From an archaeon (GTDB lineage: Archaea; Nanobdellota; Nanobdellia; Woesearchaeales; UBA9642): a DNA stretch of 59,420 nt. Within the stretch, counting starts at the first letter, position 1; every line of letters begins with the position of its first letter. The notes under the pieces are model-generated. The model saw only the letters and a list, made by a program, of their open reading frames with translations. It had not been told where the DNA came from and searched no databases. Of this stretch, positions 1 to 59,420 are shown in pieces. Location of the stretch: positions 1 through 59,420 of the forward strand of contig JAZDHK010000020.1 in assembly GCA_043806035.1 (NCBI GenBank). The letters are read 5' to 3'. The position numbers were made by a program, and so were the translations under genes.

Positions 1-215
1 CCATAGTCTCAAAGGCGCCGCTTTGCGGCGGCGCGCCGACTATGGTCTCTTCTTGATAATTCGAGAATTTAACAGCTGCGGCCTTTCAACTGCGGGTTTC
101 GCTGCTACTCAACCCGCGAGTATTCCCGGCCGCACGATAAACTCGACCGCAGGGAGTGAATATGTTCGAAGGACGAGAGAGGGGCGTCTTGTTTTGGTTC
201 TTTTTTGAAAAGAAC
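1..215. repeat. Cluster of imperfect hairpins (attC/REP-like) upstream of the PadR gene
   Basis: ccatagtc..gactatgg (1-45); tcgag..tgcggcc..ggccgca..ctcga (61-146) with RYYYAAC-type ATTTAAC at 67-73; gttctttt..aaaagaac (~197-215). Confidence 0.6.
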
Positions 216-235
216 TTATCTGTTCTTGCGATAGA

Positions 236-243
236 TTTATAAA
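236..243 (+). promoter_or_regulatory. Archaeal TATA box of the PadR-UvrA unit
   Basis: TTTATAAA ~23 nt before ATG 266, typical leaderless spacing. Confidence 0.55.
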
Positions 244-265
244 TATAGTATAATTACCATATTGT

Positions 266-811
266 ATGACTACAATATCAAACAAAGAAGCAGCATTATT
301 AGGGTTGATTTCAGAGAAACCTAAACATGCCTATGAAATTGAAAATGACATCAAGGAAAGAGATATGCGATACAGGACAGAAATATCCATGTCCTCAATA
401 TATAAGCTCTTAAATAAACTAGAAAGTATAAAATTACTTGAAAGTAAAGTTAAACTTTCAAAAAACAATGTTGCTCAAAAGGTTTATTCAATTACCAATC
501 AAGGTAAAAAAGTGTTTAAAAATAAATTAAAAGAATTAGTTTCTGCTTGGCAACCCTCAAAACATCCAATTGATATAGGTTTAGCAAATTTGAATTTATT
601 AAACAAGAAGGAAGCTATGGAACAATTAACAAAATACTCAGAATCACTTGATAAAATGATCAAATGCTATGATGAACTGGAGAAATTTCTTATTGATGGA
701 AAATGCCATCTTGGGAATATTCAACTTGCAACACGAAGAATATTTTTAATAAAGGCAGAAAAAAAATGGTTAAGTAAATTTATTGAAGATTTCAAAAATG
801 AATCACGATAA
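266..811 (+). CDS. PadR family transcriptional regulator
   Basis: LLGLISEKPKHAYEI..SSIYKLLNKLE..KVYSITNQGK winged-helix signature, helical C-terminal domain. Confidence 0.9.
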   Translation: MTTISNKEAALLGLISEKPKHAYEIENDIKERDMRYRTEISMSSIYKLLNKLESIKLLESKVKLSKNNVAQKVYSITNQGKKVFKNKLKELVSAWQPSKHPIDIGLANLNLLNKKEAMEQLTKYSESLDKMIKCYDELEKFLIDGKCHLGNIQLATRRIFLIKAEKKWLSKFIEDFKNESR

Positions 812-3053
812 AATCATAATAAAAGGTGCAAAGACTCACAATCTTAAAGATATTTCTTTAGAAATTCCTAAAAATAAGATTGTTGCTTTTACTGGTGTTT
901 CTGGGTCTGGAAAATCATCACTTGTTTTTGACACTATATATACAGAATCCCAAAGGCAACTCATTGAAACATTCTCTTCTTTTGCCAGGTCAAGGATGCC
1001 TAAGCTTTCAAAACCACCTGTTGATGAAATCAAAAATATTTCAACAGCAATAGTGATTGACCAAAAAAGGATGGGAACAACCTTGCGAAGCACGATTGGA
1101 ACAGCAACAGAACTTTACACTTATTTGAGATTATTATTCTCAAGATGTGGAGACAAGTTTATAGGTCCTTCTTTTGTTTTTGGATTTAACCATCCTTCTG
1201 GAATGTGTCCGGACTGCAAAGGCCTTGGGAAGAGAATCAAAGTAGATGTTAACATGATATTAGATAAAGAAAAATCTATACGAGAAGGAGCAATAAACCA
1301 TCCAGACCACAAAGTTGGTGGATGGAATTGGAGAGAAATGGTTGCAATCAACCTATTTGATGTTGATAAAAAATTAAAAGATTTTTCTGAAAAAGAACTT
1401 AATGATTTTCTTTATGCAAAATCAATCCCTATTGAGAAAAAACATGGAGCAGGAACTTACACTAAGAACTATGAGGGCATCATAAGGAAGCTTGAAAGAA
1501 TATATGTAAATAAGGCAAAAGATGAATTATCAAAAGATAGGAAAGATGCTTACCAAAAATATTTTGTCTATTCTGATTGTGATTCCTGTAATGGCTCAAG
1601 GATTAATGAAAAAGCAAGAAGTGTTAAAGTTAATGGAAAAAGAATTTCTGAATTGATAGACATGGAATTTAGCGAACTTTACAATTTTCTTGGAACAATA
1701 AAAGGAGACATTGCAAAACCAATGGTCCAAAAGATGCGACAGATACTTTCTCATCTTATTGAAATTGGTGTTGGTTATCTTTCTTTAAATCGTTCTGTTG
1801 CTACTCTTTCTGGAGGTGAAAGCCAGAGAGTAAAAATGGCGAGACAGCTTGACTGCGACCTTGTTGATATGATGTATATAATGGATGAGCCATCAATCGG
1901 GCTCCACCCAAGAGATATAAATAAATTGATTGAGATGTTAGTAAAATTGAAAGAAAAAGGTAATAGTGTTTTTATTGTTGAACATGATCCTGCATTAATA
2001 AGATGTGCGGAATATATTATTGATATCGGACCAAAGGCAGGAAGTTTGGGTGGAAAGATTATTTATTCAGGAACCTTTGAGGGCTTGAAGAAATCAAAAG
2101 GATTGACTGCTGAATATTTGAATAAAAAAGAAAAAGTGAACAACAACAGAAAAAAATGGGATGATTATATTGAAATCAAAGACGCAACATTACACAATTT
2201 GAAAAATGTATCAACAAAAATTCCAAAAAAAGTGATGACTTGCATAACAGGAGTTGCAGGATCAGGAAAAAGCAGCCTGATAAATGATGTGTTTTTGAAA
2301 GAAAACAAAGAAGCAATAATAATTGACCAATCGCCAGTCGGAAAATCTTCTCGTTCAAATCCTGCTACTTATATTGGGGTTTTTGACTTAATAAGAAAAG
2401 AATTCGCTGATGTAACAAATTCAAACCCTTCTTTGTTCAGTTTTAATTCTAAAGGAGCATGCCCAAAATGTAAAGGACTTGGGGCAATAAGCTATGAAAT
2501 GAGTTTTTTGGATGAAGTAAAAGTTACTTGTGATGAATGTAATGGAAAAAGATATACAGAAAAGGTTTTGGCATTGAAATATAAGGGAAAAAGTATCTTT
2601 GATATTCTTAATATGACCATCAAGGAATTAGTTGATTTTTTTGGAAATAAAGAAATCAAAAGAAAACTCAATATTTTATGTGATGTTGGTTTGGGTTATT
2701 TAGAAATTGGACAACCACTAAGCACATTGTCAGGTGGAGAATGTCAAAGAATAAAACTGGCATCTGAGTTGCATAAAAAAGGGAAGGTGTATGTTATGGA
2801 TGAGCCAACAACAGGACTTCACATGGCAGATATTGATAAATTAATGAAAATCATAAAAAATCTGGTTGATAATGACAATACTGTGGTTGTTATAGAACAT
2901 AATCTCGATGTTGTTAAACATGCAGATTGGGTAATAGATTTGGGTCCTGATGGTGGTTCTAAAGGTGGAGAAATCTTGTTTGAAGGAACTCCTGAAGATT
3001 TGATTAAATGCGGAAAGAGTTATACTGGGAAATATTTGAAAGAACTATTATGA
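798..3053 (+). CDS. uvrA: Class II UvrA / DrrC-like ABC ATPase
   Basis: Two Walker A motifs ([18 protein letters not shown]), two LSGGE signatures, CxxC zinc fingers; ~750 aa, shorter than canonical UvrA; ATG 798 overlaps the PadR end. Confidence 0.9.
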
Positions 3054-3160
3054 ATTCTTTTGTGAAACAAAAGACTATATATGCGAAGCACTGACGCCCC
3101 TCCAATAAATTCTTTTACGAAGTAAAAGACAATATGTCCAAAGGACTAAGCCCCTCTCTC
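3053..3160. repeat. Two imperfect tandem ~50-bp hairpin units
   Basis: aattcttttgtgaaacaaaagac..gcccctc (3053-3102) and aattcttttacgaagtaaaagac..gcccctc (3108-3156). Confidence 0.65.
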
Positions 3161-3184
3161 TTTTCCGTTTTAAGTAATCCAAAA

Positions 3185-3300
3185 ATTAAGTTCTCCTGAG
3201 CTGGCGAAGGACGACCTAAGGTCGAGTTTTTGCCCGAACGTTACAACGTTTTCTTCCCAAAAGAAAAGGGCAAAAATGGAACTTAATCGCTGTTAGGCAC
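3185..3300 (-). other. attC-like recombination site
   Basis: Minus-strand GTGCCTAAC (3300-3292, RYYYAAC) followed by stems attaagttc/gaacttaat (3185-3193/3279-3287) and tttttgccc/gggcaaaaa; no canonical distal GTT core found. Confidence 0.5.
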
Positions 3301-3418
3301 CCCTGCCTCGAAGCCGACCCGGCACGAAGCGGACGCGTAGTGCCTGGATTGGGGCTTCAGAGATGCAAGGTCGAGCATTTTTAGCGAAGCTAAAAAGCGG
3401 AGAAGTTGAAAATCAAAT

Positions 3419-3805
3419 CTAAGAGAGTAATTTAATAATAGCTAATACTCCAAAAAGAAAGCCAACACCATAAAGGATAAGTCCAACAACGAAACCTGGA
3501 ATTATATACTTTCCAATCTGAATAGACTTGATGCGAATGGCTTTTTCCAACACGGGTAAAAAAGCTATGACTGCGAAAAACAAAGCGAAGAAGGTTACGA
3601 GCGCATAACAGTTAAATGGAATTCCTTCTTGGGTGACGTGGCATACTTGTTTTAATATCATAATTGCCCAATCATTAGGGTCTACAGATACACCTGTCTT
3701 TATTGCAATTCCGGGAAGTATGCCTCCAAAAAACCCAGAGATAATTATAGCAATCTTATCAGGGATTGGAATTTCAACGTACTTCGATTGACCTTTTCGA
3801 GCCAT
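3419..3805 (-). CDS. Small membrane protein, putative gene cassette cargo
   Basis: About 3 hydrophobic segments, AT-rich; ATG 3805 preferred over TTG 3856 because a TATA-like tract lies at ~3827-3840. Confidence 0.7.
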   Translation of the reverse strand: MARKGQSKYVEIPIPDKIAIIISGFFGGILPGIAIKTGVSVDPNDWAIMILKQVCHVTQEGIPFNCYALVTFFALFFAVIAFLPVLEKAIRIKSIQIGKYIIPGFVVGLILYGVGFLFGVLAIIKLLS

Positions 3806-3858
3806 TGGTATGCAGTGTTGGCTTTCTTTATTATATTTTTCGGATTTGATTTTCAATT

Positions 3859-3885
3859 GTGCCTAACTCCATATAGGCGAAGTCT
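3859..3885 (-). other. attI-like core site
   Basis: Minus strand acttcgcctatatgga-GTTAGGCAC (GTTRRRY at 3867-3861), between the integrase start and the first cassette. Confidence 0.5.
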
Positions 3886-4039
3886 GCCGAATTCACCCGA
3901 TAGGGCGTCTGGAAGGGGCGAATAGGATTGTTCATTTTTCGAACTAACGCATCAGTGTCGTAAGTTTTCCGAAGTATTCGTAAATAGCACTGGACAGCTT
4001 CATTCAAAGCATATAAAGACGCACGAATGCTCTTGTGTC

Positions 4040-4846
4040 ATGGACGTTTTGGATGCAATGAAGAAAGAAATGCTGAGACGACGACTCAGTCCCAGAACGA
4101 TCGAGACATACCTATTTTACGTTCGCAAATTCCTCGCGTTCTGCAAAAAAGAGCCAAAGCACTTTTCGAGAGCAGATTGCCTAGCGTTTCTCGATAGATA
4201 TGCAGAAAAGACCGGCAACACTATGAACGTCACCCTCAACTCAGTAAGATTTCTTATGGAAGAGATTCTGCGCAAGCGCATGAAGTTGGGCATTTGTTAC
4301 GCAAAGACACCGAAGAAGATGCCAAGATTTCTTTCAAGAGAAGAAGTAGACCGACTCCTCAACGCAATCAACAACCCCAAGTACAAGCTGCTCGTCTCGC
4401 TCATGTATGGTGCAGGCCTGCGTGTCAGTGAAGTTCTCAATCTCAAAAAAGAAGATTTGCATCTCAAGCAGGGAATAGGTTGGGTGCGCCAGGGCAAAGG
4501 AAACAAAGACAGACCTTTCATCATACCATCTTGTCTCCTAATTGACCTGTCACAATGTTCCAAAGGACTGCTCTTTAAAGGAAAGAACGGAAAATTGAGT
4601 ATAAGAAGCGTGCAGGAAATCGTCAAACACGCTGCAAGATCGTCATGCCTCAAGAGCGTGCACCCGCACACTCTGCGCCATTCGTTCGCCACTCACCTAG
4701 TGCAAAATGGAGAAAGCATAGGCACAGTCCAAGGATTGCTTGGACACAATGATCCGAGAACCACTTTCATGTACGTGCATGCTGCGGGGCGTCTGCTAGC
4801 GACAAGAAGCCCGCTTGATAAGCCACAGGCAGAGTCTGCGATGTGA
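4040..4846 (+). CDS. Tyrosine recombinase, short IntI/Xer-like integrase
   Basis: SPRTIETY N-terminal domain, YGAGLRVSE, GKGNKDR, HPHTLRHSFATHL, LLGH..TTFMY, C-terminal RSPLD; TATA-like ATATAAA at 4011-4017. Confidence 0.9.
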   Translation: MDVLDAMKKEMLRRRLSPRTIETYLFYVRKFLAFCKKEPKHFSRADCLAFLDRYAEKTGNTMNVTLNSVRFLMEEILRKRMKLGICYAKTPKKMPRFLSREEVDRLLNAINNPKYKLLVSLMYGAGLRVSEVLNLKKEDLHLKQGIGWVRQGKGNKDRPFIIPSCLLIDLSQCSKGLLFKGKNGKLSIRSVQEIVKHAARSSCLKSVHPHTLRHSFATHLVQNGESIGTVQGLLGHNDPRTTFMYVHAAGRLLATRSPLDKPQAESAM

Positions 4847-4855
4847 GTACGAAGC

Positions 4856-5446
4856 TCACCGTTCGCAATCATACACCCAGAATCCGCCCTTCTTCGCAAG
4901 GACAGAGAAAGAACCAAACACGTCAGTGGCGACTTTTGATAGTGACTCGCCGCCCTTGTTCTTCCTGATAACAAACTGCAAGTGCCCACCTGGGTGCAAA
5001 TGCAAAAAGGAATCCCGCACCAACCGTTCACAGACCTTCTTGCCTGCGGATTGCGGCGGGTTAGAGAGAATGAGATCGAACTTCTCAGGAATCTTCTCGA
5101 AAAGGTTAGACTCAACAACCTCTGCAGTGAGTCCATACAGTTTCAGGTTAGAACGGGTCACTTTCAGCGCACGACTATTGATGTCAGAAAAGGTCATCTT
5201 CAGCGAACGATGCTGCCTCAGTAAACTCACACCCACTATGCCTACCCCACAGCCGAGGTCGAGCACAGACGTGCACGTTTCAGGGAGGACGCAATGCTCA
5301 ATCAGTACTTGCGATCCTTTATCCAGCTCGTTCTTGGAAAAAAGTCCAGAGGCAGTATACAGTTCAAAAGGCTCCTTATTCTTGAGACGAACCAGCATCT
5401 TCGAGAGGATAAGCGGCTTCTTCGTGGGGATGAAGTAGTGGTCCAT
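4856..5446 (-). CDS. RsmC/MTS-family class I SAM methyltransferase
   Basis: GLFSKNELDKGSQVL, VLDLGCGVG, ILSNPP motifs. Confidence 0.85.
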   Translation of the reverse strand: MDHYFIPTKKPLILSKMLVRLKNKEPFELYTASGLFSKNELDKGSQVLIEHCVLPETCTSVLDLGCGVGIVGVSLLRQHRSLKMTFSDINSRALKVTRSNLKLYGLTAEVVESNLFEKIPEKFDLILSNPPQSAGKKVCERLVRDSFLHLHPGGHLQFVIRKNKGGESLSKVATDVFGSFSVLAKKGGFWVYDCER

Positions 5447-5447
5447 C

Positions 5448-6104
5448 TTACATGATCTTGAGCAGCTTGTACGTGAGCAGGTCTGCTGTGCTCACCAGCT
5501 CTTCCGCAGAAGGCGCTTCGAGGATGATGCAGTTGTGGATCATGCTCGCCTCCGTCCGATTGCTGACCTTGAGCCAGATGATGGAATGGCTGATAGATGC
5601 ATTCTTGCAGGACAGCACCGGCAGGTCATATGTTGCATTCTCTGCAGGACCATCAATGAGGTAGTAGCCTGCGCTCGTGTTAATGCCGAAAATGCCTTGC
5701 GTGACGCGCTTGATCTCAGTAAAGGCGATGACTGCACTCGACGGGTAGGAAGGATCCATGATGATGCGAATGTTGCCTCCAAATTGAGAACGCTGATACA
5801 CGTGTCTGGTGATGTTGTCATCATAGGAGATGTTCACGAGGTCAGGGGGCACCGTATAGGAAGGGATGATGACGGGCTGCTTGCCAATCATGACCGTAGT
5901 AGTCCAAAAGCCATCCACATTTTTGTAAAAGTCAAAGTTATTATAGACGAGGTGCGTGCTCTTTTCTTGCTCGTGACGGATAAAATAGGACGTGGCAACA
6001 AATGCCGCCCCGATTAGGACAACGACTGCCAGGACGATGAAGAATCCTTTCCAGCCACTATCTGTCGTCTCCTCACTCTTCTCATCACGCTTCTCTGCGC
6101 TCAT
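5448..6104 (-). CDS. Membrane-anchored hypothetical protein (paralog of 6101-6703)
   Basis: N-terminal TM, YNNFDF, LPVLSCKNAS..NCIILE; ATG 6104 overlaps the upstream TGA. Confidence 0.75.
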   Translation of the reverse strand: MSAEKRDEKSEETTDSGWKGFFIVLAVVVLIGAAFVATSYFIRHEQEKSTHLVYNNFDFYKNVDGFWTTTVMIGKQPVIIPSYTVPPDLVNISYDDNITRHVYQRSQFGGNIRIIMDPSYPSSAVIAFTEIKRVTQGIFGINTSAGYYLIDGPAENATYDLPVLSCKNASISHSIIWLKVSNRTEASMIHNCIILEAPSAEELVSTADLLTYKLLKIM

Positions 6105-6703
6105 GGGCTCACCCCGAGGAATGCATAAAAGAGCTGTGTTCCCGCACGCAACTGCGCAAGCCCCTTTCCTTGTACGATGACGCAATTGTTCTCAAAAGCA
6201 ACGCCAGAAGGAAGGTCGGACTGGCTCAGGAAGATAACAGGCCCTTTTTCTGTGGCATTCTCGCACGTCAAGACGGGAAGCGCATACATCGTGTTCTCTT
6301 CCGTGACGGCCTGAGCAAACGGCTTATTCACGTACTGGGCAAAGTCAAAACGCACGATGTCCGTAATAACTTGCTCGTCACTGTCATTGCTGGGGGAAAA
6401 CGTTATGATGAGGTAGTCCGCATTCCGCAGGAACGCACCGACTGTCTCGTTGATGCTGACATCAGTGAGCTCTGTCGGCAAGTAGTAGAAGCCATAGGTC
6501 TTATCGTCCAGCTTGAGCGTGTATCGGTGCGGGTCATTCGGCAGGGTCTGCACCTTGAACGCATACTGCCCATACGTTATTTGTGATGCCTGGTCGGGAT
6601 TGCTCAAAAAGATGGCGAACGAGCTCGCCACCATGATCACGACGATGAAGATGCTCATGTACAACGCAGTATTGCTCTTCTTTTCCTTTTTTCTCAGCTT
6701 CAT
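6101..6703 (-). CDS. Membrane-anchored hypothetical protein
   Basis: N-terminal TM, YGQYAF, LPVLTCENAT..NCVIVQG. Confidence 0.75.
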   Translation of the reverse strand: MKLRKKEKKSNTALYMSIFIVVIMVASSFAIFLSNPDQASQITYGQYAFKVQTLPNDPHRYTLKLDDKTYGFYYLPTELTDVSINETVGAFLRNADYLIITFSPSNDSDEQVITDIVRFDFAQYVNKPFAQAVTEENTMYALPVLTCENATEKGPVIFLSQSDLPSGVAFENNCVIVQGKGLAQLRAGTQLFYAFLGVSP

Positions 6704-6760
6704 GCCTCTGTCAGAACAATAGTCGTTTTAAAAAGTTATCGTAGCTCAGGTCTTGCAGGC

Positions 6761-7936
6761 CTAGTGCCGCCTGACGATGCGATGGCGGCGTCTGCGCCTG
6801 ATGAGGACAAGCAGGAGGAAGATAAAGATGATGATCACGACGATAATGACAGTAGTCCAGGGGAACGCGCCCTGTGCTGTTGACTTGCTTACGTCCGTGA
6901 ACGCCTCGCCTTCGAAGGTCAGCTTGTTGTTGTAGCGGATCCTTCCCTTGATGATATTGTGTCCTTCCTCGGTGAGCTGGGCGAACGTATCGATGTTTGC
7001 CGTCTCTCCGGGAGGGACATCGACGGGTTCTGTACTGATGACGCTGATGATTTTTTCGTCGAGATTGATTGTTCCCTCGAACTTTGCCGAGACCGTTCGC
7101 TCGCCCTTGTTCCTGAAGACTGCCGTTATGGGAATGATCTGCCCTTGTTCTGCAACGAAGGGAGCATCAATTCTCACCAATTCTCCAACGTCAGTGATTG
7201 AGCCTCGCTCCACCACGTTCAGCTCGAGCAGGCTCTCCCCCCGACAGTCTGGCGTGCTCACGTCAACCCAGTATTGGCCGATCGCAAGGTTTTGCGGCAC
7301 GTACTTCCTGAATGACTGCTGTGTCGTGGGCAGTATTTCTGCATCTCCGACGATATCTTGGCTGAGGACGAGCGTCCGTTGCTCCTGATCCCAGACATTG
7401 ATGCTAATGGTCGGCCGTACGCGAACGTTGCCGTTGTTGTTAATGGAATAGAAGAACTCGAGGGGGAATCCGCTTTCGACATTCGGCAATGACGTGCTGG
7501 AGAGGTCGCAGCTCTTTATCTCATTGCCCACTATCTCGACCATGACGCGGATGATGAATGCTGCCTGCACGGAACTGCCATACTGGCCACCAGGTTTGCC
7601 GAGCGCTCCTGTCAGCACGCGGACGCTACCAGTGTAGTTGCCGTTTGCCGCATCGAGCGGAGGCTCAACGGCTATACGCAATATTTGCGGATCAGAGACG
7701 CTGAAGAAGAGCGTTACATTGTCGGGCAAGACTTTCAGCCAAGAGGCAATATCTCCCATCGTCTCATATTCGAGGCTGATGTTATAGGCGGAGTCTGTCG
7801 TGACAAAAACAGGTGTCTCCGCATATCCTCCTCTGAGCACCAAGGGGAAATCTATCACTGCCTTGTTCACACCTATGGCAACGGCATGTGCTACAGGGAT
7901 GAGAAGAACAAACAGGACAAGTAACCATTTCTTCAT
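6761..7936 (-). CDS. Secreted multi-Ig protein with C-terminal TM (DUF916/DUF3324-like)
   Basis: Signal peptide, ~3 beta-sandwich segments, NNGNVRVRP motif, TM followed by RRRRR tail. Confidence 0.65.
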   Translation of the reverse strand: MKKWLLVLFVLLIPVAHAVAIGVNKAVIDFPLVLRGGYAETPVFVTTDSAYNISLEYETMGDIASWLKVLPDNVTLFFSVSDPQILRIAVEPPLDAANGNYTGSVRVLTGALGKPGGQYGSSVQAAFIIRVMVEIVGNEIKSCDLSSTSLPNVESGFPLEFFYSINNNGNVRVRPTISINVWDQEQRTLVLSQDIVGDAEILPTTQQSFRKYVPQNLAIGQYWVDVSTPDCRGESLLELNVVERGSITDVGELVRIDAPFVAEQGQIIPITAVFRNKGERTVSAKFEGTINLDEKIISVISTEPVDVPPGETANIDTFAQLTEEGHNIIKGRIRYNNKLTFEGEAFTDVSKSTAQGAFPWTTVIIVVIIIFIFLLLVLIRRRRRHRIVRRH

Positions 7937-8243
7937 AATTCACCCAACGATACGCCTCTCTGATTCTCCTCATTAATAAAGATTACGCATGGTTCCTTTG
8001 CGAATAGCGATTTTCCCTGCCAATGGCAGCACAGTACATGGGCTCACCCTGAGAGTCTCGTGCATCCCCGAGCGAAGCAATCAACAAACAATTCCGTTAC
8101 GTGCCGACTCGTATGCGTGCATCTGCATGCTCTTCTGTGCGGAGCGGGATGCGAAAGAGATTCAGGATGCAGCACAGTACATGATAACATATATAAACCT
8201 CAGTCATAAATTTCGATTATTTCAGGCTAGGTGAGGTTGGAAT

Positions 8244-8429
8244 ATGCCGAAAGTCAGCATTGACTACAAAAAATGTGATGGTTGCGGAACGTGTATTGAG
8301 GTATGTGCGGTCAACGTCTTTGAGAAGAGGAAGGACAAGACGGTAGTTGCGCGTCAGGGGGATTGTCTCCTTTGTCTTTCTTGCGTCGACCAATGCCCGA
8401 AGAAGGCAATCACAGTAAAAGAGGACTAG
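8244..8429 (+). CDS. 4Fe-4S dicluster ferredoxin
   Basis: CDGCGTCIEVC and CLLCLSCVDQCP; GGTGAGGT RBS-like sequence upstream. Confidence 0.92.
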   Translation: MPKVSIDYKKCDGCGTCIEVCAVNVFEKRKDKTVVARQGDCLLCLSCVDQCPKKAITVKED

Positions 8430-8448
8430 CCAAGAGCAATGCCTCTCC

Positions 8449-11400
8449 TCATGCTTGAGCAGTAAATACGACAATGCCTTCACAGCTGCCGTAGCTGCTC
8501 GTTGGTGCCTGCGCCTGCCAATACATGGTGTTCTGGTAGGGGCTGCTCTCATTATCTGTCGAGGGTATTTGGAAGTCTTGAATGACTTGCACTGAGCCGT
8601 TGATTGGTGTTTTTTCTGAGAATACTGAGGTGTTGGTGCTGAATCGTTGGAAGGACGAACTGATGTTGTTGTTCTGGCAGACGAAGCTCAGCCCGTCATT
8701 GATGCTGCTGCCATAGCCTTGCACGCTGACATGCAAGGGGACGTTACCCAGGTTGGTGATGTTTGCCATGACTTCTGCGCTGATATTGTCCGCCTCGATG
8801 TTGCCATAATCTATGCCTTCCGTGACATTCAATGCGTAGAGTTTATTCATAGTCACGGGTTTGACGCCATACGCGATGGCTGCAGAGTCAAGAGCGGTCA
8901 TGTTGCACCGCCACGTCCCGTTCTTGGCGACGTACCATATGCTGAAGGGGCAGCTACAGTTTATGCTCGTCAGCGTGTTATTAACACAAGAGCAGACAGT
9001 GGAATAGTGAAGTGTCACATTATCCGGGTCTGTAGGGCTGACCGTATCCAGATAGAATGTCGCATTGACGTTCTGAATGTCATCACGCCCGTTATCATCG
9101 GTCACCGTTGCGTTGCATTCGAGCGCTCGTGTCGTTCCCGCGTACAGGTCGATAGGGCTGAGCATGGCCATGCTGCTTAGGACAGGGGGGGAGTTATCTA
9201 TTTCCAGAAGGGAGGTAAGCGTGATATTCCCGTAGAATGTCGTCGGTCCAGAAATAGTCACGGTCCTGTTGCTGCTACCCCATGCGGCATTGTCCTGCTT
9301 GTCATAGCAGAGCACGTTCCACACGAAAGTAACGTTGCTGATGTTTGTTTGCGCGAACCAGTTCAGGCCTGAAGAGGCGTTCGCAAAACTCACGTTCGTC
9401 CAGCTGCCGGAGCTGTTCGTGTAGAGGGTGCAGTTGCTCGGGCTCACATCCGTCAACGTGTAGAAGAACGTGACGTTGCCGTCAGGATCGGTGTCATTGT
9501 CAAGAGGGGCGCGCAGCACCACTACTGGATTTTCCGTGTCTGCCGTGTACACATAATACCCTGACGTTCTCGTATTGCCCACGGTGTCTCTCGCAACAAC
9601 CCGCCAGTACCAGTTCTTGTTCGCTGCAAGGCTCACCACACTATACGTGTCCGTTGTGACGATGCTCTGGTCGATGCTGGAAAATGATGACGAATCATCG
9701 ATCTGGAGCGTGTAATTGCTGAAGTAGTCATCCGTACTCGGTTGCCAGGACAGGTTGATGGTGAGGTTGGAACTCACGGTCTGGTTGGGCGGGCTTGCAG
9801 GATTGAATGTCGAGGGAGGAGTGGTATCTATGGTTATCGTCCTCGTGCTGGAATTTGCTTCATTGCCTCCGCTGTCCGTGCAGTTCACACTCCACACGTA
9901 TATGCCCTGGGTAAGCGTTGCCGTAATGTTATTCCTTCCTGCTGTCGCTGCCTTGCTCGCATTCTTGGTATTGCTGAGGACGAGCCAGCACGTGCCCAAC
10001 GTGGAAGAATCGCTCACATTATAGAAGAAGGTGACGCTTGCATTCCTGTAAGAATCGTTGCCTGGGCTGTCGAGAACGACAAGTGGACCTTCTCTGTCGA
10101 TGATGAAATAATTTGTCCCGCTCTTGCCCAAATTGCCTGCAATATCGGTGCATGAGACGTTCCAGTAGTGCATGCCTGCCGTGAAGCCAGGCACACTCAC
10201 AGTATAGGGGGATGTGTTCGTCAACGCGTACGTGCCTATCTGCATATAGTCGATAATAACTGTGCAAGATGCGTTAGGGCTGTACACGTCCGTGAAGGAG
10301 AAGTTGAAGGTAAGTGTCGTATTCTGCGTCGTCATGTTTGGTGGAGCGTGCAACAGTATGGAAGGTGTTTGCTGATCGAGGATGATGAGCAAGCTGGTGT
10401 TTATTGCATTCTCTGCCTGATCAAGAACTTGCACCGTGATGTTGCGCACGCCACTTCCCGACAGGCTCACATTCTCCTGCACGGTAGAAGCATTCGTGAA
10501 ATTCCCTGAACGCTGGAATGCACCATCGACGAAAATGCTGTAGTTCAGCATGCTGCCCTTGTCATCCGTTCCTGTAAAGGAGAGGGCAATTGTCCCGTTT
10601 TTTGTCTGATTGCCCGGCTGCGGGCCGAGAATGGACGCGTTGGGCAGGACGGTGTCGAGCGTGAAGTTGCCAGGCAGAGAGGAGTTGGTGTTGTTGCTGT
10701 AATCCGTGCAGTTCACCCACCACGCATGCTGGCCTTCGCTCACAGCCGCCGTGAAATTGTTCACTCCATCATTGAGTATGCTCGTATTGTCTGTCGCAAA
10801 ATCACCGTCGATATAAAGAGTGCAGTTCATAACCGCGACTGCATCATGAGGAATGTACGAGAAGGCAACTGTGCTGTTCTTTGTCCAGGAATGCAGGGCA
10901 GGAAGGAGTAGGGTTGTGTTGGGAGGGGTGGCATCTGCAGTAATGTTGAACTGGCTGCCGTTATAGCCGATGAACGTGAGTTCTGCATGGGAGACTGCAC
11001 TGTAATTGGCATAGGATTGGTTCAAGGTGTTGAACACGGCAAATGCCAGTCCGCTCAGAGTGGTTGTATTTTGGAATCGTTGGACAAATCGTTGCTCTTG
11101 CCCCCCCGTTCCTGAAAGACCGGTTGTTGTGTTAAGATAACCGGTGAGGTTGACTTCATCCCAGCCAAAATAGTCATTCGTCGTGTGGGCTGCAGTCGTT
11201 GCGGAGGCAAACCTGACGAAGACGTTCTCCATGCAGGAAATGCCTGCGACTGAGCAGATGTCGCTCATGACGTATTCTGCGACGCTCGCCATGGCCGACC
11301 GCGATGCAGGAGTTGCACATCCTTCGCCTTGGGTGCAGTTGCTGATTTGCCTAAGCGTGTTGTCGTTGTCATAGACGAAGACGGCACTTCCTTCACTGGC

Positions 11401-14400
11401 AGTGTCCAGGCTGTATGCTGCTTGGTAGTAGCTCAGGTTTGCCTGCTGGCACGTAGTTCCTCCGCAGGCGCTCGTATTTAGCTTGAAATTGAGTCCGTCG
11501 TTCGCTGAATTCCTGTCCAGCCCTCCGCTTGCCTCAAGTCCTCGTGCACCTACGACGTTGACGTCGTTCGTTGAGCAGATGCCGTATGCGTTGCCCGCAT
11601 CTGTTTCCGTGCAATTGAAAAAACCATCCCAGGGAGTGCTGTTTTGGCACATCCTGTTGTAGGCATACTGGCAGGCGCCGTTGTCGAAGAGGAAGTCACT
11701 GCCTGCTTCGAAGCCATCATAGAATATGCTGTAGACGCCTCGTACGCTGGCATATTCTGGATCTTGCGCTTGGCTGTTATTATAATAGTACGTGTAATTG
11801 TATTCGTTGACGCTGTCATGGGTGGCATTTGCCAAGAACTTGATCAGGCAGAACGTCGCATCATCACCTGCAATAATCTCTACAGGGATCACTTCGCCCA
11901 GATGTGATACCACCCGGCTCTCATCGACGCAATTGCTGATGTTTCCCGAAAGATTGGTCATGTTCACTATGACTGGGACGAGAGCGAGATTCTCAGAAAG
12001 AGCGTTGCTCAGCAGTATGGGCTTTCGTCTGGCCCAGCTCACATTCCACCAGGGAATTGTTGAGTTTCCTTGAATGATGTCCGTTGTTACTGTAGCTCCT
12101 TGGATGGCTGAGCCGTACTGTCCCGTGACGTTCGTAGCGATGTTCGCGAACGATCCATATTCGTAGCTTTGCCTGTCCGTCGTAACAGAAACAAGTATCG
12201 TTGATGCTTCTTGCATGCTGAAATTGAACGTGCTGCTCTTGCCCGTATTTCCTGCACTGTCCAGACAGGTTATGTTCCAAAGATGGGTGGCGTTGCTGAC
12301 TGCCTTCGTGAAGGTGAGCGTCTCACCGACCTCTACTGATGTGTTGGCCTGCTGGAATGCACCATCAAGAAAGAAGCTGCAGTTCTGGAGCGTTGAGTCA
12401 TCGCTGACGACGTATTGGAAATTCACGGGATTAATGGATGTTGGGCTGTTGTTTGTTGGGGAGAGTAGCGTTATTTGCGGCGGCGTAACGTCCAGGACGG
12501 TGAGGAAGTGCGTCGCTGCTGCCTCAGTATAGTTCTCATTCTCGACGTACAGTGCCGTGATGTTGTACAGCCCAGGATATACGAAGATGCTGATGTTGGT
12601 CAGCGGGCTCTGGTCAGTCTGCACGAGCAAATCCTCGACATACAAGCTCACATTTCCTGAAGAAGGATCAAGAAGGATTATGGTGAGGTTTGCCGCAGTG
12701 TCTTCATTGATGCTTGCATTGCCGTCCGTGCCGTTCAAGGTGAGGTTGAGCAGTGTACTGTGCTTGTCCACTGTGTACATCGTGCTGTTGATCGTCAGTC
12801 TGCCGAGCGTGTCATTGGCATACCACCGCACTACGTACTGGCCGGGAATGATGTCAGTCGTGTTGTAGAAGAACAACGTGCCTTCCTGACTAGGTGTGTG
12901 ATTGCTGAATGGTCCCGAGAAGTTCTCTTCAAAAAGGACAGTATCAAGAAATGCATCCTCTATAGTGGCATTGAAGTGGAAGGCTTGGCCTGGACTGTAG
13001 ATTGCAGTATACGGCGTGTTTAGTGTAGACAGAAAAAGAGGTGCGTTCGCATCAACGTACACGGTCTGATTCTGTGTCCAGTTCTGCCAGCCTGCAGCAT
13101 CAACGCAGAGCACGTTCCACAGATAGGTGTTGTCAGGCAAGGTCACGTTGAGCACGTTTTCCGTGTCATTCACTGCCTCTGTCGTGATGTTTGGTCCGTA
13201 CACTTCTGAGAAGTTGCCATAGACGGTGCAGTTCCCCAAGTTCATGTCTACGGGTGTGAAGTTGAAGCCAACCAGTGACGTAGTGACGAAGGTTACGTCT
13301 TGCGGCGTGTGTACCTGCACGGTAGGTGGAGCAAGGTCTATGGTGAGCGTTCTCATATCGCTGAAGCCTTGCGTGTAGCTGCTGTTGTCTATGCACGTGA
13401 TATTCCATGCGTGCTCCTGTTCAGAGAGAGTGGTAGTGAAGGAAGACCATTGCCCGTTGATGACTGAGCTGTTTGTAAGTATGATAGCATCATCGATGAG
13501 GATGCTGCAGTTGGTGATACCGCTTGCATCAGTTGGTGTGTAGTTGAAGAACACTTGTGCAGTAGATGAGAAGTTGTTGTCAGGAGGCTCGTGAGGAATG
13601 ATGAACGGAGGATCGTATTCTATCGTGACAAGTACTGTCAACGTGTTAGCAGTACTGTTGCCGACAAAGCCTCTGCCGTCCGTGCAGTTCACGCTCCACG
13701 TGTGGATGCCGTTGGCGACGAAGACCGTGAAATTTTGGCTCTCACCCTCTGCTATGGATGTATCGGGAATGCCTGCTTGCACACCATCGACGATGAGTGT
13801 GCAGGAATCAACAGGAGACATGACATCCGTGACGTTATACGTGAAGAGTACGTTGTTCGTCGTTGTTTCAGAGCTTCCTGAAGAAGGAGCTTCGAGAGCA
13901 ATAATAGGCGCGTGTGTATCAACATAGAGTGTGTAGTTCTGCACAGCAAAACTGGTCAGGTCTGCAAAATCTGTACAGCGGGCATTCCACAAATAGATTC
14001 CATCAGAGAGGTTCACCGTGAAGAATGTGTACGTGTTGTTCTGGACTGACGTATTGGTCGCGTTCGCACCGAATGTCCCGTTGAAGTTTCCAAAGAGTGT
14101 GCAGTTGGCAATGTTTTCATCAATAGGAGTGATGTTAAAAAGCACCATTTCTGTCGTTTCGTACGAGTCAGGAAGGGGCGTGTTGAGCGTGACTGCAGGA
14201 GCGTTGATATCTGTTTTGTACGTGTAGTTTTGTGCGGCAGTCATGCTGGTAAAAACATCGTATGCACGGACTGTCCAATAATATGTCCTGTTCGGTAAGA
14301 GCGTGTCGTTCACCACATAGGACGTGTTGGTTATGGGTGTAAGAACATATGTTGTCGCATTGAAGAACGTGCTGTTCGTACTGACAAGTAAAGTGTAGTT

Positions 14401-17079
14401 GGCAAATGTCTCGTCTGACGTCTGCTGCCAGGTAAGGTTGGGGTTGAGGTTGGCGCTGACCGTCTGATTTGGGGGGGTGAGCAGGGAGAATGCTGCAGGA
14501 GGGCTGGCAAGCACGGTGAACGTAAGCGATGCATACGTCGTGATGTTGGTGTTGCCGGCAAGGTCGATAGCGTACACGGAGCTGACATTGTACAGTCCCG
14601 TGACATTCGTCTTGGTAATATTTGCCAGCCATGCAGTGCCTGCCTGCGTCAGAGTGATATTTTCTGTCGTGCTGTTGGGATAGCGCAATGTGGCATTGAC
14701 CTGGCTGGCGCCTTGTACCGTAACATTCAATCTGACCTTGTGTGATTGGTTGATGCTTGACTCATTGAGGGTTGCTGCAGTGATTGCAGGGGGAATGGTG
14801 TCGATGACGAATGAGTAATTACTTGTGTAGAATGCCGATTGCCCGAACCAGTCCGTGCAGTTCACGTTCCACACGTACGTGCTGTCCGGCAAGGTCAAGG
14901 TTATGTTCGTCAGCGTATTGTTGGAGACGTTCGTTATCGTCTCGTTAGGCGCCCACGCTTCCGAAAAATTTCCAAAGAGTGTACACGTCAGATTGCCATC
15001 GTCGTGGATTGCCGTGAAGTTGAAATCAGTAACATTCACGTTCTTGTAGCTGTCATTCTGCGGGTAGGAGAGGTTGGCGATGCTTGGCGGGAAGGGCTGC
15101 TGTTCAGTATAGCCGTTTACATAATAGTCTTGGGTGTTGTGCAGGATGATTTGTTGGAAGGTCTGGTTTTCGTCAAGGGCAGTAAGTTCTGTCGGTGTCT
15201 GGAAATTTCTGATGCTTGCGTCAGCATACCAGTCATTGCTGCTGCCCACCATACGCACCTGTCCTCGGGATATGCCGTTTCGTTGGCTTCGCCTGATGAG
15301 GATTGCGTTATTCGCTTTGCTGCTCGAGCTGCTCGTGACATTCGTGTCAATCCATGTGCTGAGATTATTTTGAGAGATATCTATGGGGTTGTCAAACAGG
15401 ACAACGGGAGCCGTACTTTTGAAGTAGCCAAGGATGAGAAAATAACCCGTCGCTGCACTACGATACGCATCGACGCTGTTGCTGTTCTGCCTGACAATGG
15501 AGAAGTATTGGCCGTTGGCGATGCCTTGGCTTGTCGACCATCCTGAAGCTGTTCCTTGTGGGCGTACTGCAATGGTATTTCCATTTGCACCCGTCATGAG
15601 CTTCATGATGAGTCCTTTTGCGCTGGACGGCACCCAGGCATTCACGTTGAGGGTCTGCCAACTTCCCGTTCCTGCATAAAGACTGGTGATATTCACCTGA
15701 TTATCGAAAAGAACGACCTCTTCGTCCGTGTAGCCAAGCAGATAAATTTTTCCTGCGACAGTGTCGATGATGCCTTCGAGATGTCGTGCTGCACTGATGG
15801 GTGTTATGGTGTACTGCATGCCATCCGCAAGGATGTAATCCTTGTTCATGGAATAGAAATCATCTGTGCTGACTGGTGATTTTGCGAGGACACGGATGTT
15901 TCCCGTATTCGTGTTCAACAAGGCAAGGACAACACCCGTCGCTCCCTCGGGAACGTAGCTCGAGACATCAATATCCGTCCACGCATCTATTCCTGCAGGA
16001 GTTATGTCGATGTAGTTCTTGAACAGTACTAGCCCTGAACTGCCTGCCATGTTGTGCGCGTATGCCGTGTACGGCCCGAAGGTGAATTCGAGATGGTGCC
16101 TGCCTGGCGTGAGCACGGTGCTGATTTCTTGGCCGGTTTCGTTACAAGAATAGTCATTAACAAAAATGCCGTCAGCCGTCTGCGTTGCAGGAATTTCTTG
16201 CCTACCGCACATGATTCTGACAAAGGAAAGATCACGTACAAATGACGTGCCATCCACTGCACGTATGCTCAGATTCTCTTTCCCTGTGGTGTTGAAGAAG
16301 ACTGTCCAGTTCCCTCCTACAAGAGGATAGCTCTGTACGTTGATGATGACGATGTTCGTTTCTGCAAAGATAGTTCCGGGTTGAGTAAGTTCGAGCGTGT
16401 ACGTCTGTCCTGGGACGATGTCTTTTATTTTTGTCCATGACGTGCATTTGCCGGTGCATTGCCAGACTTCCGTACCTGCAGCGGTGATGTTGAAGAGTGC
16501 AGAGGAGTATCGTGCGTTCGTGTTGAGCGAGAATGCCCGCTCGATTCTACGGTGAGGCACGGATGCGGGACTGATGTCCTGCTGTTCCACGCTCACCTGC
16601 GTGCCGTTCGCGAAGCGCATATCGTTGATGATGACGCTATTGACGGGAATCCCGACAGATGCACAAACGGGAAGGCACGGTTGTGCGATGACTGACGTGT
16701 CTTTTGCCGTGAAGGAGAACTGGTCACTGCGTAAGAGCTCTACATGGTCTGCCCTGAACGGATACTGCTGGTCGAGAAAGAACAACACGCCTGCTGTGCT
16801 TGCGATAAGGAAGAGCAGGATGATAACGAGCTGCCATGCAGTCAACCCTCTTTTCTTCTGCTCGAGCTTGCTCAGTTCTTTCTCGCAGCGTTTCAGCTGC
16901 CTGTCGTACAAGCTCATCCAGTATTTTGGGCTTTTCCCTCCAAGATCCCGCTTGATCTGCTGCTTGTATTCTTTTGTCGAGAGTTTGCCTTGCTTGTGGA
17001 GTTCGGCGAGTCGAGTGGTGTGGGCGTGCACTTGTTCTTTGTAGTGCTTGATGAGTTGTTGCTTATGGTGTGCGTCCAT
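8449..17079 (-). CDS. Giant surface protein (2876 aa) with Ig-like repeats, DUF2341-like module and C-terminal family A domain
   Basis: Basic N-terminus plus TM; many D..PP..L..P..CxL..W.V.C.D repeats; WWNVSWARRKPI; C-terminal LYALNVTEGIDYG..CEGIVVFTAQA. Confidence 0.85.
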   Translation of the reverse strand: MDAHHKQQLIKHYKEQVHAHTTRLAELHKQGKLSTKEYKQQIKRDLGGKSPKYWMSLYDRQLKRCEKELSKLEQKKRGLTAWQLVIILLFLIASTAGVLFFLDQQYPFRADHVELLRSDQFSFTAKDTSVIAQPCLPVCASVGIPVNSVIINDMRFANGTQVSVEQQDISPASVPHRRIERAFSLNTNARYSSALFNITAAGTEVWQCTGKCTSWTKIKDIVPGQTYTLELTQPGTIFAETNIVIINVQSYPLVGGNWTVFFNTTGKENLSIRAVDGTSFVRDLSFVRIMCGRQEIPATQTADGIFVNDYSCNETGQEISTVLTPGRHHLEFTFGPYTAYAHNMAGSSGLVLFKNYIDITPAGIDAWTDIDVSSYVPEGATGVVLALLNTNTGNIRVLAKSPVSTDDFYSMNKDYILADGMQYTITPISAARHLEGIIDTVAGKIYLLGYTDEEVVLFDNQVNITSLYAGTGSWQTLNVNAWVPSSAKGLIMKLMTGANGNTIAVRPQGTASGWSTSQGIANGQYFSIVRQNSNSVDAYRSAATGYFLILGYFKSTAPVVLFDNPIDISQNNLSTWIDTNVTSSSSSKANNAILIRRSQRNGISRGQVRMVGSSNDWYADASIRNFQTPTELTALDENQTFQQIILHNTQDYYVNGYTEQQPFPPSIANLSYPQNDSYKNVNVTDFNFTAIHDDGNLTCTLFGNFSEAWAPNETITNVSNNTLTNITLTLPDSTYVWNVNCTDWFGQSAFYTSNYSFVIDTIPPAITAATLNESSINQSHKVRLNVTVQGASQVNATLRYPNSTTENITLTQAGTAWLANITKTNVTGLYNVSSVYAIDLAGNTNITTYASLTFTVLASPPAAFSLLTPPNQTVSANLNPNLTWQQTSDETFANYTLLVSTNSTFFNATTYVLTPITNTSYVVNDTLLPNRTYYWTVRAYDVFTSMTAAQNYTYKTDINAPAVTLNTPLPDSYETTEMVLFNITPIDENIANCTLFGNFNGTFGANATNTSVQNNTYTFFTVNLSDGIYLWNARCTDFADLTSFAVQNYTLYVDTHAPIIALEAPSSGSSETTTNNVLFTYNVTDVMSPVDSCTLIVDGVQAGIPDTSIAEGESQNFTVFVANGIHTWSVNCTDGRGFVGNSTANTLTVLVTIEYDPPFIIPHEPPDNNFSSTAQVFFNYTPTDASGITNCSILIDDAIILTNSSVINGQWSSFTTTLSEQEHAWNITCIDNSSYTQGFSDMRTLTIDLAPPTVQVHTPQDVTFVTTSLVGFNFTPVDMNLGNCTVYGNFSEVYGPNITTEAVNDTENVLNVTLPDNTYLWNVLCVDAAGWQNWTQNQTVYVDANAPLFLSTLNTPYTAIYSPGQAFHFNATIEDAFLDTVLFEENFSGPFSNHTPSQEGTLFFYNTTDIIPGQYVVRWYANDTLGRLTINSTMYTVDKHSTLLNLTLNGTDGNASINEDTAANLTIILLDPSSGNVSLYVEDLLVQTDQSPLTNISIFVYPGLYNITALYVENENYTEAAATHFLTVLDVTPPQITLLSPTNNSPTSINPVNFQYVVSDDSTLQNCSFFLDGAFQQANTSVEVGETLTFTKAVSNATHLWNITCLDSAGNTGKSSTFNFSMQEASTILVSVTTDRQSYEYGSFANIATNVTGQYGSAIQGATVTTDIIQGNSTIPWWNVSWARRKPILLSNALSENLALVPVIVNMTNLSGNISNCVDESRVVSHLGEVIPVEIIAGDDATFCLIKFLANATHDSVNEYNYTYYYNNSQAQDPEYASVRGVYSIFYDGFEAGSDFLFDNGACQYAYNRMCQNSTPWDGFFNCTETDAGNAYGICSTNDVNVVGARGLEASGGLDRNSANDGLNFKLNTSACGGTTCQQANLSYYQAAYSLDTASEGSAVFVYDNDNTLRQISNCTQGEGCATPASRSAMASVAEYVMSDICSVAGISCMENVFVRFASATTAAHTTNDYFGWDEVNLTGYLNTTTGLSGTGGQEQRFVQRFQNTTTLSGLAFAVFNTLNQSYANYSAVSHAELTFIGYNGSQFNITADATPPNTTLLLPALHSWTKNSTVAFSYIPHDAVAVMNCTLYIDGDFATDNTSILNDGVNNFTAAVSEGQHAWWVNCTDYSNNTNSSLPGNFTLDTVLPNASILGPQPGNQTKNGTIALSFTGTDDKGSMLNYSIFVDGAFQRSGNFTNASTVQENVSLSGSGVRNITVQVLDQAENAINTSLLIILDQQTPSILLHAPPNMTTQNTTLTFNFSFTDVYSPNASCTVIIDYMQIGTYALTNTSPYTVSVPGFTAGMHYWNVSCTDIAGNLGKSGTNYFIIDREGPLVVLDSPGNDSYRNASVTFFYNVSDSSTLGTCWLVLSNTKNASKAATAGRNNITATLTQGIYVWSVNCTDSGGNEANSSTRTITIDTTPPSTFNPASPPNQTVSSNLTINLSWQPSTDDYFSNYTLQIDDSSSFSSIDQSIVTTDTYSVVSLAANKNWYWRVVARDTVGNTRTSGYYVYTADTENPVVVLRAPLDNDTDPDGNVTFFYTLTDVSPSNCTLYTNSSGSWTNVSFANASSGLNWFAQTNISNVTFVWNVLCYDKQDNAAWGSSNRTVTISGPTTFYGNITLTSLLEIDNSPPVLSSMAMLSPIDLYAGTTRALECNATVTDDNGRDDIQNVNATFYLDTVSPTDPDNVTLHYSTVCSCVNNTLTSINCSCPFSIWYVAKNGTWRCNMTALDSAAIAYGVKPVTMNKLYALNVTEGIDYGNIEADNISAEVMANITNLGNVPLHVSVQGYGSSINDGLSFVCQNNNISSSFQRFSTNTSVFSEKTPINGSVQVIQDFQIPSTDNESSPYQNTMYWQAQAPTSSYGSCEGIVVFTAQA

Positions 17080-17512
17080 GGAAATACCCGTAAATGTAGT
17101 GTTGTACGGAGTGTATGCCGAGCGTCTGTTCTATCGTGTGCAATGGTGTGTTGTGCAGGAACTGGTTGATGATGTAGCCTGTGCGGAACATGTGTGGCGT
17201 GAGCTTTCTGCAGAGGATGGTTTTGCCGTACTGGGCAATGAGTTGCTGAACGCGTCGTTGTGACAAGGTACCTCGTGCGCTCGAGAAGAAGCGTCCTTGC
17301 TGTTTTTTGAGTGCAGCATAAAGGGCATCACTTATGGCTCTGTTGGTCGTGCCTATGCGTATCGCTTTCGCCGCGATGTTTCGGGAGGTGAGTGAGAGTG
17401 CTTCTTCTACCGTACAGCCCGTCTCGAAAAGCACGTTAAGGAGTAGCCTGTCCCGTTCTTCGCTAATGCCTAGCTCGAGACGACGCATATCTGCAAGAGA
17501 AACGTACTCCAC
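17063..17512 (-). CDS. Degenerate tyrosine-recombinase catalytic-domain protein
   Basis: RDRLLLNVLFETGCTVEE (first catalytic Arg replaced by Thr), LSQRRVQQL, TPHMFR, TIEQTLG; only 149 aa; overlaps the giant gene start. Confidence 0.75.
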   Translation of the reverse strand: MEYVSLADMRRLELGISEERDRLLLNVLFETGCTVEEALSLTSRNIAAKAIRIGTTNRAISDALYAALKKQQGRFFSSARGTLSQRRVQQLIAQYGKTILCRKLTPHMFRTGYIINQFLHNTPLHTIEQTLGIHSVQHYIYGYFHGRTP

Positions 17513-17569
17513 ACACCCACTCCTATTTCGTTTTTTAATTATTTATGTATTTATGTGCATTATTGTCAA

Positions 17570-17587
17570 GCACATTTATAAATGTGC
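17570..17587. promoter_or_regulatory. Perfect 18-bp palindrome centred on a TATA box
   Basis: GCACATTTATAAATGTGC, ~58 nt upstream of the 17512 start. Confidence 0.6.
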
Positions 17588-17740
17588 CGTTTTCAGGAAC
17601 AGCATTCGAAACATCTTCTTTTATCGACAATAAGATTCAAAAAAAGTCAGTGTATCAAAGAAAGAATCTCAAGAGGAAGTCTGCAGAGAACAAATGAAGC
17701 CACCACTAATAAAATTTCGTTTTTTATTATTTTACGAAAT

Positions 17741-19573
17741 TTAGCTTGCGACGAGGGAGACAACCACGAACCCTGAGCAATTCCCTTTCTGCAGGGATGG
17801 CACACCCATCTTCCAGTAAATGTTCTTTGTGCCTGCAAACGTGGAATTCTTGATCGTGAGATTGAACGTGTCGACCTGCACAGGACTTCCTGTCAAAGAA
17901 GTCATGCTGCCATAGCTCCTCCCTGAAAGCAAGGAGTAGCGTTCATAGACAATACTGATATTCCCTGTGGTGCAGTTCATGGCAAGGTCATCGCCGATGT
18001 AGTACGCATAGCCGTTCAGCGTGACATCAATCTCTCTATTGCCCAGATTGGTTACGGTGATGGTCGAATCTGTCGAGGAATTCTTGCCTGCGCTCACCGT
18101 CCCATACACGATTGTCGTTGGCGTGACGTTCATCGCATACAGGTCATTGACTGTTACCGTGCTCTCTTCGCTGCCGACTGCATTGTATATGTCGAGCGCT
18201 ACAATGGTACAATTCCACTGGCCTGCCGTCGCATGGTACGGCAAAGAGAACGCACAGCTGTAATTCTTCTCCGTGCTGTTCTGCGCTTCAAGGGCGCAGC
18301 TGCTGTTCACGGCACGGTAGGACGTGTCGCCTGCAGTGGTTTCGAGGCTGTACAGCGTGCCGTTCACGAGCGTTATCTCAGAGATATCGTTTGGGTCGCT
18401 GACGGATGCGTTGCAATAGGCAGTGCTGTTCATTCCTACGATAAGGTCTATCGTGGAAGGCAGTAAGATGGTGTTGATGACTGGCGGCAGGTTGATGTTC
18501 TGAACAAAGTTCAGTGTGGAAGAGGTAGCACTCCTGTTGAAGCTGTCGATGCAGGTGACATTCCACACGTATGCTGCATTCGTCAAGGAGACGTATGCGT
18601 TGATGAGCTGCCCGGAAATGACCTGTTCATGTACGTCAACAACACTATCGTTGAGGATGATGCTACAGTTCGTAATTATTCCCACATCTGTCGCCGTGTA
18701 GTTGAAAGTTACATTTTCCGTTGTGCTGTTCGTATCGTTAGGTGCAAGGGCAGTGACCGTAGGGGGAAGCAGGTCTATGGTGAGCACGTTCTTTGCTCCT
18801 GCTCTGTTCTCGTTCGTGCTGTTGTCTGCGCACGTCACGTTCCAAACATAACTGCCTTGAGAAAATCCGATGGAAAAATTTTGAGGAATTCCCTCCGTGA
18901 TGGTGGTGTTGCTCTGGTTGAAGCTGCCATTAATGTAGAGGCTGCAATTCAGTATGCCGAAGAGGGCGTCATCTGCCGTGTAGGACAACACGAGCTGGCT
19001 CTCATTCTCCAACGCTCCGTCAGCTGGGCTGAGCAGCGTCACTACAGGCCCTTCACGGTCATACGTGACATTCAGGAAAACCTCGTACAGTGCAAGGGAT
19101 GCCGTATCTTCCGTGTCCTGCACTTGCGTGATGAGCCTAAGCTTGAATGCACCACTCGTTAGGTTGCTGAAGAACAATTGTTCAGGAATGGCATAGATGA
19201 GAGTCTGTCTTGCAAGATTTCCCGTTGCCATGCTTCTCAGATCCTGCCAGCTTCCGTTGAGCGTGTACTGCAACGCCCATCGGTCATCAAGCACATCCTG
19301 GACGGCAAGGTCGAATGAAGCGCTAGCATTCATGATGGGTATACTGTCGTTGAGCAGGCCTGTGTTGAACTGCTGCAGCGTAAGGTTCATAGTTGTATTC
19401 AGGAAGGCAAATGATGTCGAGATCGTGTCGTACGCATTACTTGCATTAACCGCAGATCCTGTGCTGTTGATGGGCGTGAATGCATCTTGTGTTGCCACAC
19501 CGCACGGCAGCAGAATAAAAGCACCAACCATAACTGCCAGCATAGATAAGAAAAGCAGGATACGCCTCAACAA
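17741..19573 (-). CDS. Secreted protein with Ig-like repeats and C-terminal family A domain
   Basis: Signal peptide, two W.V.C.D repeats, LYAMNVT..YG..VTNLGN..CSGFVVVSLVAS. Confidence 0.85.
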   Translation of the reverse strand: MLRRILLFLSMLAVMVGAFILLPCGVATQDAFTPINSTGSAVNASNAYDTISTSFAFLNTTMNLTLQQFNTGLLNDSIPIMNASASFDLAVQDVLDDRWALQYTLNGSWQDLRSMATGNLARQTLIYAIPEQLFFSNLTSGAFKLRLITQVQDTEDTASLALYEVFLNVTYDREGPVVTLLSPADGALENESQLVLSYTADDALFGILNCSLYINGSFNQSNTTITEGIPQNFSIGFSQGSYVWNVTCADNSTNENRAGAKNVLTIDLLPPTVTALAPNDTNSTTENVTFNYTATDVGIITNCSIILNDSVVDVHEQVISGQLINAYVSLTNAAYVWNVTCIDSFNRSATSSTLNFVQNINLPPVINTILLPSTIDLIVGMNSTAYCNASVSDPNDISEITLVNGTLYSLETTAGDTSYRAVNSSCALEAQNSTEKNYSCAFSLPYHATAGQWNCTIVALDIYNAVGSEESTVTVNDLYAMNVTPTTIVYGTVSAGKNSSTDSTITVTNLGNREIDVTLNGYAYYIGDDLAMNCTTGNISIVYERYSLLSGRSYGSMTSLTGSPVQVDTFNLTIKNSTFAGTKNIYWKMGVPSLQKGNCSGFVVVSLVAS

Positions 19574-19613
19574 TTCACCCCCTGCTCATCCGAGAATTAG
19601 GGGTTTATAAAGT

Positions 19614-20546
19614 TTAGCCTGCCACGGCGCTGAAGACAATCCATCCCGTGCAGTTGCCGAAGGGACTGCCTGAAATGTTCTCCAGGCTGAGCTGCCAGAA
19701 TGTCGAGTTGATCATGTCTGTGCCTATGCTCTTGTTCAGGCTGAAGTTGGTGACGCTCTGCACCGTGCCGTTCATCTTGAGCTTTTGGGCGAATGTTAGT
19801 CCCGTTTCTACAGAGACGGCAACGGCTCCCGCTGTGACGTTGAATGATGAGTTCGGGCAGATCATGGCAAAGCCGTCGTTCAACGCACTGCCGTATGTCT
19901 GGGCAGTGAGGTTTATGCGCATGTTGCCGAAATTGGTGACGTTCGCTTCAATGTCTGCACTTTCGCTCCCCAACGCTAGGTTTCCAAACTCGATGCCATC
20001 AGTGACGTTGAGGGCGTATAAGGGAAGCATGGTTGCCGATCCTGAACCGTTTGTAGTGTAATTCAGGTCATCTTTCGTGTCTAAAGCAAAGAATGTGCAG
20101 TTCCACGAGCCGTTGTTCGCATAATAATAGACTTCGAACGAGCAACTATAGTTTGCGTAGACGTTGTTCTGCCCGTATGGTCCTGCAACGAGGGGACAGC
20201 TCGTGTTCGTATAGTGCGTGTTGTTGTTATCAGCAGCATCGTATGATGAAGTGCTAGAATGGAATAATGTCGCATTCAGGCTGTGGTTGCCGTCGATGCC
20301 GTTCCAATCTCTGACTGTGGCGTTGCAGATGATGGTTCTGGTGAGTCCTGCATTAAGTGTCAGATTCGTGGGGAGTGTTCCCGCAGAATCTCTGATGGTG
20401 ATGTTCATGAATTCAGGTTTTGAATCGGTGATGTTGACATGCGTTTGCACAGAGACATTTCTATAATTAGGTCCTGGCGTGTTCGCGTAGACGGTGCCAG
20501 AAAGAAAAATAGCAAAACATAGGAGCAAAAGGATTCTGTTCCCCAA
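19614..20546 (-). CDS. Family A secreted subunit-like protein
   Basis: Signal peptide, PGPNYRNVSV, GPYGQNNVYANY, LYALNVTDGIEFG, CTGWIVFSAVAG; no TM anchor. Confidence 0.85.
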   Translation of the reverse strand: MGNRILLLLCFAIFLSGTVYANTPGPNYRNVSVQTHVNITDSKPEFMNITIRDSAGTLPTNLTLNAGLTRTIICNATVRDWNGIDGNHSLNATLFHSSTSSYDAADNNNTHYTNTSCPLVAGPYGQNNVYANYSCSFEVYYYANNGSWNCTFFALDTKDDLNYTTNGSGSATMLPLYALNVTDGIEFGNLALGSESADIEANVTNFGNMRINLTAQTYGSALNDGFAMICPNSSFNVTAGAVAVSVETGLTFAQKLKMNGTVQSVTNFSLNKSIGTDMINSTFWQLSLENISGSPFGNCTGWIVFSAVAG

Positions 20547-20692
20547 CGTTATCCCTCGAGTTAGTTGACCTAACTTCCTCAGTACCCCCGCTGTTTTCCT
20601 GAACGTACTCCTTTAAATAACTTTCGTTATGAAAAAAAAGGAAAACGTACGCTGTTTTCAAAAAAACGCTGTCGTGTCAAAAAATTGCCATA

Positions 20693-21670
20693 TTATGGCG
20701 CTATTGCTGAGAAGATAATCCATCCTTCGCAGACGCCGTAAGGATTGATGGTAGTAGGAATGTTGAGTTTCCAGTAGGTGGTGTTGATGATATCAGTGGT
20801 TACTTTCTTTGGCATGGTTATATCAGCAATGGTTTGGACGCTTCCCGTGAGTGCCATCATGGTAGCGAATGCCTGCGCTGCTTGCAGCGACACTGCTTCA
20901 TGGTCTACTGAAATGTTCCAATCAGAATGGGTGCTGTTGCAGATCAGGCCGAGATTGTCTCCTCTTGTCTGGCCGTAGCCTTGCACAGTAAGGTTGATGG
21001 CCATGTTGCCGAAATTCGTCACGTTCGCCTCGACGTCATCGCTTGTTTCTCCGACTGCCAATTCACCATAATCTATACCATCGGTGACGTTCAATGCATA
21101 TAATGGCAGGATGGTTGTCTTGTTCGTTGCGTTCGTCGTGTAGTTGAGATGACCTGCGAAGCTGCCTTGGATGTCGTGTGCCCAGACCGTGCAGTTCCAC
21201 GAGCCGTTGTTCGCATGATAGTAGACGTCGAATGCGCAGGTATAATTTGCGTAGACGTTGTTCTGTCCGTACGGTCCTCCGACAAGTGTGCAGCTCGTGT
21301 TCGTGTAGTGCGTGTTGTTATTGTCCGTGTCGAAGGGGTTGCTGTTTGCGCTGTCGAAGAATGATCCATTGAGTGTGATGTTGTCGTTGATGCCGTTCCA
21401 GTCTCGGATAGTGACATTGCACAGCACGGTCCTCGTCAGTCCTGCATTGAGTGTGACGTTGAGTACGCTATAATATGCCGTGTCTTGAACCACGATGCGC
21501 ATGAATTCAGGCATGGCATCGGTGATGTTCACTCTCGTCCACACCGATGTGTTCTTGTAATTTGGACCAGGCACGTTTGCCGAGAGTGCAGGATTGGTAA
21601 GAAGGAGTACCGTGCCTAAAATAACGAGAGAAAGGACAATCATCAATGGGAGAGATACTTTTTTGATCAC
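20693..21670 (-). CDS. Family A secreted subunit-like protein
   Basis: Paralog of 19614 and 30977; 20 N-x-S/T sequons by manual count; GTG start with GAGGAG upstream. Confidence 0.85.
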   Translation of the reverse strand: MIKKVSLPLMIVLSLVILGTVLLLTNPALSANVPGPNYKNTSVWTRVNITDAMPEFMRIVVQDTAYYSVLNVTLNAGLTRTVLCNVTIRDWNGINDNITLNGSFFDSANSNPFDTDNNNTHYTNTSCTLVGGPYGQNNVYANYTCAFDVYYHANNGSWNCTVWAHDIQGSFAGHLNYTTNATNKTTILPLYALNVTDGIDYGELAVGETSDDVEANVTNFGNMAINLTVQGYGQTRGDNLGLICNSTHSDWNISVDHEAVSLQAAQAFATMMALTGSVQTIADITMPKKVTTDIINTTYWKLNIPTTINPYGVCEGWIIFSAIAP

Positions 21671-21713
21671 TTGCTTCTCCTCTGCTCACGAATTATCGCA
21701 AATTACATATTAG

Positions 21714-21760
21714 TATACTAATTTGTATAACAATAGCATAAATAGTATATAAATGTTTCG
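21714..21760 (-). promoter_or_regulatory. BRE-TATA plus putative operator
   Basis: Minus-strand CGAAACATTTATATA (21760-21746); plus-strand TATACTaattTGTATA (21714-21729). Confidence 0.7.
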
Positions 21761-22001
21761 ATTACCACTTTGCCCTTGAAAAAGAAAGAAAAGAAGAAAA
21801 AATACTAAAATGCTGGAGAAAAGGTTAAAAATGTTGTTATAATAAAAAAAATGGTTAAAACACACCACAAATAAAGAAATAAGTAAAATAATAATTTGAA
21901 ATATAGAAAAGACTTAAATAATTGGAAAAAGAAGATAAGAAGAATGGATTCATTCTTCATTTAAGAAGAATAATCAAGAAAACGCTAATCAGAGTGCATC
22001 C

Positions 22002-24764
22002 TCATCTTGTCGCATCATGAAACCGTCTCAGGCAGAGCAAGACATACTTGTCAAGTTCAGGACTGCTCTGGCTCAGTTGAGAATACGCCGTCCGTATATG
22101 TGCCATGTGCGTCCTCAACTCAGTCTTTCTTCCCAAACCCGCGAGTGTGTTCGCCTGTGCGATACTATCGAGCAATCGCACTTTTTCTCTGAGCGCATCA
22201 AACTGCATCCTGAACAACGGAGGCAACTCATACTGCTGCAGCAGCTGATGCAGCACGACAAGAGCGTGCCGTGCCTCGAAAGCACTTGCCCTGTTCGCAA
22301 ACGCATGCGCATCATGCAGCAATCCCTGAACGGTCTTATAATATTGCTGGGGCAGCGGCTGTCGAAGAACAACCTCTTGTGAAAAGAAGTAATAGCCGGC
22401 AAGACCTGCGATGATGATAATACCCACTATTATGATGAGCACGTTAGTGTTAACGTGCACGAGCTTGATGGCAGCACCCGTGAGCTTATCACCTTTGTCA
22501 GTTCCTGACTGAATGACAGAAGAGGATTGTTGTTTGAGCAAGAGAATGGTCTTCACCTGTCTCGCCTCAGACAAAGGAACGATGCTGTCGACGCTATACG
22601 TTACCGTGCTTCCTCCATCCCATACCACGACAGGATCGGGATTCAACACTTGCGGCGCTCCCTTGAAGGTGACATCGCTCGCCCTCCGCGCAACTTCCTT
22701 GGGAATAAGCTCTACAACGACATAGCTTGCATTCGAGGATAGTGTCATTGTTTTCTGGAAAACAGTCACTTCCTCGCTCAATCCTCCAGCATAGGTTATG
22801 CGTGCCTGGGTTATCTTCGTCGTCACCTTGACCATGTCCTGCAGCTGCTGATTGCTCTTTGTCAGGTCGTCCGTGACGTTCTTGCCAATGAGGTATTCCT
22901 GCTGTGCCTGCAACACGTCAGCCGTCGCTGTCGACTGCGTGAACTCTGCACCATCAATGACGCTGAGCGTCTGCGGTATTTTTGCCTTGTCCTTCTGGAT
23001 GTTCTTCTCATACTGGTCGAGTATTTTGTTCACGTCCTGCTCAGAGAGGTTCTGACTGAGCATGTCAACAAGCGCCTGTCGCATCTGGGCAACATCTTCT
23101 CGCGCCTGCCGCGACTGCACGAGCAAGCCTTTCTCTGTTATTATGCTCAGGAGCGCATCATCTTTGTTTCCCTCAAGTTCCTTTATTTTCCTGTCCATTT
23201 CAGCAAGTGCTAAATCAAAGGACACGATGGTACGATTGACCTTGCTGGCGAGTTTTGGATCAAGCACGGTCTCTTCCATGATATATTGCCTGCCCAAGGC
23301 AGTGATGTACGTGACGCCAGAGAGTGGCCCTTCATTGCCAGCCCTGTCCACTGCACTGACGGCATAGCTGTACGTGTGGTCTGCATCGACCGCGTCAACA
23401 TAGTCTTCATCACCAACGCTTTGATAGTAATCGACATAGTCCGCACTGCCCGCCTCAGTCCTATATATCCTGTATTCCTTGATGCGCTCCCCATCATAGT
23501 GCCATCTCAAGAGAATGGAGCCATCCTGTTTGTTGCTGGCAACAAGCCGTGAGGGAGCAGGTGGTTTTGTCGTGTCGATAAGGAAGAGTTCACCATCAGT
23601 GATGGTTGTCCCCTCAAGACCTTGCTCGTCATTCCCTCTGAAGTAGAACGTACCCACTTTGTTAGGGGTATTCTCGTGGATGATAAGGTAACCGCTCCAG
23701 CTCGTGCCGCTCCCGACGAGACTGATGCTTGTTCTTCCTGATTCGCCATCAAATCCATATTGCAGGCTTGGCGTTCCCTGCAGCACTTCTGAGGTGTCGA
23801 TGCTTACTTGATACGTCCCTGCCCTAAGCGGGCTTCCTTTTTCGAGACGGACAGCCGCTGTTGGCCGTACGTTGACGCTAAAATTTGCTTGCGCATGGCC
23901 TTCGTTGCCTACTGTGTCCTGGCAGGAGAAATAATACTGGTAGGTTCCTTGCACGAGGTCAACTTGTACGCTGTGCTCCGTGCTTCCCGTCATGTCAAGC
24001 ATGCTCTCAAAGGCAAGTGGGGCAGTATCATACCTGCATTGCGCTTGCTCATCTGTTGTAATACTAATTGTTATCCTTGGCCCTATGAGCAGCACAGGAA
24101 TGTTAATGGTAATGAGTGGTGCTTGCAGATCCAGGATGAAGTGTATCTCTTCAGAAGAGGGCATGGCATTTCCTGAGAGGTCTGTACAGCGGACATAATA
24201 CGTGTACGTGCCTTGGCTGAGCGCTATCAATTTCTGATGAGAAAGCATTGTTCCTTCCATGAGTATGCCCATGCTTGCATAATCCGTGTCGATCGTGTCC
24301 GTCCTGCAGACTGCATTTTCGTTCGTTGTAGCAGTTATGCTCACCGTCTGGTTGCCCAGTGTTCCTGAAGGCGTCGTTGCGATAACTTCTGGAGGGGTGG
24401 TGTCTTGCACGATGAATGATCCTGCTTGTGAGGTTGTCTGGCTGGCATTATCTATTGCAGTGATAGTGAAGGAGACGTTGCCGAGCGCTTCCGGAGTGTA
24501 CGTGTAGGAGTAGATGCTCGGCAAGCCTTCCGTCATTGTTGCATTCGTTGCATTCAGGATAATGCGCACATTCAAGATACTACCATCATCGGTTATTGTT
24601 GCCTGTATGGTTTGCTGCTGGCCTAGCTCGACAGGAGGGGCGGTGATGCTGTGGATGGTGGGGGGGTTATCTGCAAGAGCGAAGGGTATGAGCAGTAGCA
24701 AGAAGAGTATAGTGGCAACTAGTGAAGTTGCCCAACTGCCTCGTCCGTTCTGTCCTGTTCTCAT
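22002..24764 (-). CDS. Surface protein with Ig-like/FN3 domains, coiled coil and TM
   Basis: Signal peptide, YTYYVRCTD repeats, FN3-like YSYAVSAVDRAGNEG, helical region, TM near C-terminus. Confidence 0.8.
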   Translation of the reverse strand: MRTGQNGRGSWATSLVATILFLLLLIPFALADNPPTIHSITAPPVELGQQQTIQATITDDGSILNVRIILNATNATMTEGLPSIYSYTYTPEALGNVSFTITAIDNASQTTSQAGSFIVQDTTPPEVIATTPSGTLGNQTVSITATTNENAVCRTDTIDTDYASMGILMEGTMLSHQKLIALSQGTYTYYVRCTDLSGNAMPSSEEIHFILDLQAPLITINIPVLLIGPRITISITTDEQAQCRYDTAPLAFESMLDMTGSTEHSVQVDLVQGTYQYYFSCQDTVGNEGHAQANFSVNVRPTAAVRLEKGSPLRAGTYQVSIDTSEVLQGTPSLQYGFDGESGRTSISLVGSGTSWSGYLIIHENTPNKVGTFYFRGNDEQGLEGTTITDGELFLIDTTKPPAPSRLVASNKQDGSILLRWHYDGERIKEYRIYRTEAGSADYVDYYQSVGDEDYVDAVDADHTYSYAVSAVDRAGNEGPLSGVTYITALGRQYIMEETVLDPKLASKVNRTIVSFDLALAEMDRKIKELEGNKDDALLSIITEKGLLVQSRQAREDVAQMRQALVDMLSQNLSEQDVNKILDQYEKNIQKDKAKIPQTLSVIDGAEFTQSTATADVLQAQQEYLIGKNVTDDLTKSNQQLQDMVKVTTKITQARITYAGGLSEEVTVFQKTMTLSSNASYVVVELIPKEVARRASDVTFKGAPQVLNPDPVVVWDGGSTVTYSVDSIVPLSEARQVKTILLLKQQSSSVIQSGTDKGDKLTGAAIKLVHVNTNVLIIIVGIIIIAGLAGYYFFSQEVVLRQPLPQQYYKTVQGLLHDAHAFANRASAFEARHALVVLHQLLQQYELPPLFRMQFDALREKVRLLDSIAQANTLAGLGRKTELRTHMAHIRTAYSQLSQSSPELDKYVLLCLRRFHDATR

Positions 24765-24775
24765 GCGTGTTTTCC

Positions 24776-24937
24776 TCAGAGTTTTTTCTTCATCTTCTCG
24801 AGGAGGTGACTGTCTTGCTCGAGCGCTTTGGCTATGGCGCTTTCGATATAGTCGTTCATGGTCACGTCCTTCAGGACAGAAATGATTTTGGCTTTGGTGT
24901 GCGTGTCGTCGTTTAGGCGTATGTTGACGCGTTTCAT
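24776..24937 (-). CDS. Ribbon-helix-helix DNA-binding protein
   Basis: MKRVNIRLNDDTHTKAKIISVLKDVTMNDYIESAI fits the RHH pattern; start may instead be 24976. Confidence 0.7.
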   Translation of the reverse strand: MKRVNIRLNDDTHTKAKIISVLKDVTMNDYIESAIAKALEQDSHLLEKMKKKL

Positions 24938-25000
24938 GTCTTTTCTCGTCTGTTTTTGCCCCTGAAAAAGGGACACCTCTGCCGAATTGACACTTTAATC

Positions 25001-25042
25001 ATAAACATGATTTAAATAGTTTTCTGTTTTTAACATGTTTAT
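25001..25042. promoter_or_regulatory. Inverted repeat flanking TATA box (putative RHH operator)
   Basis: ATAAACATG (25001-25009) and CATGTTTAT (25034-25042) around TTTAAA (25011-25016). Confidence 0.5.
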
Positions 25043-25125
25043 AATGAAAATCACATAAATATTTTTATCATAGATATTATTAATATGATAAAAGTGTCAT
25101 CAGAACAGTCCCTCTCTAAAAACAG

Positions 25126-26997
25126 TCATTGCTCGGCATCAGCCTCATCATACAGTTCCTGCTTCTCCTCGTACAAGGCGTAGATTGCCTTCAGCTTCTC
25201 ATGCAGGAGCTTCACTTTAGGATACTTCTCAGCAAGGGCGATGAAGCTCTTGTCCGTCTCTATAGTGTAGATGGCATCGCATAAGTCCTTCTCAAGCTTG
25301 TACGGCGTCTCTCGCTCCTTGTATTTATGATAGAGATCAGTCAAATCACGATAGATCTTCTTGAGATCAGGATATACTGCAAGATGAGCTTGCAGTTGCT
25401 CATCCCGACTGAGGCTATACAACAAGGCCTGCACCTTCTGTTCAACATCGAGAAGATACTGGTCCTGAAGATTGATGAGTTGGCGTAAATGCTCGTGATG
25501 CGTGTCGTAGAGCAACCCAAGTTGGCGTTGTTTCTTTCGTTCGTTATACTCATACCATGCCATGATACGATGCACGACTAACGGACTGCACAGGAGCAGC
25601 ACAGCCAGTATCCAGAGATACTTGTATGTGCTGAATGGGCAAAGGCCGAAGAAGTAATAATACAGGAGCAGGATGATCGTGACAACCGTGATGATGGTGA
25701 TGAAGAACCATCTTTTTCTGTTGACGGCGAATGACTGCAATGCTTTCTCCACGTCAGAGAGCTTCTTGTTCTTGCGGATTTTCTTGAGGTGCACATCATA
25801 GGCATAGACGCGCAACAACGTGCCAAGCAGGACAACGGCAAGGAAGATGAGCAAGTAGATGTTGAAGGGATTCACTGTTCTTTGGCAGATGAGCTCAGGA
25901 AACTCGAGAACGGGAAGCCTAATGAACGGACAGGCTTTTTCACAACTGCCCCCGCAATCAATCCCTTGCTCATCATCGTTCTGTATTCCATCAAAACAAT
26001 GCGTGCACGGTTTGCACGGTCCTCCGCAATCAACACCGAGCTCACACACCTTATTGCCATTGACGAAATGGCAGTTTTGGATGCTATCATTGCATGTAGG
26101 GCAAGGTCCACATACGCCTCCGCAATCAACGCCAGTCTCATCGCCGTTCTGGACACTATCAAAACAAGTGGGAATGTAGACACAGCTCTGATTATCTGGA
26201 GGTTTGTTCACCGTGCTGCCACAACTATTATCGTCGACACAGGCTCTCGTCTGGAAGCCATCAGGCATGCATGCTGACCAGTTGCTGCAGTGCCAATCTT
26301 CAAAACAATTTCCTTCAAGACCCTGCCCAAAAATGCCTCCAAGCCCGCCAAATCCTCCTGCGCCGCCTGCACCTCCTGAACCTGCACCACCACTGCCCAC
26401 ACCACTACCTGTTCCTCCACCACTACCCGCTCCTCCGCCAGAGCCTCCACCAGAACCACCGCCGCCCGTTCCATTACCTGTATTATTACTCGTACCATTA
26501 CCCGAGGAATTGCCTGTGTTGTTGGTGTCATTGAACGTGCCATTGCTCGGGATACACTCACCACAATCATCAATGCACACATCGCATGCCTCTCGCGCGT
26601 CACAGAAACCATCACCGCAAGAAAGAATAGGAATGGTTAGGTTGAGCCATCTGAAGTTGCCTGAAGTCCACGTATCATTTCCTGCTATTACTTCTGCCTG
26701 CTCTGAGCCTATTTTGAAAATGACTTGTTGATCGTTACTACCGCCTTCAACAGTTGCCGTGCTTGGATCGTCTCCTCTACACGTAAAGAATCCGAAATAA
26801 CCTGCAGTGACGATGAGGAATCTGCCGCAGTACGTCCCATCGACGTACGCATCGAGATAACTGTTCAACGGCACGGGCAGGTTGTAGCTGGTGAGCTGGC
26901 CGTAGAATTCAGTGGACGGAGGAGGAACGGCGATGACGCTGCCCATGCAGAGCAGCAACAGCAGGAAAAAAATACGTTTCACCAGTCCACCACCCAC
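25126..26997 (-). CDS. Membrane protein with Gly-rich linker and Cys-rich repeats
   Basis: Signal peptide, EFYG domain, poly-Gly/Ser linker, three C.D..QN..E.G.DCGG.C repeats, ~3 TMs, helical tail. Confidence 0.8.
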   Translation of the reverse strand: MGGGLVKRIFFLLLLLCMGSVIAVPPPSTEFYGQLTSYNLPVPLNSYLDAYVDGTYCGRFLIVTAGYFGFFTCRGDDPSTATVEGGSNDQQVIFKIGSEQAEVIAGNDTWTSGNFRWLNLTIPILSCGDGFCDAREACDVCIDDCGECIPSNGTFNDTNNTGNSSGNGTSNNTGNGTGGGGSGGGSGGGAGSGGGTGSGVGSGGAGSGGAGGAGGFGGLGGIFGQGLEGNCFEDWHCSNWSACMPDGFQTRACVDDNSCGSTVNKPPDNQSCVYIPTCFDSVQNGDETGVDCGGVCGPCPTCNDSIQNCHFVNGNKVCELGVDCGGPCKPCTHCFDGIQNDDEQGIDCGGSCEKACPFIRLPVLEFPELICQRTVNPFNIYLLIFLAVVLLGTLLRVYAYDVHLKKIRKNKKLSDVEKALQSFAVNRKRWFFITIITVVTIILLLYYYFFGLCPFSTYKYLWILAVLLLCSPLVVHRIMAWYEYNERKKQRQLGLLYDTHHEHLRQLINLQDQYLLDVEQKVQALLYSLSRDEQLQAHLAVYPDLKKIYRDLTDLYHKYKERETPYKLEKDLCDAIYTIETDKSFIALAEKYPKVKLLHEKLKAIYALYEEKQELYDEADAEQ

Positions 26998-27668
26998 GTC
27001 GCTGCAGCAGTCATGTTGATCCAGTAGCCATATCCTGGTGCCATTTCCTGCAATGTACTGTTTGGCGTGTCAGGCCTGTAGCTGGACCAGGTCTGGTTTG
27101 AGGCGTTGTACTGCCATACTTCACTGTACGATCCATCTATCGAGCTTAGCGCTTCTGAAATGTTCTTAGAAATATTCGTCGGGTAGCCAATGAGATTCCA
27201 TCCTTCTTGCAAAGGAAGTACGACGTTGTTCCTAAGTGCTCCGTTATAGGTTATTATTGTGGCTGAATCGACATACACCCAGAATCCTTGCGTGCGCTTC
27301 ATGACAGAGAGGTCATCTATCGCGTATGATGGCAGGTCTGCGAAAGAAGCAGGAATTCTGTTCACGTACACCTTCCACGTATCACTAGTAAGCGTGTGCC
27401 CGAAAACATAATAGGGTATAGTGCTCATGCTGGAGAGCGCCTGTTCTGGCGTTATTTCATCACCTTGGATGCAGAAGATGCTGATGAGATTCCAGCCTGC
27501 TGCAAGCGTGACGCTGCAATTGTATTCTTTGAGTGGTAGGATGTTCACGGATGTCGCGGTCACTTTTCCCGTTATGGTCGGCGAAGTAAGGTACAGCAGT
27601 ATGGCGAGCAGCACAGCGACTGCAGCGAACGACCAGGCAACGGCGTAAAGCTCATGACGATGTATCAT
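26979..27668 (-). CDS. Membrane-anchored surface protein with two GWNLI repeats
   Basis: N-terminal TM, LAAGWNLIS..GFWV and LQEGWNLIG..GYGYWI. Confidence 0.8.
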   Translation of the reverse strand: MIHRHELYAVAWSFAAVAVLLAILLYLTSPTITGKVTATSVNILPLKEYNCSVTLAAGWNLISIFCIQGDEITPEQALSSMSTIPYYVFGHTLTSDTWKVYVNRIPASFADLPSYAIDDLSVMKRTQGFWVYVDSATIITYNGALRNNVVLPLQEGWNLIGYPTNISKNISEALSSIDGSYSEVWQYNASNQTWSSYRPDTPNSTLQEMAPGYGYWINMTAAATWVVDW

Positions 27669-27841
27669 TTCTTGCCACCCCGCCTTTGGAATTCTACATA
27701 CCAGCGTTTCTTGGCAGCATCATACGAGAAAACGACATCCTGCTTCTTTGCAAGATCGAGGTCAAAAAGGAGCGGCATAGGAATGGTTGTCTCGAAGCTG
27801 CTGCCTCGCGTGTAGAGTTTCCTGCGTAACTGCATGGCCAT
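27665..27841 (-). CDS. Small AbrB/MazE-like DNA-binding protein
   Basis: RKLYTRGSSFETTIPMPL swapped-hairpin pattern; GAGGT RBS before ATG 27841; ATGA overlap with next gene. Confidence 0.65.
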   Translation of the reverse strand: MAMQLRRKLYTRGSSFETTIPMPLLFDLDLAKKQDVVFSYDAAKKRWYVEFQRRGGKK

Positions 27842-28074
27842 TACCTCTTCCCAGGAAATGCCCTTTTTAAATTTACTTATTTTGATACTTATTTTTTTAC
27901 TTATCTCTTCGTAAGCAAAGCGAACAGAGCTGAAAATTGAATTTGAAAAAATGTGCGCTGAGCATTCTTCCATCACGGTTAATTACTCTGAGCTGAAGCC
28001 GAGAATGCAGCATAGTCATGCATTGTAGATACAGTCCGAGGAAAAGAGAAGTAAATTTTTCAGGGAAGCCAATA

Positions 28075-28341
28075 TCATTTAAATGTAAATCCACACGTAT
28101 CTTTAGTTATGAACTCGGATTCTGTTCTGGGATATTTTCTACAGTTTAATGGTCGTATGGGATGAATAGAACAATAGGATTTACCATTTGATGTACATCT
28201 CAAAAAAGGACACACGTTTGGTAATGTACAACATACGCCACAAGCAATACACCTGCCCGTTCTATTTTTGGCGACAGGCAATAGAGAAGTGCATGTTCTT
28301 TTCATTTTTGCAGACCACGTATTCTTTTTTTTATCAGCCAC
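28075..28341 (-). CDS. YkgJ-like Cys-cluster protein
   Basis: CIACGVCC..CPFL..CSIH..RPLNCRKYP; AT-rich. Confidence 0.7.
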   Translation of the reverse strand: MADKKKNTWSAKMKRTCTSLLPVAKNRTGRCIACGVCCTLPNVCPFLRCTSNGKSYCSIHPIRPLNCRKYPRTESEFITKDTCGFTFK

Positions 28342-28457
28342 GAGACTATTTACACTAAAATATTTATAAATGTTGACGTTCCATTAAGAAAAATATATTA
28401 CAAGTAACAAGCATCAAACAAAATACATTCTCCAACAGGTAAACAATTGGTTGTGGC

Positions 28458-29060
28458 TCACCGCTTCAAAGCAAGTTCATAATTCTTCTCGACCTGTTCC
28501 CAATTGACTACATTCCACCAAGCATCAACGTAATCCGCACGTCTATTGAAATATCGTAAATAATAACTATGTTCCCACACATCGATGCAGAGCAATGGTT
28601 TTTTTCCGTCGCTGAGCGGGCAGTCCTGGTTGCTTGTTTTCACAATCTCCAACTTGCCCTTGGTGAGCACAAGCCATGCCCATCCCGAACCAAACTGACC
28701 GAGGACTGCCGCCGTGAACTGCTCCTTGAATTTCTCGAAAGAGCCAAAGTCCTTGTCGATGGCCGTGGCGATACCGCTGCTGATGGGAACGTCTTTCTTG
28801 AGAATGGTCCAGAAGAAGTTGTGGTTGAAGACGCCTCCGCCGTGGTTGCGCACGGCAGTCCTGATGGATTCGGGGACGTGATCAAGATCAGCCATCAGCT
28901 TTTCCACAGGCCACGACTCGACAGCTGATCCCTTGACTGCTTCGTTGAGCTTGTCGACGTACGTCTGATGATGCTTATCATGATGCAAGATCATGGTCTG
29001 CTCATCGATGAACGGCTCCAATGCGTTGTACGCATAAGCTAGTTTTGGCAACACATGCAT
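28458..29060 (-). CDS. sodA: Fe/Mn superoxide dismutase
   Basis: [34 protein letters not shown]; GGAGGTG RBS before ATG 29060; metal specificity not certain. Confidence 0.93.
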
Positions 29061-29131
29061 GTTCACACCTCCAAACAATGCAGAATACAAAAAGTTAACT
29101 ATAGTTAATTTTTAAAGGTTTCGGAGGATAC

Positions 29132-30925
29132 CTATGCTTTCTTCTCATGTTCCTTATGTCCATGATGCCGTCTGTGCCCGCGCAAGAGCGCCCCGCACTT
29201 CTTGCACTTCCTCGCGAAGGGCGGATTCTTGTGCTTGCAGTCAGGACATTTCTTCCTGCCGAAGATGAACAAGGCCAGGAGCAGCAGGACGAGGATGATG
29301 AGTATGTACAGGATAATGTCGAGTCTGGCGAAGGCGAAAGCAAATTCGGCATATGTTGTCTTGATGAGTGAATTTTGGCGAGCGCCATAATATGCCTTGG
29401 TCCTGACGAGTTGGTTGTCGGCGACGTCTTGATCACTAAGTACTGCAGGAATTTCTAATACCTTGTTTTTTCCTGGGGCGAGCAGTTCTTCTGTGCTGGC
29501 GAGCAAGGAAGGCTCTCCGTTGACGATGACGTCTTGCATCTCTGCAAAGACGTACGTGTCGATCTCGCCGATGTTCTTTACCGTGACGAGGAACATGTGC
29601 CTAAGTCGGTCGTAAGCGACATTTTCTATGGTGAGTTTTGTGTCATCGAGGACGCTGATATAGCTCACTTGGAAATTGCCTTGCAGTCTGAATTCGAGGC
29701 TGCCCCGAGACTCTCCGAAGATTGTGTCTATGCTGCCGTTGGCAGTGTCACTTTCCAAGAGCAACGGTTTTCCATCCGTTGTCGTCGTGTACAGGAATGT
29801 CTTGTACTGGTTCTTGTCGATGAACTGCACGTCAGCATCGCCGACGATGAATGTCTGGTCTCCCGCATTGATCCGTATGGTGCTTTTGAGGAACGTGCCG
29901 ATATCGACGTTGTTCTTGAACGTCACTTCCAACGTGTTCGTCGCCTTATTGTAGAGTATAGTGTAGAGTTGCAGGTCAAGCACATAACTTGGCATGGGAA
30001 ACCTGTCTAGGTCCTCGACCGTGGTGACTGGTCCTGATGGTGTCCTTGCACCTTGCGCGAACTTGACGAAGACGCTCACCCCTATCTCTCGTCGCACCGT
30101 TGTTGCGGAACCGATGAGTTCGTTGCCGATAAGGATGGCAACATCAATATTGCTGTCCTTGATGAACGTTTTTATCTGGTCGGGAACGTTGCCTCTGCCC
30201 ACGAACAGGACAGGATCTGCACCGGACACGATACCATTCTCGATGAATTCACCATTGCTCAGCACCACTTGACGGGTTGGTTTTTTCTGCAAGTATCTCT
30301 TGACGATCTCGATATTGTTCTGAAATCTGTCTCCCGTGTTAATGTATTCGGGATTAAAGCGGGCGAGGGCGGTCTTGACACGTGCATCGACCTGACCATA
30401 AATGATAACGCTCTGCGAATTCTTCGATGCAAGAAAACTTTCGACGGATCGCGCATTCCGTTCATTGGCAAAGAGCACGTAATAGTCGTCAATGGCAGCA
30501 TAGCTGGCGACAGAAATGGCATTGTAACCGTATGCACCATCAACCACGATGTACTTGTTAACACTAGTGAGCCGCCTGGCCAGATCCAAATTCATGCTGC
30601 TAAGCGATAGTTCTTGCACGTCAAAGCCGAAATTTTCCAGCACCGTCCGATAGCCGACGATATAGGGATTCCTCTGGCTGCTGAACACAACCACTGATCT
30701 GTCTTTAGGGATGGCAAAAGGAAGAACGGGTCCGTGTGCCGAGCTTGAGAGAAAGTTGGAAGGCATATTCTGCAGGTTCGCGTATTCGACAGCAGAATAG
30801 ACGTCTTGCCAGTCAGCACTGTTGACGACAACATGGTCTGCAGTCTCGACTTTTGTTGCTGCGAGGGCAACACTTATACTGCAAAGAAACAAGAGAAAAA
30901 AAACGTATCCTTTCATCAGTGCCAC
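29132..30925 (-). CDS. Surface protein with cell-wall-binding-repeat-2-like region, TM and C-terminal zinc ribbon
   Basis: Signal peptide, alpha/beta repeats (VVVNSADWQD, IVVDGAYG, VVLSNG), Ig-like domains, TM, CPDCKHKNPPFARKCKKCG. Confidence 0.7.
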   Translation of the reverse strand: MALMKGYVFFLLFLCSISVALAATKVETADHVVVNSADWQDVYSAVEYANLQNMPSNFLSSSAHGPVLPFAIPKDRSVVVFSSQRNPYIVGYRTVLENFGFDVQELSLSSMNLDLARRLTSVNKYIVVDGAYGYNAISVASYAAIDDYYVLFANERNARSVESFLASKNSQSVIIYGQVDARVKTALARFNPEYINTGDRFQNNIEIVKRYLQKKPTRQVVLSNGEFIENGIVSGADPVLFVGRGNVPDQIKTFIKDSNIDVAILIGNELIGSATTVRREIGVSVFVKFAQGARTPSGPVTTVEDLDRFPMPSYVLDLQLYTILYNKATNTLEVTFKNNVDIGTFLKSTIRINAGDQTFIVGDADVQFIDKNQYKTFLYTTTTDGKPLLLESDTANGSIDTIFGESRGSLEFRLQGNFQVSYISVLDDTKLTIENVAYDRLRHMFLVTVKNIGEIDTYVFAEMQDVIVNGEPSLLASTEELLAPGKNKVLEIPAVLSDQDVADNQLVRTKAYYGARQNSLIKTTYAEFAFAFARLDIILYILIILVLLLLALFIFGRKKCPDCKHKNPPFARKCKKCGALLRGHRRHHGHKEHEKKA

Positions 30926-30976
30926 CCGCAGGATTGCTCACTCAAGACTATATAAATCTTTTGCCCACATCCAACA

Positions 30977-31945
30977 TCACGGCGCTTCTGCCGAGAAGAT
31001 GACCCATCCATTGCACACGCCATACGGGTTGATGGTTGTGGGCAGATAGACTTGCCAGTAGGTGACATTGGTTATCGTCTGGTTCTCATCCGTTGGTCGA
31101 GGTATGGTAAGATTGGCTAGTTTCTGCACTGTGCCGTTGAGCGCCATCTTCTCCGTGAAGTTAGCGCTCTCATTGATACTGACTGCCTCATACTGTACAG
31201 AGATGTTCCATGCAGAAACGCTGGAATTACAGACGAATGCCAAATTATCTCCACGAACATTACCATAACCTTGCACCGTGAGGTTTATAGGAACGTTGCC
31301 GAAATTCGTCACGTTGGACGTAATATTTCCCGAATACTCTCCCACACCCATCTGTCCATAATCTATACCATCCGTGACGTTGAGCGCAAAGAGTTTGTCA
31401 ACAATGGTACTATTGCTCTTGTTCACCGTATAATTCTGCTGACCCGTGTAGTCTCCTCGCGTATCGAGCACGAATGCCGTGCAATTCCACGTACCGTTGT
31501 TGGCAAAGTAATACACGTCAAATGTACAGGTGTAGTTTGCATAGACGTTGTTCTGCCCGTACGGTCCTGCAACGAGGGGACAGCTCGTGTTCGTATAATG
31601 GCTGCTGTTCAGGTCAGGATCGAACACACTGGTGTTGACACTGTAGAAGAACGATGCATTGAGCGTGATGTTATCATCGATGCCATTCCAGTCACGCACA
31701 GTAACGTTGCAGAGCACTTGCCTGGTCAGTCCTGCATTAAGCGTGATGTTGGTGATGTATGGCGTGATGTTCTCATCAACGATGATACGCATAATCTCAG
31801 GCTGTGCACTCGTGACGTTCACTGTCGTGTGGACAGTGACATTCTTGTAATTGCTGCCGACAACATTATCCGCCCAGACAGAGCCGAGCAAGCCAACTAC
31901 CACCAGCACGCCCATGATAATGACCAAGATGTGTTCTTCTTTCAT
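30977..31945 (-). CDS. Family A secreted subunit-like protein
   Basis: Start MKEEHIL; GPYGQNNVYANY, LFALNVTDGIDYG, CNGWVIFSAEAP. Confidence 0.85.
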   Translation of the reverse strand: MKEEHILVIIMGVLVVVGLLGSVWADNVVGSNYKNVTVHTTVNVTSAQPEIMRIIVDENITPYITNITLNAGLTRQVLCNVTVRDWNGIDDNITLNASFFYSVNTSVFDPDLNSSHYTNTSCPLVAGPYGQNNVYANYTCTFDVYYFANNGTWNCTAFVLDTRGDYTGQQNYTVNKSNSTIVDKLFALNVTDGIDYGQMGVGEYSGNITSNVTNFGNVPINLTVQGYGNVRGDNLAFVCNSSVSAWNISVQYEAVSINESANFTEKMALNGTVQKLANLTIPRPTDENQTITNVTYWQVYLPTTINPYGVCNGWVIFSAEAP

Positions 31946-31949
31946 GGTT

Positions 31950-32666
31950 TCACCCGAGCTCCACCCAAAAATAGTACGGCGTTGCTGTCCCAGTAGATTT
32001 GTTCTGGGGAACGATAATCTGGAAGTCAAAAGTCGTTTCGTTGTCGTATCCTTGTCCGTCGTTCTCAAGCAAGGAGACAAACACCGTATTCGTGCCATCA
32101 AACCCAACAATTTCCTGGAAGGTTGCCGACGGCATGGCTACGGCCTGGGCGCTATCGTTTACATACAGGGCTTTGCTCTTGCAGCCGCTGATGTTCCTCG
32201 TTCCGGTAAGGAAGCTGCGATGCGTCGTCTCGTTAAAAGTTCGGTTGATGTTGTCAGAGTCAGAGCTCGCGAATCCGAGCAAACTCTCTTCACTAGTGAC
32301 GTTCGCGTCCAAAGAGCAGTTCAGGCTCGACCACGTAACACTATCAACTCTTGACACATACAATTCTCCTGCCAGGCTGACGATGGACCAGTCATAGATG
32401 GTCTTGTTTTGCGCATCATCCAACGTGAGCGACCCGGAAATGTTACCCACGTATGCCTTCCAGTTCGTGTTTTGTTGGATGGAGGAGATCACCATGGTCG
32501 TTATGGTACCTCCCGTATCTGTCCTGTTCGCGGCAGTGTCGTTCACTCGTTGGCTCGTCGATGCATCCGAAATGCTCGTTCCGGAGGGTTCAGCGATGAT
32601 ACTAGGCAAAAGTATTATGGCTAGCACTATCAGCATCACCAACCATGCGGTTCTCATCGCGTTCAT
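31950..32666 (-). CDS. Family B secreted subunit-like protein
   Basis: Signal peptide, GGTITT, WKAYVGNISG, GELYVSR, FDFQIIV, YYFWVELG. Confidence 0.85.
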   Translation of the reverse strand: MNAMRTAWLVMLIVLAIILLPSIIAEPSGTSISDASTSQRVNDTAANRTDTGGTITTMVISSIQQNTNWKAYVGNISGSLTLDDAQNKTIYDWSIVSLAGELYVSRVDSVTWSSLNCSLDANVTSEESLLGFASSDSDNINRTFNETTHRSFLTGTRNISGCKSKALYVNDSAQAVAMPSATFQEIVGFDGTNTVFVSLLENDGQGYDNETTFDFQIIVPQNKSTGTATPYYFWVELG

Positions 32667-32680
32667 GTTCCCATCTCCGT

Positions 32681-33397
32681 TTAGCTGAGTTCCACCCAGA
32701 AGTAGTAAGGTGTCACACTGCTTGCCGCATCTCCGTGTCCGTCCTCTCCCACGATCAGTTCGAAGTCGACAGCTTCTGCGTTGAATCCGCTTGCACCATT
32801 CTCAAGGATGGTGGTGTAGACCGTGCTGTCGGCGTTGTCTGAAAGTAGGACGTTCCAGAACATGCTGGTCTGCTCGCCGGATGCATTGTTCAGGGTTACT
32901 GACTTGCATCCAGTAATGTTGTTGGATCCGAGCAGGAACCAGGGGTGCGAGGTGCTTCCGAACGTGTTCGTGACACTGTCACCGTCGGATGCTGAGTGCC
33001 CTAATGCCGTCTCTTCAAGAGTGACCTGTGTGCTGTTGCTGCAGTTCACAGTGGCCCAGGTGATACTGCTGTTTCTTGACGCATACACTTCACCTGAAGG
33101 ACTGGTGAGTGACCAATTGTACAGTCTATTGTTGCTGCCGTCGCTCAAGAGCAAATCTCCTGTGAGGTTACCAAAGTAACCTTGCCAAGACTTGGTCAGC
33201 TGATATGCTGAGATATCCAGTCTGGTGACGTTGCCTGCCTGTGCTGAGGCGTTCTGCGATGTTCCATCGACGTTGCCTCTGCTGCTTGTCCCTGACGTGA
33301 CCGTCGTCGGGTTGACGGGGTCAGCCGCGACTATGCCCGCAAGGAGCACTCCTGCGATTGCCAAAATGGCAAAGAGGAGCAGTGCTTTGTAGTTCAT
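32681..33397 (-). CDS. Family B secreted subunit-like protein
   Basis: AGNVT, WQGYFGNLTG, GEVYASR, YYFWVELS. Confidence 0.85.
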   Translation of the reverse strand: MNYKALLLFAILAIAGVLLAGIVAADPVNPTTVTSGTSSRGNVDGTSQNASAQAGNVTRLDISAYQLTKSWQGYFGNLTGDLLLSDGSNNRLYNWSLTSPSGEVYASRNSSITWATVNCSNSTQVTLEETALGHSASDGDSVTNTFGSTSHPWFLLGSNNITGCKSVTLNNASGEQTSMFWNVLLSDNADSTVYTTILENGASGFNAEAVDFELIVGEDGHGDAASSVTPYYFWVELS

Positions 33398-33984
33398 TTT
33401 TTCCCCTCCATTTCATATATCATGTAGAGATTCTTTTTGGGAATCTCGTCTTGACCAAGGATAACACACTTTATGGTGCGTTCTGTCCCTTCGTCATCGA
33501 CCGTGATGCTAGAATACTGTTTCTTGAGAAGCGCTTGATGCGCGGGCGGTGTCACTATATAGAGTGTGGGCTTGTCCGTGTCAAATAAAAGTTGGGTGAT
33601 GTTTTTGAGCTGTGGCTCGAGTTGCCAGAATGCTTTTTCGATCATATTGCAAAGAGCTTGCTCTTCGAGAAACCATATGCGCGCTATCGCTTTTTGTCGC
33701 GGTGTGAGGTTGAAGAATTTTTTGCTGACGAAGCCAGGGCTGCTGATGATGAAGAATGAATTGTTTCCCTTGAGGTTGTAGAGAATGCGTGGTTTGTCCT
33801 TGTCTCTATTAGATATGCGTCTGCTGCTGACAAATCCTGCAAGTTCGAGAAGCCGGAGCTGTTGGCTGATGTTGGCTACGGAGGTTTTGCTGGACTTGGC
33901 CAGTTCGATGGGACTTTTCTCGCCAGATCCCAGACTCTGGAGGATGTCCCACTTGCTGCTCGTAAAGAGCGTCTCTTGCTCCAT
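33394..33984 (-). CDS. ArsR-like winged-helix regulator
   Basis: KWDILQSL..SPIELAK..SVANISQQLRLLELAGFV; ATGA-coupled to a family B gene. Confidence 0.8.
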   Translation of the reverse strand: MEQETLFTSSKWDILQSLGSGEKSPIELAKSSKTSVANISQQLRLLELAGFVSSRRISNRDKDKPRILYNLKGNNSFFIISSPGFVSKKFFNLTPRQKAIARIWFLEEQALCNMIEKAFWQLEPQLKNITQLLFDTDKPTLYIVTPPAHQALLKKQYSSITVDDEGTERTIKCVILGQDEIPKKNLYMIYEMEGKK

Positions 33985-34084
33985 GTTGTCTCTTTGGCTT
34001 TCGCCGTCGTCACTGATGACGTTTTCCGTCGTTGCTTATCGTCGCTGTTGTGTGCACCAAGACCCACAGCACATGTCTTCTTGG

Positions 34085-34139
34085 TATACACTTTTGTATC
34101 CTGCTTTGTCTTTGTTATAACTAATATATAAATGTTTTT
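34085..34139 (-). promoter_or_regulatory. BRE-TATA plus putative operator
   Basis: Minus-strand AAAAACATTTATATA (34139-34125); plus-strand TATACActttTGTATC (34085-34100). Confidence 0.65.
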
Positions 34140-34338
34140 ATTTTTGCTGAAGTACTGTATCCTCTCAAATATAGATCGTGGTGTATTTCTGTAATCGTTA
34201 AAAAAGATTAAATTCAAGAAAATAGTAGATAAATAAGTAGAGAAAAAACAGAAAAATTGAAGTATATAAAACAATATATTTAATTAACTATTGAATCAGA
34301 GGGATAAAAAGCCCAAGAACACATAATGCATGAAGAAA

Positions 34339-35151
34339 TTAATCTTGAGAAAAAGCTTTTGCCTCATCAAGGATGCGAGTTGCCTTTTTCGGAGAAATGG
34401 CAAGAAGCTGGCTAAGCTCATCCCGCGCCATGACAGCTAACTGTTGAACAAGGACTATTTTGTGGGAAAGCAATTGCCTGTCCGATTTTCCATCGATTGA
34501 GTGCAACATGGTTATGGGATACAGCTTGAACGATTCTATATTCCGTTCAAGGCTGTCGTCAGGAGGATATTTCCAGCCCATAAGCTTCAGACCAACTCCT
34601 GTCGCGTACGTGATGATCTGCGGGCTGAATTTCGTGTTCGTGATAAGAAAGGGAGCAGTGAAGCGTTCCTGCACATCCAGAAAGCGGGCATAGACGTAGA
34701 GCGCAGTGTGTATGCTCGTCCCCGTCCAGGGCTTGATGTGATACTTGCATTCCACCATGAGCTTCTCTTTCTGCTTTTCCGCAACGACATCGATTTCATG
34801 GTCGATGAGCTTGCCCTGCACATGCTGATCAACGAGAATAGTGTAGCCTTTCTTCTTGAATATTTCTCCGATAAGCACTTCAAAGGGGAAACCGTCAGGC
34901 CCGAGCTGAAGTATGGCATTCTTCAATGCATATCGTGCTGACGTCATCGGTTGCCTGCTCTTGAATTCCTTGAGGACGAACTTGTAGAGGACTTTCGTCT
35001 CGATGCCTTCATACAAGAATGCCTTCACTTTCTCCAGAACTGCCGTGGCTGTTTCCTCGTCGGCACCGCTTGAATACAATGACTTGCGCAGCTTCTCTTC
35101 ATTGTACGGCTCGAGATCGCCGTTGAGCTTCTTGACGTTCACCACGTTCAT
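34339..35151 (-). CDS. ATP-cone domain plus Mrr-like restriction endonuclease
   Basis: VKKLNGDLEPYNEEKL ATP-cone; GFPFE, HEIDVVA..VECK PD-(D/E)xK motif. Confidence 0.85.
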   Translation of the reverse strand: MNVVNVKKLNGDLEPYNEEKLRKSLYSSGADEETATAVLEKVKAFLYEGIETKVLYKFVLKEFKSRQPMTSARYALKNAILQLGPDGFPFEVLIGEIFKKKGYTILVDQHVQGKLIDHEIDVVAEKQKEKLMVECKYHIKPWTGTSIHTALYVYARFLDVQERFTAPFLITNTKFSPQIITYATGVGLKLMGWKYPPDDSLERNIESFKLYPITMLHSIDGKSDRQLLSHKIVLVQQLAVMARDELSQLLAISPKKATRILDEAKAFSQD

Positions 35152-35216
35152 TCTGCACTGCCATGCTATTTATTGCTTTCGCTTTGCACACACAATCTCT
35201 AAAGACAACACAGCAA

Positions 35217-35561
35217 TCAGTACATTACTTCCTCAAAAAGATACACACCATTTGTTTTTATTCTGTACGAATTTTCGTAGAGTATCTCATCTATTGCTGT
35301 AGCGAACAGCCTCGTGTCGCGCCCATGATAGTCCGCCATATACTTACTGAGATTTCTTGCCTGGGATAATGTTCGTGCTATCCATATGCCGCCCCAGTCG
35401 CTCGGACCCTTCTGCAAAAAGCTGTCCGGCAACATGAACCATTCACTAGGAACGAACTGAAGAATGTGAGGGTTGTTTCGCAATCCCAGAGAACGCAGAT
35501 CAGGAGTCACTACCTTAAATCCGAGAAGATAGTCCTTCCCATCAAGCTCTATCTGCCGCAT
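35217..35561 (-). CDS. Hypothetical protein
   Basis: 114-aa ATG ORF with TATA-like TTTAATA upstream; no family recognised. Confidence 0.6.
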   Translation of the reverse strand: MRQIELDGKDYLLGFKVVTPDLRSLGLRNNPHILQFVPSEWFMLPDSFLQKGPSDWGGIWIARTLSQARNLSKYMADYHGRDTRLFATAIDEILYENSYRIKTNGVYLFEEVMY

Positions 35562-35682
35562 ACAGAACGAGAATGCAGAGGATATTAAATAGCTTCTCGT
35601 TGTCGAGAATCTGTAAGCACAGGAAGTGTGCAGTTCGCGTCCAAACAGAAAGACATATATTCAGTAATGTTGTTCTTAGAGT

Positions 35683-36198
35683 ATGAAAAAAGAAAGATGT
35701 TATGAACATTTTCCTTTCTGGATAGTAGTTCTTGCAAACGCTGTTTCACTAGCAACGTGCGTGATTGGCGCAGTCATACTCTATCAGCTCAGTCTTCTTT
35801 GGCTGATGCTCTATTTACTGTTCATAGTGGTCTTAGAATTTCGATTACTCCAGAGACACTGCGTCAATTGCTATTATTACGGAAAAACGTGCGCATTTGG
35901 GAAAGGAAGCATAAGCCGTATGTTGTTCAAAAAAGGAGATGCAAAAGAATTTTGTAAAAAGCAGATGTCGTGGAAGGATATTGTTCCTGACTTCATGATT
36001 TCACTCGTGCCCATGATTATTGGGAGCATACTTCTCATAAAAGATTTTGATTTGATTCTGCTGGTATCTGTTCTCATACTATTTATTTTGACTTTTGTAG
36101 GCAATGGCATAATCAGAGGCCAATTAGCTTGTAAGTACTGTAAACAAAGAGTAATCGGATGTCCTGCCGAGCAATTATTCAATGAAAAGAAAAAATAG
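35683..36198 (+). CDS. Four-TM membrane protein with Cys motifs
   Basis: Hydrophobic segments, CVNCYYYGKTC and CKYCKQRVIGCP; AT-rich. Confidence 0.75.
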   Translation: MKKERCYEHFPFWIVVLANAVSLATCVIGAVILYQLSLLWLMLYLLFIVVLEFRLLQRHCVNCYYYGKTCAFGKGSISRMLFKKGDAKEFCKKQMSWKDIVPDFMISLVPMIIGSILLIKDFDLILLVSVLILFILTFVGNGIIRGQLACKYCKQRVIGCPAEQLFNEKKK

Positions 36199-36224
36199 AA
36201 AAATCTGTTTTCTCTTCAGGACGT

Positions 36225-37367
36225 CTATTTGAGTCCCGCTGCCTTCTTCAGCAGCTCAGCCTTGTCCGTCTTCTCCCAGGGGAATTCTGGCCTGCCGAAG
36301 TGGCCGTACGCTGCGGTCTTCTTGTAGATGGGCCGTCGGAGCTGGAGCTGCTCGATAATAGCGTGCGGGCGCATGTCGAAGTGCTGCATGACTAATGCCG
36401 CTATTTTCTCGTCCGAAATGGTGCCTGTGCCGAAGCTGTCCACATTCACGCTTGTTGGTTTAGCAACGCCGATGCAGTAGCTTACTTGTACCTCGCATCG
36501 TTCAGCAAGCCCTGCAGCGACGATGTTCTTGGCGACATAGCGTGCCATGTACGCTCCGGATCTATCCACTTTAGAAGGATCTTTTCCAGAGAATGCTCCT
36601 CCACCGTGCCTACCTATCCCGCCATACGTGTCCACTATTATTTTCCTGCCCGTTACCCCGGTGTCTCCTTCAGGACCTCCAATGACGAATCGCCCTGTCG
36701 CGTTGATGTGGACTACAGTCGCTGGTGTCATCCACTGCCCACAGACGGGTATGATGACCTTATCCTTGATGAGCCTGCGCAATTCTTCTTCGGTTATGTC
36801 TTCCTTGTGCTGTTGGGCAATGACTACTGCAGTTAGGGCCTTTGGCTTGTTGTTCTCGTACAGCACGGAGACCTGTGATTTTCCGTCGGGACCGAGATGG
36901 GGTATGCTGCCGTCCTTTCTTACCTCGGCGAGCCGTTTCGTGAGCTTGTGTGCCATCATGATGGGGAAGGGCATGAGTTCTGGAGTTTCATTGCAGGCAT
37001 AGCCGTACATCATGCCTTGGTCGCCAGCTCCCTGGCTGAGATTATCCTGTACGCCTCGTGCAATATCGGGACTTTGGCTGTGGATGGCAATCCAGACGCC
37101 TGCGTCCTGCCAGTCTATGCCGAATGAAGGATCAGTATAGCCTATCTCGTGAAGGGTGTCTCGCACGATCTGTTGGACATCAACGTAAGCAGCGGTCGTT
37201 ATCTCTCCTGCGACGTGGACGCTGCCTGTCGTCGTCAAGCATTCTACCGCGACGTGGGCGTGTGGGTCTTGCTTGAGCAGTTCGTCGAGTATGGCATCGG
37301 ATATCTGGTCGCAGATCTTGTCCGGATGGCCTTCAGTGACGCTTTCTGACGTGTGGTATCGTTGCAT
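36225..37367 (-). CDS. metK: S-adenosylmethionine synthetase, bacterial type
   Basis: [56 protein letters not shown]. Confidence 0.97.
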
Positions 37368-37475
37368 ATGTTTTCCCTCCTAAAACACGCGTTTTGCACG
37401 TTCTGCTTTATTAATATTCTGTCTTAATTTATTCCTATACGAATATTTATATAGGTGTGCTGCTCAAAGAGACGC

Positions 37476-38036
37476 ATGCTGCAGCTGTTCGATATCCATT
37501 CTATTGCACAGGCACGCAAACGCGTCCAGTGGACACAGCAGGAGCTTGCGCAGAAGGCAGGGGTCAGCCAGAGTTATATAGCGAAAGTAGAGAATAGAAC
37601 GCTCGAGCCCACGTACACGAATGCAATCCGCATCGTTGATGTGCTGCAGCATGCTAAGCATGCGCAAGAACCCCTCGCACGAGATATGATGCATAAAGGC
37701 ATAATAGGAATAACGGAAAAGAGCAGCGTGCAGCACGCATTGGATATGATGCGCAAACACGCCATCAGCCAGCTTCCCGTACTCCAACACAACTACGTGC
37801 GGGGCCTGTTGAGCGAATCAGACATTCTCGATCAGGTGGGGAAGAACATGAAAGACATTCGTGTCGGTGAGGTCATGCAGGGGTCGCCGCCGAGCATTCC
37901 CTCATCATCAAGCAGGGACATCGTCATCGCCCTGCTGCACGAGCATCCCTTGCTCATTATCACCGAAGGAAAAAAGCTTGCAGGAGTCATCACGAAAGCG
38001 GATGCAGTCGCAACATTTAAGAAACAGCCCGACTGA
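37476..38036 (+). CDS. XRE-HTH plus CBS domain regulator
   Basis: TQQELAQKAGVSQSYIAKVE followed by a CBS pair (ISQLPV, GVITKAD). Confidence 0.88.
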   Translation: MLQLFDIHSIAQARKRVQWTQQELAQKAGVSQSYIAKVENRTLEPTYTNAIRIVDVLQHAKHAQEPLARDMMHKGIIGITEKSSVQHALDMMRKHAISQLPVLQHNYVRGLLSESDILDQVGKNMKDIRVGEVMQGSPPSIPSSSSRDIVIALLHEHPLLIITEGKKLAGVITKADAVATFKKQPD

Positions 38037-38045
38037 GGAGAGCAC

Positions 38046-38867
38046 ATGGACGGCACATTGCACATCACGTCGACAAGAACGCTCAATAATGGCGTACGTA
38101 TACCGCTGCTCGGATTAGGCACGTATAGGGCGACACCGCAAGAGACAGAGCGTGCCGTCAGCGAAGCATTAGCGCTCGGGTACAGGCACATTGACACTGC
38201 TGCATTCTATGCCAACGAGCAGGCCGTAGGCAAGGCAGTAAGGGACAGCAAGATTCCCCGAGAGGAACTATTCATCACGACAAAAATCCAGAACGACGAC
38301 CATGCTGATCCTGCAGCGGCATTGCAGACCAGCTTGCAAAAGCTCGATATGGACTACGTCGACCTCTACCTCATCCACTGGCCCGTTCCTGAACGGATTG
38401 CGTCGTGGAAAGCGTTGGAGCTGCTGCACAAGCGAGGCCTAGCGAGAGCGATTGGCGTGAGCAATTTCACCATCGCACATCTGCAAGAGCTGCTGCCTAA
38501 GGCAACCATCACTCCTCAAGTTAACCAAGTTGAGTTCAGTCCCTACCTCTACCAGAAGGAACTGCTTGACTATTGTGAAAAACACCACATCGTGCTCGAG
38601 GCGTACAGCCCGTTGACGAGAGGGAAAAAGTTTGATGACGAACGACTCTTGGACATAGCAAAAAAACATGGCAAGACGCCTGCACAGATACTCATCAGGT
38701 GGGCATTGCAGCACACTATTGTCGTCTTGCCAAAATCGACGACGGAAGCGCGCATCAAAGAGAACAGCAGCATATACGATTTCAATTTAGACAAGCAGGA
38801 CATGCAGCTGCTCGACAGTTTGAACGAGAACTTGCATGTGTCCTGGGATCCGACAAACATCGTGTGA
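38046..38867 (+). CDS. Aldo/keto reductase
   Basis: GYRHIDTAAFY, DLYLIHWP, IGVSNF, NQVE, LPKS. Confidence 0.95.
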   Translation: MDGTLHITSTRTLNNGVRIPLLGLGTYRATPQETERAVSEALALGYRHIDTAAFYANEQAVGKAVRDSKIPREELFITTKIQNDDHADPAAALQTSLQKLDMDYVDLYLIHWPVPERIASWKALELLHKRGLARAIGVSNFTIAHLQELLPKATITPQVNQVEFSPYLYQKELLDYCEKHHIVLEAYSPLTRGKKFDDERLLDIAKKHGKTPAQILIRWALQHTIVVLPKSTTEARIKENSSIYDFNLDKQDMQLLDSLNENLHVSWDPTNIV

Positions 38868-38871
38868 GAAC

Positions 38872-40017
38872 ATGCAAAGACTGCACATTGCCATATTCAC
38901 GGACACGTTCCTACCGCAGATCAATGGGGTCAGCCTGGCAACGGTGCTGTTGGCACAAGGTCTCGCAAAAAAAAAGCACAAGGTCATCATCGTCTGCCCG
39001 CAGTACACCAAAAATGATCCCTCGCTGCCTGGCGTCAAGCTCTGCAGGGTTCCTTCCCTGCCTGCGTTCTTCTACGAGAAATACAAGGCAGGCCTGCCGT
39101 TGCAGCCGAAACTGTTCAAGGCATTACATGACGTTGATGTCATCCACTTCCAGACGCCGTTCACGCTCGGCCTCAGCGCTGTTGCCATCGCACACGTGCT
39201 CAAGAAACCGCTCGTCCAGACATTCCACACCTTCTATGCTGATCCGCAGTACTTGCAGCACGCGGGACTCAACAAACCTTGGGCGGAGCGGCTGATGTGG
39301 AAGTATGCATCATGGATTAATAATCAGTGCCAGCTCATCACAACACCCTCCGCGTTCACCAGAAGGGAGCTGATCAGGAAAGGATGCACACAGCAGATCA
39401 TTGTCATCTCCAACGGCGTGGTGAAGAGCACGCACAATCGTCAAGGAGCGATGGCATTGCAAAAAAAATACGGCAAGGACCTGCTGCTGTTCGTCGGCAG
39501 GATTGCGCACGAGAAAAACATAGACTACCTACTCGACTGCTTCAAAATGGTCAGCAGACGCAGACCATCAGCAAAACTTTTGCTCGTTGGTGATGGGCCC
39601 CAGCGGGATGATGCCATGCGCACCATCAAACGACTCAGGCTTTCTGAGAAAGTCATCCTGCTGGGCAGCATCCCACATGATGAGCTGCTTGCTTCCGGCA
39701 CGTTCGAGGCATGCAAGCTCTTCGTCACTGCTTCAGTGACCGAAAACCAGCCCCTGACGATACTGGAGGCGCAGGAAAAAGGGCTTGTCTGCATCGGCGT
39801 GCGCGCCAAAGGCATCCCTGACTGCATCAACAACGGAAAGACAGGATATGTGCTCAAACGAAACGACAAGAAAGGTTTTGCAAAAGCCATTGTGCGGCTG
39901 CTCGAGGATGACAGACAATACGCACACATGAAATCTGCGACATTGACACAGATACGCGAACATCGCATAGATGCCATCATAGGCAGATGGGAAAAGGCAT
40001 ATGCCGCATTGCTTTAG
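38872..40017 (+). CDS. GT4 glycosyltransferase
   Basis: FTDTFLPQINGV, FVGRIAHEKN, VGDGP, ENQPLTILEA. Confidence 0.92.
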   Translation: MQRLHIAIFTDTFLPQINGVSLATVLLAQGLAKKKHKVIIVCPQYTKNDPSLPGVKLCRVPSLPAFFYEKYKAGLPLQPKLFKALHDVDVIHFQTPFTLGLSAVAIAHVLKKPLVQTFHTFYADPQYLQHAGLNKPWAERLMWKYASWINNQCQLITTPSAFTRRELIRKGCTQQIIVISNGVVKSTHNRQGAMALQKKYGKDLLLFVGRIAHEKNIDYLLDCFKMVSRRRPSAKLLLVGDGPQRDDAMRTIKRLRLSEKVILLGSIPHDELLASGTFEACKLFVTASVTENQPLTILEAQEKGLVCIGVRAKGIPDCINNGKTGYVLKRNDKKGFAKAIVRLLEDDRQYAHMKSATLTQIREHRIDAIIGRWEKAYAALL

Positions 40018-40706
40018 CGACGCTGCTTACACATGCCTGATGCACAATAGGATGTCTCGTTACAGTCATAATTGTCTCGGCATTCCACGCAGGATAACGT
40101 GGCATTCAGGCAGTATGGTTTCTTTTCAGGGCAGTCGCTGTTCTGCAGGCAGATAACGCAGGTATTTGCTGCAGTGTTGCAGACGGCTTTGCCAGGCTGT
40201 ACGCAGTCGCTGCTGTTCAGGCAGTCTACACAAGCATACGCGTCCTTGCATACTTTGCTTCCCGTGCAGTCTCTTGTCGCCATGCATTCGACACAAATGC
40301 CTGCATTGCAGAAGGGAGCATTGATGTTCAGTGCTGAGCAGTTCGCATCCTCCTCGCATACTGCGGTGTGGATGAACGAACTATTGACCCAGCCTGCCGT
40401 GCCATTCTCTAGGACTGCATAGTAGTGCATCTCGTCCTTGACCAGGGCAAGAGCGGTGAGCGTTGCAGGAATGCCACCGCATGCCTTTGTCAGAGTGACT
40501 GCCTTTCGCTCAAGCAAAGGGGTAGTGTAAAGGGTCAGGCTCTTTGTCTTGCATGTATTCTTGGCAAGCGTGCTGAGAATGGCTGTTTGGTTCGTACTGG
40601 TTATCGTTATTTCAGGAGGCTTGATGAACGTGCCGACAAGCAGGGTGCATCCCACGAGAAGGACGAGGACGAGCATGACGAGCAGGGCAAATGTTGTCTT
40701 CTGCAT
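40014..40706 (-). CDS. Membrane-anchored Cys-rich repeat protein
   Basis: N-terminal TM, five CVxC..x.DC-type repeats. Confidence 0.75.
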   Translation of the reverse strand: MQKTTFALLVMLVLVLLVGCTLLVGTFIKPPEITITSTNQTAILSTLAKNTCKTKSLTLYTTPLLERKAVTLTKACGGIPATLTALALVKDEMHYYAVLENGTAGWVNSSFIHTAVCEEDANCSALNINAPFCNAGICVECMATRDCTGSKVCKDAYACVDCLNSSDCVQPGKAVCNTAANTCVICLQNSDCPEKKPYCLNATLSCVECRDNYDCNETSYCASGMCKQRR

Positions 40707-40730
40707 GCCAAAATGTTCGGCATGGCTGCT

Positions 40731-41822
40731 TTAATAGTTTGCGGTTATATGCCTGGCAATGGCAGTAAGGCCGTTCTTTGGACGGAATCTTTTAAGATCC
40801 TTTCCTTGCGTTTGCAAGACGTGTTGAACGAGCAAGGGCAGCTTTTCTGGATTCTTCTCATAATAGCCAAATTTGTTCTTGACGATGAATTCGACGTTTC
40901 CCTTCTCCTGCTCCCAGATGTACGTGGTGATAATGGGAATCTTGCCCAGGCTCAGGATCTCCATGAGCGTATTAGGTCCTGCTTTTGTCACGACGAGGTA
41001 AGCGATGCTCATGAGTGCATAGATGAAATCAACAAAGCCAAAGATGTGCAGGTTTTTGTAGTTGCTCTTCTTCTGCAATTGCTGGACGCGCCGCAGCAGC
41101 TGCTTGTTCTTACCGCACACCATGAGGATTTCTGCGTTCATGTCCCTGCTGAGCAGGCCTTGCAGAAACGGCAGAACTCCAGGATAACCGTCCGCCCCGC
41201 CGAGAACCAACACCACCTTCTTGCCAACAGGTATGCCGAATTTGTCACGCCATGAACGCACCTGCACTGCAGTCGGTTTTTTGAGGAACGCATCGTCGAA
41301 GACGAACGGGTACACTGTCACTTTGATGCCTCGCTTCGCAGCAATACGTCGTACACCTTCTGTGAAACAGAGATATTCTGCATGCTTTGCCGTATACCAT
41401 AAGGGATGGACGGTGAACGGATCGGCGATGAGCACCGTGACAGGAATGCTTAGTTTGAGCTCTTTGAGGCATTCTCGCACTGTCTTGATGAGCAAGGCGT
41501 GCAGGATGACGATCTTGTCCGGTTTCTCCTTTAGCAGCCTTTTCTTAAGATAGTCTTTGACGAGCGCGTGGAGCAGCGCAGAATTGCCTTCAGAGATGAC
41601 GGGTACTTTGTGCATGGCGTACGTGAATTCGATGATCCACTTCGCATTGGAGTACGAGAACTGGTGCATATCTTCGAGTATGGCCTTACTGAACGGGCTT
41701 TCCTCGATGACATCGACGAGTACAGGAACTGCCTTTCCTTTGATGCCCGATGCTAGCGCTTTCGCCAGGCTCAGATGACCGCCGCCGGTCTTCAAGTACA
41801 TAAGGAATATTTTTGGTTGCAT
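40731..41822 (-). CDS. MGDG synthase/UgtP-like GT28 glycosyltransferase
   Basis: TGGGH, HPLW, VCGKN, FGFVD, VVTKAGP, QEKGN. Confidence 0.85.
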   Translation of the reverse strand: MQPKIFLMYLKTGGGHLSLAKALASGIKGKAVPVLVDVIEESPFSKAILEDMHQFSYSNAKWIIEFTYAMHKVPVISEGNSALLHALVKDYLKKRLLKEKPDKIVILHALLIKTVRECLKELKLSIPVTVLIADPFTVHPLWYTAKHAEYLCFTEGVRRIAAKRGIKVTVYPFVFDDAFLKKPTAVQVRSWRDKFGIPVGKKVVLVLGGADGYPGVLPFLQGLLSRDMNAEILMVCGKNKQLLRRVQQLQKKSNYKNLHIFGFVDFIYALMSIAYLVVTKAGPNTLMEILSLGKIPIITTYIWEQEKGNVEFIVKNKFGYYEKNPEKLPLLVQHVLQTQGKDLKRFRPKNGLTAIARHITANY

Positions 41823-41855
41823 CGAGGTCTTGGCAAGCAGGACTATTTTAAAAAA

Positions 41856-43094
41856 CTATTCCTTGTGCCAACGGTTTCGCTGTTCCTTAAAGAAGGTGGG
41901 TATCATAAGTATGTAAATGACCATGATGATTAGCCAGAAGGGGAACATGAAGAAGAAAGGGATGGCGTGGAAGATGTCTATGTTCTTGTCGTACTTGATG
42001 ATAGCATACAGAAAGAGCGGGTAGCTGAGCAGGCTTGCCAGTATGCCTACGGCGGTGACGAGTGTCAGTGGTGTTGTTCCGGAAAAGACGCCCATGCCCC
42101 ATTTGACAAAGCCTATGATAGACAGCCATTCAAAAAAGAATTTCAGAACATATCCGTTCAGAATGACTCCTTTGGCGAGAAAATACGTGCAATAACCGGA
42201 AATGATCTGATAGAGTGTGAAGAGACCGACGATGACTGCCTGCAAGTAAATAAAAACGAACAAGGGCAGTGTGTAGACGTCGATGAGTTTGTTCCCTATC
42301 GAAAGATGTTTTTTGAATATGTTCAGCATGCCCATGGCGAAACGCCTGCGTTGTCTGAAAAATCCTTTGCAGGAGACGGGCATGATTGTTGAGCTGACGG
42401 CTGGCGCGTACTTGACCAGATAGCCTTTCCGGATGAGCCGCACGGTGATGTCGATGTCTTCAGAATAGCCATGGATGCTAAAGCCTTCTATGTCATCGAT
42501 GGCTGCCTTTCTGTACATGCTCAACGGTCCGGGAGTCACAATATTTGCGTTGACTTTGGTTAGTATGCTGCGCATGAGACTGTTGTAGATCTGTTCGATA
42601 TGCAGCCACATGCCAAGAAATGTTTTCCTGTTGTGGACTTTGATTATTCCTGTGACTGCAGCAACGCCTTTCCGTTCGAGTGTCTCTTTCAGGATCATGA
42701 GCGCATGCTGCTCGATGATGCTGTCCGCGTCAACGATGGTTATCGCCTTGCCCATAGCGTGTTTGAGAGCGAGATTAATCGCTGCCGATTTTCCTTTGTG
42801 CTTGCTCTTAAGCAGCAGGACGGGATAGTTCCTGACAATCTTGCTCGTGCCATCCTTGCTCCCATCATCTATGACGATGACTTGCTTCTTGCCCTGCCAC
42901 TGCGCAGCCATGACCGCGTCCAAGCAAAGGGATATGCGTGACGCCTCATTATGTGCAGGTATGATGATGGTCAGCGTGTCAAGAGTCGTCTCTTTTTTGG
43001 GAAGCCGATGTGGCAGAAAAAGCAGAACGTAATAGGAGAGGATGACTGCAAGAAAAAGAAAGGTGATGACTGCCGAGAGATTGGCGAGAATCAT
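41856..43094 (-). CDS. Processive GT2 glycosyltransferase (PgaC-like)
   Basis: IIIPAHNE, DDGSKD, DAD, SED, QRRRF, C-terminal TMs. Confidence 0.88.
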   Translation of the reverse strand: MILANLSAVITFLFLAVILSYYVLLFLPHRLPKKETTLDTLTIIIPAHNEASRISLCLDAVMAAQWQGKKQVIVIDDGSKDGTSKIVRNYPVLLLKSKHKGKSAAINLALKHAMGKAITIVDADSIIEQHALMILKETLERKGVAAVTGIIKVHNRKTFLGMWLHIEQIYNSLMRSILTKVNANIVTPGPLSMYRKAAIDDIEGFSIHGYSEDIDITVRLIRKGYLVKYAPAVSSTIMPVSCKGFFRQRRRFAMGMLNIFKKHLSIGNKLIDVYTLPLFVFIYLQAVIVGLFTLYQIISGYCTYFLAKGVILNGYVLKFFFEWLSIIGFVKWGMGVFSGTTPLTLVTAVGILASLLSYPLFLYAIIKYDKNIDIFHAIPFFFMFPFWLIIMVIYILMIPTFFKEQRNRWHKE

Positions 43095-44326
43095 TTTATC
43101 TTGGCGTTGTCCGCTTTCGGCGTGCAGGACCAGTGCGGACGTATGTTGAACAAGGCTCTGAAGAAAGCGATGCCCGTGGCAACAGCCAGGATGAGACCCA
43201 TGGTCAGGCTGGCAAATACGAAGTGTGGCAGCTCGTGCAACTGCCGTCGCTTAAAGAGTGTGATTACTCCAACGAGCAGGAATCCTGCTGTGATCACGAA
43301 CCGGAAGATGAATGTGTACACATCGCCAAGCGTGAGCAGCGTCGGCTCGCCGAGAAACCACCCGGCAAAGCCGAAAAAGGTCATCATGATGACCATGGGA
43401 GCTACCGAATTTGCAAGTGTGATGAACGTTATCATGAAACGTTGTCTCAACGTAAGACCTTTCTTGAACAGGAGGTTCTGCCAATTATCCATGAACACGT
43501 GGACATTGCCATAACACCAGCGCATCTGCTGCTTGAGGAAGTTCTCAAACGTATCGGGAACCTCGCTTGGCGTTTCCATGTCAAGAAAAACGGTGTCGTA
43601 TCCTTTCCTGAGAAGCCTGACGCTAAGGTCGCTGTCCTCAGTGAGGCTTTCCGTGTTCCAGCCGCCAACTTCAACAAATGCACTCTTGCGCAGTGCTCCT
43701 GCCGTGCCACAGAAGAAAACGCAGTTGATGCGGTTATTAATGGGCATGAGGATAGTGTGATAGATGCTGAGCGTGTACGCTGCGAATCTGGTGATAGTGT
43801 TGATATCTTTATTATAGAATCCCTGCCTGGACTGGACAATTGCGACTTTGGGGTTAGAGAACGGCTGGACGATTTCACGCAAGAAGCCCTTGCCGGGTAT
43901 CCAGTCCGCATCAAACACGACAATGATTTCTCCTTTTGTTATGTCCAAGGCGTTGTTCAGCGCTCCTGACTTGAAGCCTGCCCTGTTCTCGCGATGGATG
44001 TATTTGACGAAACCCGTATGGCTGTCCGCAATACGGCTGAGCAGTTGCTGGGTCTTGACGTGAGTGCTGTCATCCGCGATGATGATCTCGTAGCGGTCTT
44101 TGGGATAGTCAAATTTCAGGCAGTGCTTGATGCATCGTACCGCGATAGGATCGTTGAAGGTGGGTATGTGGACGCTGACGAACGGCAGTTTTTTGAGTGG
44201 TATGAACGTGCGTTTTTTCTCAACCAACAAGTTGAGCAGTGCAAGCATGAGAAAGAGCACACTGAAGAACACCACCGGTAGCAGGGAGAGATTGTAGAGG
44301 AATAAGCTGAATGTCTGCGGTGTCAT
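43091..44326 (-). CDS. Processive GT2 glycosyltransferase (cellulose-synthase-like)
   Basis: DDS, RAGFKSGALN, FDAD, TED, QQMRW, TMs. Confidence 0.9.
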   Translation of the reverse strand: MTPQTFSLFLYNLSLLPVVFFSVLFLMLALLNLLVEKKRTFIPLKKLPFVSVHIPTFNDPIAVRCIKHCLKFDYPKDRYEIIIADDSTHVKTQQLLSRIADSHTGFVKYIHRENRAGFKSGALNNALDITKGEIIVVFDADWIPGKGFLREIVQPFSNPKVAIVQSRQGFYNKDINTITRFAAYTLSIYHTILMPINNRINCVFFCGTAGALRKSAFVEVGGWNTESLTEDSDLSVRLLRKGYDTVFLDMETPSEVPDTFENFLKQQMRWCYGNVHVFMDNWQNLLFKKGLTLRQRFMITFITLANSVAPMVIMMTFFGFAGWFLGEPTLLTLGDVYTFIFRFVITAGFLLVGVITLFKRRQLHELPHFVFASLTMGLILAVATGIAFFRALFNIRPHWSCTPKADNAKIK

Positions 44327-45036
44327 TGTCCCAGTTGTATTTGGTATTGCCGGATAATCTGTTTTAGTCGTGTGTAGGAAGGAATGCCACTGACTTGGGT
44401 GAGCTGTCTGCCCTCAATGCCCACGTAGATGCGGGGAGTAACTCCCGTCATGCCGAAATTGTCCACTTCCATCATGTCTTCCCTGACGCTGTCGAATGTT
44501 TTCCCGTAGAGGCAATTGTTGAAAACGATGCCCGATACGTTGAACGTGCTCGCCAACGCAGGGATGTTCTCCTTTGTCGTATTGAACAAGGCGAAGTAAA
44601 AATCGTAGTACTTGTTCTTGTTGTACAACTGCATGCAAGCAAGAGCATTAGCATATATAAAGGTATCAGTTTTTTGCTGATAGTCATCTATAGTGAGATA
44701 TTGCTTGTGATAGAATCGCATCTGGTTTGTGTAGATGTAATCTTGCGTGAGATTGGGGAATGTGGTGTCCATGAAATACTTTGCTGCGGGTGTGTGCACA
44801 TCCATGTACGTGATGAAGGTTATGCTCGCATTCGGACTTCCAAAATAAAGCCTGTTGTCAAGATTGGGTCGGCCGCTGATGTAGAAATTATAAAGATAGG
44901 TGGTGTCTCCCGTCTGGAGTTTCTGTCTCACGAAATTAGTCTTTTCGTCACGCATGTTGAGATAGCCAAGAAGGCCGGATACAATGAAGACTGCTATAAC
45001 AATCGTGATGAGGATGAAGATTGTTCTTTTTTTCAT
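44323..45036 (-). CDS. DsbA-like thioredoxin-fold protein lacking CxxC
   Basis: GSPNASITFITYMDVHTPAAK at the D.xCPxC position, GVTP cis-Pro motif, N-terminal TM. Confidence 0.7.
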   Translation of the reverse strand: MKKRTIFILITIVIAVFIVSGLLGYLNMRDEKTNFVRQKLQTGDTTYLYNFYISGRPNLDNRLYFGSPNASITFITYMDVHTPAAKYFMDTTFPNLTQDYIYTNQMRFYHKQYLTIDDYQQKTDTFIYANALACMQLYNKNKYYDFYFALFNTTKENIPALASTFNVSGIVFNNCLYGKTFDSVREDMMEVDNFGMTGVTPRIYVGIEGRQLTQVSGIPSYTRLKQIIRQYQIQLGQ

Positions 45037-45040
45037 GGTT

Positions 45041-45721
45041 TCACACGTATAAGGAGAGTTGGTCTGCAGTGAAGACCCTTCCTTGGAAGACTCTGTTTCC
45101 TATGATGATTGCGGGCGTCGATGTTATGCCATAGTATTGCTTGAGCGTTTTGATGATGATCTCGTCAGCGTCGCTGTCAACGGTGAGGACGAGGATGTCT
45201 TTCTTCTCTGCGAGCGCGCGTCTTTGGATATCATCAAGCTCTTTGCCCTGCTCTGTGCAGCTAGTACAGTTCGCGTTGTACAGGTAGAGTACGGGAAGAA
45301 GTCCTGCATTGCATTGCGAGTACTTGTTTCTAACGACTATCCATGTCCGGATGCTCACCTGCGTGTACTCTTTCTTCAACTGCAGATACGTGTCAGAAAG
45401 CTTGTTCGTCTGCTCGTATTCTTCTATCCTGAACGGGAGTTTCAGCCAATATTCTCTGAGCTGCCCGACGAGATAGTTTGTGCTTACCGCAGAGAATTTG
45501 CAATATTCTTCTCGTGAGAGCGTCTCGGCAAACACTTGCTCCAATTGCATGTTCTTGACGTTTGCATCGAGCACATCGACATACGAGCGCAGGCTTTGGA
45601 GATCTTGTTTGGTGCGCTGTTCCAGGAGCTTGTTTGCAAAAAGGCCGCTCATCACGCCTGCCAGATAGAGCAGAATGGACATGATAATGACCGCTATGAT
45701 GATGCCTGTTTTCCGCTTCAT
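45041..45721 (-). CDS. Membrane-anchored thioredoxin-like protein
   Basis: N-terminal TM, helical region, CTSC, YGITSTPAIII. Confidence 0.7.
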   Translation of the reverse strand: MKRKTGIIIAVIIMSILLYLAGVMSGLFANKLLEQRTKQDLQSLRSYVDVLDANVKNMQLEQVFAETLSREEYCKFSAVSTNYLVGQLREYWLKLPFRIEEYEQTNKLSDTYLQLKKEYTQVSIRTWIVVRNKYSQCNAGLLPVLYLYNANCTSCTEQGKELDDIQRRALAEKKDILVLTVDSDADEIIIKTLKQYYGITSTPAIIIGNRVFQGRVFTADQLSLYV

Positions 45722-45722
45722 G

Positions 45723-46229
45723 CTAGTCTCTCTGATGAATGGAGTTTTTCGTTATCGGAATTCTGTGCTTGTGGACACGTACGCCGATGATGAACAAGAG
45801 CAATGCCCAAATGAATAAGGGAATAACAGAGAAAGGCAGCCAGCCGAAGAGCAGGACAGGACTCATACCATACATGAGCACTTTGAGCAGGTCAGCATAT
45901 TTTATGCTGAAAAATATGCGCAATAGCATACTGAGGATGAAAAACAAGAACGTTCCCGCGAACAGGTAAAAGAAGACCATGCTTACGAGCCTTCCCAGCA
46001 AGTAGTTGAGCATGCGAATGAACTGGATGTCAACGTTGAGTAATGTTCTCAGGTAGACTGCATTGCCTAAGCCGTAGAGCAGGCTGAACAGTCCTGCAAG
46101 GAATCCGCAGAGCAGCAGCAGGATGACATAATCCCTGACGATTGCTTCTAGACGGATTTTGTGTAGTTTCGCAAATGCTTTGTCCGGGTTAACAAGTATG
46201 GCTAGGTTGTTACGTATCGCAGTAAACAC
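45723..46229 (-). CDS. Yip1-like membrane protein
   Basis: LVNPDKAF start, ~4-5 TMs, YGMSP. Confidence 0.65.
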   Translation of the reverse strand: MFTAIRNNLAILVNPDKAFAKLHKIRLEAIVRDYVILLLLCGFLAGLFSLLYGLGNAVYLRTLLNVDIQFIRMLNYLLGRLVSMVFFYLFAGTFLFFILSMLLRIFFSIKYADLLKVLMYGMSPVLLFGWLPFSVIPLFIWALLLFIIGVRVHKHRIPITKNSIHQRD

Positions 46230-46309
46230 GACATCACCCCTTTTCTATCGGAAAGTGATGAACTATTTAAAGATTGTGCCCCGTGCAGCACGCGCAAATT
46301 GATGTCGTT

Positions 46310-47014
46310 TCACGTCAACTCCACGTAGAAGTAGTATGGCGTTGGTGTTGATTTTGTTCCGTCTTCAGGGAGGATGAGCTGGAAGTTGTACGCGTTGAGG
46401 TCGAAGCCTGGCGTTCCTGGTTCGAGAATGCCGGTATAGATGAGGTTTGTTGTCGAATTGAGCAGGACTTCCTGGAAGTTCGCGTCTTCTGACGGCGCTT
46501 GTGCCGTATCGTTGATGTAGGTGGCTATGGCTGGACAGGAGCTATTCATGATCTGCGTTATGCCAACGAAGAACGTTCGGTGAATGGTAAGATTGAATGT
46601 CCTGTTGATCCTGTCCGAGCTGTCGTTCATGTTGAGGTAGCTCTGCTCACTTTCGATGATGGTCTGATCTGCACAGCTTATTTTTGTCCAGTCGATGCTG
46701 CTGGCCCTTGTTGCGTAGATCTCACCCGCTATCTGTGCTGGCGTCCAATCATAGATGGTCTTGTTCGTGCTATCATCAAGGGTTATCTTGCCGGTGACAT
46801 TACCCACGTAAGCTTTCCATCTGAGCGTTTGCGATGTAACGTTGAGGACGAGGGTGGTGAAGCTTCCTCCTACCGTCGTTATGGATGCTGCCGTGCTTGC
46901 ATTCCTCACTTCGGTTACGTTCTGGACGATGCTCGCTCCATCAACAGCAAGGACGGGCGCTAGCGCTGGGACGAGCAGCATGAACGCAAGCAGCATTGTA
47001 AGGGTGCGTTTCAT
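46310..47014 (-). CDS. Family B secreted subunit-like protein
   Basis: MKRTLTM start with ATGA overlap, GGSFTT, WKAYVGNVTG, GEIYATR, YYFYVELT. Confidence 0.85.
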   Translation of the reverse strand: MKRTLTMLLAFMLLVPALAPVLAVDGASIVQNVTEVRNASTAASITTVGGSFTTLVLNVTSQTLRWKAYVGNVTGKITLDDSTNKTIYDWTPAQIAGEIYATRASSIDWTKISCADQTIIESEQSYLNMNDSSDRINRTFNLTIHRTFFVGITQIMNSSCPAIATYINDTAQAPSEDANFQEVLLNSTTNLIYTGILEPGTPGFDLNAYNFQLILPEDGTKSTPTPYYFYVELT

Positions 47015-47484
47015 GCCTGCACCTCTTTTTTCCGCAGTCTGTTGTGTGCAGTCCATATTGTCCTTGGGTCTTTGTTGAGCAGTCTTGCTATAGCTGAGAA
47101 GGTGAGTCCTTGCTGTTTGAGCTGGAAAACTATGTGCTCAAGCGTGCTGGCATGCCTGTCTGCGAAGATGTGTACGGGCAGCAGTGGGCTTTCCTTGAGG
47201 GGAATGATGAGATGTCTCACGTGCGCATAGCTTGCCCAGATGGTTCGTGGATCCCTATTGAGCAGCTTGGCTATGCGGGCAAAGCTGTAGTGCTTTTGCT
47301 CGTGCAGATACTTAACTATTGCCTGTAGTCCGCTTGGCTTTCCTGAGAAGATGCTTGCAGGCAGGGTTTCTTCAAGAGAAATGGTGTGTTGCAGGACGTA
47401 TGTCGGCAGTGTGCTGTTTATGTCGGTTGGCGAATTTGCCTCTTCTGTACATAGTTCTTCAAAAAAAATAGCCAATAAACTCAT
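47011..47484 (-). CDS. Tandem double-HTH regulator
   Basis: FARIAKLLNRDPRTIW and FSAIARLLNKDPRTIW. Confidence 0.8.
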   Translation of the reverse strand: MSLLAIFFEELCTEEANSPTDINSTLPTYVLQHTISLEETLPASIFSGKPSGLQAIVKYLHEQKHYSFARIAKLLNRDPRTIWASYAHVRHLIIPLKESPLLPVHIFADRHASTLEHIVFQLKQQGLTFSAIARLLNKDPRTIWTAHNRLRKKEVQA

Positions 47485-47542
47485 TATGTAGGTACTTGTT
47501 TTTAAATTTTTGCAAGAATATCAATTTCTAACTCATTATGTA
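47478..47542. promoter_or_regulatory. 13-bp direct repeat flanking TATA box
   Basis: AACTCATTATGTA at 47478-47490 (overlapping the start codon) and 47530-47542, TTTAAA between. Confidence 0.6.
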
Positions 47543-47721
47543 AGTGGTAGTATAATACCACAATGAATCAAATTAAATTAATAACATAAATTAAGTAATT
47601 ACTAAAATGAACTAAACAAGGAAATAAATAATTTGAACAATAAAAGAAAAATACTAATTTAAGTAAATCATTAATCTAATCAATCATTGAAAAAGAAAGA
47701 AAAAAACAAACAAAACGTAGA

Positions 47722-48438
47722 TTAACCGAGTTCTACCCAGAAATAATAACCAGTAGCATCGGTTGTTGATTTGTTCTGGGGTACAATGATTTGGAAGTCA
47801 TATGTTGTTTCATTATCATATCCTGTAATGCTGTCTTCCAAGATGCTCACGAAGACCGTGTTGGCTCCGTCAAAGGCAACGATTTCATAGAAATCTCTGC
47901 TGTTGAACGCCGCCGTTTGCTGCGTATCATTGACGTACATCGTCGTTGTCTTGCAACTGGACAGGTTATTCAGCCCTGTCAGAAAACTCGGGTGTGCTGT
48001 TTCGTTAAATGTCCTATTAATGTTGTCCGTGTCGCTTGAACTGAAACCAAGCAGACCTTCCTCGAATGTGACATTTGCAGGTTGTGAGCAATTGAGTGAA
48101 GTGAACGTGACGCCGCTTGATCGCGAGGCATAAATCTCACCAGTAAGCGTGACAAGTTCCCAAGAATAGATTGTCTTGTTGTTTGCATCATCCAAGACGA
48201 GCTGGCTGGTGATGTTTCCCGCATAACCTTTCCAGTTGATGTTCTGCTGGATGACATTCACGACCATAGTAGTTATCGTTCCGCCATCGTCTGAGCGGGA
48301 GTCAGGGTTGATGCCCGCGCGCGAGCCAGTCACGTTGCCAGAAATGGTTGTCCCCGAAGGGCCAACGGCCAGGGCGACGGCGAAGCTTAGGATGAGCAGC
48401 AGCCCGAAGATGAGCACCAGTTTGACATTTCGATCCAT
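47722..48438 (-). CDS. Family B secreted subunit-like protein
   Basis: Start MDRNVK; GGTITT, WKGYAGN, YDFQIIVPQNKST, YYFWVELG; closest to 31950. Confidence 0.85.
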   Translation of the reverse strand: MDRNVKLVLIFGLLLILSFAVALAVGPSGTTISGNVTGSRAGINPDSRSDDGGTITTMVVNVIQQNINWKGYAGNITSQLVLDDANNKTIYSWELVTLTGEIYASRSSGVTFTSLNCSQPANVTFEEGLLGFSSSDTDNINRTFNETAHPSFLTGLNNLSSCKTTTMYVNDTQQTAAFNSRDFYEIVAFDGANTVFVSILEDSITGYDNETTYDFQIIVPQNKSTTDATGYYFWVELG

Positions 48439-48518
48439 CGTTATGCGCCTTTTTTTGTTGTGCAGGTTCTGTGGTGAGCGTGAAATAAAAAAATTGAAAA
48501 TAAAAAATTGGGAAAGAT

Positions 48519-49286
48519 TTAACCCAGCAGTTCTACCCAGAAGTAATACGTGGTTGTTGTCTGGGATGCCGTGAGGTTGTGGCCGTCTTCTCCGACGAAC
48601 ATCTGGAAGTCGCATGCTTGTCCGTTGTAGCACACTTCATCCGTGTCGTTCTCGTATCTCCTGTTCTCGATGATGGAGGTGAAGACCAATGCTTCGTTGT
48701 CTGTCAGGAGCACGTTGATGAAGTTGTTTGCCTGGTAGGCACTGCTCTGATACACATAGGTTGCAGGACAGGTTGCTGCTGTTATTTCCACATCTCCTAC
48801 CCAGAATGTCTCTGGATTGGTGACGTTGAAGGTTTCGTTGATGCCGTCTGCTGCACTGTCCATGATGTTGTACCTGCCTTCTTCAGAAGTGACATTGATT
48901 TCAGAGTCACTGCTGTAGTTGAAGCAGTGGATGTTCGTCCAGTTTACCGTATCATTGACCGTTGCGTACACTTCACCCTTCGGTTCGAGTGAGGTCCAGT
49001 TATAGAATGTGTAGCCAGCAGCATCTTCCAACACGATCGTGCCTGTGATGTTTCCCCAGTAGCCTTGCCAGCTCATGGTCTGGGTTTCAGCATCAATGGT
49101 GAGCCAGGTGATGTTTCCTGCTTCTGCTGTCGTGTTGAGTTGGGGATAATTTGAGACATTGAATCTCGACGAATCTCCGTGCGTCAATGTGGTTGGGGTC
49201 ACGGGTACTGTTGATTCTGCTATGACTGATCCTATTGCACCCAGCACCACGGCGGCAACCAGGAACAGTTTCCACGTATTGTTCAT
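48519..49286 (-). CDS. Family B secreted subunit-like protein
   Basis: Start MNNTWK with GAGGTG RBS; AGNIT, WQGYWGNITG, YYFWVELLG. Confidence 0.85.
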   Translation of the reverse strand: MNNTWKLFLVAAVVLGAIGSVIAESTVPVTPTTLTHGDSSRFNVSNYPQLNTTAEAGNITWLTIDAETQTMSWQGYWGNITGTIVLEDAAGYTFYNWTSLEPKGEVYATVNDTVNWTNIHCFNYSSDSEINVTSEEGRYNIMDSAADGINETFNVTNPETFWVGDVEITAATCPATYVYQSSAYQANNFINVLLTDNEALVFTSIIENRRYENDTDEVCYNGQACDFQMFVGEDGHNLTASQTTTTYYFWVELLG

Positions 49287-49378
49287 GTCATTCACCTCTT
49301 CCTCGACGGACACTGTGCGTTTGAGCTTGCATCCTTTTTCTTCCTCATAATAAAACAAGGAACGTTTATGTAAATTAA

Positions 49379-49413
49379 TATACAAATGTGTATACTTATA
49401 TATAAATGTTTCG
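49379..49413 (-). promoter_or_regulatory. BRE-TATA plus putative operator
   Basis: Minus-strand CGAAACATTTATATA (49413-49399); plus-strand TATACAaatgTGTATA (49379-49394). Confidence 0.7.
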
Positions 49414-49592
49414 TTTAACCAGACCGGAATAGGAAATGGGCTTTTGGAAGCCAATAAAGAACTAAAATGCGGCAGAAAAACACAAATAAAAAGGGAAAAG
49501 AAACAAAAGAAGAAAGAATAAGTCAAGAAATAATAAACAAACTACATTATGAGAACAAAGGTGCAATAAACTCCATAATTGGCTTTAAAAAT

Positions 49593-50549
49593 TTAAACAA
49601 CGGTCATCAGTAAATCCTTTAATTCAGACCGGGTCGGACACTTCCTGATCCTTTCAGCAAAGACCGACTCCATGAACACTTCCCGCACCCAGTTGGCAAA
49701 GTCATTCCTGTCAGGAGTGACGTGATGGAAGAAGGTGGCGTCAGGCATGCTGTCAAGCGCATCCTTCAATTCCTTCATGCTTTGGAAGACTAGACCGTTG
49801 ACGCATCTGAACTCTCTGCCTGATGGACATGCCTTGCTCAACGTCCGGTGGCTTCGCAGATGATCAAGGAACAATTTCAGCTCTTGACTCTTCCGCTCAA
49901 TATCTCGCTCTTTCTCGACGCAAAACTGCTCCATTTTTTCTAAGGAATCTTTCGTCTTTCTCCATGCAGCCTCGAGTTCCTTGAGTTCTGCCATGGTTCT
50001 ATCCACACTTTCCTGCAACGGATGCTCATCCTTAGAATAGCGCTTGGCAAGAACGTCATGCATGTGCTTCACGTGCTCCTCTTGAACACAGTCAGCAACA
50101 TGCGGTTGCATCGCAAAAGGTGCTTGTTGTTGAACTTGCTGCGGAACTAGTTGTTGATAAGGATAGGCGTTGAATTGCGGCAGATGTACAGGATAGGGAA
50201 TGAATGTTGGCTGTTGATACATTGGTGGAGGGTATGCAGGGTAAGGATACGGATAGTGTTGTACGGGCGCTTGCAGTAAAGGTGCTGGAGGTGCCTGTTG
50301 CACGGGAGGAACAGGTGGAGCAGCGATTGGTGCAGGTGCTTGCAGAATTGTTTTTTCTTGGACGAACGCCTGCGGCTGCGCAGTAGGCTCCTTATATGGT
50401 GTCTGAACATATTCTTTCTTAATCGAAGTATCAATGAGCGCTGCCGCTTTCTCTTCCGTTTCTTTCTTCTCAAGAATATCTCTTGCCAATTCAGGAAGGC
50501 TCGCAGGAGCATCAAACTCCTTATCTTTCCTGAACAGTGCAAATCCCAA
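49593..50549 (-). CDS. Pro/Gln/Tyr-rich protein with coiled coil and DUF5752-like C-terminus
   Basis: Low-complexity PQY region; FFHHVTPDRNDFANWVREVF. Confidence 0.7.
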   Translation of the reverse strand: MGFALFRKDKEFDAPASLPELARDILEKKETEEKAAALIDTSIKKEYVQTPYKEPTAQPQAFVQEKTILQAPAPIAAPPVPPVQQAPPAPLLQAPVQHYPYPYPAYPPPMYQQPTFIPYPVHLPQFNAYPYQQLVPQQVQQQAPFAMQPHVADCVQEEHVKHMHDVLAKRYSKDEHPLQESVDRTMAELKELEAAWRKTKDSLEKMEQFCVEKERDIERKSQELKLFLDHLRSHRTLSKACPSGREFRCVNGLVFQSMKELKDALDSMPDATFFHHVTPDRNDFANWVREVFMESVFAERIRKCPTRSELKDLLMTVV

Positions 50550-50653
50550 CTACTCACCCCTTTTTTGCTACTCTAGCCGTTGCTATTTTAAATACTTTTC
50601 CAACACGGCAATATATTATTCCACAGTATTCTTCCATACGGCAGTATACGCAC

Positions 50654-53600
50654 TCATACGATCTCATAATATATGTCTACGGTTGTTTTGGTTATGTTCT
50701 TGTAGCTCCGCAGCAGGACAGGTATGCTTATTTCGAAGCTGTAGTTGCCGTACTTTCCTGGCTTGACTCCTTCTGCGGTCGTCACGAAGATGAGATCCTG
50801 CGACCCATTATATTGGGTGTTGCCATCCCCTTCATCCCACAAAATGCCCGTTTCAAAATCTGAGCTGTTCGTGCTGTTCCGTACAGGAATGGAGAAGATG
50901 GTTGTGTCAAAGCTTGTGATGTTCATGATTGCATGTGGCAGCCCGTTCTGCGTGAATGATGTGTTGATGCTGTCGAGGAACCCTGTCATGTTCAGGGCAG
51001 CGTCTGCTTCCTCGAAATCATCGGCGACGTATGCATCGCTTGTCGTTCGAGACAGGGCGCGCAATGACGTCCAGGTAATATTTGCATCGCTCTCAGTTAC
51101 GTATATATTGGAGGGCTTGTCGCTGGCATTCCACAAGAGCATGCTCTCTGCCCCTTTCACCACTATGCTCGTGTTTAATCCACCATAATAGATGTGCCAA
51201 GCGTCGATGTCGATACGTGCAAACGCTGCGTTGTTGCTCTCGTTGTTCTCGAGGAATGATCCGTTCTGGTCGACAGGGGGGTCGACGTGGACGTGGATGA
51301 AGAAGGGCCCTGGTCCGGGAACTTGCCAAACGGTGACAGCCGTCACATTCGATAGGTTGCCGCTCACGTCAGTGATATTTAAGTCAGTGATATTGTCAAT
51401 CAGCACACCTCCTGCTGCAGGGTCTCCTTGATAGACGTGCACGCTAACATTCTCGGCATCAGATCCTCCTCGGTTGAAGATGTTGGCGAAAATGGTAATG
51501 TTTTGCCCTTCAGCAGGAGAAGTGTTGCTGAACGTGATGTTGCCTGGCGTGATGACGAAGTCAGGAGGGATGATAGTAATATTCCATGTTTCTGATGCAC
51601 CTACATTCCCAAACGTGTCGGTGCAGTTCACGCTCCAATTGTGCGTGCCCCCGATGGGAATGCGCGGATAGAAATTACTTACTTGCCCCTCGATGATGGG
51701 GGGATAGGAGTTTGCTTCGATGTTTCCATCGACGACAAGTGAGCAGTTTGCTATGTCGCTCAAAGAATCGTTGACTTTGTAAGAGAAGGTGACTGAACTG
51801 TTGCTCTCGCTGCCGCTCGACGGATCGTTCAGCGTCACGTTCGGCGGGGTTTGGTCAGCGATGAGGGTGAATGTGCTCGCCCCTTGTACAGGATAATGGC
51901 TGGGTCGTGTTGCAAGAGAAACGGCGCTGAAGAGTCCTGAGCTTAAGAGTGTTGGTGTCCAATTCCAGTCAAGCAGCCCATCACTGCCTGTCTCTTGTGT
52001 CGAGGAGCGATTGATGAATTCCTCGACGCTTGCAGTCGTGCTCGTGATGTCCGGATCGTATCGCTTGTAGCCGGTGATGTTGATGGCGTCCCACGCAAAG
52101 TAGTCATTATTGGCGTGAGCTCGTACATTTGCAGAAGTGAATCTGAACGTGAGTGCACTGTCGCAGTTGATGCCACTAATCTCACACACGTTGGACTCGA
52201 CAAATTCTGCCGAGGCGGACATGGCAGTTCTTACACCTGCCTCACAGCCTTCTAAATCCATGCAGTCAGAGATGAGCACCAATCCACTGTCGCTGTCGTT
52301 GACGAAGACGGCACTTCCTTCCGCAGGAGTAGTCGTATCGAGAGAAAATCCTGCCTGCCAGTAGGAGATGTTGATGTCCTGGCATGCTTGTCCTCCACAG
52401 GCAGTTGCGTTTGCATCATAGTAGAGGCCATCAGCATTGTCCGTGTTCCTGTCCAGGCCTCCTCTGGCCTCGAAGCCTCGCACGCCCGATTTTGCGATGT
52501 CGTTCGTAGAGCATATACCATATGCTGTGCTCGCCTCTGACTCGACACAGTCAGTAAAGTCTCCCCACGGGCTGCTGTCACCGCATTCTCTTGTGCCATC
52601 AACAGGGCATGCTCCTGCAGTGTAGAGGAAGTCGCTGCCCGCCTCGAAGTCCTCCCAGACAAGCTGATATCCCTGAATAGGCAGTGTATAGGAAGGGCTT
52701 CCCGCTGCCGAATTATCATAGTATACGTAGTAGTTGTGCTCGTTGCTCGCGCTTGCAGTGACGTTCGCCGTAAAGCGTATGCTACACCACGTGCTGCCAT
52801 CTCCATCCTCAATCACGAAAGGAACTTCATCAAGATCAATAGAGACTATCCTGAGTTCGTCGCAGCTGCTGATGTTGCCTGCAAGCTCGGTGATGTTCAT
52901 ATAGACGGTTGTGTCCGTTTTGTTTGCCGATTGGCTATTTGTTAGAAGTATGGGCTTGCGTCTTGCCCAGCTCAGATTCCACCAGAATCCTGACGCGTTT
53001 CCTTTGATGATGTCTGTCGTGACATTCGTATCAAGGGGATTGCCGTAGAAGCTAGTCGTGTTTGACGTTACCAGGATGGGTTCGGCTAGCTGGTCGCCAA
53101 CTTCATATGTCGGCTTGTCCGTTTTCACGGAAATGTTCGTTATGTTCTTTATATCGATGGTGAAATTTCTCTGATTGCTTTGCCCTTCGAAAGATAGTAC
53201 ATCAGTGCAGTTCACGCTCCAATTGTACAGACCATTCGACAATCCAAGAAGTGCAAAGCTCATCGTCGTGTCCCGCACAACAGAGGTATTCGTCTGGTTC
53301 AGGGCATAGTTGATGATAAGCGAGCAGTTCTGCAGCAAACTGGCATCTTGTACAACGTATTGGAAGAGGACATCCCCTGAACCAAATGTTGTAGAGGGTG
53401 CTGGCGAGAGCAGCGTGATGTTCGGCGGGTTATTGTCTATGGTTATGTTCTCGTGACTGTCGTAGCCGCCGAGGTTGCCTAAGGTGTCGTTCGCCTGCAC
53501 ACGAACCTCGTATGCGTTGCCGTCAGGAAGCCCAATGATTGGCCAGGAGCAGTTCTGCGTCGCATTGCATGCGTTTATCCATGCGGCACTGGCATTCTCG

Positions 53601-56600
53601 CGATACTCGTAACTGTACATGTCAATGCTGCCTATCCCTTCATCGGTGGCTGATGCGTTGAGCATGGTTTCAGAACCCGTGATGTTCGCGAATGCAAGCG
53701 GGAGGAGGAGCGTCGCGTTCGGACCAGTACTGTCGATGACGAACGTTCTCGTTGCAGAGCTGTTCTCATTGCCCAAAACATCTGCACAGTGAACAGTCCA
53801 AGAATAATTTCCATCTGCCATCTCGTCCACGGTGAAATTGTTTGGCTGCAAGGGGATGATGGAGCTGTTCGTCTGGTTAACTGATCCATTGATGAGCAGA
53901 GAGCAGTTCTGGATGCTGCTGAGCGCGTCGGTGACGTTGTAGACAAAGGTCATGTTTGGGTTTACTGTGAACAGACTGTCGGACGGCAGCATGAGTTGTA
54001 TCTGCGGTGGAGTTCTGTCGAGGGTGATGTTCGTGTGCACGTCAGCTGTTCCCGTATTGTTGAGTGTGTCGTTCGCAAACACGCGCACTTCATACGTGTC
54101 AGCGTCGGGAAGTGCACTCACATTCCAAGAACAGTCATAAAGTGGCGTATCGTCCGTGCAGATGCTCGTCCAGCTGCTTGAATCATTTTGGCGGTATTCG
54201 AACCAGATCATGTCGATAAGGCCTATACCTGCATCGCTTGCAGATGCATTCACTTGAAGATCGTTTGCCGAGCTATTGGTGAAAGACAAGGGAAGATCGA
54301 GCATGACAGTAGGCCCGGCATTGTCTATGCCCACAAGTACCCACGTGCTGTCTGACAGGCCAAGGTCATCGGTTACGGTGAGTCGCATATAGCATGAGAG
54401 ACTGTTGTTCTGGCATTGGTCCTGCAATGTCGTATTCCATGTACACGTGTCGCTCGAGCAGATTGTCGTCGGGCTCGAGAATGCTGTGGTGTTGTCGAGC
54501 TCCCACGCATATGCAATGAGGGAGCCGTCACTGTCCGCGCTTGCTGAGGCATTAAGCGTGGTGTTGCTGAATAGCCAGGACGTGTTTTCCGGCAACGTGA
54601 TGATTGCGTATGGAGCGTCGTTGACGCTGACATTCTGACTTGAAGAAAAGACGGTTGCGCTGTTACTTCCTCTTGCCTTGCAGCGTACAGGCCACGTGTG
54701 GTTTCCTTCTCCTGCAGTAATGGAAAAGTTGGCAGTACATGTGCTGTTGTCCTCCTGCTGCACGGATTGGTTCTGTTCCGCTTCTATGCTCACTGTCGGA
54801 GGATTCTGGCTGAGCAGGCTCACCTTAATGTCGTCCCAGTACGCGTACTGGTAGGCGGCGACACCATATCCTCCAGTTGTGTACGTCGTGTCTGTCGCAC
54901 TCAGATTGCCCCAAGATGCAAGCGAGGCATCAAAGACCTGCAAAGTGATGGTGCCATTGCTATGCCACCACACCTTGAGGTAGTACCAGTTATTTGCCGC
55001 AACGCTATTTTCTGTCGAGGTCGCCAATGGACTGCCACTGTCATAGTCCTTGCGGATCTGCATGGGTGAGGATCCGCCCGTGCTCGATCGCTGATCAACT
55101 AGAACTTGGTAGCCGCATCGCTCAGGATTGGCGCAGCCGCTGTTCGCGCCGAAGGTCAATGCAGCGAGAGAAGTTGTGGAACTGGTACGGGGCATAACCC
55201 ATCCTTCGATGAGGAAACCACTATCCAACGTTGTGCTGGTGACCGCGCGGTAGTAGCTAGCACCCCCATACCCGTCAAGACCGTAGCTACCGCCATGGGC
55301 ACTTGCTCCATTAACCGTTGGATTGAGACTACCTTGCGAGAAGTCATGGGCCTGATCTTCGAAATCCTCAAAAAGATAGTAGATAGCACTCAAGTTCTGT
55401 GGCGGCGTGCCTGATGATACATTGCCGTAATACAGGGCATATGCCGTGCTTGATTCGGGAATGTCGTCTTGCAGCTTGAAGGCAATGCTGGTAGTGCTAG
55501 TATTGCAAGCGCTTACATTGATTCGGTCAAGCTCAATGTTGGAGCCACCATTCCAATAGACCACACGCAGGTCGTCGCAGTCCGCCTGCAACTTGTCCTG
55601 GCTCACTAAGGACTCCGTATCAACAGAAATGTTGAGCGTGTACCCTGCAGGCAGGTCCTGCCCCTCGTTGTTCGTGATATTTATGGTCTGACGGTAGGGA
55701 TAACTGGCATTCCACCACGTCGATGCTTGAGACGTGAGGTTACCGCAGGCATAGCTGGAGATGTTGCTGACAAGATCGGTAGTTGAAGGAGTGATGTCCG
55801 TAAACGTGCCGGTGTCGTACTGTGCAAAGAGCGTGGTGTTCTTGCACTCCCCTCCTGTGCTCAGGCAGGTAACCATACAGGTCTGTACATAAGTTCCTGT
55901 CGTTTCGTTGATAGTGATAGTATCAACAGGTGCAATCATGGTCGTATTTAATTCTCCTCCCGCAGAGACCGTGAACGTCAAACCGACGGCAAGGATATTG
56001 ATGTTACCTGCGTTGTCGATGGCGATGGCTTTCGTCCAATTGTACGTGCCGGAGAAGATGAGCAGGTAGTTTGTGCTGAAGATGCCGTCTCCGTTGGTTG
56101 TATCACAACCTGTCGTTTCATTGTCGAGAAAGGTGATGTTTATGGCCTGCTGTCCTGGTCGCTTAATAGTGGCGAGGATAGAGGAGATGCCGGAACTGCT
56201 CGACTCATCAGTCAAGCCGACATTCTGTTCTGCCCCCACAAATATTGTCGGCTCGCTTCCCGCCAATTTTTTGACGATGACGTTATCGAAGAGCAATGGA
56301 TTGCTATAGGATAGCAGACCTAGACCTCCTCCACTCTGCCAATACGCAGGACCCGTGTTCGAAATATACCTGATGCCATCACGAGACATGTTGATGGTAT
56401 CTCCTAACGCACGTATTTCAAAGTCGTACCACGTATCCGTATTAAATGCGGTGTTATCACTATCAATTTGTGCATATCCTCCATCCCAGCGTCGATAGCC
56501 AACTGTGTTTGTCCCTGTGCGCAGGTCGCCGATGAGTGCGAGGTGCTGGTCCTGGCTCGTCCCTTGCCGTCTGAACAACGTGCCGCCGAAGGGTATGCCT

Positions 56601-59420
56601 GAACCGCTAGCGAGCAGCATGCGGAAGGAGATGCTCACGTTCGTCCATGTCGAAGGATTGCTCGTCACCCATATGCGATCGTAGCCAGCGACGGTATCTT
56701 GTGCGCGCAGGACGTTGGATTCGTTGCTGTACACTTCCCAGGTTCCGCTTCCGACAGTCCATGCTGAAGGTAATGCGCCAGGCGTGTCCTGTTCAAAATC
56801 ATCATAGAATAAGTAGACCTTGGCTGTGTCTGTCTGGGGGGCAGGTGCAGAGGGATTACCATAATAGAAATAGTAATTGCCGTCGCTGTCATTGATGCTC
56901 GTGTTCGTCGAGAAAGAAATGATGGCGCTGGAACTGCTCAGGGATGTTTCATTGTGCCAATCACGTGAGATGAATGAGCCATTATTGTAGATGATGCGCA
57001 GATCGCTGCCATCCGAGAGCATCTTTCCTGAGGAGATAAGCTGTGCGCCGTTGATGGTGATGCTTACCGTGTAGCCGTCGGGCAATGCTACCGTATCTGT
57101 ATTGGTTATGGTGATTTTCTTGCGATAGCTCCAGTTACCATCCCACCAATCATCGACGACGTCACGGGAGCGAACGTGCATGCAGACATACTGATTAACT
57201 TCAAAGAGCGTGTCGTTGATTTCGGGTTCGCTTAGCGAGGGTGGTGTGACATCAACACCCACGCTTTGCTGTTGGGTCGTGTTCGTCTGGTTGTTGCTGC
57301 TGTTATCCGTGCAAGTAATGCTCCAATTCCAAACGCCCGTGTCCAATGCGTAGGTGAAGTTCAAGAGAGCGTCTTCAATAGGGTGGAGTGTCGTGTTGAC
57401 GATAACATCGTCAATGAGTAGACTGCAGTTCTCAACACCGCTGCCAACATCAGTGACGTTGTAGAGGAATGTGACGACAGTGGTGTTGATCCATGCCTGA
57501 TCTGCGGGATCGATGAGCGTTATGGTCGGTACGTCCGTGTCGTTGCAGACGCACGCACTGTCTTGGCATGTTCCCGTCAGTGTCCCGCAGTCAAGGTCGC
57601 ATTCTGTGTCAGCACAATAGGCGGGGGCGCTACCGTTCCAGATATCGCCGAGGGAGAGTGTGTCCACGAGTATGGTGGTTATGCCTTCGCTGCAATCGTC
57701 TGAACGGTCTGTCGGTGTAAGGCCCGTGTCATAATAGAGCGTTCCTTCATCTGCACAACTGTCCATGCAGCTGGCATTCGGTTCGGGACTGTACTGCCCA
57801 GAGTGGTTGCCTGTGGCGTTGCAGAAATCACAATAGTCTGCAAACAACATGCCTGATGAGGTCATGTTTGCGCCAATGCCATCCTCACAGATAGGGCTGA
57901 AGTAGCACACGTCCTGCGTTGCTGGACTCGCGCGTATTGTCCACGCGCATGTTCCTCCATCGCTGTCGTTGATGCAATAGATTGGTGATTCTTCTGTATT
58001 CTGGCTGAACGTGCACGCGTCGTTGCATGCCTTGTCATAATAGCATGTGCCTTCCGAGAGGTTTGCCATAAGATTTGTTGTACTATCGCATGCTGCACTG
58101 CAGCCGATATCGCACTGAGAAAATATCGATCCGCAACTCCCTTCCCCTGCATAGATGTGCCCGGTGCAGTTCGTCCATGGTCCCGTGCAGCCGCCGCTGG
58201 TGCCGTTGACGCAGGTTTGTGCTGATGCAAAGTATGCGCAGTACTCTCCAGGATGAGTAGTCGCATTTTGTATTGCAGGATCATTGAGGTCAGGACAGTC
58301 GGTGAGGTTCACCCAGGTGTTGTCTGGAGCGCAAACTTTGTAGTCGTTACTGTCCGCTGCCCCGCAGAGCTTGTAGGTTGCGTCGAAGGTGTTGCCGCTG
58401 TTGTTGAAGACGCACTGCGTGTCCGTCTGCGTACAATACCAGCCGTGGAATGAGAATGAAGAATCGTTGACGCAAAGAGCAGTGCTGCCCGCCCCTGTCC
58501 TGCATACTTCGTTGTCGTTGCTGCCGCCATAGGCGAGTCCTGAGCAGGTGTAGCCGGGAATGACATCATCAGAGCATGCTTGGAGAATGTTGCAGTATTG
58601 CGCTGCAGGACAATCAAGATGCGTATCGCAGAGCAGAGTTACGTTCATGGTTGTTGGTTGCATGTTCTGCACACCGCTCGTGTCGTTGCAAGCCATGAAG
58701 AGCAATTGGTTGCCCATGGACAAGTTCGTTGAATACGTGCACATTTTTGCCACAGCTTGCTGGTAGGATCCACAATTCACCCGATTATTGATGACCATTT
58801 GCGTGTAGTTTTCGCTCACGTTGCTCAGATAGCATGTTGCGTTCTCGTTCAGCGTGACGTTGATGTCTGGCGTCTCGTCAGCCGTAGTGTATTCGGAAGT
58901 GGTGTCTCCTCCGACGCTGTTGATGGTGATGATAGGGGGGGTGTTGGTTATGGTGAGCGTGCTTGTGGCACTGGTTGCATTGTTTGCGTTCGTTGCTGTG
59001 CAGAGTGTCCTGAACCCTGCCGTTCCTGATGGATGAACAGTTACGTTGAAGGTGTACGTTGCTGACGTCGCGCTTTTGTCCAGGAATCCTACTGCGTAGC
59101 TGGAGACATTCGTTACAGCAGTCAAGCCTGTTGTTTGCGTCACTTGCCAGCTGCCTGAGCTGTTGTCCTGTATGTAGATGAACGCATCGCCGACAGGAAT
59201 TTTTGAACTGGAGACAGTGCAGTTTCCGGAAAGGATAGTGAATGAGCTTTGATTAATGGCCGTTGGCGAGAGAACACTAGCTGCTGTCATTGATGACTGG
59301 TCCGCGTATGACCACGAGGAGAGGTTGGCGAGGAAGATGTCGACATTTTCGCTTGAGAGTAAAACCTCACTGTCCGTGTACCTGTCTTCCTGGATGTACG
59401 GCAAGACCGTGCCTGCAAGG
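50654..59420 (-). CDS. Giant surface protein (>2900 aa, 5' end beyond window) with three DUF2341-like modules, PKD/CARDB/Ig-like repeats and C-terminal family B-like domain
   Basis: Frame open to the window edge; WWDGNWSYRKKI, WWNASYPYRQTI, WWNLSWARRKPI; Cys-rich region; ENNESNN; C-terminal WHIYYG..YSFEI..DIYYEIV. Confidence 0.85.
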   Translation of the reverse strand, partial: LAGTVLPYIQEDRYTDSEVLLSSENVDIFLANLSSWSYADQSSMTAASVLSPTAINQSSFTILSGNCTVSSSKIPVGDAFIYIQDNSSGSWQVTQTTGLTAVTNVSSYAVGFLDKSATSATYTFNVTVHPSGTAGFRTLCTATNANNATSATSTLTITNTPPIITINSVGGDTTSEYTTADETPDINVTLNENATCYLSNVSENYTQMVINNRVNCGSYQQAVAKMCTYSTNLSMGNQLLFMACNDTSGVQNMQPTTMNVTLLCDTHLDCPAAQYCNILQACSDDVIPGYTCSGLAYGGSNDNEVCRTGAGSTALCVNDSSFSFHGWYCTQTDTQCVFNNSGNTFDATYKLCGAADSNDYKVCAPDNTWVNLTDCPDLNDPAIQNATTHPGEYCAYFASAQTCVNGTSGGCTGPWTNCTGHIYAGEGSCGSIFSQCDIGCSAACDSTTNLMANLSEGTCYYDKACNDACTFSQNTEESPIYCINDSDGGTCAWTIRASPATQDVCYFSPICEDGIGANMTSSGMLFADYCDFCNATGNHSGQYSPEPNASCMDSCADEGTLYYDTGLTPTDRSDDCSEGITTILVDTLSLGDIWNGSAPAYCADTECDLDCGTLTGTCQDSACVCNDTDVPTITLIDPADQAWINTTVVTFLYNVTDVGSGVENCSLLIDDVIVNTTLHPIEDALLNFTYALDTGVWNWSITCTDNSSNNQTNTTQQQSVGVDVTPPSLSEPEINDTLFEVNQYVCMHVRSRDVVDDWWDGNWSYRKKITITNTDTVALPDGYTVSITINGAQLISSGKMLSDGSDLRIIYNNGSFISRDWHNETSLSSSSAIISFSTNTSINDSDGNYYFYYGNPSAPAPQTDTAKVYLFYDDFEQDTPGALPSAWTVGSGTWEVYSNESNVLRAQDTVAGYDRIWVTSNPSTWTNVSISFRMLLASGSGIPFGGTLFRRQGTSQDQHLALIGDLRTGTNTVGYRRWDGGYAQIDSDNTAFNTDTWYDFEIRALGDTINMSRDGIRYISNTGPAYWQSGGGLGLLSYSNPLLFDNVIVKKLAGSEPTIFVGAEQNVGLTDESSSSGISSILATIKRPGQQAINITFLDNETTGCDTTNGDGIFSTNYLLIFSGTYNWTKAIAIDNAGNINILAVGLTFTVSAGGELNTTMIAPVDTITINETTGTYVQTCMVTCLSTGGECKNTTLFAQYDTGTFTDITPSTTDLVSNISSYACGNLTSQASTWWNASYPYRQTINITNNEGQDLPAGYTLNISVDTESLVSQDKLQADCDDLRVVYWNGGSNIELDRINVSACNTSTTSIAFKLQDDIPESSTAYALYYGNVSSGTPPQNLSAIYYLFEDFEDQAHDFSQGSLNPTVNGASAHGGSYGLDGYGGASYYRAVTSTTLDSGFLIEGWVMPRTSSTTSLAALTFGANSGCANPERCGYQVLVDQRSSTGGSSPMQIRKDYDSGSPLATSTENSVAANNWYYLKVWWHSNGTITLQVFDASLASWGNLSATDTTYTTGGYGVAAYQYAYWDDIKVSLLSQNPPTVSIEAEQNQSVQQEDNSTCTANFSITAGEGNHTWPVRCKARGSNSATVFSSSQNVSVNDAPYAIITLPENTSWLFSNTTLNASASADSDGSLIAYAWELDNTTAFSSPTTICSSDTCTWNTTLQDQCQNNSLSCYMRLTVTDDLGLSDSTWVLVGIDNAGPTVMLDLPLSFTNSSANDLQVNASASDAGIGLIDMIWFEYRQNDSSSWTSICTDDTPLYDCSWNVSALPDADTYEVRVFANDTLNNTGTADVHTNITLDRTPPQIQLMLPSDSLFTVNPNMTFVYNVTDALSSIQNCSLLINGSVNQTNSSIIPLQPNNFTVDEMADGNYSWTVHCADVLGNENSSATRTFVIDSTGPNATLLLPLAFANITGSETMLNASATDEGIGSIDMYSYEYRENASAAWINACNATQNCSWPIIGLPDGNAYEVRVQANDTLGNLGGYDSHENITIDNNPPNITLLSPAPSTTFGSGDVLFQYVVQDASLLQNCSLIINYALNQTNTSVVRDTTMSFALLGLSNGLYNWSVNCTDVLSFEGQSNQRNFTIDIKNITNISVKTDKPTYEVGDQLAEPILVTSNTTSFYGNPLDTNVTTDIIKGNASGFWWNLSWARRKPILLTNSQSANKTDTTVYMNITELAGNISSCDELRIVSIDLDEVPFVIEDGDGSTWCSIRFTANVTASASNEHNYYVYYDNSAAGSPSYTLPIQGYQLVWEDFEAGSDFLYTAGACPVDGTRECGDSSPWGDFTDCVESEASTAYGICSTNDIAKSGVRGFEARGGLDRNTDNADGLYYDANATACGGQACQDINISYWQAGFSLDTTTPAEGSAVFVNDSDSGLVLISDCMDLEGCEAGVRTAMSASAEFVESNVCEISGINCDSALTFRFTSANVRAHANNDYFAWDAINITGYKRYDPDITSTTASVEEFINRSSTQETGSDGLLDWNWTPTLLSSGLFSAVSLATRPSHYPVQGASTFTLIADQTPPNVTLNDPSSGSESNSSVTFSYKVNDSLSDIANCSLVVDGNIEANSYPPIIEGQVSNFYPRIPIGGTHNWSVNCTDTFGNVGASETWNITIIPPDFVITPGNITFSNTSPAEGQNITIFANIFNRGGSDAENVSVHVYQGDPAAGGVLIDNITDLNITDVSGNLSNVTAVTVWQVPGPGPFFIHVHVDPPVDQNGSFLENNESNNAAFARIDIDAWHIYYGGLNTSIVVKGAESMLLWNASDKPSNIYVTESDANITWTSLRALSRTTSDAYVADDFEEADAALNMTGFLDSINTSFTQNGLPHAIMNITSFDTTIFSIPVRNSTNSSDFETGILWDEGDGNTQYNGSQDLIFVTTAEGVKPGKYGNYSFEISIPVLLRSYKNITKTTVDIYYEIV

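Follow-up and report, generated by a model that had tools for sequence, protein, structure and literature searches.

The window analyzed here is the entire contig C20 (59,420 nucleotides) of an archaeal genome of 1.50 Mb in 42 contigs, which is 93.7% complete. It encodes two families of small secreted proteins, A and B, together with long Ig-repeat proteins, membrane proteins and regulators (Table 1). Family A has three small and two long members in the window. The small A proteins are mutually 50-62% identical and the small B proteins 31-61%, and A and B are not homologous. In several subunit genes, the true start lies downstream of the listed ORF start. All eight small proteins carry signal peptides, and a sequence heuristic found a C-terminal membrane helix in none of them (0/8). 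They contain 6.2-8.7 (A) and 3.8-5.5 (B) sequons per 100 residues, compared with 0-0.8 in two cytoplasmic controls, and 6-7 (A) or 2-4 (B) cysteines. The original prediction, made from the letters of this DNA, had described three A and five B proteins of this kind, and all of them are present.

Table 1. Features of the A and B modules in the window, in order of position.
Feature	Position	Strand	Evidence or description
A-module membrane partner, 391 aa, candidate chaperone	6761..7936	-	signal peptide, Ig-like domains, C-terminal TM, basic tail
G1, 2876 aa, candidate membrane-tethered stalk or base	8449..17079	-	Big-type Ig repeats, C-terminal A module
M1, 610 aa, candidate acceptor-only tip	17741..19573	-	signal peptide, Ig domains, C-terminal A module without arm
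A2, family A subunit	19614..20546	-	sequence comparison
A1, family A subunit	20693..21670	-	arm = mature 1-24, then two beta-sandwich domains; AF2 pLDDT 94
Ig/FN3 membrane protein, 920 aa, accompanies A loci	22002..24764	-	Pfam; cluster in 13 mapped genomes, all with A
Cys-rich membrane protein with Gly linker, 623 aa, accompanies A+B loci	25126..26997	-	cluster in 10 mapped genomes
Third-family small exported protein, 229 aa	26979..27668	-	its domain also ends giants in relatives
B-module membrane partner, 597 aa, candidate chaperone or anchor	29132..30925	-	CWB2-like N-terminal half, Ig-like domains, TM, zinc ribbon
A3, family A subunit, final gene of ArsR-B-B-A operon	30977..31945	-	sequence comparison
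B1, family B subunit, beta subtype	31950..32666	-	arm 1-42, core 43-214; AF2 pLDDT 87, arm ~60; tree
B2, family B subunit, alpha subtype	32681..33397	-	sequence comparison; tree
ArsR/MarR-like HTH regulator, directly upstream of B-alpha genes	33394..33984	-	Pfam; cluster in 14 mapped genomes
B3, family B subunit, beta subtype	46310..47014	-	sequence comparison; tree
Double-HTH regulator, directly upstream of a B-beta gene	47011..47484	-	Pfam; cluster in 18 mapped genomes
B4, family B subunit, beta subtype	47722..48438	-	sequence comparison; tree
B5, family B subunit, alpha subtype, first B gene after giant	48519..49286	-	sequence comparison; tree
Cytoplasmic protein, 318 aa	49593..50549	-	weak DUF5752 hit
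G2, >2921 aa, candidate acceptor-only tip adhesin	50654..59420	-	Ig, DUF2341, CARDB domains, then arm-less B-prime

No Pfam family matched any of the eight small proteins at E≤0.01, and no NCBIfam family matched the three small subunits that were searched. Family B is large, with 1,344 cluster representatives at E≤0.001 and up to 9 matches per genome, and a tree divides its paralogs into two old subtypes, alpha and beta. Named homologs of the subunits come mostly from Woesearchaeota or Nanoarchaeota records; the few with other labels may be mis-binned. The genome is accordingly treated here as one of the Woesearchaeota (DPANN).

In the A model, the strandless N-terminal residues form an arm with the alternating pattern N-V-T-V-x-T-x-V-N-I-T, whose inward positions are 83-99% conserved. 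The B model has a confident core from about residue 43. Residues 1-40 of B have almost no strands in the monomer, and P3, G5, I8, G29, F/I31, T33, and Q41 of this arm are conserved. The monomer models thus predict a conserved and unpaired N-terminal arm in both families, which fits the strand complementation that the original prediction proposed to look for. Mean-field coevolution analysis of 496 B sequences (Meff 439) gave a coupling between the arm and the C-terminal strand, T6-V211, at rank 18, as strong as the C93-C138 disulfide pair (rank 17), with further couplings at D26-K46 (rank 16), T30-K46 (rank 23), and T25-P206 (rank 33). The A family (193 sequences, Meff 166) showed a corresponding coupling of arm and C-terminal strand, K9-S291, at rank 12; arm couplings in both families fit pairing in cis or in trans alike, and coevolution cannot separate the two. 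The best Foldseek hits of A were CsuE (E 5e-6), FimH, and CfaE-CfaB, and a Csu-type cluster in the Atlas matched A at TM 0.64. VIA alignments described domain 1 of A as generic Ig and did not single out pilins. By language-model features, the nearest named family to A was the WxL cluster (0.76), which is a lead only. The A and B profiles gave no sequence match to solved chains at useful E-values.

Relatives of the third-family protein were found at L026:18632-19321, L039:6578-7267, and L035:4344-5033. Its duplicated GWNL...GYW domain terminates giants of 1,900-6,400 aa in relatives, and the short strand after its membrane segment resembles the A arm by eye.

A complete A module forms the end of both G1 and M1 (32-37% identity, E 1e-23 to 5e-44), as had been claimed for the 2876-aa and 610-aa proteins. 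In 11 of 13 anchored long A proteins there is no extra strand, the last strand of the preceding Ig domain running straight into the A module; this comparison was judged by eye, and anchoring failed for three further rows. An extra strand in register with the A arm is inserted in G1 and in a relative of 4152 aa (G073) with the same layout, and a long cytoplasmic N-tail precedes their membrane segment. In G1 this basic tail has 77 residues and the TM segment lies at about residue 77. The idea of giant adhesins cognate to each family holds for their terminal domains, but G1 is no plain tip, given its tail, membrane segment, and internal arm-like strand. The N-terminus of G2 lies beyond the contig end, so its length is a lower bound.

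The C-terminus of G2 shares just 20% identity with B, whose profile does not detect it. It groups with 25 similar C-termini of relatives in a conserved subfamily, B-prime, which is homologous to B (hhalign probability 98.7, E 3.9e-16) and bears out the B-like ending proposed for this protein. B-prime aligns to B from residue 43, where the confident core starts, and the arm is absent from the giants. Full-length B-prime domains occur in 36/47 genomes with B and in 0/104 others. They are mostly terminal in ORFs of 1,400-7,600 aa. Of 24 start regions of such giants that were inspected, 19 open with a short signal-like stretch of hydrophobic residues. The same genome encodes a 7055-aa B-prime-tipped giant on another contig (G000:C29:40944-62108). 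Further giant ORFs of 2,200-6,700 aa, which are not A- or B-terminated, lie on its contigs C5, C13, C30, and C33, and those on C5 and C13 have the long basic N-tail of G1 before the membrane segment.

To follow the co-inheritance of these parts, every profile was searched in the same 151 genomes of the phylum. Hit thresholds were placed post hoc at visible gaps, and kin among these genomes are not independent. B was found in 47/151 genomes. A had hits in 30/151, of which 21 were strong (E<1e-30; the next best was 3e-10), and a long A-terminated ORF is present in 19 of the 21. Both modules occur in 19 genomes, B without strong A in 28, and A without B in two. Strong hits of the A partner (E<1e-90) fall in exactly the 21 strong-A genomes, including the two without B, and strong hits of the B partner in 46/47 B genomes and 1/104 others. 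Each family thus has its own single-copy membrane partner, and A and B are two separable modules. The parts co-occur as the original prediction expected. Its single A+B system needs to be divided in two, as A and B are unrelated and separable. The Ig chaperone that it assigned to the whole system follows A only; B follows a protein that it did not name.

The two partners differ in their domains. Among 11 members of the A partner family, weak hits to CARDB Ig domains were found in five and to Wzt_C Ig domains in three. PF06030 (DUF916) matched 0/11 members and had no match in the genome, so this gene, earlier described as DUF916-like, is not a member of DUF916, and the protein is ElrE-like in architecture only. 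The B partner matches Cwp6 (5j72, E 1.5e-7), and PF04122 is weak in 4 of 23 family members. Weak A-like hits (E 1e-4 to 1e-9) were seen at G035:C109, G074:C44, G036:C28, G081:C14, and G106:C3, and those in G035 and G074 adjoin weaker hits of the A partner. These probably represent more distant paralogous systems.

We propose that A and B form two donor-strand fibers, each with a tip that only accepts strands and a membrane partner of its own, and that the B fiber is rooted on an ATPase fusion protein; we assign this reading a probability of about 0.6. The combination of an unpaired arm, an arm-less giant domain, and covariation of the arm with the C-terminal strand resembles the donor-strand signature of WxL and chaperone-usher pili. 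The subunits would be exported through Sec and are probably N-glycosylated. They would polymerize by inserting the N-terminal arm of each subunit into the next, more distal one, and the tip would be capped by the arm-less forms, M1-type for A and B-prime giants for B. Each single-copy membrane partner may act as a chaperone that holds the subunits before hand-over. In A+B genomes, a membrane-crossing protein that combines a B domain, with half of the arm kept, and a cytoplasmic HerA/FtsK-type ATPase would root the B fiber. Thin surface fibers would thereby carry large Ig-repeat proteins at their tips. From the symbiotic lifestyle of the lineage and the Ig, DUF2341, and CARDB cargo, we infer that the fibers attach to a host, or possibly to another surface.

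The gene order is conserved in the mapped loci, which include 15 A+B genomes. As originally predicted, A and B genes share one operon (30977-33984, ArsR-B-B-A), in which neighboring genes overlap once and are otherwise separated by 14 bp and 4 bp. Every mapped A+B genome (15/15) has a B gene with an A gene immediately after it, and the conserved order is giant, small cytoplasmic protein, B-alpha, B-beta, and A. The ArsR-like gene precedes B-alpha copies and the double-HTH gene precedes B-beta copies. Genes similar to that of the 318-aa protein lie between the giant and the B genes in relatives, and the DUF5752 similarity of this protein recurs at the C-terminus of the B-ATPase fusion. The 623-aa Cys-rich protein had no Pfam hit. 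Directly upstream of the operon, 34339-35151 encodes a protein with ATP-cone, Mrr-type nuclease, and HhH parts.

The subunit promoter motifs noted earlier are, by eye, in part ordinary archaeal TATA boxes. A palindrome, GTATAC, is enriched upstream of system genes (31/135 regions against 19/335 others; Fisher p 2e-7, uncorrected for the choice of the best 6-mer, with non-independent related genomes and a few overlapping loci counted more than once). It frequently sits just past the TATA box, and it is found upstream of 10 of 15 copies of the ArsR-like gene. The enrichment suggests that GTATAC may be a shared operator of the system genes. Modules A and B are likely co-regulated.

The fixed order of giant, B-alpha, B-beta, and A, with two old B subtypes, is also what a complex of defined stoichiometry might show. 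The small A and B proteins could form short closed hetero-oligomers on the membrane partners, a dock or hub into which the giants and the ATPase plug, and there would be no long fiber. Many B-only loci carry exactly two B genes, and the giants already provide reach by their length. We consider such a dock rather unlikely, since single genomes hold as many as 9 B matches and dedicated regulators stand beside single B genes. Moreover, subunits with both an arm and a core permit open-ended chains, as in ElrD.

The B profile also matches the proposed root of the B fiber, a 1582-aa ORF (G000:C29:32755-37503; L192:3256-8004) 3.4 kb upstream of the 7055-aa giant, on a contig outside the DNA that the original prediction covered. 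Its N-terminal membrane segment is followed by a B domain and Ig domains; after a second membrane helix come the HerA/FtsK-type ATPase and weak DUF5752 repeats. The ectodomain of 560 aa begins with the B domain and aligns to B residues 24-212 (probability 99.4, E 3e-21). A single ORF holds both the B motif and Walker A at 15 of the 20 loci that were inspected. The ATPase scores 30.5 bits with PF01935 (cut-off 23.2; E 4.8e-7), and against the CedD, TraC, and HerA equivalogs it reaches 18-24 bits with curated cut-offs of 567-850. Its family occurs in 30/151 genomes, namely 19/19 A+B genomes, 3/28 B-only genomes, and eight B-negative ones. Since most B-only genomes lack it (not found in 25/28), the ATPase is probably not needed to assemble B. 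In six B-negative ORFs that were read, the ATPase ends a giant of 2,000-6,400 aa or longer without a B domain. The ATPase presumably serves as the anchor of a long surface element, be it a single chain or, in A+B genomes, one attached via B subunits.

Single-chain giant surface proteins of 2,000 to more than 6,000 aa, ending in a TM segment and the same highly conserved HerA-type ATPase, were collected at L220-L226 (G001, G071, G125, G061, G102, G107, and G077), six of them in genomes without B. In some B-only genomes, the CWB2-like gene is immediately followed by genes for secreted proteins of ~540 aa, in which a B-like domain at the N-terminus precedes a Cys-rich linker and Ig domains (L053:12794-14320, L054:4039-5649, L062:6908-8542, and L066:6753-8390). 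These are possible ATPase-free counterparts of the base.

The B apparatus might instead be a conduit, in which an ATPase hexamer arranges B protofilaments as a channel or tube for the uptake of DNA or other macromolecules from a host or prey; such a conduit is compatible with a fiber. The intact Walker A (GxxGxGK[ST]) and Walker B (hhxDEVH) motifs behind the membrane helix, the weak similarity to HerA, CedD, and TraC, and the 52-79% identity over 330 aa in most family members, which suggests a conserved function, would suit this role. Transport nevertheless seems unlikely, because the loci showed no multi-pass channel protein, the ATPase also terminates B-less giants in other genomes and is missing from most B-only genomes, and its scores fall well short of the CedD and TraC cut-offs. 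For the donor-strand fiber, a more specific version can be proposed tentatively: B may be a strand-exchange filament of an undescribed class with adhesin tips of 150-800 kDa, rooted on the transmembrane ATPase through its B-subunit ectodomain and serving as a host-gripping organelle.

A two-dimensional glycoprotein lattice of A and/or B, an S-layer-like coat on the membrane partners with the giants as decorations, could explain the several paralogs of sequon-rich, unanchored secreted proteins and the CWB2-like region of the B partner, a repeat that anchors surface-layer proteins in Clostridioides, but it is quite improbable because B is in only 47/151 and A in only 21/151 genomes of the phylum and because arm-less terminal versions and couplings of the arm to the C-terminal strand suit linear, polar assembly. 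Of the features of archaeal S-layer proteins, neither a C-terminal TM nor a Pfam family was found in the eight small subunits; a lattice on a separate anchor is compatible with this.

The closest parallel to the proposed donor-strand fibers is the Elr/WxL pilus of Enterococcus faecalis. In that pilus, the donor strand pairs antiparallel with the strand at the acceptor's C-terminus, a rule shared with chaperone-usher pili, the tip only accepts a strand, and a membrane Ig protein acts as chaperone (bioRxiv 10.64898/2026.10.17.759780). According to the paper, the WxL system is confined to Bacillota; DPANN and Woesearchaeota are not mentioned there. The hosts of both systems are monoderm. Both have small Sec subunits whose amphipathic N-terminal arm is unfolded in the monomer, long cargo proteins that end in an arm-less domain copy, and a single Ig-like partner anchored in the membrane, which here is inherited together with the subunits (A 21/21, B 46/47). 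The present system differs in an additional complete Ig domain in A, in the lack of relationship between B and A, and in its ATPase-linked base, and no terminator of the sortase type was seen. The WxL domain PF13731 had 0 matches at E≤1 in the genome, whereas the control matched in Lactococcus. The match to Elr/WxL is close in logic and absent in sequence family. The layout of WxL clusters and chaperone-usher pili originally suggested is retained in the unpaired arm, the arm-less terminal copy, and the co-inherited membrane Ig protein, and not in membership of the WxL or DUF916 families.

The chaperone-usher pili (Csu, Fim, and CFA/I) are similar in their arm-less tips and in the inferred donor-strand logic, and the top Foldseek hits of A are their two-domain tip adhesins CsuE, FimH, and CfaE. 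An outer-membrane usher is not expected in a monoderm archaeon. The Pam pili of CPR bacteria are likewise restricted to a symbiont lineage, with two subunit types in one operon, putative chaperones, and two-domain, disulfide-containing Ig pilins (PMC13278184). Pam pilins are reported there only in CPR and donate an internal linker strand, unlike the small A and B proteins, whose arm is N-terminal. G1-type giants carry their arm-like strand internally. Archaeal Abp bundling pili, threads, cannulae, and Tafi share secreted, often glycosylated subunits and N-terminal strand donation. To our knowledge, giant tips and an ATPase base are not known for any of these four. For cannulae, the title of the paper states chaperone-free assembly. 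The fusion protein resembles membrane HerA/FtsK-type ATPases (CedD/TedD, type IV coupling proteins, and HerA) in its P-loop and hhxDEVH motifs after a membrane helix, and differs from them in the ectodomain that starts in a B domain.

Literature searches found no description of the A/B system. Strand-exchange pili are already known from the chaperone-usher, Elr/WxL, Pam, and archaeal Abp, thread, cannula, and Tafi systems; what is new here is the unclassified subunit families, the archaeal symbiont lineage, the CWB2-like partner, and the ATPase-linked base. It is an open question by what means DPANN archaea locate their hosts and hold on to them, and the thin filaments observed on DPANN cells are still unassigned (PMC11329633). 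The present analysis gives Woesearchaeota named parts: two subunit families, their partners and tips, a putative shared operator, and an ATPase-linked base. If the proposed fibers are real, chaperone-guided strand-exchange pili would extend to an archaeal symbiont lineage with unrelated sequences. If the more specific version with the ATPase root also holds, B would form an ATP-coupled strand-exchange appendage, with powered assembly, retraction, signaling, or uptake, matching in modular form the giant-TM-ATPase proteins that B-less relatives make as single chains. A host-gripping organelle would then be present in about a third of the sampled phylum that contains the Woesearchaeota.

Other parts of the window deserve brief mention. 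Positions 1-4000 have a GC content of 34-37%, compared with ~49% elsewhere, adjoin an integrase-like gene (4040-4846), and likely form a horizontally acquired patch. Judged by sequence, the genes there are one for a UvrA-like ABC ATPase and one that is HTH-like. G1 and M1 flank another integrase-like ORF (PF00589) at 17063-17512. Between the subunit genes, 38836-46229 presumably holds a glycosyltransferase-like gene cluster, and two exported thioredoxin/DsbA-like proteins are encoded at 44323-45721. The products of this region could glycosylate and oxidize the subunits.
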